A DNA stretch of 64,000 nucleotides from Eledone cirrhosa (taxonomy: Eukaryota), in the NCBI GenBank assembly GCA_964016885.1, contig OZ024744.1, positions 9,114,001-9,178,000 of the forward strand, written 5' to 3'. Within the stretch, counting starts at the first letter, position 1. Each line of letters begins with the position of its first letter. A program made the position numbers and the translations under genes. Under the pieces are notes generated by a model. That model was not told the DNA's origin and ran no database searches. It saw only the letters and a program-made list of their open reading frames with translations. Below, one piece after another: positions 1 through 64,000 of this stretch.

Positions 1-3000
1 CAACAACAACACCGGCACCAATGTCTACAACAACAACAACAGCGGCACCAATGTCTACAACAACAACAACAGCGGCACCAATGTCTACAACAACAACAAC
101 ACAGGCACCAATGTCTACAACAACAACAACACAGGCACCAATGTCTACAACAACAACAACAACAGCGGCACCAATGTCTACAACAACAACAACAGCGGCA
201 CCAATGTCTACAACAACAACAACAACAACAGCGGCACCAATGTCTACAACAACAACAACACCGGCACCAATGTCTACAACAACAACAACAGCGGCACCAA
301 TGTCTACAACAACAACAACAACACCGGCACCAATGTCTACAACAACAACAACAACAGCGGCACCAATGTCTACAACAACAACAACAACAGCGGCACCAAT
401 GTCTACAACAACAACAACAGCGGCACCAATGTCTACACCAACAACAACAACAACAACAACAGCGGCACCAATGTCTACAACAACAACAACAGCGGCACCA
501 ATGTCTACAACAACAACAACAACAGCGGCACCAATGTCTACAACAACAACAACAGCGGCACCAACGTCTACAACAACAACAACAGCGGCACCAATGTCTA
601 CAACAACAACAACAGCGGCACCAATGTCTACAACAACAACAACACCGGCACCAATGTCTACAACAACAGCAACAACAGCGGCACCAATGTCTACAACAAC
701 AACAACAACAGCGGCACCAACGTCTACAACAACAACAACAGCGGCACCAATGTCTACAACAACAACAACAACACCGGCACCAATTTCTACAACAACAACA
801 ACAGCGGCACCAATGTCTACAACAACAACAACAGCGGCACCAATGTCTACAACAACAACAACACCGGCACCAATGTCTACAACAACAACAACAGCGGCAC
901 CAATGTCTACAACAACAACAACAGCGGCACCAATGTCTACAACAACAACAACAACAGCGGCACCAATGTCTACAACAACAACAACAACAACGGCACCAAT
1001 GTCTACAACAACAACAGCGGCACCAATGTCTACAACAACAACAACAGCGGCACCAATGTCTACAACAACAGCAACAACAGCGGCACCAGTGTCTACAACA
1101 ACAACAGCGGCACCAATGTCTACAACAACAACAACACCGGCACCAATGTCTACAACAACAACAACAACAGCGGCACCAATGTCTACAACAACAACAACAG
1201 CGGCACCAATGTCTACAACAACAACAACAGCGGCACCAATGTCTACAACAACAACAACAGCGGCACCAATGTCTACAACAACAACAACAGCGGCACCAAT
1301 GTCTACAACAACAACAACACCGGCACCAATGTCTACAACAACAACAACAACAGCGGCACCAATGTCTACAACAACAACAACAGCGGCACCAATGTCTACA
1401 ACAACAACAACACCGGCACCAATGTCTACAACAACAACAACAGCGGCACCAATGTCTACAACAACAACAACAGCGGCACCAATGTCTACAACAACAACAA
1501 CAGCGGCACCAATGTCTACAACAACAACACCGGCACCAATGTCTACAACAACAACAACAGCGGCACTAATGTCTACAACAACAACAACAACAGCGGCACC
1601 AATGTCTACAACAACAACACGGGCACCAATGTCTACAACAACAACAACAGCGGCACCAATGTCTACAACAACAACAAAACCGGCACCAATGTCTACAACA
1701 ACAACAACAGCGGCACCAATGTCTACAACAACAACAACACCGGCACCAATGTCTACAACAACAACAACAGCGGCACCAATGTCTACAACAACAACAACAG
1801 CGGCACCAATGTCTACAACAACAACAACACAGGCACCAATGTCTACAACAACAACAACACAGGCACCAATGTCTACAACAACAACAACAACAGCGGCACC
1901 AATGTCTACAACAACAACAACAACAGCGGCACCAATGTCTACAACAACAACAACACCGGCACCAATGTCTACAACAACAACAACAGCGGCACCAATGTCT
2001 ACAACAACAACAACAACACCGGCACCAATGTCTACAACAACAACAACAACAGCGGCACCAATGTCTACAACAACAACAACAACAGCGGCACCAATGTCTA
2101 CAACAACAACAACAGCGGCACCAATGTCTACAACAACAACAACAATAGCGGCACCAATGTCTACAACAACAACAACAGCGGCACCAATGTCTACAACAAC
2201 AACAACAACAGCGGCACCAATGTCTACAACAACAACAACAGCGGCACCAACGTCTACAACAACAACAACAGCGGCACCAATGTCTACAACAACAACAACA
2301 GCTGCACCAATGTCTACAACAACAACAACACCGGCACCAATGTCTACAACAACAGCAACAACAGCGGCACCAATGTCTACAACAACAACAACAGCGGCAC
2401 CAATGTCTACAACAACAACAACAGCGGCACCAATGTCTACAACAACAACAACACAGGCACCAATGTCTACAACAACAACAACACCGGCACCAATGTCTAC
2501 AACAACAACATCAGCGGCACCAATGTCTACAACAACAACAACACCGGCACCAATGTCTACAACAACAACATCAGCGGCACCAATGTCTACAACAACAACA
2601 ACACCGGCACCAATATCTACAACAACAACAACAGCGGCACCAATGTCTACAACAACAACAACAGCGGCACCAATGTCTACAACAACAACACCGGCACCAA
2701 TGTCTACAACAACAACAACAGCGGCACCAATGTCTACAACAACAACATCAGCGGCACCAATGTCTACAACAACAACATCAGCGGCACCAATGTCTACAAC
2801 AACAACAACAGCGGCACCAATGTCTACAACAACAACAACACCGGCACCAATGTCTACAACAACAACATCAGCGGCACCAATGTCTACAACAACAACAACA
2901 GCGGCACCAATGTCTACAACAACAACAACACCGGCACCAATATCTACAACAACAACAACAGCGGCACCAATGTCTACAACAACAACAACAGCGGCACCAA

Positions 3001-4411
3001 TGTCTACAACAACAACAACACCGGCACCAATGTCTACAACAACAACATCAGCGGCACCAATGTCTACAACAACAACAACACCGGCACCAATATCTACAAC
3101 AACAACAACAGCGGCACCAATGTCTACAACAACAACAACAGCGGCACCAATGTCTACAACAACAACAACACCGGCACCAATGTCTACAACAACAACATCA
3201 GCGGCACCAATGTCTACAACAACAACAACAACACCGGCACCAATGTCTACAACAACAACATCAGCGGCACCAATGTCTACAACAACAACAACACCGGCAC
3301 CAATGTCTACAACAACAACAACAGCGGCACCAATGTCTACAACAACAACAACACCGGCACCAATGTCTACAACAACAACATCAGCGGCACCAATGTCTAC
3401 AACAACAACAACAGCGGCACCAATGTCTACAACAACAACAACACCGGCACCAATATCTACAACAACAACAACAGCGGCACCAATGTCTACAACAACAACA
3501 ACAGCGGCACCAATGTCTACAACAACAACAACAGCGGCACCAATGTCTACAACAACAACAACACCGGTACCAATGTCTACAACAACAACATCAGCGGCAC
3601 CAATGTCTACAACAACAACAACAATAACAGCGGCACCAATGTCTACAACAACAACAACAACAGCGGCACCAATGTCTACAACAACAACAACACCGGCACC
3701 AATATCTACAACAACAACAACAGTGGCACCAATGTCTACAACAACAACAACAGCGGCACCAATGTCTACAACAACAACACCGGCACCAATGTCTACAACA
3801 ACAACAACAGTGGCACCAATGTCTACAACAACAACAACAGCGGCACCAATGTCTACAACAACAACAACAGCGGCACGAATGTCTACAACAACAACAACAA
3901 CTCCGGCACCAATATCTACAACAACAACAACAACAGCGGCACCAATGTCTACAACAACAACAACAGCGGCACCAATGTCTACAACAACAACAACAACAAC
4001 AACACCGGCACCAATGTCTACAACAACAACAACAACAACAACACCGGCACCAATGTCTACAACAACAACAACAGCGGCACCAATGTCTACAACAACAACA
4101 ACAACAACAACACCGGCACCAATGTCTACAACAACAACAACACCGGCACCAATGTCTACAACAACAACAACAGCGGCACCAATGTCTACAACAACAACAA
4201 CAACAGCGGCACCAATGTCTACAACAACAACAACAACAGCGGCACCAATGTCTACAACAACAACAACAACAGCGGCACCAATGTCTACAACAACAACAAC
4301 AACACTGGCACCAATGTCTACAACAACAGCAACAACAGCGGCACCAATGTCTACAACAACAACAACAACACCGGCACCAATGTCTACAACAACAACAACA
4401 ACACCGGCACC
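1..4411 (+). repeat. Satellite array A: ~30-bp monomer (ACA)n-GCG/CCG-GCA-CCA-ATG-TCT, roughly 140 monomers, truncated by the window start
   Basis: Directly visible tandem repeat. Monomer length varies in 3-bp steps through the ACA run. It ends at ...accggcacc|agtgccagc, where unique ORF1 sequence begins. Confidence 0.99.
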
Positions 4412-6215
4412 AGTGCCAGCACCAACGGGCCGAGCGGCGCGGAAGGTGGTAACAGCGACAACACCAACAAGCCGAACAGCGCAGAAGGTGGTAATAGCGA
4501 GAGCACCAACAAAACGAACAGCACAGAGAGTAATAGTAGCGACAGCAGCAGCACCAACAAGGCCAACAGCACAGAGGGTAACCACGACACAGGGGAGAAC
4601 GACAACAGCAATAGCAGCAGCAACACCAACAAGAACAACAACAGTGACAACACCAACAAGAACACCTTCGCTGCTGTGGCAGCGGCTAAAAGGAGACCAT
4701 GCTACAGCATCGACTTAACCAACAGAGAGGAAAAGTTGGCCCAGGCCTGGAAAATCATAAATCAAGAGCAGACCTGGGCAAACTTAACTGTCCCGGCAGA
4801 AGCCATTGAGGCAGTGGAAAAAAGAACGGTGCATTTCAGATGCATCTCAGTAGAGACAAAGAGGGCAGCGATAATCGCCCAAGCTGATATAGAAGCCGCA
4901 CTGAAATACATCAGAGAGGACACAGACTTCATAGAGAGGGGCAGGCAATACGGCACCGTTTCGGTGCTGTTCAAGTCTGAAGCCCTCGCTGTGAAGCATT
5001 CAATGACCCCTTGCAAAACCAGCAAGGTCATAATGTACCCCTCCCACATGGGAAAACGAATAGCACGTGTGCGCATTCCCAGGATTCCACCAGGACTTGA
5101 TATGTGGTGGCTCCTGGGTTGCGTAATCGTGGAAGGAACGGATACAGTCCCGGTAGAGGCAACGAGAACTGCCAGGGACGACTGGTCCGGGGTTGATCTG
5201 GAGATACTGCTCCAAATCAGACCCGAAAACGTAAAAGCAATCCCGGACCACATCCGCCTCCAAAACGGGAGGGTGTTGCATATAATGACTGAGGGCAAAA
5301 GGCCGCATTGTTTCCTTTTGTGGGGAAACGACACACTTGCGAGCCTTCTGCCCTCAACTGCCGAAAAGCGCAAGGGGTCGAAAGATTCCACTGCTGGCGA
5401 CGCCGGCACAAGGACCACCAGCAACACCGTCAACAATGGAACCACCAAAATTGCACACCCAGGGGGGAAACGAGGAAAGCTCTCCCATTCCCCCTCCCCC
5501 CCCCCAAAAAAAAATACACACACGAACAAGAACATAAACACTCACTCAGACACAAACACGCTCACAGCCACAGACCCCTCATCCTCCAGCAGTGAAGATG
5601 AGGGAAAACCAAAGTCCCCCAAAATACAAAAAAAAAAAACACAAAAAAAAAAGAAATCCACAAAGCACAAACACCCCCACAAAAAAAAATACACACACCA
5701 CCCACACAAACATTTTCCCCACAGCATCACCAACACAACCACCAAAATCCCCCAAACGCAAACAAGCTAAACAGACACAAGAACAAATAGACACACAAAC
5801 ATCAGAAACTACAGACACCCCACCCACAACAAACGCAGACACAATAGAAACAACACTAACAAAGCTATCACCACCACAATCACACGAACAAATAAAACCC
5901 GAGCAACAAAACATTAAAAACTTCGTGCTTGCCAGAAGGGCCAACAAGGAATTGATGGCCCATGTAGCACGAAGCACAAACATCGAAAAAGAGGGAGAAA
6001 CATTTGAAGCGAGCACATTTCGCGTACCAGATAATTTGCTTCTGATGCGAATGTCGCTCGCTTCATACAAAGAAATTCGAAAGAGCTTTCCTCGGGATGT
6101 GGGAACCCCGAACGTAAAACCCACTTCAAGACTATTAAAGGGGTTCCCAAAAGAAACCCCACAAACCATGGAGGTCGAACCACCCGACCTTCACAAGACC
6201 CCGGAAGGTAAGTAA
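2..6215 (+). pseudogene. LINE ORF1 (gag-like, CCHC zinc knuckle), frameshifted; N-terminus is the Asn-rich satellite frame
   Basis: The frame starting at position 2 has no stop that I can find through the array and continues into ...NTNKNTFAAVAAAKRRPCYSIDL...TEGKRPHCFL. Removing one T from TTTT (5316-5319) restores CFLCGETTHLRAFC (CX2CX4HX4C). Further shifts lie in C/A homopolymers at about 5490-5690. The last segment (ORF 5592-6215 frame) stops 29 bp before ORF2. Confidence 0.8.
4430..4590 (+). repeat. Degenerate ~42-bp coding repeats (3-4 copies) in the ORF1 linker
   Basis: In the ORF1 frame they read PSGAEGGNSDNTNK / PNSAEGGNSESTNK / TNSTESNSSDSSSTNK / ANSTEGNHD. Confidence 0.8.
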
Positions 6216-6244
6216 ACCTTTCCTCTCCCATTCATCCTGCCAGC

Positions 6245-9200
6245 ATGGCCATAAGAGTAGGAAGTTTAAATGTTCGTGGCCTGGGGTCGCCCTGGAAGCA
6301 AGGTCACTTGTTCAACGACCTCAGGTCACTAGGAATGGATGTAATTGCCATCAGCGAGACCAGAATTTCCGACACACGCGCACTGGCGCCGATTTTCGAC
6401 GATTATCAGATCTTTGCATCTGTTAGTCGGCCGGGAATGGGAGGTGGAGTGGCTGTGCTGTTTAGGAAATGTCTGGATCTCGAGGTAAGGTCAATCTTCC
6501 GGGATCCTGACGGAAAGTTGGTGGTCCTGGACGTGAGCAATAGCGAAGGTGGTGCCTTTAGACTGGTGGCCGTCTACGCCCCTACTGGGGCCGGTCGGCC
6601 GGACTTCTTTAGGCGCCTGGAAAACTTTCTGCTTACGTCTCGCCCTTTACTGTTAATAGGGGATTGGAATGGCATCTTAGAAGCACGCTGGGATTGTGTG
6701 GGAGTATCTGATAGGAGCGGGGGGTGCAAAAGCCTCAAGTACCTGATCAGCCAGTTTCAACTGTCTGACAGGTACCGACTAGATTTCCCTAATGCGCAGG
6801 TATGGACCTGGACCAATCGCATAGGGTCATCTAGATCGTACATAGATAGGATTTTCATTAGGAAAAGAGATAGAAATAGTGTAGGATGTCCACATTTTAA
6901 AACGGTTGCCTATTCAGATCACAAGCTTGTGATCTGTATGGTCGACCTAGATAAGACACGTAGGTTAGGACCTAGCTACTGGAAGCTAAACATGTCGTTT
7001 CCGGCACGTAAAGCTTACAGGGACCGGGTCAACAACTTAGTTAAGCAAAAGTTGACAGGGGGGGTTGTCAACAACAGGTGGTGGGGGGCTCTCAAAAGAG
7101 AGATTAGAGCAACCTCGATAGGATTTAGCAAAGAAGTAGCAATAGAGAAAAATAGAAAGGAGGAAGGGCTGATAGCTAAGTTAGACGAGGCTATTTGTAG
7201 TGGCATTGCAACAGACGTGCTAGCGGCGAGAATGGCACTAGACCATTTCTTCAATGCGAAACACGAAGGTTGCATTGTCAGAGCTAAGGCGCGTGCTCTG
7301 AGGAACGAGGGAACCAAAGCTGCCCGATGGGCTCGCTTTGCAGAGACGCAGCGTGGAAATAAAACCACAATTCGGTCTTTGACGGATCGAGATGGACACG
7401 AACTGAGCGATTCCAAGCAGATGTGTGAGGCCTTTCGCCAGCACTTTGCTCGATTGTTCGGGAGGATGGGTGAGTCGGAGACGGCGGCGGACTTCAGTCC
7501 CTACCTCGACGGCTTGCCACGCCTCTCGACGGCCGACGCTGAGCGCTGCGAAGAGCCGATAACATCAGTCGAAATTCAGGACGCCCTTGTCGGCTGCTCG
7601 AGTCGCAAGTCACCCGGTTTGGATGGTCTGCCCTACGAGCTTTACGTAAATATGCCAGACTTGTTCTCCGATCTCCTCGAAGCGCTCTACTGCAACTGGC
7701 AGCAGAACGGGAGCATTCCCAGTTCTGTGAGCCGTGGCGTAGTGACGCTGATAAGGAAATACGAGAACAAGAGGGACACACTAGATAATTTCAGGCCCAT
7801 AACCCTGCTCAACACAGAGTTTAAGATTTTGGCCAAGGTGTTAGCGAAAAGGTTGGCGCTTGTCGTCAAAGATTTGGTTGGGGAGGCGCAAACTTGCGCA
7901 ATCCCGACCAGGTCCATACACGACAACCTCCACCTCATGCGATACATCATAGAGAGGGTTGGGTGCAAACCTGGCTTCGGTGGGGCTCTGATCAATTTAG
8001 ATCAATCGAAAGCATTCGATAGGGTTGACCATCGGTACTTGGAGGCTGTCCTCGAGGCGGCTGGCTTCGGCCCCGTCTTCAGAAGCTGGATCGCTGCAAT
8101 GTACAGCGGCATCTGCTCGGTGGTCAAAGTTAATGGCCACCTCTCGGAACCGTTTCAGATCTCTCGATCGGTCCGTCAAGGGTGCCCTCTCTCCTCACTT
8201 CTGTACGTATTGACTCTTGAGCCTCTACTGCGGAAGCTGGAGTTGTTGCAGGGCATCCCGCTCGAACCGGGACGTAGAAAGGCTGCGTCCGCTTATGCGG
8301 ACGACATCACCGTGATGGTGTCGGACACCTCGGAAATCGAGGTGATCCGCACCCATTTGGAGGAATATGAAAGGTTGACGGGAGCAAAACTTAACCCGGA
8401 AAAGTCGGTGGGCTTGCAGCTCGGCACCTGGAGAGGCAAGTCCATGCTGTCCAACAGCGCCGTTGGGCGCTGGACAGACGGACCGGTAAAGTTGCTCGGG
8501 GTTTGGTTCGGACCAGACCTCCAGGTGGATAAGAATTGGGACGAGGTGACGAGCAGGATAGCCAACCTCACCCAGAAATGGGCTGAGAGAAAGCTATCAC
8601 TGAAAGGGCGGGCGGAGGTGGCGAACGCGTACATCGCGTCCGTCATCTACTACCGCCTGACCGTCGTGCCTTTCCCCCGTCCACGCCTCGCCAATTTGGA
8701 ACGGCTCCTTTTCAAATTTTTGTGGAGGGGACGGGTCCCGTTGGTGAGGCGGTCCATCTGCTGCCAGCACCCTCTTCGTGGAGGGCTGGGCATGCCGTGG
8801 CTAATGATGCGCAGACATGCGCTGAGGCTGCGACATCTCCAGATATTTTGCCTAAACAGTGAACAGGTGTGGTCGCCGTTTGTTAGGCGGGCCTTTCCGC
8901 AGCTCATCTCTTTGACTGAGCTGCAGTCCTGGGTCAAGAAGAGACCGAGACTGGGCGACTGGCATCTGGAATGTTGCCAGGCGCTCACTGCACTCTGCAA
9001 GGTGGGCAATGCGGTCAGTGGAACTTCCACTCAAGATTTCTATAGAGGATTAGTGGAGGGCAAGTACGATGACGTACTAGGAGAGGCTCTAGGCGTCAAC
9101 GAAGTAAAACTGACCAGTATGTTCCGGAGGACTTTCGAGCCGAGGACGATGGATAACTTCCAGAAATCCCTCGCTTGGCATTGCTACCGGGGGGCGCTGC

Positions 9201-9661
9201 CGGTTCGGGATAAACTCTACAGGCATGGAAGTGCTGTCAGACGAACCTGCCCGAGATGCGCGCAGAGCGACGAAACCGTTCTGCACGCACTCGTCCAGTG
9301 TCCGTGCATTGCTGACTTGTGGGGTTATGTCGAACAGCTATTGTCGCGTGTAGAACGGATCCGGCTATCGTCCGAGTCCATAGTGAAGATTGACCCGCCG
9401 CCTTCTTTTGGTCAGGAAGGGCAGGCAATTTTCCTCTGCCTGGTGGCAGTAGCGAAAGAGGTTGCATGGTGGACCAGGTTGAAAGGACTGAAGACAGACA
9501 CTTTTCTCTTCGGCCAATCCCTCATCAACTTCAAGTTTCACTTGGAAAGGAAGGTGAGGGTGGAGAGAGAAGTGCTGCCCCCCAGTACATTTACTGAAAG
9601 GTGGGTGAATGTGGCGATAATGGCCCGCGTGAGTGGGCCTACTCTGATCATGCGCCTGTAG
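6245..9661 (+). CDS. LINE ORF2: APE endonuclease + reverse transcriptase + C-terminal zinc finger, 1138 aa, uninterrupted
   Basis: Endonuclease motifs GSLNVRGL, ISETR, AVYAP, IGDWN, TWTN, SYIDRIF, SDH. RT motifs KSPGLDGLP, FRPITLLNTEFKILAK, LDQSKAFDRV, VRQGCPLS, YADD. C-terminal CPRC-x8-H-x4-C. Confidence 0.97.
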   Translation: MAIRVGSLNVRGLGSPWKQGHLFNDLRSLGMDVIAISETRISDTRALAPIFDDYQIFASVSRPGMGGGVAVLFRKCLDLEVRSIFRDPDGKLVVLDVSNSEGGAFRLVAVYAPTGAGRPDFFRRLENFLLTSRPLLLIGDWNGILEARWDCVGVSDRSGGCKSLKYLISQFQLSDRYRLDFPNAQVWTWTNRIGSSRSYIDRIFIRKRDRNSVGCPHFKTVAYSDHKLVICMVDLDKTRRLGPSYWKLNMSFPARKAYRDRVNNLVKQKLTGGVVNNRWWGALKREIRATSIGFSKEVAIEKNRKEEGLIAKLDEAICSGIATDVLAARMALDHFFNAKHEGCIVRAKARALRNEGTKAARWARFAETQRGNKTTIRSLTDRDGHELSDSKQMCEAFRQHFARLFGRMGESETAADFSPYLDGLPRLSTADAERCEEPITSVEIQDALVGCSSRKSPGLDGLPYELYVNMPDLFSDLLEALYCNWQQNGSIPSSVSRGVVTLIRKYENKRDTLDNFRPITLLNTEFKILAKVLAKRLALVVKDLVGEAQTCAIPTRSIHDNLHLMRYIIERVGCKPGFGGALINLDQSKAFDRVDHRYLEAVLEAAGFGPVFRSWIAAMYSGICSVVKVNGHLSEPFQISRSVRQGCPLSSLLYVLTLEPLLRKLELLQGIPLEPGRRKAASAYADDITVMVSDTSEIEVIRTHLEEYERLTGAKLNPEKSVGLQLGTWRGKSMLSNSAVGRWTDGPVKLLGVWFGPDLQVDKNWDEVTSRIANLTQKWAERKLSLKGRAEVANAYIASVIYYRLTVVPFPRPRLANLERLLFKFLWRGRVPLVRRSICCQHPLRGGLGMPWLMMRRHALRLRHLQIFCLNSEQVWSPFVRRAFPQLISLTELQSWVKKRPRLGDWHLECCQALTALCKVGNAVSGTSTQDFYRGLVEGKYDDVLGEALGVNEVKLTSMFRRTFEPRTMDNFQKSLAWHCYRGALPVRDKLYRHGSAVRRTCPRCAQSDETVLHALVQCPCIADLWGYVEQLLSRVERIRLSSESIVKIDPPPSFGQEGQAIFLCLVAVAKEVAWWTRLKGLKTDTFLFGQSLINFKFHLERKVRVEREVLPPSTFTERWVNVAIMARVSGPTLIMRL

Positions 9662-9901
9662 GCTGGTGAATTCGAGAAGGAGAGGGGTGCCCTTCCCGGG
9701 TGCCCTAGGAGCGTCGGGTGGCTCAGGACTGGTGGGGTGCTTGAGTCAACCCTGGGTGGTGATCCCTCTTATTGGGGAACTTTCATTGTTGTATTTTTAT
9801 TGTTATTTTGTTTTTTTGTTATTTATACTTACTCGATCTCTATGTAAACCCCCACTGTCCCTGTCTATTGTGTTGTCCCCTATATGTCGGCCCTTGTGGC
9901 C

Positions 9902-9930
9902 AATAAATGAAATCATTATTATTATTATTA
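9902..9930 (+). terminator. LINE polyadenylation signal and (ATT)n tail
   Basis: AATAAA at 9902-9907, about 240 bp after the ORF2 stop, then (ATT)5 at 9915-9929, where composition switches to AT-rich low complexity. Confidence 0.7.
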
Positions 9931-10079
9931 ATATTTTTATTATTTTATTTTTATTATAAATTTTGCCGTCTTGTATCACTGTCAACTTAATAATATTTTT
10001 TATATTTTTTTTATTTTCTCAATCCTTATTTTTTATTTGCTTATTTGTATGTGACGGCCTACTATGATTATTTATTCTT

Positions 10080-10238
10080 ATTTATGTGTGTGCACATGTA
10101 TCCTTTTATATGTGAGTACGTATGCATGTGTGTATATATGTGTGTATGTATGTGTGTGTGTATGTATGTATGTGTATGTATATATATGTATATATATGCA
10201 TATATATATGTATGTGTGTGCATATATATATATATATT

Positions 10239-10287
<49 letters not shown>

Positions 10288-10416
10288 GTGTGTGTTGGTG
10301 TGTTTATGTATGGATATATATACATATGTATTTGTGTGTGTCTCTGTGTCTCTGTGTATATATGTATGTGTATATATGCGTGTATATATGTATGTATATA
10401 TGTATGTATATATGTA
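10080..10416. repeat. Compound (TA)/(TG)/(TATG) microsatellite
   Basis: Directly visible. It accounts for the spurious YIYI/CVCV ORFs. Confidence 0.95.
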
Positions 10417-10594
10417 TGAAAAACATGAGAAGAAAGAAGAATACTGCGTGGTTGCACATGGGTTACATATGAAAAAATTAGTCCCTCGTCAGCGATTTGC
10501 CAACCATCATTGATAGTTCATCGCATTAAAAATCATATACCTCAGGTTGGTGCGAGCAATAACTAAAAAAAGCTATTGGGACAAGTAAATCGCG
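10417..10594. repeat. Dispersed ~175-bp microsatellite-anchored repeat, copy 1 (family unknown)
   Basis: Colinear similarity to 13632-13805 (shared gaagaatactgc, ggttgcacatgg, agtccctc, catcgcattaaaaatcatatacctca). Both copies directly follow a TA/TG microsatellite. Confidence 0.85.
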
Positions 10595-10721
10595 ATTTAC
10601 TTGTCCCAATAGCTTTTTTTAGTTATTGCTCGCACCAACCTGAGGTATATGATTTTTAATGCGATGAACTATCAATGATGGTTGGCAAATCGCTGACGAG
10701 GGACTAATTTTTTCATATGTA
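10464..10721. repeat. Perfect 258-bp palindrome (129-bp arms, no spacer)
   Basis: Centre gtaaatCG|CGatttac at 10592/10593. The arms read as exact reverse complements out to tacatatgaaaaaattagtccc / gggactaattttttcatatgta. Confidence 0.97.
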
Positions 10722-10800
10722 TGTATATATGTATATATGTATATATGTGTGTATATGTGAGTGTGTGTGCGTGTGTGCGTGTGTGTGTACGTGTGTGTTG
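10722..10800. repeat. (TA)/(TG) microsatellite
   Basis: Directly visible. Confidence 0.9.
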
Positions 10801-11018
10801 TTATATATCCTTATTTATTATTCTTCCCCTTTTTTCCCCCGGCCTCACTTTCATATCTGTTATACTTTTGTTTTTCATATCCACTGTGATAAAGACACCA
10901 GGATTTTTTCATTCTGGTGAATGAGGCAATTTTGGTTGCTTTCAAGAAAGCACTGGTAAATGAAATAATTATCTTTGGTGCGTTATGGTCCACCTGGTTC
11001 CTTACCACATTTCCTTCG

Positions 11019-11020
<2 letters not shown>

Positions 11021-11080
<60 letters not shown>
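11021..11080. repeat. (TA)n(GA)n microsatellite
   Basis: Directly visible. Confidence 0.95.
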
Positions 11081-11081
<1 letters not shown>

Positions 11082-11189
11082 TATGAAAATAGGGAGAAAA
11101 AGACGATTATTATTCCTATTATTTTTTTCTCTTTTTTCTGGGTTAGAAAATGTTTAATAATAATCGTCTTTTTCTCCCTATTTTCATAT
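11081..11189. repeat. 34-bp perfect inverted repeat with 41-bp spacer, between microsatellites
   Basis: atatgaaaatagggagaaaaagacgattattatt (11081-11114) and its exact reverse complement at 11156-11189. Confidence 0.93.
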
Positions 11190-11380
11190 ATATATATATT
11201 TCAACTTGTGTGCTCCTTCTCCATATTTTATAATTATGATATATATATACATATATATATATATCTAAACTATAATAAAGTAAGGAGCACGGGACTGTTT
11301 ATGGTTTACAATTATTTTATCCCGTTAGTAAAATAAGTTGGATTACTTTGAATAAATAATGAATGAATATTACATAACTT

Positions 11381-11741
11381 ATCTACTAAATTTCGTGGCT
11401 GTTGATTAAATATATTTTGTTTATTTAAAGATTCACTTCTTTAAAATGTATGAAATATCAACACTTTTGGTGGCTCTCGTTTAAATAAACATACTAATTT
11501 TCTGTCACTAATTTTCTCCTAATGCAGTTTATATATAATATCGTCTTTTTTAATGTATCATGGATTACGTTACTTATTACATAAAACAGTGTAACGCAGT
11601 CTTCGTTCAATTTCTACGTATATTGTCAATTACGATTTTATTTGATGTAACATATCTACATGTATATATACTTGCGTATAATATCAATATACACACCACA
11701 CATGCTAGCAGAAAACCAACCGTGGGATGGTTTTCTGCTAG
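11381..11741 (+). mobile_element. Probable non-autonomous Helitron relic, plus strand
   Basis: 11381-11465 resembles the reverse complement of about 13030-13105 in the neighbouring Helitron (ttatttaaagattcacttctttaaaat vs ttatttaaatattcacttctttaaaat). It ends in an imperfect hairpin followed by CTAG|T at 11738-11742, the canonical Helitron 3' end. Confidence 0.55.
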
Positions 11742-12154
11742 TAGATATAAATATATATATATGGGATAACAAATTATCGTTATAGGTAATCCAGTTATAG
11801 GTAATTCGCTTTATCATAACTTCCAATTTATTAATTTATTAATTTAACCCAAACATATATGTAAATATTTAGGTATACCGGCATTTTATCTTTTCAGGAA
11901 TCCCCCCAACACTCCAGTGCAAAGATACCGCACGCCCTCTCAAGTCGGCGAGGTGGGCAGGCGGGGCGAGTTAACGTGCTCTGATGTTGGGTTTGTATAG
12001 TTTTTACGATTCCCCAGTTCAGCAGCCAGTACGTTAAAGAAAATTGATAGTTACAACAATAAAGGCTAAACAGAGAACACATTTTTTAACAAACAATAAT
12101 TTCTATAATTTGTACAACCATAATGGAAATTCCAAGTAACAGAAAATATTCAAG

Positions 12155-12280
12155 TTACATTGTTAGAACCTCAGAGTATACAATATTTTTTGTCCGGCCC
12201 TCTGGAGCAAAGATGTAGAGATTGTTTGGCGTACTCATCCTAGAACATCCTACATACAATTGACCATGGGAAAAGCATTG
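12155..12280 (-). pseudogene. Helitron PIF1-like helicase C-terminal fragment (motif VI), absent from the ORF track
   Basis: Manual translation QCFSHGQLYVGCSRMSTPNNLYIFAPEGRTKNIVYSEVLTM*, matching the FSHGQLYVAxSR...TKNIVY terminus of Helitron helicases. Confidence 0.92.
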
Positions 12281-12750
12281 ATCTCGTAGCTCGTCTCGCG
12301 GAGAAGCCCTGTAGACGTTGACCTCTGGACACTCCAGTCAGGAGCAGGTAAGCTGTAGTGACTTAGAGGCCTACCACCAATCTCCAGGACACTGTTTTCA
12401 AGGCAATTGAGCGCCTCATTGAAAACGACATCGTATATTACGTTTGGATTGTGTCTATGTGTGCGGTGGAGGATGTCCTCAGATAGTCTTTCACGGTAGT
12501 TGTTCCACAGTGCGAGAGGGTCGGCGAGATCGCAGTTGTGCAGCATAATAGCAAAAACGTTTACGCAGCTGAGAAGGGACTTTAGCAGTTGCTGCTTCTT
12601 TCAGGGTGAGGTGCCAATGGCTGTCATCGTGTAACATACCACGCATCTGGCAAGCCAAACGGTAAGTGGAACATTGATGGCCATTGATGGTTCTCAGATC
12701 TTGGAAAGACTGTGGTCCTCTAACCTCGAACAATAACAATGACGATAAGC
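12281..12750 (-). pseudogene. Helitron RepHel fragment (region between Rep and helicase), one frameshift near 12555
   Basis: LLLFEVRGPQSFQDLRTINGHQCSTYRLACQMRGMLHDDSHWHLTLKEAA...PSQLR, then HNCDLADPLALWNNYRERLSEDI...FNEAL...LSHYSLPAP...LLRETSY, a typical RepHel segment. Confidence 0.92.
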
Positions 12751-13230
12751 CGTCTGTTTTTCGTGAAATAAATAGGTTTTTGTTTTTGTTTATGCAAAAA
12801 TATCTGTACACGAATATATATATTAAAATAACAGATTAAAGTTTAAGCAAAGAATCGGTGCTTTCACCTTTAACGGGATCTTCTGAACTAAAAAAAATCC
12901 GTCTGTGAACGCAGAAGTAAATATTTCGAACAACGTTATCTCATGCAGACAGTCAGACATACAGACTAAGAAAAAGAGGGGAATATTGTGCGACGTCATA
13001 AGAAAAAGTGAGGAAGGACGTAAAACCGGAGGTGTTGACATTTGAAATTTTAAAGAAGTGAATATTTAAATAATGTCTTTAATCTTTTAACAAAAATTCA
13101 GTAGACAAAAATACCCTCACTTTTTTATTTGGAAAAAGTTACATCTATGGTGCAAATGTGGTGCTGTTTCGTCCAGCCGTTTGGCGGAAAGTGTGTTAGC
13201 TATATACGGCTATCAGCTTTATAGTATAGA

Positions 13231-13340
13231 TTATTTATTTATTATTTTTTCTTTATCTTTTTTCTTTTTTCTCTTTTCTTTTTGCTTCTTTATTTTTCTC
13301 TCTCTCTCTCTTTTTCTTTTTTTCTTTTTCTTTCTCTATT
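13231..13340. repeat. T/CT-rich low-complexity tract
   Basis: Directly visible polypyrimidine tract next to the Helitron 5' end. Confidence 0.85.
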
Positions 13341-13559
13341 ACTGATGTTGTGATTTGAATTTTCCTAGTACATTACAAACGCCGTGTATAATTTTAATCA
13401 GTTTTTCTGATGATTTGGTTAAGCATACATTGTATTTAAAATTGAATGACATAACTTCAAGTAATTAGCAATTTTTAGACAACTTGATCAATGAAACAAT
13501 TGTTAATACTGTAAATAAAACCCCTTTTTGTACTGTTGACCATGTTATTCTTCACTCTT

Positions 13560-13563
<4 letters not shown>

Positions 13564-13631
<68 letters not shown>
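13564..13631. repeat. (TA)n(TG)n microsatellite
   Basis: Directly visible. Confidence 0.96.
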
Positions 13632-13633
<2 letters not shown>

Positions 13634-13805
13634 AAAAATATGGGTGAGAAGAATACTGCTGGTTGCACATGGATAACATGTTATAAAATGAGTCCCTCAT
13701 CAGTGATTTACCAAACGATCATGGGTATTTCATCGCATTAAAAATCATATACCTCACGTTGGAGCGATAATAACTAAAATAAGTTATTAGGACAATAGAA
13801 ACGCG
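13632..13805. repeat. Dispersed microsatellite-anchored repeat, copy 2 (not palindromic; may extend to about 14080)
   Basis: Diverged direct copy of 10417-10594. Confidence 0.85.
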
Positions 13806-14140
13806 TAAAGCGAGTGAGACAAGTAAACAATACAGGGGGAAGCTAACCGAAGATGGAAATAAACACAAGCAACATAGTTATTCTTTCAGCATAAGCTGTG
13901 TGAATATATGAGCAAGTCAGAAACAGACCTATCGCTAGTGAATCCGGTGTTAGAAAGAATGAAAACCGTTTTCCCAGCGAACGGTAGGAAGAAAGAAGGG
14001 GAGAAACAGGGACTGAGTGAGTGGGAGTGCGAGGAAGAGGTCAGTAGAGAGAAAGAGTTAACTGGCATGGCAGAGGGGAAATATATATATCTATATATGT
14101 CACTCTGTCAAGAGGACCAAATTTCAAACCCAACATCTGT

Positions 14141-17100
14141 AATGTCTACAACAACAACAACAGCGGCACCAATGTCTACAACAACAACAACAGCGGCACC
14201 AATGTCTACAACAACAACAACAACAGCGGCACCAATATCTACAACAACAACAACAGCGGCACCAATATCTACAACGACAACAACAGCGGCACCAATGTCT
14301 ACAACAACAACAACAGCGGCACCAATGTCTACAACAACAACAACAACAGCGGCACCAATGTCTACAACAACAACAACAACAGCGGCACCAATGTCTACAA
14401 CAACAACAACAGCGGCACCAATGTCTACAACAACAACAACAACAGCGGCACCAAAGTCTACAGCAACAACAACACCGGCACCAATGTCTACAACAACAAC
14501 AACAGCGGCACCAATGTCTACAACAACAACAACACCGGCGCCAATGTCTACAACAACAACAACAGCGGCACCAATGTCTACAACAACAACAACAACACCG
14601 GCACCAATGTCTACAACAACAACAACAGCGGCACCAATGTCTACAACAACAACAACAACACCGGCACCAATGTCTACAACAACAACAACAGCGGCACCAA
14701 TGTCTACAACAACAACAACAGCGGCACCGATGTCTACAACAACAGCACCGGCACCAATGTCTACAACAACAACAACAGCGGCAGCAACGTCTACAACAAG
14801 AACAGCGGCACCAATGTCTACAACAACAACAACAACAGGGGCACCAATTTCTACAACAACAACAACAACAGCGGCACCAATGTCTATAACAACAACAACA
14901 CCGGCATCAATGTCTACAACAACAACAACAACGGCACCAATGTCTACAACAACAACAACAACAGCGGCACCAATGTCTAAAACGACAACAGCGGCACCAA
15001 TGTCTACAACAACAACAACAGCGGCACCAATGTCTACAACAACAACAACAGCGGCACCAACGTCTACAACAACAACAACACCGGCACCAATGTCTACAAC
15101 AACAACAACAGCGGCACCAATGTCTACAACAACAACAACAACTCCGGCACCAATGTCTACAACAACAACAACAACACCGGCACCAATGTCTACAACAACA
15201 ACAACAGCGGCACCAATGTCTACAACAACAACAACAACACCGACACCAATGTCTACAACAACAACAACAACACCGACACCAATGTCTACAACAACAACAA
15301 CAGCGGCACCAATGTCTACAACAACAACAACACCGGCACCTATGTCTACAACAAAAACAACAGCGGCACCAATGTCTACAACAACAACAACAACAACAAC
15401 AGCGGCACCAATGTCTACAACAACAACAACACCGGCACCTATGTCTACAACAACAACAACAGCGGCACCAATGTCTACAACAACAACAACAACAGCGGCA
15501 CCAACGTCTACAACAACAACAACAACAGCGGCACCAATATCTACAACAACAACAACAGCGGCACCAATGTCTACAACAACAACAACACCGGCACCAATGT
15601 CTACAACAACAACAACAGCGGCACCAATGTCTACAACAACAACAACAGCGGCACCAATGTCTACAACAACAACAACAGCGGCACCGATGTATACAACAAC
15701 AACAACAGCGGCACCAATGTCTACAACAACAACAACAACGGCGGCACCAATATCTACAACAACAACAACAACAGCGGCACCAATGTCTACAACAACAACA
15801 ACACCGGCACCAATGTCTACAACAACAACAACAACGGCGGCACCAATATCTACAACAACAACAACAACAGCGGCACCAATGTCTACAACAACAACAACAG
15901 CGGCACCAATGTCTACAACAACAACAACAGCGGCACCAATGTCTACAACAACAACAGTGGCACCAATGTCTACAACAACAACAACAACAGCGGCACCAAT
16001 GTCTACAACAACAACAACAGCGGCACCAATGTCTACAACAACAACAACACCGGCACCAATGTCTACAACAACAACAACAGCGGCACCAATGTCTACAACA
16101 ACAACAACAGCGGCACCAATGTCTACAACAACAACAACAGCGGCACCGATGTATACAACAACAACAACAGCGGCACCAATGTCTACAACAACAACAACAA
16201 CGGCGGCACCAATATCTACAACAACAACAACAACAGCGGCACCAATGTCTACAACAACAACAACACCGGCACCAATGTCTACAACAACAACAACAACGGC
16301 GGCACCAATAATTACAACAACAACAACAACAGCGGCACCAATGTCTACAACAACAACAACAGCGGCACCAATGTCTACAACAACAACAACAGCGGCACCA
16401 ATGTCTACAACAACAACAGTGGCACCAATGTCTACAACAAAAACAACAACAGCGGCACCAATGTCTACAACAACAACAACAGCGGCACCAATGTCTACAA
16501 CAACAACAGTGGCACCAATGTCTACAACAACAACAACAACAGCGGCACCAATGTCTACAACAACAACAACAACAGCGGCACCAATGTCTACAACAACAAC
16601 AACAACAGCGGCACCAATGTCTACAACAACAACAACACCGGCACCAATGTCTACAACAACAACAACAACAGTGGCACCAATGTCTACAACAACAACAACA
16701 ACAGCGGCACCAATGTCTACAACAACAACAACACCGGCACCAATGTCTACAACAACAACAACAGCGGCACCAATGTCTACAACAACAACAACAGCGGCAC
16801 CAATGTCTACGACAACTACAACAGCGGCACCAATGTCTACAACAACAACAACAACAGCGGCACCAACGTCTACAACAACAACAACAACAGCGGCACCAAT
16901 ATCTACAACAACAACAACAGCGGCACCAATGTCTACAACAACTACAACAGCGGCACCAATGTCTACAACAACAACATCAGCGGCACCAATGTCTACAACA
17001 ACAACAACACCGGCACCAATGTCTACAACAACAACAACAGCGGCACCAATGTCTACAACAACAACAGCGGCACCAATGTCTACAACAACAACAACAGCGG

Positions 17101-20100
17101 CACCAATGTCTACAACAACAACAACAGTGGCACCAATGTCTACAACAACAACAACAGCGGCACCAATGTCTACAACAACAACAACAGCGGCACCAATGTC
17201 TACAACAACAACAACAACAGCGGCACCAATTTCTACAACAACAACAACAGCGGCACCAATGTCTACAACAACAACAACAGCGGCACCAATGTCTACAACA
17301 ACAACAACACCGGCACCAATGTCTACAACAACAACAACACCGGCACCAATGTCTACAACAACAACAACAGCGGCACCAATGTCTACAACAACAACAACAG
17401 CGGCACCAATGTCTACAACAACAACAGCGGCACCAATGTCTACAACAACAACAACAACAGCGGCACCAATGTCTACAACAACAACAACAACTCCGGCACC
17501 AATATCTACAACAACAACAGCGGCACCAATGTCTACAACAACAACAACAACAACAGCGGCACCAATGTCTACAACAACAACAACACCGGCACCAATGTCT
17601 ACAACAACAACAACAGCGGCACCAATGTCTACAACAACAGCAACAACAGCGGCACCAATGTCTACAACAACAACAACAGTGGCACCAATGTCTACAACAA
17701 CAACAACAACACCGGCACCAATGTCTACAACAACAACAACAACAGCGGCACCAATGTCTACAACAACAACAACAGTGGCACCAATGTCTACAACAACAGC
17801 AACAACAGCGGCACCAATGTCTACAACAACAACAACAGCGGCATCAATGTCTACAACAACAGCAACAACAGCGGCACCAATGTCTACAACAACAACAACA
17901 GCGGCACCAATGTCTACAGCAACAACAACAACAGCGGCACCAATGTCTACAACAACAACAACAACACCGGCACCAATGTCTACAACAACAACAACAGCGG
18001 CACCAATGTCTACAACAACAACAACAACACCGGCACCAATGTCTACAACAACAACAACAGCGGCACCAATGTCTACAACAACAACAACAGCGGCACCAAT
18101 GTCTACAACAACAACAACAGCGGCACCAATGTCTACAACAACAACAACACCGGCACCAATGTCTACAACAACAGCAACAACAGCGGCACCAATGTCTACA
18201 ACAACAACAACAGCGGCACCAATGTCTACAACAACAACAACAACACCGGCACCAATGTCTACAACAACAACAACACCGGCACCAATGTCTACAACAACAA
18301 CAACAGTGGCACCAATGTCTACAACAACAGCAACAACAGCGGCACCAATGTCTACAACAACAACAACAGCGGCACCAATGTCTACAACAACAACAACAAC
18401 AGCGGCACCAATGTCTACAACAACAACAACAACACCGGCACCAATGTCTACAACAACAACAACAGCGGCACCAATGTCTACAACAACAACAACACCGGCA
18501 CCAATGTCTACAACAACAGCAACAACAGCGGCACCAATGTCTACAACAACAACAACAGCGGCACCAATGTCTACAACAACAACAACAGCGGCACCAATGT
18601 CTACAACAACAACAACACCGGCACCAATGTCTACAACAACAGCAACAACAGCGGCACCAATGTCTACAACAACAACAACAGCGGCACCAATGTCTACAAC
18701 AACAACAACACCGGCACCAATGTCTACAACAACAATATCACCGGCACCAATGTCTACAACAACAACAACAGCGGCACGAATGTCTACAACAACAACAACA
18801 GCGGCACCAATGTCTACAACAACAACAACAGCGGCACCAATGTCTACAACAACAACAACAGCGGCACCAATGTCTACAACAACAACAACAGCAACAACAG
18901 CGGCACCAATGTCTACAACAACAACACGGGCACCAATGTCTACAACAACAACAACAGCGGCACCAATGTCTACAACAACAACAACAACACCGGCACCAAT
19001 ATCTACAACAACAACAACACCGGCACCAATGTCTACAACAACAACAACAGCGGCACCAATGTCTACAACAACAACAACAGCGGCACCAATGTCTACAACA
19101 ACAACAGCGGCACCAATGTCTACAACAACAACAGCGGCACCAATGTCTACAACAACAACAACAGCGGCACCAATGTCTACAACAACAACAACAGCGGCAC
19201 CAATGTCTACAACAACAACAACAGCAACAACAGCGGCACCAATGTCTAAAACCACAACAACAGCGGCACCAATGTCTACAACAACAACAACAACAGCGGC
19301 ACCAATGTCTACAACAACAACAACAACAGCGGCACCAATGTCTACAACAACAACAACACCGGCACCAATGTCTAAAACAACAACAACAGCGGCACCAATG
19401 TCTACAACAACAACAACAGCGGCACAAATGTCTACAACAACAACAACAACAGCGGCACCAATGTCTACAACAACAACAACAGCGGCACCAATGTCTACAA
19501 AAACAACAACAGCGGCACCAATGTCTACAACAACAACGACACCGTCACCAATGTCTACAACAACAACAACACCAGCACCAATGTCTACAACAACAACAAC
19601 AGCGGCACCAATGTCTACAACAACAACAACACCGGCACCAATGTCTAATACAACAACAGCGGCACCAATGTCTACAAAAACAACAACAGCGGCACCAATG
19701 TCTACAAAAACAACAACAGCGGCACCAATGTCTACAAAAACAACAACAGCGGCACCAATGTCTACAACAACAACAACACCGGCACCAATGTCTACAACAA
19801 CAACAACACCGGCACCAATGTCTAATACAACAACAACAGCGGCACCAATGTCTACAACAACAACAACAGCGGCACCAATGTCTACAACAACAACAACAAC
19901 AACAGTGTCACCAATGTCTACAACAACAACAACACCGTCACCAATGTCTACAAAAACAACAACAGCGGCACCAATGTCTACAACAACAACGACACCGTCA
20001 CCAATGTCTACAACAACAACAACACCAGCACCAATGTCTACAACAACAACAACAACAGCGGCACCAATGTCTACAACAACAACAACAGCGTCACCAATGT

Positions 20101-23100
20101 CTACAACAACAACAACACCGTCACCAATGTCTACAAAAACAACAACAGCGGCACCAATGTCTACAACAACAACAACACCGTCACCAATGTCTACAACAAC
20201 AACAACACCGGCACCAATGTCTACAACAACAACAACAGCGGCACCAATGTCTACAACAACAACAGCAGCGGCACCAATGTCTACAACAACAACAACAACA
20301 TCGGCACCAATGTCTACAACAACAACAGCAGCGGCACCAATGTCTACAACAACAACAACACCGGCACCAATCTCTACAACAACAACAACAGCGGCACCAA
20401 TGTCTACAACAACAACAACACCGGCACCAATGTCTACAACAACAACAACAGCGGCACCAATGTCTACAACAACAACAACACCGGCACCAATGTCTACAAC
20501 AACAACAACAACAGCGGCACCAATGTCTACAACAACAACAACAACAGCGGCACCAATGTCTACAACAACAACAACAACAGCGGCACCAATGTCTACAACA
20601 ACAACAACAACACCGGCACCAATGTCTACAACAACAACAACAACAGCGGCACCAATGTCTACAACAACAACAACACCGGCACCAATGTCTACAACAACAA
20701 CAACAACAGCGGCACCAATGTCTACAACAACAACAACATCGGCACGAATGTCTACAACAACAACAACACCGGCACCAATGTCTACAACAACAACAACAAC
20801 AGCGGCACCAATGTCTACAACAACAACAACATCGGCACGAATGTCTACAACAACAACAACACCGGCACCAATGTCTACAACAACAACAACAGCGGCACCA
20901 ATGTCTACAACAACAACAACAACAGCGGCACCAATGTCTACAACAACAACAACAGCGGCACCAATGTCTACAACAACAACAACAGCGGCACCAATGTCTA
21001 CAACAACAACGACAGCGGCACCAATGTCTACAACAACAACAACAACACCGGCACCAATGTCTACAACAACAACAACATCGGCACGAATGTCTACAACAAC
21101 AACAACACCGGCACCAATGTCTACAACAACAACAACAGCGGCACCAATGTCTACAACAACAACAACAACACCGGCACCAATGTCTACAACAACAACAGCG
21201 GCAAAAATGTCTACAACAACAACAACACCGGCACCAATGTCTACAACAACAACAACAGCGGCACCAATGTCTACAACAACAACAACAGTGGCACCAATGT
21301 CTACAACAACAACAAAAACAACGGCACCAATGTCTACAACAACAACAACACCGGCACCAATGTCTACAACAACAACAACAGCGGCACCAATGTCTACAAC
21401 AACAACAACAGTGGCACCAATGTCTACAACAACAACAACAACAGCGGCACCAATGGCTACAACAACAACAACAGCGGCACCAATGTCTACAACAACAACA
21501 ACAGCGGCACCAATGTCTACAACAACAACAACAACACCGGCATCAATGTCTACAACAACAACAACACCGGCACCAACGTCTACAACAACAACAACAGGGG
21601 CACCAATGTCTACAACAACAACAACACCGGCACCAATGTCTACAACAACAACAACAGCGGCACCAATGTCTACAACAACAACAACAGGGGCACCAATGTC
21701 TACAACAACAACAACAGCGGCACCAGTGTCTACAACAACAACAGCGGCACCAATGTCTACAACAACAACAACAACACCGGCACCAATATCTACAACAACA
21801 ACAACAGCGGCACCAGTGTCTACAACAACAACAACAGCGGCACCAACGTCTACAACAACAAGAACAGCGGCACCAACGTCTACAACAACAACAACAACAG
21901 GGGCACCAATGTCTACAACAACAACAACAGCGGCACCAATGTCTACAACAACAACAACAACAGCGGCACCAACGTCTACAACAACAACATCAGCGGCACC
22001 AATGTCTACAACAACAACAACAGCGGCACCAATGTCTACAACAACAACAACAGCGGCACCAATGTCTACAACAACAACAACAGTGGCACCAATGTCTACA
22101 ACAACAACAACAGCGGCACCAATGTCTACAACAACAAAAACAGCGGCACCAATGTCTACAACAACAACAACAACAGCGGCACCAATGTCTACAACAACAA
22201 CAACAACACCGGCACCAATATCTACAACAACAACAACACCGGCACCAATGTCTACAACAACAACAACAGCGGCACCAATGTCTACAACAATAACAGCGGC
22301 ACCAATGTCTACAACAACAACAACATCGGCACGAATGTCTACAACAACAACAACACCGGCACCAATGTCTACAACAACAACAACAGCGGCACCAATGTCT
22401 ACAACAACAACAACAACACCGGCACCAATGTCTACAACAACAACAGCGGCAAAAATGTCTACAACAACAACAACACCGGCACCAATGTCTACAACAACAA
22501 CAACAGTGGCACCAATGTCTACAACAACAACAACAACAACGGCACCAATGTCTACAACAACAACAACACCGGCACCAATGTCTACAACAACAACAACAGC
22601 GGCACCAATGTCTACAACAACAACAACAGTGGCACCAATGTCTACAACAACAACAACAACAGCGGCACCAATGTCTACAACAACAACAACAACAGTGGCA
22701 CCAATGTCTACAACAACAACAACAACACCGGCACCAATGTCTACAACAACAACAACAGCGGCACCAGTGTCTACAACAACAACAACAGCGGCACCAATGT
22801 CTACAACAACAACAACAACAGTGGCACCAATGTCTACAACAACAACAACAACAGCGGCACCAATGTCTACAACAACAACAACAGTGGCACCAATGTCTAC
22901 AACAACAACAACAACAGCGGCACCAATGTCTACAACAACAACAACAACAGTGGCACCAATGTCTACAACAACAACAACAACACCGGCACCAATGTCTACA
23001 ACAACAACAACAGCGGCACCAATGTCTACAACAACAACAACAGCGGCACCAATGTCTACAACAACAACAACAACAGCGGCACCAATGTCTACAACAACAA

Positions 23101-26100
23101 CAACAGCGGCACCAATGTCTACAACAACAACAACACCGGCACCAATGTCTACAACAACAACAACAGCGGCACCAATGTCTACAACAACAACAGCGGCACC
23201 AATGTCTACAACAACAACAACAGCGGCACCAATGTCTACAACAACAACAGCGGCACCCATGTCTACAACAACAACAACACCGGCACCAATGTCTACAACA
23301 ACAACAACAGCGGCACCAATGTCAACAACAACAACAGCGGCACCAATGTCTACAACAACAACAACAGCGGCACCAATGTCTACAACAACAACAACAGCGG
23401 CACCAATGTCTACAACAACAACAACAACACCGGCACCAATATCTACAACAACAACAACACCGGCACCAATGTCTACAACAACAACAACAACAGCGGCACC
23501 AATGTCTACAACAACAACAACAACAACAACAGCGGCACCAATGTCTACAACAACAACAACACCGGCACCAATGTCTACAACAACAACAACAGCGGCACCA
23601 GTGTCTACAACAACAACAACAGCGGCACCAATGTCTACAACAACAACAACAACAGTGGCACCAATGTCTACAACAACAACAACAACAGCGGCACCAATGT
23701 CTACAACAACAACAACAGTGGCACCAATGTCTACAACAACAACAACAACAGCGGCACCAATGTCTACAACAACAACAACAACAGTGGCACCAATGTCTAC
23801 AACAACAACAACAACACCGGCATCAACGTCTACAACAACAACATCAGCGGCACCAATGTCTACAACAACAACAACAGCGGCACCAATGTCTACATAAACA
23901 ACAACAGCGGCACCAATGTCTACAACAACAACAACAGCGGCACCAATGTCTACAACAACAACAACAGTGGCAACAATGTCTACAACAACAACAACAGCGG
24001 CACCAATGTCTACAACAACAACAACAGCGGCACCAATGTCTACAACAACAACAACAACAGCGGCACCAATGTCTACAACAACAACAACACCGGCACCAAT
24101 GTCTACAACAACAACAACAGCGGCACCAATGTCTACAACAACAACAACACCGGCACCAATGTCTACAACAACAACAACAACAGCGGCACCAATGTCTACA
24201 ACAACAACAACGACAGCGGCACCAATATCTACAACAACAACAACAACACCGGCACCAATGTCTACAACAACAACAACACCGGCACCAACGTCTACAACAA
24301 CAACAACAGTGGCACCAATGTCTACAACAACAACAACACCGGCACCAATGTCTACAACAACAACAACAGCGGCACCAATGTCTACAACAACAACAACACC
24401 GGCACCAATGTCTACAACAACAACAACAGGGGCACCAATGTCTACAACAACAACAACACCGGCGCCAATGTCTACAACAACAACAACAACAGCGGCACCA
24501 ATGTCTACAACAACAACAACACCGGCACCAATGTCTACAACAACAACAACAACTCCGGCACCAATGTCTACAACAACAACAGCGGCACCAATGTCTACAA
24601 CAACAACAACAACAGCGACACCAATGTCTACAACAACAACAACATCGGCACCAATGTCTACAACAACAACAACAGCGGCACCAATGTCTACAACAACAAC
24701 AACACCGGCACCAATGTCTACAACAACAACAGCGGCACCAATGTCTACAACAACAGCAACAACAGCGGCATCAATGTCTACAACAACAACAACAGCGGCA
24801 CCAATGTCTACAACAACAACAACAGCGGCACCAATGTCTACAACAACAACAGCGGCACCAATGTCTACAACAACAACAAAAGCGGCACCAATGTCTACAA
24901 CAACAACAACACCGGCACCAATGTCTACAACAACAACAGCGGCACCAATGTCTACAACAACAACAACAACACCGGCACCAATGTCTACAACAACAACAAC
25001 AACAGCGGCACCAATGTCTACAACAACAACAACAACAGCGGCACCAATGTCTACAACAACAACAACAACACCGGCACCAATGTCTACAACAACAACAAAA
25101 GCGGCACCAATGTCTACAACAACAACAACAGTGGCACCAATGTCTACAACAACAACAGCGGCAAAAATGTCTACAACAACAACAACACCGGCACCAATGT
25201 CTACAACAACAACAACAGCGGCACCAATGTCTACAACAACAACAACAACACCGGCATCAATGTCTACAACAACAACAACACCGGCACCAACGTCTACAAC
25301 AACAACAACAGGGGCACCAATGTCTACAACAACAATAACACCGGCACCAATGTCTACAACAACAACAACAGCGGCACCAATGTCTACAACAACAACAACA
25401 GGGGCACCAATGTCTACAACAACAACAACAGCGGCACCAGTGTCTACAACAACAACAGCGGCACCAATGTCTACAACAACAACAACAACACCGGCACCAA
25501 TATCTACAACAACAACAACAGCGGCACCAGTGTCTACAACAACAACAACAGGGGCACCAACGTCTACAACAACAACAACAGGGGCACCAATGTCTACAAC
25601 AACAACAACAGCGGCACCAATGTCTACAACAACAACAACAGCGGCACCAATGTCTACAACAACAACAACAGCGGCACCAATGTCTACAACAACAAAAACA
25701 GCGGCACCAATGTCTACAACAACAACAACAGCGGCACCAATGTCTACAACAACAACAACAACAGCGGCACCAATGTCTACAACAACAACAACAGCGGCAC
25801 CAATGTCTACAACAACAACAACAACAGCGGCACCAATGTCTACAACAACAACAACAGCGGCACCAATGTCTACAACAACAACAACAACAGCGGCACCAAT
25901 GTCTACAACAACAACAACAACACCGGCACCAATATCTACAACAACAACAACACCGGCACCAATGTCTACAACAACAACAACAGCGGCACCAATGTCTACA
26001 ACAACAACAACAACACCGGCACCAATATCTACAACAACAACAACAACAGCGGCACCAATGTCTACAACAACAACAACAACAACAACAGCGGCACCAATGT

Positions 26101-29100
26101 CTACAACAACAACAACACCGGCACCAATGTCTACAACAACAACGGCACCAATGTCTACAACAACAACAACAGCGGCACCAATGTCTACAACAACAACAAC
26201 ACCGGCACCAATGTCTACAACAACAACAACAGCGGCACCAATGCCTACAACAACAACAACAGCGGCACCAATGTCTACAACAACAACAACAGCGGCACCA
26301 ATGTCTACAACAACAACAACAGCGGCACCAATGTCTACAACAACAACAGCGGCACCAATGTCTACAACAACAACAACAGCGGCACCAATATCTACAACAA
26401 CAACAACAGCGGCACCAATGTCTACAACAACAACAACACCAGCACCAATGTCTACAACAACAACAACAGCAGCACCAATGTCTACAACAACAACAACAGC
26501 GGCACCAATGTCTACAACAACAACAACACTGGCACCAATGTCTACAACAACAACAACAACAGCGGCACCAACGTCTACAACAACAACATCAGCGGCACCA
26601 ATGTCTACAACAACAACAACGGCGGCACCAATGTCTACATAAACAACAACAGCGGCAGTAATGTCTACAACAACAACAACAGCGGCACCAATGTCTACAA
26701 CAACAACAACAGTGGCACCAATGTCTACAACAACAACAACAGCGGCACCAATGTCTACAACAACAACAACAGCGGCGCCAATGTCTACAACAACAACAAC
26801 AACAGCGGCACCAATGTCTACAACAACAACAACAACAGCGGCACCAATATCTACAACAACAACAACACCGGCACCAATATCTACAACAACAACAACACCG
26901 GCACCAATGTCTACAACAACAACAACAACAGCGGCACCAATGTCTACAACAACAACAACAACAGCGGCACCAATGTCTACAACAACAACAACAGCGGCAC
27001 CAATGTCTACAACAACAACAACAGCGGCACCAATGTCTACAACAACAACAACACCGGCACCAATGTCTACAACAACAACAGTGGCACCAATGTCTACAAC
27101 AACAACAACAGCGGCACCAATGTCTACAACAACAACAACAGCGGCACCAATGTCTACAACAACAACAACACCGGCACCAATGTCTACAACAACAACAGTG
27201 GCACCAATGTCTACAACAACAGCAACAACAGCGGCACCAATGTCTACAACAACAACAACAGCGGCACCAATGTCTACAACAACAGCAACAGCGGCACCAA
27301 TGTCTACAACAACAACAACAGCGGCACCAATGTCTACAACAACAACAACAGCGGCACCAATGTCTACAACAACAACAACAGCGGCACCAATGTCTACAAC
27401 AACAACAACAGCGGCACCAATGTCTACAACAACAACAACAGCGGCACCAATGTCTACAACAACAACAACAGCGGCACCAATGTCTACAACAACAGCAACA
27501 GCGGCACCAATGTCTACAACAACAGCAACAGCGGCACCAATGTCTACAACAACAACAACAGCGGCACCAATATCTACAACACCAACAACAGCGGCACCAA
27601 TGTCTACAACAACAACAACAGCGGCACCAATGTCTACAACAACAACAACAGCGGCACCAATGTCTACAACAACAACAACAACACCGGCACCAATGTCTAC
27701 AACAACAACAACAGCGGCACCAATGTCTACAACAACAACAACAACACCGGCACCAAAGTCTACAACAACAACAACAGCGGCACCAATATCTACAACAACA
27801 ACAACAGCGGCACCAATGTCTACAACAACAACAACACCGGCACCAATGTCTACAACAACAACAACAGCGGCACCAATGTCTACAACAACAACAACAGCGG
27901 CACCAACGTCTACAACAACAACAACAGCGGCACCAGTGTCTACAAAAACAACAACAGCGGCACCAATGTCTACAACAATAACAACAGCGGCACCAATGTC
28001 TACAACAACAACAACACCGGCACCAATGTCTACAACAACAACAACAGCGGCACCAATGTCTACAACAACAACAACAACAGCAGCACCAATGTCTACAACG
28101 ACAACAACAACTCCGGCACCAATGTCTACAACAACAACAGCGGCACCAATGTCTACAACAACAACAACAGCGGCACCAATGTCTACAACAACAACAACAG
28201 CGGCACCAATGTCTACAACAACAACAACACCGGCACCAATGTCTACAACAACAACAACAACACCGGCACCAATGTCTACAACAACAACAACAGCGGCACC
28301 AATGTCTACAACAACAACAACACCGGCACCAATGTCTACAACAACAACAGTGGCACCAATGTCTACAACAACAACAACACCGGCACCAATGTCTACAACA
28401 ACAACAACACCGGCACCAATGTCTACAACAACAACAACAACAGCAGCACCAATGTCTACAACAACAACAACAACTCCGGCACCAATGTCTACAACAACAA
28501 CAGCGGCACCAATGTCTACAACAACAACAACGGCGGCACCAATGTCTACAACAACAACAACAGCGGCACCAATGTCTACAACAACAACAACAGCGGCACC
28601 AATGTCTACAACAACAACAACAGCGGCACCAATGTCTACAACAACAACAACAACACCGGCACCAATGTCTACAACAACAACAACAGCGGCACCAATGTCT
28701 ACAACAACAACAACAACACCGGCACCAATGTCTACAACAACAACAACAGCGGCACCAATGTCTACAACAACAGCAACAACAGCGGCACCAATGTCTACAA
28801 CAACAACAGCGGCACCAATGTCTACAACAACAACAACAACACCGGCACCAATGTCTACAACAACAACAACAGCGGCACCAATGTCTACAACAACAACAAC
28901 AGCGGCATCAATGTCTACAACAACAACAACAGCGGCACCAATGTCTACAACAACAGCAACAACAGCGGCACCAATGTCTACAACAACAACAGCGGCACCA
29001 ATGTCTACAACAACAACAATAACAGCGGCACCAATGTCTACAACAACAACAACAGCGGCACCAATGTCTACAACAACAGCAACAACAGCGGCACCAGTGT

Positions 29101-32100
29101 CTACAACAACAACAGCGGCACCAATGTCTACAACAACATCAACACCGGCACCAATGTCTACAACAACAACAACAGCGGCACCAATGTCTACAACAACAAC
29201 AACAGCGGCACCAATGTCTACAACAACAACAACAGCGGCACCAATGTCTACAACAACAACAACAACAGCGGCACCAATGTCTACAACAACAACAACAACA
29301 CCGGCACCAATTTCTACAACAACAACAACAGCGGCACCAATGTCTACAACAACAACAACAGCGGCACCAATGTCTACAACAACAACAACACCGGCACCAA
29401 TGTCTACAACAACAACAACAGCGGCACCAATGTCTACAACAACAACAACAGCGGCACCAATGTCTACAACAACAACAACAGCGGCACCAATGTCTACAAC
29501 AACAACAACAACAACGGCAACAATGTCTACAACAACAACAACAGCGGCACCAATGTCTACAACAACAACAACAACACCGGCACCAATGTCTACAACAACA
29601 ACAACAGCGGCACCAATGTCTACAACAACAGCAACAACAGCGGCACCAGTGTCTACAACAACAACAGCGGCACCAATGTCTACAACAACAACAACACCGG
29701 CACCAATGTCTACAACAACAACAACAACAGCGGCACCAATGTCTACAACAACAACAACAGCGGCACCAATGTCTACAACAACAACAACAGCGGCACCAAT
29801 GTCTACAACAACAACAACACCGGCACCAATGTCTACAACAACAACAACAACAGCGGCACCAATGTCTACAACAACAACAACAGCGGCACCAATGTCTACA
29901 ACAACAACAACACCGGCACCAATGTCTACAACAACAACAACAGCGGCACCAATGTCTACAACAACAACAACAGCGGCACCAATGTCTACAACAACAACAA
30001 CAGCGGCACCAATGTCTACAACAACAACACCGGCACCAATGTCTACAACAACAACAACAGCGGCACTAATGTCTACAACAACAACAACAACAGCGGTACC
30101 AATGTCTACAACAACAACAACAGCGGCACCAATGTCTACAACAACAACACGGGCACCAATGTCTACAACAACAACAACAGCGGCACCAATGTCTACAACA
30201 ACAACAACACCGGCACCAATGTCTACAACAACAACAACAGCGGCACCAATGTCTACAACAACAACAACACCGGCACCAATGTCTACAACAACAACAACAG
30301 CGGCACCAATGTCTACAACAACAACAACAACAGCGGCACCAATGTCTACAACAACAACAACACAGGCACCAATGTCTACAACAACAACAACACAGGCACC
30401 AATGTCTACAACAACAACAACAACAGCGGCACCAATGTCTACAACAACAACAACAGCGGCACCAATGTCTACAACAACAACAACAACAGCGGCACCAATG
30501 TCTACAACAACAACAACACCGGCACCAATGTCTACAACAACAACAACAGCGGCACCAATGTCTACAACAACAACAACAGCGGCACCAATGTCTACAACAA
30601 CAACAACAGCGGCACCAATGTCTACAACAACAACAACAGCGGCACCAATGTCTACAACAACAACAACAACAGCGGCACCAATGTCTACAACAACAACAAC
30701 ACAGGCACCAATGTCTACAACAACAACAACACAGGCACCAATGTCTACAACAACAACAACACCGGCACCAATGTCTACAACAACAACATCAGCGGCACCA
30801 ATGTCTACAACAACAACAACACCGGCACCAACGTCTACAACAACAACAACAGCGGCACCAATGTCTACAACAACAACAACACCGGCACCAATATCTACAA
30901 CAACAACAACAGCGGCACCAATGTCTACAACAACAACAACAGCGGCACCAATGTCTACAACAACAACACCGGCACCAATGTCTACAACAACAACAACAGC
31001 GGCACCAATGTCTACAACAACAACAACAGTGGCACCAATGTCTACAACAACAACAACAGCGGCACCAATGTCTACAACAACAACAACAGCGGCACGAATG
31101 TCTACAACAACAACAACAACTCCGGCACCAATATCTACAACAACAACAACAACAGCGGCACCAATGTCTACAACAACAACAACAGCGGCACCAATGTCTA
31201 CAACAACAACAACAACAACAACACCGGCACCAATGTCTACAACAACAACAACAACAACAACACCGGCACCAATGTCTACAACAACAACAACAGTGGCACC
31301 AATGTCTACAACAACAACAACAGCGGCACCAATGTCTACAACAACAACAACAGTGGCACCAATGTCTACAACAACAACAACAGCGGCACCAATGTCTACA
31401 ACAACAACAACAGCGGCACGAATGTCTACAACAACAACAACAACTCCGGCACCAATATCTACAACAACAACAACAACACCGGCACCAATGTCTACAACAA
31501 CAACAACAGCGGCACCAATGTCTACAACAACAACAACAGCGGCACCAATGTCTACAACAACAACAACAACAACACCGGCACCAATGTCTACAACAACAAC
31601 AACACCGGCACCAATGTCTACAACAACAACAACAGCGGCACCAATGTCTACAACAACAACAACAACAGCGGCACCAATGTCTACAACAACAACAACAGCG
31701 GCACCAATGTCTACAACAACAACAACAACAGCGGCACCAATGTCTACAACAACAACAACAACAGCGGCACCAATGTCTACAACAACAACAACAACACCGG
31801 CACCAATGTCTACAACAACAGCAACAACAGCGGCACCAATGTCTACAACAACAACAACAACACCGGCACCAATGTCTACAACAACAACAACAACACCGGC
31901 ACCAATGTCTACAACAACAGCAACAACAGCGGCACCAATGTCTACAACAACAACAACAACACCGGCACCAATGTCTACAACAACAGCAACAACAGCGGCA
32001 CCAATGTCTACAACAACAACAACAACACCGGCACCAATGTCTACAACAACAACAACAACAGCGGCACCAATGTCTACAACAACAACAACAACACCGGCAC

Positions 32101-35100
32101 CAATGTCTACAACAACAACAACAACACCGGCACCAATGTCTACAACAACAACAACAACAGCGGCACCAATGTCTACAACAACAACAACACCGGCACCAAT
32201 GTCTACAACAACAACAACAGCGGCACCAATGTCTACAACAACAACAACAGCGGCACCAATGTCTACAACAACAACAACAGCGGCACCAATGTCTACAACA
32301 ACAACAACAGCGGCACCAATGTCTACAACAACAACACCGGCACCAATGTCTACAACAACAACAACAGCGGCACTAATGTCTACAACAACAACAACAACAG
32401 CGGCACCAATGTCTACAACAACAACACGGGCACCAATGTCTACAACAACAACAACAGCGGCACCAATGTCTACAACAACAACAAAACCGGCACCAATGTC
32501 TACAACAACAACAACAGCGGCACCAATGTCTACAACAACAACAACACCGGCACCAATGTCTACAACAACAACAACAGCGGCACCAATGTCTACAACAACA
32601 ACAACAGCGGCACCAATGTCTACAACAACAACAACACAGGCACCAATGTCTACAACAACAACAACACAGGCACCAATGTCTACAACAACAACAACAACAG
32701 CGGCACCAATGTCTACAACAACAACAACAGCGGCACCAATGTCTACAACAACAACAACAACAGCGGCACCAATGTCTACAACAACAACAACACCGGCACC
32801 AATGTCTACAACAACAACGGCACCAATGTCTACAACAACAACAACAGCGGCACCAATGTCTACAACAACAACAACACCGGCACCAATGTCTACAACAACA
32901 ACAACAGCGGCACCAATGCCTACAACAACAACAACAGCGGCACCAATGTCTACAACAACAACAACAGCGGCACCAATGTCTACAACAACAACAACAGCGG
33001 CACCAATGTCTACAACAACAACAGCGGCACCAATGTCTACAACAACAACAACAGCGGCACCAATATCTACAACAACAACAACAGCGGCACCAATGTCTAC
33101 AACAACAACAACACCAGCACCAATGTCTACAACAACAACAACAGCAGCACCAATGTCTACAACAACAACAACAGCGGCACCAATGTCTACAACAACAGCA
33201 ACAACAGCGGCACCAATGTCTACAACAACAACAGCGGCAAAAATGTCTACAACAACAACAACACCGGCACCAATGTCTACAACAACAACAACAGCGGCAC
33301 CAATGTCTACAACAACAGCAACAACAGCGGCACCAATGTCTACAACAACAACAACAGCGGCACCAATGTCTACAACAACAACAACACCGGCACCAATGTC
33401 TACAACAACAATATCACCGGCACCAATGTCTACAACAACAACAACAGCGGCACGAATGTCTACAACAACAACAACAGCGGCACCAATGTCTACAACAACA
33501 ACAACAGCGGCACCAATGTCTACAACAACAACAACAGCGGCACCAATGTCTACAACAACAACAACAGCGGCACCAATGTCTACAACAACAACAACACCAG
33601 CACCAATGTCTACAACAACAACAACAGCAGCACCAATGTCTACAACAACAACAACAGCGGCACCAATGTCTACAACAACAGCAACAACAGCGGCACCAAT
33701 GTCTACAACAACAACAGCGGCAAAAATGTCTACAACAACAACAACACCGGCACCAATGTCTACAACAACAACAACAGCGGCACCAATGTCTACAACAACA
33801 ACAACAACACCGGCATCAATGTCTACAACAACAACAACACCGGCACCAACGTCTACAACAACAACAACAGGGGCACCAATGTCTACAACAACAATAACAC
33901 CGGCACCAATGTCTACAACAACAACAACAGCGGCACCAATGTCTACAACAACAACAACAGGGGCACCAATGTCTACAACAACAACAACAGCGGCACCAGT
34001 GTCTACAACAACAACAGCGGCACCAATGTCTACAACAACAACAACACCGGCACCAATGTCTACAACAACAACAACAGCGGCACCAATGTCTACAACAACA
34101 ACAACACCGGCACCAATATCTACAACAACAACAACAGCGGCACCAGTGTCTACAACAACAACAACAGGGGCACCAACGTCTACAACAACAACAACAGGGG
34201 CACCAATGTCTACAACAACAACAACAGCGGCACCAATGTCTACAACAACAACAACAGCGGCACCAATGTCTACAACAACAACAACAGCGGCACCAATGTC
34301 TACAACAACAACAACAGCGGCACCAATGTCTACAACAACAACAACAACAGCGGCACCAATGTCTACAACAACAACAACAGCGGCACCAATGTCTACAACA
34401 ACAACAACAACAGCGGCACCAATGTCTACAACAACAACAACAGCGGCACCAATGTCTACAACAACAACAACAACAGCGGCACCAATGTCTACAACAACAA
34501 CAACAGCGGCACCAATGTCTACAACAACAACAACAACAGCGGCACCAATGTCTACAACAACAACAACAACACCGGCACCAATATCTACAACAACAACAAC
34601 ACCGGCACCAATGTCTACAACAACAACAACAGCGGCACCAATGTCTACAACAACAACAACAACACCGGCACCAATATCTACAACAACAACAACAACAGCG
34701 GCACCAATGTCTACAACAACAACAACAACAACAACAGCGGCACCAATGTCTACAACAACAACAACACCGGCACCAATGTCTACAACAACAACGGCACCAA
34801 TGTCTACAACAACAACAACAGCGGCACCAATGTCTACAACAACAACAACACCGGCACCAATGTCTACAACAACAACAACAGCGGCACCAATGCCTACAAC
34901 AACAACAACAGCGGCACCAATGTCTACAACAACAACAACAGCGGCACCAATGTCTACAACAACAACAACAGCGGCACCAATGTCTACAACAACAACAGCG
35001 GCACCAATGTCTACAACAACAACAACAGCGGCACCAATATCTACAACAACAACAACAGCGGCACCAATGTCTACAACAACAACAACACCAGCACCAATGT

Positions 35101-38100
35101 CTACAACAACAACAACAGCAGCACCAATGTCTACAACAACAACAACAGCGGCACCAATGTCTACAACAACAACAACACCGGCACCAATGTCTACAACAAC
35201 AACAACAACAGCGGCACCAACGTCTACAACAACAACATCAGCGGCACCAATGTCTACAACAACAACAACAGCGGCACCAATGTCTACATAAACAACAACA
35301 GCGGCACCAATGTCTACAACAACAACAACAGCGGCACCAATGTCTACAACAACAACAACAGTGGCACCAATGTCTACAACAACAACAACAGCGGCACCAA
35401 TGTCTACAACAACAACAACAGCGGCGCCAATGTCTACAACAACAACAACAACAGCGGCACCAATGTCTACAACAACAACAACAACAGCGGCACCAATATC
35501 TACAACAACAACAACACCGGCACCAATATCTACAACAACAACAACACCGGCACCAATGTCTACAACAACAACAACAACAGCGGCACCAATGTCTACAACA
35601 ACAACAACAACAGCGGCACCAATGTCTACAACAACAACAACAGCGGCACCAATGTCTACAACAACAACAACAGCGGCACCAATGTCTACAACAACAACAA
35701 CACCGGCACCAATGTCTACAACAACAACAACACCGGCACCAATGTCTACAACAACAACAACAACAGCAGCACCAATGTCTACAACAACAACTCCGGCACC
35801 AATGTCTACAACAACAACAGCGGCACCAATGTCTACAACAACAACAACAGCGGCACCAATGTCTACAACAACAACAACAGCGGCACCAATGTCTACCACA
35901 ACAACAACAGCGGCACCAATGTCTACAACAACAACAACAGCGGCACCAATGTCTACAACAACAACAACAACACCGGCACCAATGTCTACAACAACAACAA
36001 CAGCGGCACCAATGTCTACAACAACAACAACAACACCGGCACCAATGTCTACAACAACAACAACAGCGGCACCAATGTCTACAACAACAGCAACAACAGC
36101 GGCACCAATGTCTACAACAACAACAGCGGCACCAATGTCTACAACAACAACAACAACACCGGCACCAATGTCTACAACAACAACAACAGCGGCACCAATG
36201 TCTACAACAACAACAACAGCGGCACCAATGTCTACAACAACAACAACAGCGGCACCAATGTCTACAACAACAACAACAACAGCGGCACCAATGTCTACAA
36301 CAACAACAGCGGCACCAATGTCTACAACAACAACAATAACAGCGGCACCAATGTCTACAACAACAACAACAGCGGCACCAATGTCTACAACAACAGCAAC
36401 AACAGCGGCACCAGTGTCTACAACAACAACAGCGGCACCAATGTCTACAACAACATCAACACCGGCACCAATGTCTACAACAACAACAACAGCGGCACCA
36501 ATGTCTACAACAACAACAACAGCGGCACCAATGTCTACAACAACAACAACAGCGGCACCAATGTCTACAACAACAACAACAACAGCGGCACCAATGTCTA
36601 CAACAACAACAACAACACCGGCACCAATGTCTACAACAACAACAACAGCGGCACCAATGTCTACAACAACAACAACAGCGGCACCAATGTCTACAACAAC
36701 AACAACACCGGCACCAATGTCTACAACAACAACAACAGCGGCACCAATGTCTACAACAACAACAACAGCGGCACCAATGTCTACAACAACAACAACAACA
36801 GCGGCACCAATGTCTACAACAACAACAACAACAACGGCACCAATGTCTACAACAACAACAACAGCGGCACCAATGTCTACAACAACAACAACAACACCGG
36901 CACCAATGTCTACAACAACAACAACAGCGGCACCAATGTCTACAACAACAGCAACAACAGCGGCACCAGTGTCTACAACAACAACAGCGGCACCAATGTC
37001 TACAACAACAACAACACCGGCACCAATGTCTACAACAACAACAACAACAGCGGCACCAATGTCTACAACAACAACAACAGCGGCACCAATGTCTACAACA
37101 ACAACAACAGCGGCACCAATGTCTACAACAACAACAACAGCGGCACCAATGTCTACAACAACAACAACACCGGCACCAATGTCTACAACAACAACAACAA
37201 CAGCGGCACCAATGTCTACAACAACAACAACAGCGGCACCAATGTCTACAACAACAACAACACCGGCACCAATGTCTACAACAACAACAACAGCGGCACC
37301 AATGTCTACAACAACAACAACAGCGGCACCAATGTCTACAACAACAACAACAGCGGCACCAATGTCTACAACAACAACACCGGCACCAATGTCTACAACA
37401 ACAACAACAGCGGCACTAATGTCTACAACAACAACAACAACAGCGGCACCAATGTCTACAACAACAACACGGGCACCAATGTCTACAACAACAACAACAG
37501 CGGCACCAATGTCTACAACAACAACAAAACCGGCACCAATGTCTACAACAACAACAACAGCGGCACCAATGTCTACAACAACAACAACACCGGCACCAAT
37601 GTCTACAACAACAACAACAGCGGCACCAATGTCTACAACAACAACAACAGCGGCACCAATGTCTACAACAACAACAACACAGGCACCAATGTCTACAACA
37701 ACAACAACACAGGCACCAATGTCTACAACAACAACAACAACAGCGGCACCAATGTCTACAACAACAACAACAGCGGCACCAATGTCTACAACAACAACAA
37801 CAACAGCGGCACCAATGTCTACAACAACAACAACACCGGCACCAATGTCTACAACAACAACGGCACCAATGTCTACAACAACAACAACAGCGGCACCAAT
37901 GTCTACAACAACAACAACACCGGCACCAATGTCTACAACAACAACAACAGCGGCACCAATGCCTACAACAACAACAACAGCGGCACCAATGTCTACAACA
38001 ACAACAACAGCGGCACCAATGTCTACAACAACAACAACAGCGGCACCAATGTCTACAACAACAACAGCGGCACCAATGTCTACAACAACAACAACAGCGG

Positions 38101-41100
38101 CACCAATATCTACAACAACAACAACAGCGGCACCAATGTCTACAACAACAACAACACCAGCACCAATGTCTACAACAACAACAACAGCAGCACCAATGTC
38201 TACAACAACAACAACAGCGGCACCAATGTCTACAACAACAGCAACAACAGCGGCACCAATGTCTACAACAACAACAGCGGCAAAAATGTCTACAACAACA
38301 ACAACACCGGCACCAATGTCTACAACAACAACAACAGCGGCACCAATGTCTACAACAACAACAACAACACCGGCATCAATGTCTACAACAACAACAACAC
38401 CGGCACCAACGTCTACAACAACAACAACAGGGGCACCAATGTCTACAACAACAATAACACCGGCACCAATGTCTACAACAACAACAACAGCGGCACCAAT
38501 GTCTACAACAACAACAACAGGGGCACCAATGTCTACAACAACAACAACAGCGGCACCAGTGTCTACAACAACAACAGCGGCACCAATGTCTACAACAACA
38601 ACAACACCGGCACCAATGTCTACAACAACAACAACACCAGCACCAATGTCTACAACAACAACAACAGCAGCACCAATGTCTACAACAACAACAACAACAC
38701 CGGCACCAATATCTACAACAACAACAACAACAGCGGCACCAATGTCTACAACAACAACAACAACAACAACAGCGGCACCAATGTCTACAACAACAACAAC
38801 ACCGGCACCAATGTCTACAACAACAACGGCACCAATGTCTACAACAACAACAACAGCGGCACCAATGTCTACAACAACAACAACACCGGCACCAATGTCT
38901 ACAACAACAACAACAGCGGCACCAATGCCTACAACAACAACAACAACAGCGGCACCAATGTCTACAACAACAACAACAGCGGCACCAATGTCTACAACAA
39001 CAACAACAGCGGCACCAATGTCTACAACAACAACAGCGGCACCAATGTCTACAACAACAACAACAGCGGCACCAATATCTACAACAACAACAACAGCGGC
39101 ACCAATGTCTACAACAACAACAACACCAGCACCAATGTCTACAACAACAACAACAGCAGCACCAATGTCTACAACAACAACAACAGCGGCACCAATGTCT
39201 ACAACAACAACAACACCGGCACCAATGTCTACAACAACAACAACAACAGCGGCACCAACGTCTACAACAACAACATCAGCGGCACCAATGTCTACAACAA
39301 CAACAACAGCGGCACCAATGTCTACATAAACAACAACAGCGGCACCAATGTCTACAACAACAACAACAGCGGCACCAATGTCTACAACAACAACAACAGT
39401 GGCACCAATGTCTACAACAACAACAACAGCGGCACCAATGTCTACAACAACAACAACAGCGGCGCCAATGTCTACAACAACAACAACAACAGCGGCACCA
39501 ATGTCTACAACAACAACAACAACAGCGGCACCAATATCTACAACAACAACAACACCGGCACCAATATCTACAACAACAACAACACCGGCACCAATGTCTA
39601 CAACAACAACAACAACAGCGGCACCAATGTCTACAACAACAACAACAACAGCGGCACCAATGTCTACAACAACAACAACAGCGGCACCAATGTCTACAAC
39701 AACAACAACAGCGGCACCAATGTCTACAACAACAACAACACCGGCACCAATGTCTACAACAACAACAGTGGCACCAATGTCTACAACAACAACAACAGCG
39801 GCACCAATGTCTACAACAACAACAACAGCGGCACCAATGTCTACAACAACAACAACACCGGCACCAATGTCTACAACAACAACAGTGGCACCAATGTCTA
39901 CAACAACAGCAACAACAGCGGCACCAATGTCTACAACAACAACAACAGCGGCACCAATGTCTACAACAACAGCAACAGCGGCACCAATGTCTACAACAAC
40001 AACAACAGCGGCACCAATGTCTACAACAACAACAACAGCGGCACCAATGTCTACAACAACAACAACAGCGGCACCAATGTCTACAACAACAACAACAGCG
40101 GCACCAATGTCTACAACAACAACAACAGCGGCACCAATGTCTACAACAACAACAACAGCGGCACCAATGTCTACAACAACAGCAACAGCGGCACCAATGT
40201 CTACAACAACAGCAACAGCGGCACCAATGTCTACAACAACAACAACAGCGGCACCAATATCTACAACACCAACAACAGCGGCACCAATGTCTACAACAAC
40301 AACAACAGCGGCACCAATGTCTACAACAACAACAACAGCGGCACCAATGTCTACAACAACAACAACAACACCGGCACCAATGTCTACAACAACAACAACA
40401 GCGGCACCAATGTCTACAACAACAACAACAACACCGGCACCAAAGTTTACAACAACAACAACAGCGGCACCAATATCTACAACAACAACAACAGCGGCAC
40501 CAATGTCTACAACAACAACAACACCGGCACCAATGTCTACAACAACAACAACAGCGGCACCAATGTCTACAACAACAACAACAGCGGCACCAACGTCTAC
40601 AACAACAACAACAGCGGCACCAGTGTCTACAAAAACAACAACAGCGGCACCAATGTCTACAACAACAACAACAGCGGCACCAATGTCTACAACAACAACA
40701 ACAACAGCAGCACCAATGTCTACAACAACAACAACAGCGGCACCAATGTCTACAACAACAACAACAACAGCAGCACCAATGTCTACAACAACAACAACAA
40801 CTCCGGCACCAATGTCTACAACAACAACAGCGGCACCAATGTCTACAACAACAACAACAGCGGCACCAATGTCTACAACAACAACAACAGCGGCACCAAT
40901 GTCTACAACAACAACAACACCGGCACCAATGTCTACAACAACAACAACAACACCGGCACCAATGTCTACAACAACAACAACAGCGGCACCAATGTCTACA
41001 ACAACAACAACACCGGCACCAATGTCTACAACAACAACAGTGGCACCAATGTCTACAACAACAACAACACCGGCACCAATGTCTACAACAACAACAACAC

Positions 41101-44100
41101 CGGCACCAATGTCTACAACAACAACAACAACAGCAGCACCAATGTCTACAACAACAACAACAACTCCGGCACCAATGTCTACAACAACAACAGCGGCACC
41201 AATGTCTACAACAACAACAACGGCGGCACCAATGTCTACAACAACAACAACAGCGTTACCAATGTCTACAACAACAACAACAGCGGCACCAATGTCTACA
41301 ACAACAACAACAGCGGCACCAATGTCTACAACAACAACAACAACACCGGCACCAATGTCTACAACAACAACAACAGCGGCACCAATGTCTACAACAACAA
41401 CAACAACACCGGCACCAATGTCTACAACAACAACAACAGCGGCACCAATGTCTACAACAACAGCAACAACAGCGGCACCAATGTCTACAACAACAACAGC
41501 GGCACCAATGTCTACAACAACAACAACAACACCGGCACCAATGTCTACAACAACAACAACAGCGGCACCAATGTCTACAACAACAACAACAGCGGCATCA
41601 ATGTCTACAACAACAACAACAGCGGCACCAATGTCTACAACAACAGCAACAACAGCGGCACCAATGTCTACAACAACAACAATAACAGCGGCACCAATGT
41701 CTACAACAACAACAACAGCGGCACCAATGTCTACAACAACAGCAACAACAACGGCACCAGTGTCTACAACAACAACAGCGGCACCAATGTCTACAACAAC
41801 ATCAACACCGGCACCAATGTCTACAACAACAACAACAGCGGCACCAATGTCTACAACAACAACAACAGCGGCACCAATGTCTACAACAACAACAACAGCG
41901 GCACCAATGTCTACAACAACAACAACAACAGCGGCACCAATGTCTACAACAACAACAACAACACCGGCACCAATTTCTACAACAACAACAACAGCGGCAC
42001 CAATGTCTACAACAACAACAACAGCGGCACCAATGTCTACAACAACAACAACACCGGCACCAATGTCTACAACAACAACAACAGCGGCACCAATGTCTAC
42101 AACAACAACAACAGCGGCACCAATGTCTACAACAACAACAACAACAGCGGCACCAATGTCTACAACAACAACAACAACAACGGCACCAATGTCTACAACA
42201 ACAACAACAGCGGCACCAATGTCTACAACAACAACAACAACACCGGCACCAATGTCTACAACAACAACAACAGCGGCACCAATGTCTACAACAACAGCAA
42301 CAACAGCGGCACCAGTGTCTACAACAACAACAGCGGCACCAATGTCTACAACAACAACAACACCGGCACCAATGTCTACAACAACAACAACAACAGCGGC
42401 ACCAATGTCTACAACAACAACAACAGCGGCACCAATGTCTACAACAACAACAACAGCGGCACCAATGTCTACAACAACAACAACAGCGGCACCAATGTCT
42501 ACAACAACAACAACAGCGGCACCAATGTCTACAACAACAACAACACCGGCACCAATGTCTACAACAACAACAACAACAGCGGCACCAATGTCTACAACAA
42601 CAACAACAGCGGCACCAATGTCTACAACAACAACAACACCGGCACCAATGTCTACAACAACAACAACAGCGGCACCAATGTCTACAACAACAACAACAGC
42701 GGCACCAATGTCTACAACAACAACAACAGCGGCACCAATGTCTACAACAACAACACCGGCACCAATGTCTACAACAACAACAACAGCGGCACTAATGTCT
42801 ACAACAACAACAACAACAGCGGTACCAATGTCTACAACAACAACAACAGCGGCACCAATGTCTACAACAACAACACGGGCACCAATGTCTACAACAACAA
42901 CAACAGCGGCACCAATGTCTACAACAACAACAACACCGGCACCAATGTCTACAACAACAACAACAGCGGCACCAATGTCTACAACAACAACAACACCGGC
43001 ACCAATGTCTACAACAACAACAACAGCGGCACCAATGTCTACAACAACAACAACAGCGGCACCAATGTCTACAACAACAACAACACAGGCACCAATGTCT
43101 ACAACAACAACAACACAGGCACCAATGTCTACAACAACAACAACAGCGGCACCAATGTCTACAACAACAACAACAGCGGCACCAATGTCTACAACAACAA
43201 CAACAACAGCGGCACCAATGTCTACAACAACAACAACACCGGCACCAATGTCTACAACAACAACAACAGCGGCACCAATGTCTACAACAACAACAACAGC
43301 GGCACCAATGTCTACAACAACAACAACAGCGGCACCAATGTCTACAACAACAACAACAGCGGCACCAATGTCTACAACAACAACAACAACAGCGGCACCA
43401 ATGTCTACAACAACAACAACACAGGCACCAATGTCTACAACAACAACAACACAGGCACCAATGTCTACAACAACAACAACACCGGCACCAATGTCTACAA
43501 CAACAACATCAGCGGCACCAATGTCTACAACAACAACAACACCGGCACCAACGTCTACAACAACAACAACAGCGGCACCAATGTCTACAACAACAACAAC
43601 ACCGGCACCAATATCTACAACAACAACAACAGCGGCACCAATGTCTACAACAACAACAACAGCGGCACCAATGTCTACAACAACAACACCGGCACCAATG
43701 TCTACAACAACAACAACAGCGGCACCAATGTCTACAACAACAACAACAGTGGCACCAATGTCTACAACAACAACAACAGCGGCACCAATGTCTACAACAA
43801 CAACAGCGGCACGAATGTCTACAACAACAACAACAACTCCGGCACCAATATCTACAACAACAACAACAACAGCGGCACCAATGTCTACAACAACAACAAC
43901 AGCGGCACCAATGTCTACAACAACAACAACAACAACAACACCGGCACCAATGTCTACAACAACAACAACAACAACAACACCGGCACCAATGTCTACAACA
44001 ACAACAACAGTGGCACCAATGTCTACAACAACAACAACAGCGGCACCAATGTCTACAACAACAACAACAGTGGCACCAATGTCTACAACAACAACAACAG

Positions 44101-47100
44101 CGGCACCAATGTCTACAACAACAACAACAGCGGCACGAATGTCTACAACAACAACAACAACTCCGGCACCAATATCTACAACAACAACAACAACACCGGC
44201 ACCAATGTCTACAACAACAACAACAGCGGCACCAATGTCTACAACAACAACAACAGCGGCACCAATGTCTACAACAACAACAACAACAACACCGGCACCA
44301 ATGTCTACAACAACAACAACACCGGCACCAATGTCTACAACAACAACAACAGCGGCACCAATGTCTACAACAACAACAACAACAGCGGCACCAATGTCTA
44401 CAACAACAACAACAGCGGCACCAATGTCTACAACAACAACAACAGCAGCGGCACCAATGTCTACAACAACAACAACAACAGCGGCACCAATGTCTACAAC
44501 AACAACAACAACACCGGCACCAATGTCTACAACAACAGCAACAACAGCGGCACCAATGTCTACAACAACAACAACAACACCGGCACCAATGTCTACAACA
44601 ACAACAACAACACCGGCACCAATGTCTACAACAACAGCAACAACAGCGGCACCAATGTCTACAACAACAACAACAACACCGGCACCAATGTCTACAACAA
44701 CAGCAACAACAGCGGCACCAATGTCTACAACAACAACAACAGCGGCACCAATGTCTACAACAACAGCAACAACAGCGGCACCAATGTCTACAACAACAAC
44801 AACAACACCGGCACCAATGTCTACAACAACAACAACAACAGCGGCACCAATGTCTACAACAACAACAACAACACCGGCACCAATGTCTACAACAACAACA
44901 ACAACACCGGCACCAATGTCTACAACAACAACAACAACAGCGGCACCAATGTCTACAACAACAACAACAACACCGGCACCAATGTCTACAACAACAACAA
45001 CAACACCGGCACCAATGTCTACAACAACAGCAACAACAGCGGCACCAATGTCTACAACAACAACAACAACACCGGCACCAATGTCTACAACAACAACAAC
45101 AGCGGCACCAATGTCTACAACAACAACAACAACACCGGCACCAATGTCTACAACAACAACAACAACAGCGGCACCAATGTCTACAACAACAACAACAACA
45201 CCGGCACCAATGTCTACAACAACAACAACAACACCGGCACCAATGTCTACAACAACAACAACAACAGCGGCACCAATGTCTACAACAACAACAACAACAC
45301 CGGCACCAATGTCTACAACAACAACAACAACACCGGCACCAATGTCTACAACAACAACAACAGCGGCACCAATGTCTACAACAACAACAACAACAGCGGC
45401 ACCAATGTCTACAACAACAACAACAACAGCGGCACCAATGTCTACAACAACAACAACAACACCGGCACCAATGTCTACAACAACAACAACAGCGGCACCA
45501 ATGTCTACAACAACAACAACAACAGCGGCACCAATGTCTACAACAACAACAACAACAACAACAGCGGCACCAATGTCTACAACAACAGCAACAACAGCGG
45601 CACCAATGTCTACAACAACAACAACAACAGCGGCACCAATGTCTACAACAACAACAACAACACCGGCACCAATGTCTACAACAACAACAACAACAGCGGC
45701 ACCAATGTCTACAACAACAACAACAACAGCGGCACCAATGTCTACAACAACAACAACAACAACAACAGCGGCACCAATGTCTACAACAACAACAACAACA
45801 GCGGCACCAATGTCTACAACAACAACAATAACAGCGGCACCAATGTCTACAACAACAACAACAGCGGCACCAATGTCTACAACAACAACAACAACACCGG
45901 CACCAATGTCTACAACAACAATAACAACAGCGGCACCAATGTCTACAACAACAACAACAACACCGGCACCAATGTCTACAACAACAACAACAGCGGCACC
46001 AATGTCTACAACAACAACAACAACAGCGGCACCAATGTCTACAACAACAACAACAACAGCGGCACCAATGTCTACAACAACAACAACAACAGCGGCACCA
46101 ATGTCTACAACAACAACAACAACAGCGGCACCAATGTCTACAACAACAACAACAACACCGGCACCAATGTCTACAACAACAACAACAGCGGCACCAATGT
46201 CTACAACAACAACAACAGCGGCACCAATGTCTACAACAACAACAACAACAACAACAGCGGCACCAATGTCTACAACAACAACAACAACAACAACAGCGGC
46301 ACCAATGTCTACAACAACAACAACAACAGCGGCACCAATGTCTACAACAACAACAATAACAGCGGCACCAATGTCTACAACAACAACAATAACAGCGGCA
46401 CCAATGTCTACAACAACAACAACAACAACAACAGCGGCACCAATGTCTACAACAACAACAACAGCGGCACCAATGTCTACAACAACAACAACAACACCGG
46501 CACCAATGTCTACAACAACAATAACAACAGCGGCACCAATGTCTACAACAACAACAACAACACCGGCACCAATGTCTACAACAACAACAACAGCGGCACC
46601 AATGTCTACAACAACAACAACAACAGCGGCACCAATGTCTACAACAACAACAACAACAGCGGCACCAATGTCTACAACAACAACAACAGCGGCACCAATG
46701 TCTACAACAACAACAACAACAGCGGCACCAATGTCTACAACAACAACAACAACAACACCGGCACCAATGTCTACAACAACAACAACAACACCGGCACCAA
46801 TGTCTACAACAACAACAACAACAACAACAGCGGCACCAATGTCTACAACAACAACAACAACAGCGGCACCAATGTCTACAACAACAACAACAACAGCGGC
46901 ACCAATGTCTACAACAACAACAACAACAACAACAGCGGCACCAATGTCTACAACAACAACAACAACAGCGGCACCAATGTCTACAACAACAACAACAACA
47001 CCGGCACCAATGTCTACAACAACAACAAAAGCGGCACCAATGTCTACAACAACAACAACAACACCGGCACCAATGTCTACAACAACAACAACAACAGCGG

Positions 47101-50100
47101 CACCAATGTCTACAACAACAACAACAGCGGCACCAATGTCTACAACAACAACAACAACAGCGGCACCAATGTCTACAACAACAACAACAACACCGGCACC
47201 AATGTCTACAACAACAACAACAACAGTGGCACCAATGTCTACAACAACAACAACAGCGGCACCAATGTCTACAACAACAACAACAACACCGGCACCAATG
47301 TCTACAACAACAACAACAACAGCGGCACCAATGTCTACAACAACAACAACAGCGGCACCAATGTCTACAACAACAACAACAACAGCGGCACCAATGTCTA
47401 CAACAACAACAACAACAACAACAGCGGCACCAATGTCTACAACAACAACAACAACACCGGCACCAATGTCTACAACAACAACAACAGCGGCACCAATGTC
47501 TACAACAACAACAACAACAGCGGCACCAATGTCTACAACAACAACAACAACAACAACAGCGGCACCAATGTCTACAACAACAACAACAACACCGGCACCA
47601 ATGTCTACAACAACAACAACAGCGGCACCAATGTCTACAACAACTACAACAACAGCAGCACCAAGGTCTACAACAACAACAACAACTCCGGCACCAATGT
47701 CTACAACAACAACAGCGGCACCAATGTCTACAACAACAACAACAGCGGCACCAATGTCTACAACAACAACAACAGCGGCACCAATGTCTACAACAACAAC
47801 AACACCGGCACCAATGTCTACAACAACAACAACAACACCGGTACCAATGTCTACAACAACAACAACAGCGGCACCAATGTCTACAACAACAACAACACCG
47901 GCACCAATGTCTACAACAACAACAGTGGCACCAATGTCTACAACAACAACAACACCGGCACCAATGTCTACAACAACAACAACACCGGCACCAATGTCTA
48001 CAACAACAACAACAACAGCAGCACCAATGTCTACAACAACAACAACAACTCCGGCACCAATGTCTACAACAACAACAGCGGCACCAATGTCTACAACAAC
48101 AACAACAGCGGCACCAATGTCTACAACAACAACAACAGCGGCACCAATGTCTACAACAACAACAACAGCGGCACCAATGTCTACAACAACAACAACAGCG
48201 GCACCAATGTCTACAACAACAACAACAACACCGGCACCAATGTCTACAACAACAACAACAGCGGCACCAATGTCTACAACAACAACAACAACACCGGCAC
48301 CAATGTCTACAACAACAACAACAGCGGCACCAATGTCTACAACAACAGCAACAACAGCGGCACCAATGTCTACAACAACAACAGCGGCACCAATGTCTAC
48401 AACAACAACAACAACACCGGCACCAATGTCTACAACAACAACAACAGCGGCACCAATGTCTACAACAACAACAACAGCGGCACCAATGTCTACAACAACA
48501 ACAACAGCGGCACCAATGTCTACAACAACAGCAACAACAGCGGCACCAATGTCTACAACAACAACAGCGGCACCAATGTCTACAACAACAACAATAACAG
48601 CGGCACCAATGTCTACAACAACAACAACAGCGGCACCAATGTCTACAACAACAGCAACAACAGCGGCACCAGTGTCTACAACAACAACAGCGGCACCAAT
48701 GTCTACAACAACATCAACACCGGCACCAATGTCTACAACAACAACAACAGCGGCACCAATGTCTACAACAACAACAACAGCGGCACCAATGTCTACAACA
48801 ACAACAACAGCGGCACCAATGTCTACAACAACAACAACAACAGCGGCACCAATGTCTACAACAACAACAACAACACCGGCACCAATTTCTACAACAACAA
48901 CAACAGCGGCACCAATGTCTACAACAACAACAACAGCGGCACCAATGTCTACAACAACAACAACACCGGCACCAATGTCTACAACAACAACAACAGCGGC
49001 ACCAATGTCTACAACAACAACAACAGCGGCACCAATGTCTACAACAACAACAACAACAGCGGCACCAATGTCTACAACAACAACAACAACAACGGCACCA
49101 ATGTATACAACAACAACAACAGCGGCACCAATGTCTACAACAACAACAACAACACCGGCACCAATGTCTACAACAACAACAACAGCGGCACCAATGTCTA
49201 CAACAACAGCAACAACAGCGGCACCAGTGTCTACAACAACAACAGCGGCACCAATGTCTACAACAACAACAACACCGGCACCAATGTCTACAACAACAAC
49301 AACAACAGCGGCACCAATGTCTACAACAACAACAACAGCGGCACCAATGTCTACAACAACAACAACAGCGGCACCAATGTCTACAACAACAACAACAGCG
49401 GCACCAATGTCTACAACAACAACAACAGCGGCACCAATGTCTACAACAACAACAACACCGGCACCAATGTCTACAACAACAACAACAACAGCGGCACCAA
49501 TGTCTACAACAACAACAACAGCGGCACCAATGTCTACAACAACAACAACATCGGCACCAATGTCTACAACAACAACAACAGCGGCACCAATGTCTACAAC
49601 AACAACAACAGCGGCACCAATGTCTACAACAACAACAACAGCGGCACCAATGTCTACAACAACAACACCGGCACCAATGTCTACAACAACAACAACAGCG
49701 GCACTAATGTCTACAACAACAACAACAACAGCGGCACCAATGTCTACAACAACAACACGGGCACCAATGTCTACAACAACAACAAAACCGGAACCAATGT
49801 CTACAACAACAACAACAGCGGCACCAATGTCTACAACAACAACAACACCGGCACCAATGTCTACAACAACAACAACAGCGGCACCAATGTCTACAACAAC
49901 AACAACAGCGGCACCAATGTCTACAACAACAACAACACAGGCACCAATGTCTACAACAACAACAACACAGGCACCAATGTCTACAACAACAACAACAACA
50001 GCGGCACCAATGTCTACAACAACAACAACAACAGCGGCACCAATGTCTACAACAACAACAACAACACCGGCACCAATGTCTACAACAACAACAACAACAG

Positions 50101-53100
50101 CGGCACCAATGTCTACAACAACAACAACAACAGCGGCACCAATGTCTACAACAACAACAACAACAACAACAGCGGCACCAATGTCTACAACAACAACAAC
50201 AACAGCGGCACCAATGTCTACAACAACAACAATAACAGCGGCACCAATGTCTACAACAACAACAACAGCGGCACCAATGTCTACAACAACAACAACAACA
50301 CCGGCACCAATGTCTACAACAACAATAACAACAGCGGCACCAATGTCTACAACAACAACAACAACACCGGCACCAATGTCTACAACAACAACAACAGCGG
50401 CACCAATGTCTACAACAACAACAACAACAGCGGCACCAATGTCTACAACAACAACAACAACAGCGGCACCAATGTCTACAACAACAACAACAACAGCGGC
50501 ACCAATGTCTACAACAACAACAACAACAGCGGCACCAATGTCTACAACAACAACAACAACACCGGCACCAATGTCTACAACAACAACAACAGCGGCACCA
50601 ATGTCTACAACAACAACAACAGCGGCACCAATGTCTACAACAACAACAACAACAACAACAGCGGCACCAATGTCTACAACAACAACAACAACAACAACAG
50701 CGGCACCAATGTCTACAACAACAACAACAACAGCGGCACCAATGTCTACAACAACAACAATAACAGCGGCACCAATGTCTACAACAACAACAATAACAGC
50801 GGCACCAATGTCTACAACAACAACAACAACAACAACAGCGGCACCAATGTCTACAACAACAACAACAGCGGCACCAATGTCTACAACAACAACAACAACA
50901 CCGGCACCAATGTCTACAACAACAATAACAACAGCGGCACCAATGTCTACAACAACAACAACAACACCGGCACCAATGTCTACAACAACAACAACAGCGG
51001 CACCAATGTCTACAACAACAACAACAACAGCGGCACCAATGTCTACAACAACAACAACAACAGCGGCACCAATGTCTACAACAACAACAACAGCGGAACC
51101 AATGTCTACAACAACAACAACAACAGCGGCACCAATGTCTACAACAACAACAACAACACCGGCACCAATGTCTACAACAACAACAACAACACCGGCACCA
51201 ATGTCTACAACAACAACAACAACAACAACAGCGGCACCAATGTCTACAACAACAACAACAACAACAGCGGCACCAATGTCTACAACAACAACAACAACAG
51301 CGGCACCAATGTCTACAACAACAACAACAACAACAACAGCGGCACCAATGTCTACAACAACAACAACAACAGCGGCACCAATGTCTACAACAACAACAAC
51401 AACACCGGCACCAATGTCTACAACAACAACAAAAGCGGCACCAATGTCTACAACAACAACAACAACACCGGCACCAATGTCTACAACAACAACAACAACA
51501 GCGGCACCAATGTCTACAACAACAACAACAGCGGCACCAATGTCTACAACAACAACAACAACAGCGGCACCAATGTCTACAACAACAACAACAACACCGG
51601 CACCAATGTCTACAACAACAACAACAACAGTGGCACCAATGTCTACAACAACAACAACAGCGGCACCAATGTCTACAACAACAACAACAACACCGGCACC
51701 AATGTCTACAACAACAACAACAACAGCGGCACCAATGTCTACAACAACAACAACAGCGGCACCAATGTCTACAACAACAACAACAACAGCGGCACCAATG
51801 TCTACAACAACAACAACAACAACAACAGCGGCACCAATGTCTACAACAACAACAACAACACCGGCACCAATGTCTACAACAACAACAACAGCGGCACCAA
51901 TGTCTACAACAACAACAACAACAGCGGCACCAATGTCTACAACAACAACAACAACAACAACAGCGGCACCAATGTCTACAACAACAACAACAACACCGGC
52001 ACCAATGTCTACAACAACAACAACAGCGGCACCAATGTCTACAACAACTACAACAACAGCAGCACCAAGGTCTACAACAACAACAACAACTCCGGCACCA
52101 ATGTCTACAACAACAACAGCGGCACCAATGTCTACAACAACAACAACAGCGGCACCAATGTCTACAACAACAACAACAGCGGCACCAATGTCTACAACAA
52201 CAACAACACCGGCACCAATGTCTACAACAACAACAACAACACCGGTACCAATGTCTACAACAACAACAACAGCGGCACCAATGTCTACAACAACAACAAC
52301 ACCGGCACCAATGTCTACAACAACAACAGTGGCACCAATGTCTACAACAACAACAACACCGGCACCAATGTCTACAACAACAACAACACCGGCACCAATG
52401 TCTACAACAACAACAACAACAGCAGCACCAATGTCTACAACAACAACAACAACTCCGGCACCAATGTCTACAACAACAACAGCGGCACCAATGTCTACAA
52501 CAACAACAACAGCGGCACCAATGTCTACAACAACAACAACAGCGGCACCAATGTCTACAACAACAACAACAGCGGCACCAATGTCTACAACAACAACAAC
52601 AGCGGCACCAATGTCTACAACAACAACAACAACACCGGCACCAATGTCTACAACAACAACAACAGCGGCACCAATGTCTACAACAACAACAACAACACCG
52701 GCACCAATGTCTACAACAACAACAACAGCGGCACCAATGTCTACAACAACAGCAACAACAGCGGCACCAATGTCTACAACAACAACAGCGGCACCAATGT
52801 CTACAACAACAACAACAACACCGGCACCAATGTCTACAACAACAACAACAGCGGCACCAATGTCTACAACAACAACAACAGCGGCACCAATGTCTACAAC
52901 AACAACAACAGCGGCACCAATGTCTACAACAACAGCAACAACAGCGGCACCAATGTCTACAACAACAACAGCGGCACCAATGTCTACAACAACAACAATA
53001 ACAGCGGCACCAATGTCTACAACAACAACAACAGCGGCACCAATGTCTACAACAACAGCAACAACAGCGGCACCAGTGTCTACAACAACAACAGCGGCAC

Positions 53101-56100
53101 CAATGTCTACAACAACATCAACACCGGCACCAATGTCTACAACAACAACAACAGCGGCACCAATGTCTACAACAACAACAACAGCGGCACCAATGTCTAC
53201 AACAACAACAACAGCGGCACCAATGTCTACAACAACAACAACAACAGCGGCACCAATGTCTACAACAACAACAACAACACCGGCACCAATTTCTACAACA
53301 ACAACAACAGCGGCACCAATGTCTACAACAACAACAACAGCGGCACCAATGTCTACAACAACAACAACACCGGCACCAATGTCTACAACAACAACAACAG
53401 CGGCACCAATGTCTACAACAACAACAACAGCGGCACCAATGTCTACAACAACAACAACAACAGCGGCACCAATGTCTACAACAACAACAACAACAACGGC
53501 ACCAATGTATACAACAACAACAACAGCGGCACCAATGTCTACAACAACAACAACAACACCGGCACCAATGTCTACAACAACAACAACAGCGGCACCAATG
53601 TCTACAACAACAGCAACAACAGCGGCACCAGTGTCTACAACAACAACAGCGGCACCAATGTCTACAACAACAACAACACCGGCACCAATGTCTACAACAA
53701 CAACAACAACAGCGGCACCAATGTCTACAACAACAACAACAGCGGCACCAATGTCTACAACAACAACAACAGCGGCACCAATGTCTACAACAACAACAAC
53801 AGCGGCACCAATGTCTACAACAACAACAACAGCGGCACCAATGTCTACAACAACAACAACACCGGCACCAATGTCTACAACAACAACAACAACAGCGGCA
53901 CCAATGTCTACAACAACAACAACAGCGGCACCAATGTCTACAACAACAACAACATCGGCACCAATGTCTACAACAACAACAACAGCGGCACCAATGTCTA
54001 CAACAACAACAACAGCGGCACCAATGTCTACAACAACAACAACAGCGGCACCAATGTCTACAACAACAACACCGGCACCAATGTCTACAACAACAACAAC
54101 AGCGGCACTAATGTCTACAACAACAACAACAACAGCGGCACCAATGTCTACAACAACAACACGGGCACCAATGTCTACAACAACAACAAAACCGGTACCA
54201 ATGTCTACAACAACAACAACAGCGGCACCAATGTCTACAACAACAACAACACCGGCACCAATGTCTACAACAACAACAACAGCGGCACCAATGTCTACAA
54301 CAACAACAACAGCGGCACCAATGTCTACAACAACAACAACACAGGCACCAATGTCTACAACAACAACAACACAGGCACCAATGTCTACAACAACAACAAC
54401 AACAGCGGCACCAATGTCTACAACAACAACAACAGCGGCACCAATGTCTACAACAACAACAACAACAGCGGCACCAATGTCTACAACAACAACAACACCG
54501 GCACCAATGTCTACAACAACAACAACAGCGGCACCAATGTCTACAACAACAACAACAACACCGGCACCAATGTCTACAACAACAACAACAACAGCGGCAC
54601 CAATGTCTACAACAACAACAACAACAGCGGCACCAATGTCTACAACAACAACAACAGCGGCACCAATGTCTACAACAACAACAACAACAGCGGCACCAAT
54701 GTCTACAACAACAACAACAGCGGCACCAATGTCTACAACAACAACAACAACAGCGGCACCAATGTCTACAACAACAACAACAGCGGCACCAACGTCTACA
54801 ACAACAACAACAGCGGCACCAATGTCTACAACAACAACAACAGCGGCACCAATGTCTACAACAACAACAACACCGGCACCAATGTCTACAACAACAGCAA
54901 CAACAGCGGCACCAATGTCTACAACAACAACAACAACAGCGGCACCAACGTCTACAACAACAACAACAGCGGCACCAATGTCTACAACAACAACAACACA
55001 GGCACCAATGTCTACAACAACAACAACAACAGCGGCACCAATGTCTACAACAACAACAACAGTGGCACCAATGTCTACAACAACAACAACAGCGGCACCA
55101 ATGTCTACAACAACAACAACAGCGGCACCAATGTCTACAACAACAACAACACAGGCACCAATGTCTACAACAACAACAACACCGGCACCAATGTCTACAA
55201 CAACAACATCAGCGGCACCAATGTCTACAACAACAACAACACCGGCACCAATGTCTACAACAACAACATCAGCGGCACCAATGTCTACAACAACAACAAC
55301 ACCGGCACCAATATCTACAACAACAACAACAGCGGCACCAATGTCTACAACAACAACAACAGCGGCACCAATGTCTACAACAACAACACCGGCACCAATG
55401 TCTACAACAACAACAACAGCGGCACCAATGTCTACAACAACAACATCAGCGGCACCAATGTCTACAACAACAACATCAGCGGCACCAATGTCTACAACAA
55501 CAACAACAGCGGCACCAATGTCTACAACAACAACAACACCGGCACCAATGTCTACAACAACAACAACACCGGCACCAATGTCTACAACAACAACATCAGC
55601 GGCACCAATGTCTACAACAACAACAACACCGGCACCAATGTCTACAACAACAACAACAGCGGCACCAATGTCTACAACAACAACAACACCGGCACCAATG
55701 TCTACAACAACAACATCAGCGGCACCAATGTCTACAACAACAACAACAGCGGCACCAATGTCTACAACAACAACAACACCGGCACCAATATCTACAACAA
55801 CAACAACAGCGGCACCAATGTCTACAACAACAACAACAGCGGCACCAATGTCTACAACAACAACAACAGCGGCACCAATGTCTACAACAACAACAACACC
55901 GGCACCAATGTCTACAACAACAACATCAGCGGCACCAATGTCTACAACAACAACAACAGCGGCACCAATGTCTACAACAACAACAACACCGGCACCAATA
56001 TCTACAACAACAACAACAGTGGCACCAATGTCTACAACAACAACAACAGCGGCACCAATGTCTACAACAACAACACCGGCACCAATGTCTACAACAACAA

Positions 56101-59100
56101 CAACAGTGGCACCAATGTCTACAACAACAACAACAGCGGCACCAATGTCTACAACAACAACAACAGCGGCACGAATGTCTACAACAACAACAACAACTCC
56201 GGCACCAATATCTACAACAACAACAACAGCGGCACCAATGTCTACAACAACAACAACAGCGGCACCAATGTCTACAACAACAACAACAACAACAACTCCG
56301 GCACCAATATCTACAACAACAACAACAACAGCGGCACCAATGTCTACAACAACAACAACAGCGGCACCAATGTCTACAACAACAACAACAGCGGCACCAA
56401 TGTCTACAACAACAACAACAGCGGCACCAATGTCTACAACAACAACAACAACAGCGGCACCAATGTCTACAACAACAACAACAACAACAACAGCGGCACC
56501 AATGTCTGCAACAACAACAACAACAGCGGCACCAATGTCTACAACAACAACAACAACAGCGGCACCAATGTCTACAACAACAACAACAACACCGGCACCA
56601 ATGTCTACAACAACAACAACAACAGCGGCACCAATGTCTACAACAACAACAACAACAGCGGCACCAATGTCTACAACAACAACAACAACAACAACAGCGG
56701 CACCAATGTCTACAACAACAACAACAACAGCGGCACCAATGTCTACAACAACAACAATAACAGCGGCACCAATGTCTACAACAACAACAACAGCGGCACC
56801 AATGTCTACAACAACAACAACAACACCGGCACCAATGTCTACAACAACAATAACAACAGCGGCACCAATGTCTACAACAACAACAACAACACCGGCACCA
56901 ATGTCTACAACAACAACAACAGCGGCACCAATGTCTACAACAACAACAACAACAGCGGCACCAATGTCTACAACAACAACAACAACAGCGGCACCAATGT
57001 CTACAACAACAACAACAACAGCGGCACCAATGTCTACAACAACAACAACAACAGCGGCACCAATGTCTACAACAACAACAACACCGGCACCAATGTCTAC
57101 AACAACAACAACAGCGGCACCAATGTCTACAACAACAACAACAGCGGCACCAATGTCTACAACAACAACAACAACAACAACAGCGGCACCAATGTCTACA
57201 ACAACAACAACAACAACAACAGCGGCACCAATGTCTACAACAACAACAATAACAGCGGCACCAATGTCTACAACAACAACAACAGCGGCACCAATGTCTA
57301 CAACAACAACAACAACACCGGCACCAATGTCTACAACAACAATAACAACAGCGGCACCAATGTCTACAACAACAACAACAACACCGGCACCAATGTCTAC
57401 AACAACAACAACAGCGGCACCAATGTCTACAACAACAACAACAGCGGCACCAACGTCTACAACAACAACAACAACAGCGGCACCAATGCCTACAACAACA
57501 ACAACAGCGGCACCAATGTCTACAACAACAACAACAACAGCGGCACCAATGTCTACAACAACAACAACAACAGCGGCACCAATGTCTACAACAACAACAA
57601 CAACAGCGGCACCAATGTCTACAACAACAACAACAACAGCGGCACCAATGTCTACAACAACAACAACAGCGGCACCAATGTCTACAACAACAACAACAAC
57701 ACCGGCACCAATGTCTACAACAACAACAACAACACCGGCACCAATGTCTACAACAACAACAACAGCGGCACCAATGTCTACAACAACAACAACAACAGCG
57801 GCACCAATGTCTACAACAACAACAACAACAACAACAGCGGCACCAATGTCTACAACAACAACAACAACAGCGGCACCAATGTCTACAACAACAACAACAA
57901 CACCGGCACCAATGTCTACAACAACAACAAAAGCGGCACCAATGTCTACAACAACAACAACAACACCGGCACCAATGTCTACAACAACAACAACAACAGC
58001 GGCACCAATGTCTACAACAACAACAACAGCGGCACCAATGTCTACAACAACAACAACAACAGCGGCACCAATGTCTACAACAACAACAACAACAACAACA
58101 GCGGCACCAATGTCTACAACAACAACAACAACACCGGCACCAATGTCTACAACAACAACAACAACAGTGGCACCAATGTCTACAACAACAACAACAGCGG
58201 CACCAATGTCTACAACAACAACAACAACACCGGCACCAATGTCTACAACAACAACAACAACAGCGGCACCAATGTCTACAACAACAACAACAGCGGCACC
58301 AATGTCTACAACAACAACAACAACAGCGGCACCAATGTCTACAACAACAACAACAACAACAACAGCGGCACCAATGTCTACAACAACAACAACAACACCG
58401 GCACCAATGTCTACAACAACAACAACAGCGGCACCAATGTCTACAACAACAACAACAACAGCGGCACCAATGTCTACAACAACAACAACAACAACAGCGG
58501 CACCAATGTCTACAACAACAACAACAACACCGGCACCAATGTCTACAACAACAACAACAGCGGCACCAATGTCTACAACAACAACAACAACACCGGCACC
58601 AATGTCTACAACAACAACAACAGCGGCACCAATGTCTACAACAACAACAACAACAGCGGCACCAATGTCTACAACAACAACAACAACAACAACAGCGGCA
58701 CCAATGTCTACAACAACAACAACAACACCGGCACCAATGTCTACAACAACAACAACAGCGGCACCAATGTCTACAACAACTACAACAACAGCGGCACCAA
58801 TGTCTACAACAACAACAACAACAGCGGCACCAATGTCTACAACAACAACAACAACTCCGGCACCAATGTCTACAACAACAACAGCGGCACCAATGTCTAC
58901 AACAACAACAACAGCGGCACCAATGTCTACAACAACAACAACAGCGGCACCAATGTCTACAACAACAACAACACCGGCACCAATGTCTACAACAACAACA
59001 ACAACACCGGCACCAATGTCTACAACAACAACAACAGCGGCACCAATGTCTACAACAACAACAACACCGGCACCAATGTCTACAACAACAACAGTGGCAC

Positions 59101-62100
59101 CAATGTCTACAACAACAACAACACCGGCACCAATGTCTACAACAACAACAACACCGGCACCAATGTCTACAACAACAACAACAACAGCAGCACCAATGTC
59201 TACAACAACAACAACAGCAGCACCAATGTCTACAACAACAACAACAGCGGCACCAATGTCTACAACAACAACAACAGCGGCACCAATGTCTACAACAACA
59301 ACAACAGCGGCACCAATGTCTACAACAACAACAGCGGCACCAATGTCTACAACAACAACAACAGCGGCACCAATGTCTACAACAACAACAACAGCGGCAC
59401 CAATGTCTACAACAACAACAACAGCGGCACCAATGTCTACAACAACAACAACAGCGGCACCAATGTCTACAACAACAACAACAACACCGGCACCAATGTC
59501 TACAACAACAACAACAGCGGCACCAATGTCTACAACAACAACAACACCGGCACCAATGTCTACAACAACAACAACAGCGGCACCAATGTCTACAACAACA
59601 ACAATAACAGCGACACCAATGTCTACAACAACAACAACAGCGGCACCAATGTCTACAACAACAACAACAACACCGGCACCAATATCTACAACAACAACAA
59701 CAGCGGCACCAATGTCTACAACAACAACAACAGCGGCACCAATGTCTACAACAGCAACAACAGCGGCACCAATGTCTACAACAACAACAACAGCGGCACC
59801 AATGTCTACAACAACAACAACAGCGGCACCAATGTCTACAACAACAACAACAACACCGGCACCAATGTCTACAACAACAACAACAGCGGCACCAATGTCT
59901 ACAACAACAGCAACAACAGCGGCACCAATGTCTACAACAACAACAGCGGCACCAATGTCTACAACAACAACAACAACACCGGCACCAATGTCTACAACAA
60001 CAACAACAGCGGCACCAATGTCTACAACAACAACAACAGCGGCACCAATGTCTACAACAACAACAACAGCGGCACCAATGTCTACAACAACAGCAACAAC
60101 AGCGGCACCAATGCCTACAACAACAACAGCGGCACCAATGTCTACAACAACAACAATAACAGCGGCACCAATGTCTACAACAACAACAACAGCGGCACCA
60201 ATGTCTACAACAACAGCAACAACAGCGGCACCAGTGTCTACAACAACAACAGCGGCACCAATGTCTACAACAACATCAACACCGGCACCAATGTCTACAA
60301 CAACAACAACAGCGGCACCAATGTCTACAACAACAACAACAGCGGCACCAATTTCTACAACAACAACAACAGCGGCACCAATGTCTACAACAACAACAAC
60401 AGCGGCACCAATGTCTACAACAACAACAACACCGGCACCAATGTCTACAACAACAACAACAGCGGCACCAATGTCTACAACAACAACAACAGCGGCACCA
60501 ATGTCTACAACAACAACAACAACAGCGGCACCAATGTCTACAACAACAACAACAACAACGGCACCAATGTCTACAACAACAACAGCGGCACCAATGTCTA
60601 CAACAACAACAACAGCGGCACCAATGTCTACAACAACAGCAACAACAGCGGCACCAGTGTCTACAACAACAACAGCGGCACCAATGTCTACAACAACAAC
60701 AACACCGGCACCAATGTCTACAACAACAACAACAACAGCGGCACCAATGTCTACAACAACAACAACAGCGGCACCAATGTCTACAACAACAACAACAGCG
60801 GCACCAATGTCTACAACAACAACAACAGCGGCACCAATGTCTACAACAACAACAACAGCGGCACCAATGTCTACAACAACAACAACACCGGCACCAATGT
60901 CTACAACAACAACAACAACAGCGGCACCAATGTCTACAACAACAACAACAGCGGCACCAATGTCTACAACAACAACAAAACCGGCACCAATGTCTACAAC
61001 AACAACAACAGCGGCACCAATGTCTACAACAACAACAACAGCGGCACCAATGTCTACAACAACAACAACAGCGGCACCAATGTCTACAACAACAACACCG
61101 GCACCAATGTCTACAACAACAACAGCGGCACTAATGTCTACAACAACAACAACAACAGCGGCACCAATGTCTACAACAACAACACGGGCACCAATGTCTA
61201 CAACAACAACAACAGCGGCACCAATGTCTACAACAACAACAAAACCGGCACCAATGTCTACAACAACAACAACAGCGGCACCAATGTCTACAACAACAAC
61301 AACACCGGCACCAATGTCTACAACAACAACAACAGCGGCACCAATGTCTACAACAACAACAACAGCGGCACCAATGTCTACAACAACAACAACACAGGCA
61401 CCAATGTCTACAACAACAACAACACAGGCACCAATGTCTACAACAACAACAACAACAACAGCGGCACCAATGTCTACAACAACAACAACAGCGGCACCAA
61501 TGTCTACAACAACAACAACAACAACAGCGGCACCAATGTCTACAACAACAACAACACCGGCACCAATGTCTACAACAACAACAACAGCGGCACCAATGTC
61601 TACAACAACAACAACAACACCGGCACCAATGTCTACAACAACAACAACAACAGCGGCACCAATGTCTACAACAACAACAACAACAGCGGCACCAATGTCT
61701 ACAACAACAACAACAGCGGCACCAATGTCTACAACAACAACAACAGCGGCACCAATGTCTACAACAACAACAACAGCGGCACCAATGTCTACAACAACAA
61801 CAACAACAGCGGCACCAATGTCTACAACAACAACAACAGCGGCACCAACGTCTACAACAACAACAACAGCGGCACCAATGTCTACAACAACAACAACAGC
61901 GGCACCAATGTCTACAACAACAACAACACCGGCACCAATGTCTACAACAACAGCAACAACAGCGGCACCAATGTCTACAACAACAACAACAACAGCGGCA
62001 CCAACGTCTACAACAACAACAACAGCGGCACCAATGTCTACAACAACAACAACAACACCGGCACCAATTTCTACAACAACAACAACAGCGGCACCAATGT

Positions 62101-64000
62101 CTACAACAACAACAACAGCGGCACCAATGTCTACAACAACAACAACACCGGCACCAATGTCTACAACAACAACAACAGCGGCACCAATGTCTACAACAAC
62201 AACAACAGCGGCACCAATGTCTACAACAACAACAACAACAGCGGCACCAATGTCTACAACAACAACAACAACAACGGCACCAATGTCTACAACAACAACA
62301 GCGGCACCAATGTCTACAACAACAACAACAGCGGCACCAATGTCTACAACAACAGCAACAACAGCGGCACCAGTGTCTACAACAACAACAGCGGCACCAA
62401 TGTCTACAACAACAACAACACCGGCACCAATGTCTACAACAACAACAACAACAGCGGCACCAATGTCTACAACAACAACAACAGCGGCACCAATGTCTAC
62501 AACAACAACAACAGCGGCACCAATGTCTACAACAACAACAACAGCGGCACCAATGTCTACAACAACAACAACAGCGGCACCAATGTCTACAACAACAACA
62601 ACACCGGCACCAATGTCTACAACAACAACAACAACAGCGGCACCAATGTCTACAACAACAACAACAGCGGCACCAATGTCTACAACAACAACAACACCGG
62701 CACCAATGTCTACAACAACAACAACAGCGGCACCAATGTCTACAACAACAACAACAGCGGCACCAATGTCTACAACAACAACAACAGCGGCACCAATGTC
62801 TACAACAACAACACCGGCACCAATGTCTACAACAACAACAACAGCGGCACTAATGTCTACAACAACAACAACAACAGCGGCACCAATGTCTACAACAACA
62901 ACACGGGCACCAATGTCTACAACAACAACAACAGCGGCACCAATGTCTACAACAACAACAAAACCGGCACCAATGTCTACAACAACAACAACAGCGGCAC
63001 CAATGTCTACAACAACAACAACACCGGCACCAATGTCTACAACAACAACAACAGCGGCACCAATGTCTACAACAACAACAACAGCGGCACCAATGTCTAC
63101 AACAACAACAACACAGGCACCAATGTCTACAACAACAACAACACAGGCACCAATGTCTACAACAACAACAACAACAGCGGCACCAATGTCTACAACAACA
63201 ACAACAACAGCGGCACCAATGTCTACAACAACAACAACACCGGCACCAATGTCTACAACAACAACAACAGCGGCACCAATGTCTACAACAACAACAACAA
63301 CACCGGCACCAATGTCTACAACAACAACAACAACAGCGGCACCAATGTCTACAACAACAACAACAACAGCGGCACCAATGTCTACAACAACAACAACAGC
63401 GGCACCAATGTCTACAACAACAACAACAATAGCGGCACCAATGTCTACAACAACAACAACAGCGGCACCAATGTCTACAACAACAACAACAACAGCGGCA
63501 CCAATGTCTACAACAACAACAACAGCGGCACCAACGTCTACAACAACAACAACAGCGGCACCAATGTCTACAACAACAACAACAGCTGCACCAATGTCTA
63601 CAACAACAACAACACCGGCACCAATGTCTACAACAACAGCAACAACAGCGGCACCAATGTCTACAACAACAACAACAGCGGCACCAATGTCTACAACAAC
63701 AACAACAGCGGCACCAATGTCTACAACAACAACAACACAGGCACCAATGTCTACAACAACAACAACACCGGCACCAATGTCTACAACAACAACATCAGCG
63801 GCACCAATGTCTACAACAACAACAACACCGGCACCAATGTCTACAACAACAACATCAGCGGCACCAATGTCTACAACAACAACAACACCGGCACCAATAT
63901 CTACAACAACAACAACAGCGGCACCAATGTCTACAACAACAACAACAGCGGCACCAATGTCTACAACAACAACACCGGCACCAATGTCTACAACAACAAC
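14141..64000 (+). repeat. Satellite array B: same ~30-bp monomer, ~50 kb, on the order of 1,600 monomers, with kb-scale higher-order duplications; runs off the window end
   Basis: Directly visible. It starts at ...caacatctgt|aatgtctacaac and has the same orientation and frame phase as array A. Confidence 0.99.

Follow-up and report, generated by a model that had tools for sequence, protein, structure and literature searches.

A 30-bp satellite in frame with ORF1 of a LINE, and its near-identical recurrence at a 61.3-kb offset, in Eledone cirrhosa

We analysed a 64,000-nucleotide stretch of an Eledone cirrhosa contig, hereafter the window, in which two arrays of a 30-bp satellite, A and B, flank a LINE and a spacer of host DNA (Table 1). 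The satellite lies in frame with ORF1 of the LINE and is probably derived from it, a point absent from the first-pass annotation of this DNA. The account that we prefer, and to which we give an even chance of being correct, is that a coding minisatellite expanded neutrally within ORF1 of one LINE copy and that a 61-kb block with its host flanks was then tandemly duplicated. The new elements are the in-frame relation of the 30-bp unit to the Asn-rich linker of ORF1, a degenerate unit at the array edge, and array edges that together fit one unit.

Table 1. Features of the window (positions 1 to 64,000)
Feature	Position	Strand	Description
Array A, 3' end of 30-bp satellite	1..4411	+	142 whole monomers, 27-42 bp
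Copied part of A	1..2716	+	0 substitutions, 2 indels vs window end
ORF1 N-terminal Asn/Ser-rich linker	4412..4669	+	~42-bp coding repeats
ORF1 body, octopod LINE gag-like protein	4670..6215	+	N-terminal domain, CCHC knuckle, C-terminal domain
ORF2, 1138 aa, intact	6245..9661	+	APE-type endonuclease, reverse transcriptase, zf-RVT
3' UTR	9662..9957	+	AATAAA-like signal, (ATT)n tail at 9915-9957
Spacer, host DNA	9958..14110	.	AT-rich, TA/TG microsatellites, old element remnants
Perfect 258-bp palindrome	10464..10721	.	129-bp arms, no loop
Decayed Helitron fragment	12253..12835	-	12,494-12,835 matches Helraiser
Degenerate in-frame monomer directly before B	14111..14137	+	17/27 bases
Array B	14141..64000	+	1,610 whole monomers, 49.9 kb, all lengths multiples of 3 bp
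Young internal tandem duplication	45599..54400	+	Period 4,404 bp, 135/139 monomers identical
End of B, copy of 1-2716	61294..64000	+	From alignment

A recurrence of the window start at an offset of 61,284 bp had been proposed earlier, and it is borne out: positions 447-2716 and 61,731-64,000 are identical at 2,270 of 2,270 positions. In a global alignment, no base is substituted between 1-2716 and 61,294-64,000, and the only differences are two changes in AAC-run length (3 bp gained in B, 12 bp gained in A), in agreement with the earlier description of the copies as near-identical, not identical. The match falls into three gap-free blocks with offsets of 61,293 (1-146), 61,296 (147-434) and 61,284 (447-2716); the 61,293 previously assigned to the upstream part holds for the first block and fails for the second, where 61,296 had been overlooked. 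Two of the four sequence variants offered as diagnostic retain that value: acaatagcg occurs twice in the window and gctgca twice in the arrays (four times in the window), each at the pair of positions given for it, and their carrier monomers are private to A and the end of B. The other two, caatttctac (10 occurrences, 9 of them in the arrays) and gcactaat (9 occurrences), recur elsewhere, and thus neither singles out the offset 61,284. The end of B is the nearest relative of A, with 85 of 87 aligned monomers identical. Among the other A paralogues, the longest-scoring (53.2-55.9 kb) reaches 73 of 91, and shorter ones do not exceed 34 of 37. With 2.7 kb and no substitution, the direct copy exceeds the 1 kb and 90% identity used as a criterion for tandem segmental duplication, and it spans the whole interval testable within the window, open at both testable ends. 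Like a tandem segmental duplication or higher-order repeat, it is a direct copy of several kb with >99% identity and a constant offset; of a presumed 61.3 kb, 2.7 kb are seen twice, all of it satellite. The unit sizes proposed earlier sum correctly (51,555 bp of satellite, ~5.5 kb of LINE and ~4.2 kb of spacer). Recent tandem duplication, one of the interpretations then offered, is the best-supported reading, since within the testable interval the match is complete and since the array edges fit one unit.

Array B is long, contiguous and homogeneous (1,610 monomers over 49.9 kb), with divergence greatest at its 5' end. Across both arrays unit lengths range from 24 to 42 bp, all multiples of 3, and 0 of 1,752 monomers break the frame. 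An internal exact copy, 46,845-49,791, recurs at an offset of 4,404 (2,947 bp) and exceeds the exact run at 61,284. The arrays hold 30 listed paralogous blocks of 0.45-6.1 kb, and the non-adjacent copies inside B include one with 36 of 36 monomers identical at offset 5,043. Unit lengths and block duplications show that AAC-run slippage and kb-scale unequal exchange shaped the array.

The frame of the satellite that encodes (NNNNSGTNVY)n, here called the Asn frame, is the ORF1 frame in both arrays. In A it has no stop and continues into ORF1; in B it has no stop from 19,826 onward to the end of the window, five stops being confined to the first 6 kb (14,978-19,823), and there is no in-frame ATG in 14,048-64,000. 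Slippage in a trinucleotide run accounts for the absence of frameshifts, for which we claim no excess over chance. Selection on the open Asn frame was considered and rejected: nonsynonymous changes are seen about as fully as synonymous ones, both for transitions (13 of 14 possible against 7 of 7) and for transversions (21 of 34 against 4 of 6).

By its two ORFs, the domains of ORF2 and its 3' simple-repeat tail, the LINE is classed as an L1-clade element, putatively Tx1-like, the latter from the ORF2 motif DQ.KAFDRV.H, which we take to be Tx1-like. ORF2 contains PF03372, PF00078 and PF13966, each above cut-off, and among solved structures it comes nearest to human L1 ORF2p (E 6e-57; R2 reaches 2e-22), its close sequence matches being nameless entries; three loci in metagenome contigs, at 25-30% identity, were left out of the conclusions. 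ORF1 has 198 relatives at E<=0.001, and those with names are from octopods only. In the closest (P0188, Octopus vulgaris, 71%), DNNNSG and NNNTNV occur within an Asn-rich N-terminus. The CX2CX4HX4C motif is present in four of five aligned relatives, P0188 ending upstream of its position. No Pfam family was found above cut-off for the ORF1 pieces, every ESM Atlas match fell below 0.9 and serves as a lead only, and a search among proteins of 376-2000 aa gave 0 relatives in 3,282 candidates, which is weak evidence. In the window the CCHC knuckle (~5305-5350) is disrupted by a frameshift at ~5316, ORF1 stops at 5535-5537, and the C-terminal domain (5538-6215) lies in another frame. The frameshift and stop, the five array stops and the lack of an in-frame ATG show that the element can no longer act autonomously.

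The spacer is host DNA that contains remnants of old elements. Its palindrome is a fold-back of a ~230-bp element with an 81%-identical copy at 13,572-13,795, and the part of the Helitron fragment at 12,253-12,600, which has no match, presumably belongs to it, as assigned by motif alone. Rfam gave 43 matches over 4400-14,200, none at gathering score and nearly all on palindromes or microsatellites. No second tail was found at the spacer end, so 3' transduction is not indicated, and 9881-10,120 and 13,801-14,145 share no word of 9-14 bases that could be a target-site duplication; according to the available text of PMC4494074, such a duplication is not always produced. Independent insertion of a ~57-kb element, also suggested earlier, is therefore unlikely: with a broken ORF1, no selection on the array and a host spacer carrying a Helitron remnant, this is not a 57-kb active element.

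The relation of the satellite to ORF1 is seen best in the linker. Of its 85 in-frame codons, 47 belong to the monomer's seven-codon set (3/84 and 2/84 in the other frames; 12% in ORF2), and no other 255-nt segment of the LINE-spacer cassette is as array-like: it scores 98, whereas none of 108 others exceeds 80. In codon order it resembles the monomer no more than codon shuffles do (P = 0.40), and the likeness is thus one of composition and frame only. The score of the degenerate unit before B is reached by 0.6% of spacer segments. The first base of B and the last base of A complete one exact monomer, which removal of 4412-14,140 rebuilds; this fits the expectation for an integral number of units bounded by unique DNA on both sides, and insertion into a pre-existing array predicts it equally. 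With nine ORF1 relatives as queries, the search for an ORF1 start or 5' UTR before 14,141 gave 0 matches below E 0.5.

In the mechanism that we propose, the Asn-rich linker of ORF1 in one copy of a young octopod L1-clade (Tx1-like) LINE would have contained a coding unit of 30 bp, and this unit would have been amplified in place by (AAC)n slippage and kb-scale unequal exchange. The 5' end of the element, presumably just before 14,141, and the ORF1 body would thereby have come to enclose ~51.5 kb of neutral satellite. A block of ~61.3 kb (array, LINE and host flanks) would then, very recently, have undergone a DNA-level duplication in head-to-tail order; this step is observed over 2.7 kb and is presumed for the remainder, including spacer and ORF2. 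Whole-block duplication would place a second ORF1 and ORF2 at about 65,696 and 67,529. A second LINE near 65.7 kb is a likely prediction, and it stays one because the block of A leading into ORF1 has paralogues within B, at about 30.8, 43.5 and 55.9 kb, that continue into satellite. We see no sign yet of a function; what is implied is runaway repeat growth.

On this reading, the locus is an extreme case of a known route of satellite birth. The available portions of PMC7004042 and PMC9659126 describe retrotransposon-internal tandem repeats as the origin of Ogre-derived satellites in Lathyrus sativus and of pea PisTR-A, and the likeness lies in a short retroelement-internal array that swells in occasional copies while still flanked by element sequence. 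As described there, however, Ogre and PisTR-A are LTR elements, PisTR-A coming from a 3' UTR, whereas the window holds a LINE with an array that lies in the ORF1 frame and preserves that frame over 50 kb. Among the entries seen in Table 1 of PMC9659126, ORF-derived cases are the gag-related CAA microsatellite of Cereba (Aegilops speltoides), rye E3900 (gag), PROsat and Pvc20 (L1 ORF2) and chicken HinfI (CR1 ORF2), with no LINE ORF1 case. On this partial view of the source, they resemble our satellite in being related to a coding region of a retroelement, and Cereba is likewise CAA/AAC-based and gag-linked; the window differs in that an intact parent ORF2 adjoins a 50-kb array and that the block is apparently duplicated. 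Within titles and abstract openings, most subscription journals lying outside the search, we found no octopus or cephalopod satellite study and no LINE-ORF1-derived satellite described.

For the LINE itself, the accessible parts of PMC5203782 and PMC4494074 give L1-clade/Tx1 elements a CCHC-type ORF1, and Table 1 of PMC13282606, in the extract available, lists 13 families of recently active L1-Tx1 in Octopus vulgaris (421 insertions, 2.29 Mb). The family may already be in the repeat library of that study. As far as these extracts go, the element resembles L1-Tx1 in its two ORFs, APE-RT-zinc ORF2, CCHC ORF1, simple-repeat tail, ~5.5 kb body and octopod relatives, and differs in that neither a target sequence nor a target-site duplication was found and in an ORF1 split by a giant array. 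If our preferred reading is true, a satellite has been caught at birth, with parent, degenerate edge unit, age gradient and fresh duplication in one contig, and the passage from coding minisatellite to satellite DNA to higher-order repeat can be tested directly.

The main rival holds that a 9.7-kb DNA cassette, a 5'-truncated LINE with 4.2 kb of its old flank, entered an (AAC)-rich satellite already in place, by homeology-guided insertion or recombination at the DNA level, and that unequal exchange between the flanking arrays duplicated the cassette. This seems to us somewhat unlikely. It too predicts a second LINE, with similarity upstream of the window stopping at a crossover inside the array. 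The rebuilt monomer, the want of a recognisable LINE 5' end before B, the unequal exchange evidently active in the array and the uninterrupted paralogues of the junction block within B would all suit it. So would a contig of a related sequence from one of the four sequencing runs compared among 24 listed (14 of the 20 runs with family sequence were left out, share <0.5). This depth-6 contig of run X6 (record 17) matches ORF1 at 4411-5038 with three differences and a 6-bp gap and extends another 342 nt upstream, with no alignment to the array there; it departs from the window exactly at the array boundary, and hence no monomer lies beside the junction in that relative's copy. In the same run, array-like contigs raise the first bin to 32.6 against 6.55. 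Against such an insertion, chance or homeology would have to account for both ends being in frame and like the monomer, the spacer end has no second tail to indicate 3' transduction, and the Asn-rich linker is native to the LINE family.

An assembly or haplotype artefact, in which one real cassette was represented twice by two haplotypes joined through the array, is distinctly unlikely. Single HiFi-length reads cannot span an array of this kind, which is at least 49.9 kb long, and the two AAC-run changes in 2.7 kb are what alleles could show. The window nevertheless has no gap (0 N bases in 64 kb), the LINE-spacer-array junctions pass through unique DNA, B needs an ORF1 body of its own under tandem duplication, and the internal 4.4-kb duplication provides equally young, real-looking copies (135/139 monomers).

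More speculative, and quite improbable in our judgement, is an octopod LINE lineage with a frame-preserving coding satellite in ORF1 that grows to tens of kb, and whose ~61-kb blocks, stacked head to tail in many copies as a higher-order repeat, mark an octopus centromere or pericentromere. It is very unlikely that a multi-kb piece simply moved between arrays by gene conversion or ectopic exchange, leaving B as satellite with no LINE at 65.7 kb. Non-adjacent copies do exist in B (36/36 monomers at offset 5,043), and the A-tail paralogues continue into satellite, but the 2.7-kb match is open at both testable ends, and the sole other block longer than 2 kb that comes close to identity is a tandem copy lying next to its counterpart, with an offset equal to its length.

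A functional higher-order unit, with many head-to-tail satellite-LINE units forming a centromeric or telomeric domain or a family that moves with its array, is highly improbable. The near-identical contigs of run X1 have a flat depth of 2,004-2,156 from ORF1 to the 3' UTR (diverged contigs 6.7-15; contig depth is not copy number), without a 5'-truncation slope, and array-like contigs accumulate in the first bin; in the available text of PMC7004042, retrotransposon-derived satellites of Lathyrus expanded mainly at primary constrictions. The window alleles at 4888, 5407 and 5996 are, however, absent from all X1 depth shown (contigs drop rare variants), so the many copies in X1 are not copies of the window's unit. 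Depths in X4 are near 100,000 and may be capped, hence no copy number was derived; we take the Logan cap to be 50,000 per contig. X24 is a RAD-seq run, unusable for copy number. No RNA run is listed among those with family sequence, which says nothing about expression. HeT-A and TART form telomeric head-to-tail retrotransposon arrays, which the predicted same-strand series of LINE units would resemble, yet here the units are separated by 4.2 kb of unrelated host DNA, the ORF1 is a broken one and nothing points to a chromosome end. Four telomere motifs gave 0 matches in the 64-kb window, and the telomere-like architecture raised earlier is not supported.

We give virtually no credence to a mucin-like gene reading (MSTTTTTAAP)n from an ATG at 13,908 in the Thr frame, which has ORFs of 3,329, 908, 2,876 and 1,339 aa: no single-base change of the consensus unit yields a stop, so that long ORFs are expected, and the frame is nonetheless broken by four stops, shows 15 of 15 nonsynonymous transitions, terminates in A at 4718, outside ORF1, and encodes a peptide with four weak matches among 7,999 candidates and no convincing homologue. 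In genome annotation, such arrays yield false mucin-like ORFs of several thousand residues.

The window end repeats the window start at an offset of 61,284 bp, as the first-pass annotation had proposed: from 447 to 2716, every one of the 2,270 positions agrees. Global alignment carries the match back to position 1 without a single substitution; two indels, an additional AAC unit in B and an additional 12 bp in A, set the offsets at 61,293, 61,296 and 61,284 bp in turn. The match thus spans the entire interval testable within the window. In monomer space the end of array B is the closest relative of array A (85/87 monomers identical, versus 73/91 for the longest-scoring other paralogue). The longest exact repeat of the window measures 2,947 bp, lies inside B with an offset of 4,404 and exceeds the start/end exact match. 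Of the four variants put forward as diagnostic, two (acaatagcg and gctgca) are restricted, within the arrays, to A and the end of B; the other two, caatttctac and gcactaat, occur 10 and 9 times and lose that status.

Frame-breaking monomer lengths are absent from both arrays. The Asn frame (NNNNSGTNVY) has no stops in A and continues directly into ORF1; in B its five stops are confined to 14,978-19,823, beyond which it stays open to the window end. In the linker adjoining A, 47/85 in-frame codons belong to the 7-codon set of the unit, compared with 3/84 and 2/84 in the other two frames; codon order there is no closer to the unit than in shuffles (P = 0.40). The 27 bases preceding B align in frame with the unit at 17 positions, a score equalled by 0.6% of spacer windows, and the last base of A and the first of B together complete one exact unit. 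An Asn-rich N-terminus bearing similar motifs is also present in the closest ORF1 relative. Frame, codon set, edge unit, edge phase and this relative combined suggest that the left flank of B and the right flank of A are two sides of one array grown within ORF1, which also supports the predicted second LINE. Two results speak against such growth: a contig of sequencing run X6 (depth 6; direction taken from the contig-end field of the alignment table) runs along ORF1 from 5038 down to 4411, beyond which its further 342 nt fail to align to the array, and neither comparison with ORF1 relatives nor a search for an in-frame ATG revealed a start of ORF1 upstream of B. Two Thr-frame ATGs just before B flank a G run and a TA microsatellite; speculatively, one of them may be the displaced start.

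The best reading, held with about even confidence, is that a coding unit within ORF1 would have expanded in place, and that 61.3 kb would then, very recently, have been duplicated in tandem at the DNA level. It is a good deal less probable that the satellite was there first, that a LINE cassette entered it and that unequal exchange between the arrays on either side then duplicated the cassette; insertion into an existing array would give the same edge phase fit, and both readings predict a second LINE. The assembly very probably carries ORF1 and ORF2 at 65.7-71 kb, and the second LINE copy is probably real tandem DNA, a haplotype or assembly duplication being rather improbable. Since paralogues of the block preceding ORF1 in A (at ~30.8, 43.5 and 55.9 kb) each run on as satellite, that LINE is likely, not certain; a block copy only, with no LINE following B, is unlikely.

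Unit length variation sits in the AAC run. At least 30 block repeats of 0.45-6.1 kb, at 79-100% monomer identity, occur, and the frequency of singleton monomers drops from 18 per 100 at the 5' end of B to 0-5 per 100 past 23 kb. Almost every possible nonsynonymous change is present in the array (13/14 transitions, 21/34 transversions; synonymous, 7/7 and 4/6), with no sign of selection for protein. A functional many-copy domain is very unlikely. The long ORFs of the Thr frame follow from composition, because none of the possible single changes of the unit creates a stop there; a mucin gene is scarcely credible. The four Thr-frame stops in B share one sequence context and are therefore one mutation spread by block duplication.

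Features of the satellite-LINE locus and its spacer
Feature	Position	Size or state	Content
Array A	1-4411	142 whole monomers	30-bp unit, lengths 27-42 bp
Linker	4412-4669		Asn-rich N-terminal part of ORF1
ORF1 body	4670-6215		
ORF2	6245-9661	1,138 aa, intact	endonuclease, RT, zf-RVT domains
(ATT)n tail			between ORF2 and spacer
Spacer	9958-14,110	4.2 kb, AT-rich	Helitron remnant, microsatellites, ~230-bp element x2, palindrome
Palindrome	10464-10721	258 bp, perfect, loopless	fold-back of ~230-bp element
Copy of ~230-bp element	13,572-13,795	81% identical	
Smaller imperfect inverted repeats	11020-11263; 11705-11741; 11421-11464 with 13032-13073	69-86% identity	
ATGs before B	14067-14069; 14097-14099		Thr frame
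Array B	14,141-64,000	1,610 whole monomers	30-bp unit, lengths 24-42 bp
Thr-frame stops	23895; 26640; 35289; 39327		

The best solved relative of ORF2 is human L1 ORF2p. ORF1 is frameshifted within its CCHC knuckle, possibly through an assembly error in the T run there, and its C-terminal domain is in another frame. Among 198 ORF1 relatives, 10 were checked, and the six named ones are all octopod (Octopus vulgaris, O. sinensis, O. bimaculoides, Argonauta hians), which makes an octopod the probable source of the window. The Helitron remnant matches Helraiser in one of two pieces compared (E 5.6e-10). Perfect loopless palindromes are usually unstable; the one in the spacer may be the trace of a recent template switch, perhaps at the breakpoint of the 61-kb duplication, or else an assembly quirk. 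Flank comparison found no target-site duplication for the LINE and, with the broken ORF1 and the host spacer, this disfavours an independent 57-kb retrotransposition.

The origin of satellites from repeats inside retroelements is established: in Lathyrus, LTR elements supplied the short arrays from which 9/11 arose (PMC7004042), and gag-related (Cereba CAA, rye E3900) and LINE ORF2-related cases are also described (PMC9659126; PMC6947457). No LINE ORF1-derived satellite is described in these review passages or in the literature search results, which likewise returned no cephalopod satellite study. For O. vulgaris, 421 recently active L1-Tx1 insertions are reported (PMC13282606); the relevant passages of PMC9115989 concern RTE and Dong elements, with no mention of Tx1. 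The locus resembles a retrotransposon-derived satellite with higher-order duplication, its membership being only partly established; the repeat is real.

Contigs from four of 24 listed sequencing runs were compared with window positions 4350-10,050. In X6, near-identical coverage ends at 5038 and is almost absent to 6068, with ORF2 covered at depth 5-13, reflecting either a copy with a deletion or a gap left by filtering. In X4, depth is near or above 100,000 across the whole LINE body (diverged contigs, 19-34), pointing to a very large recent amplification of the family in the organism labelled B. The four near-identical X1 contigs listed show 5 differences from the window in 1,237 positions, plus one gap. 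Their depth of 2,004-2,156, versus 6.7-15 for the four diverged contigs, suggests some 10^2 mostly full-length copies, contig depth not being copy number. All X1 depth carries a base other than that of the window at 4888, 5407 and 5996; 2,161/2,408 depth in X1 and 100,490/160,220 in X4 lack the extra base at 5316. The window copy is thus, as judged from these contigs, one slightly decayed member, ~0.4% from the X1 main form, and not the amplified form; the 61-kb duplication (0 substitutions in 2.7 kb) would be younger than that divergence. At position 4458, six extra bases relative to the window occur in X1 (1,856/1,862 depth) and X6 (6/6), and in 0/24,969 of X4; copies of the element thus differ by in-frame length changes in the ORF1 linker.
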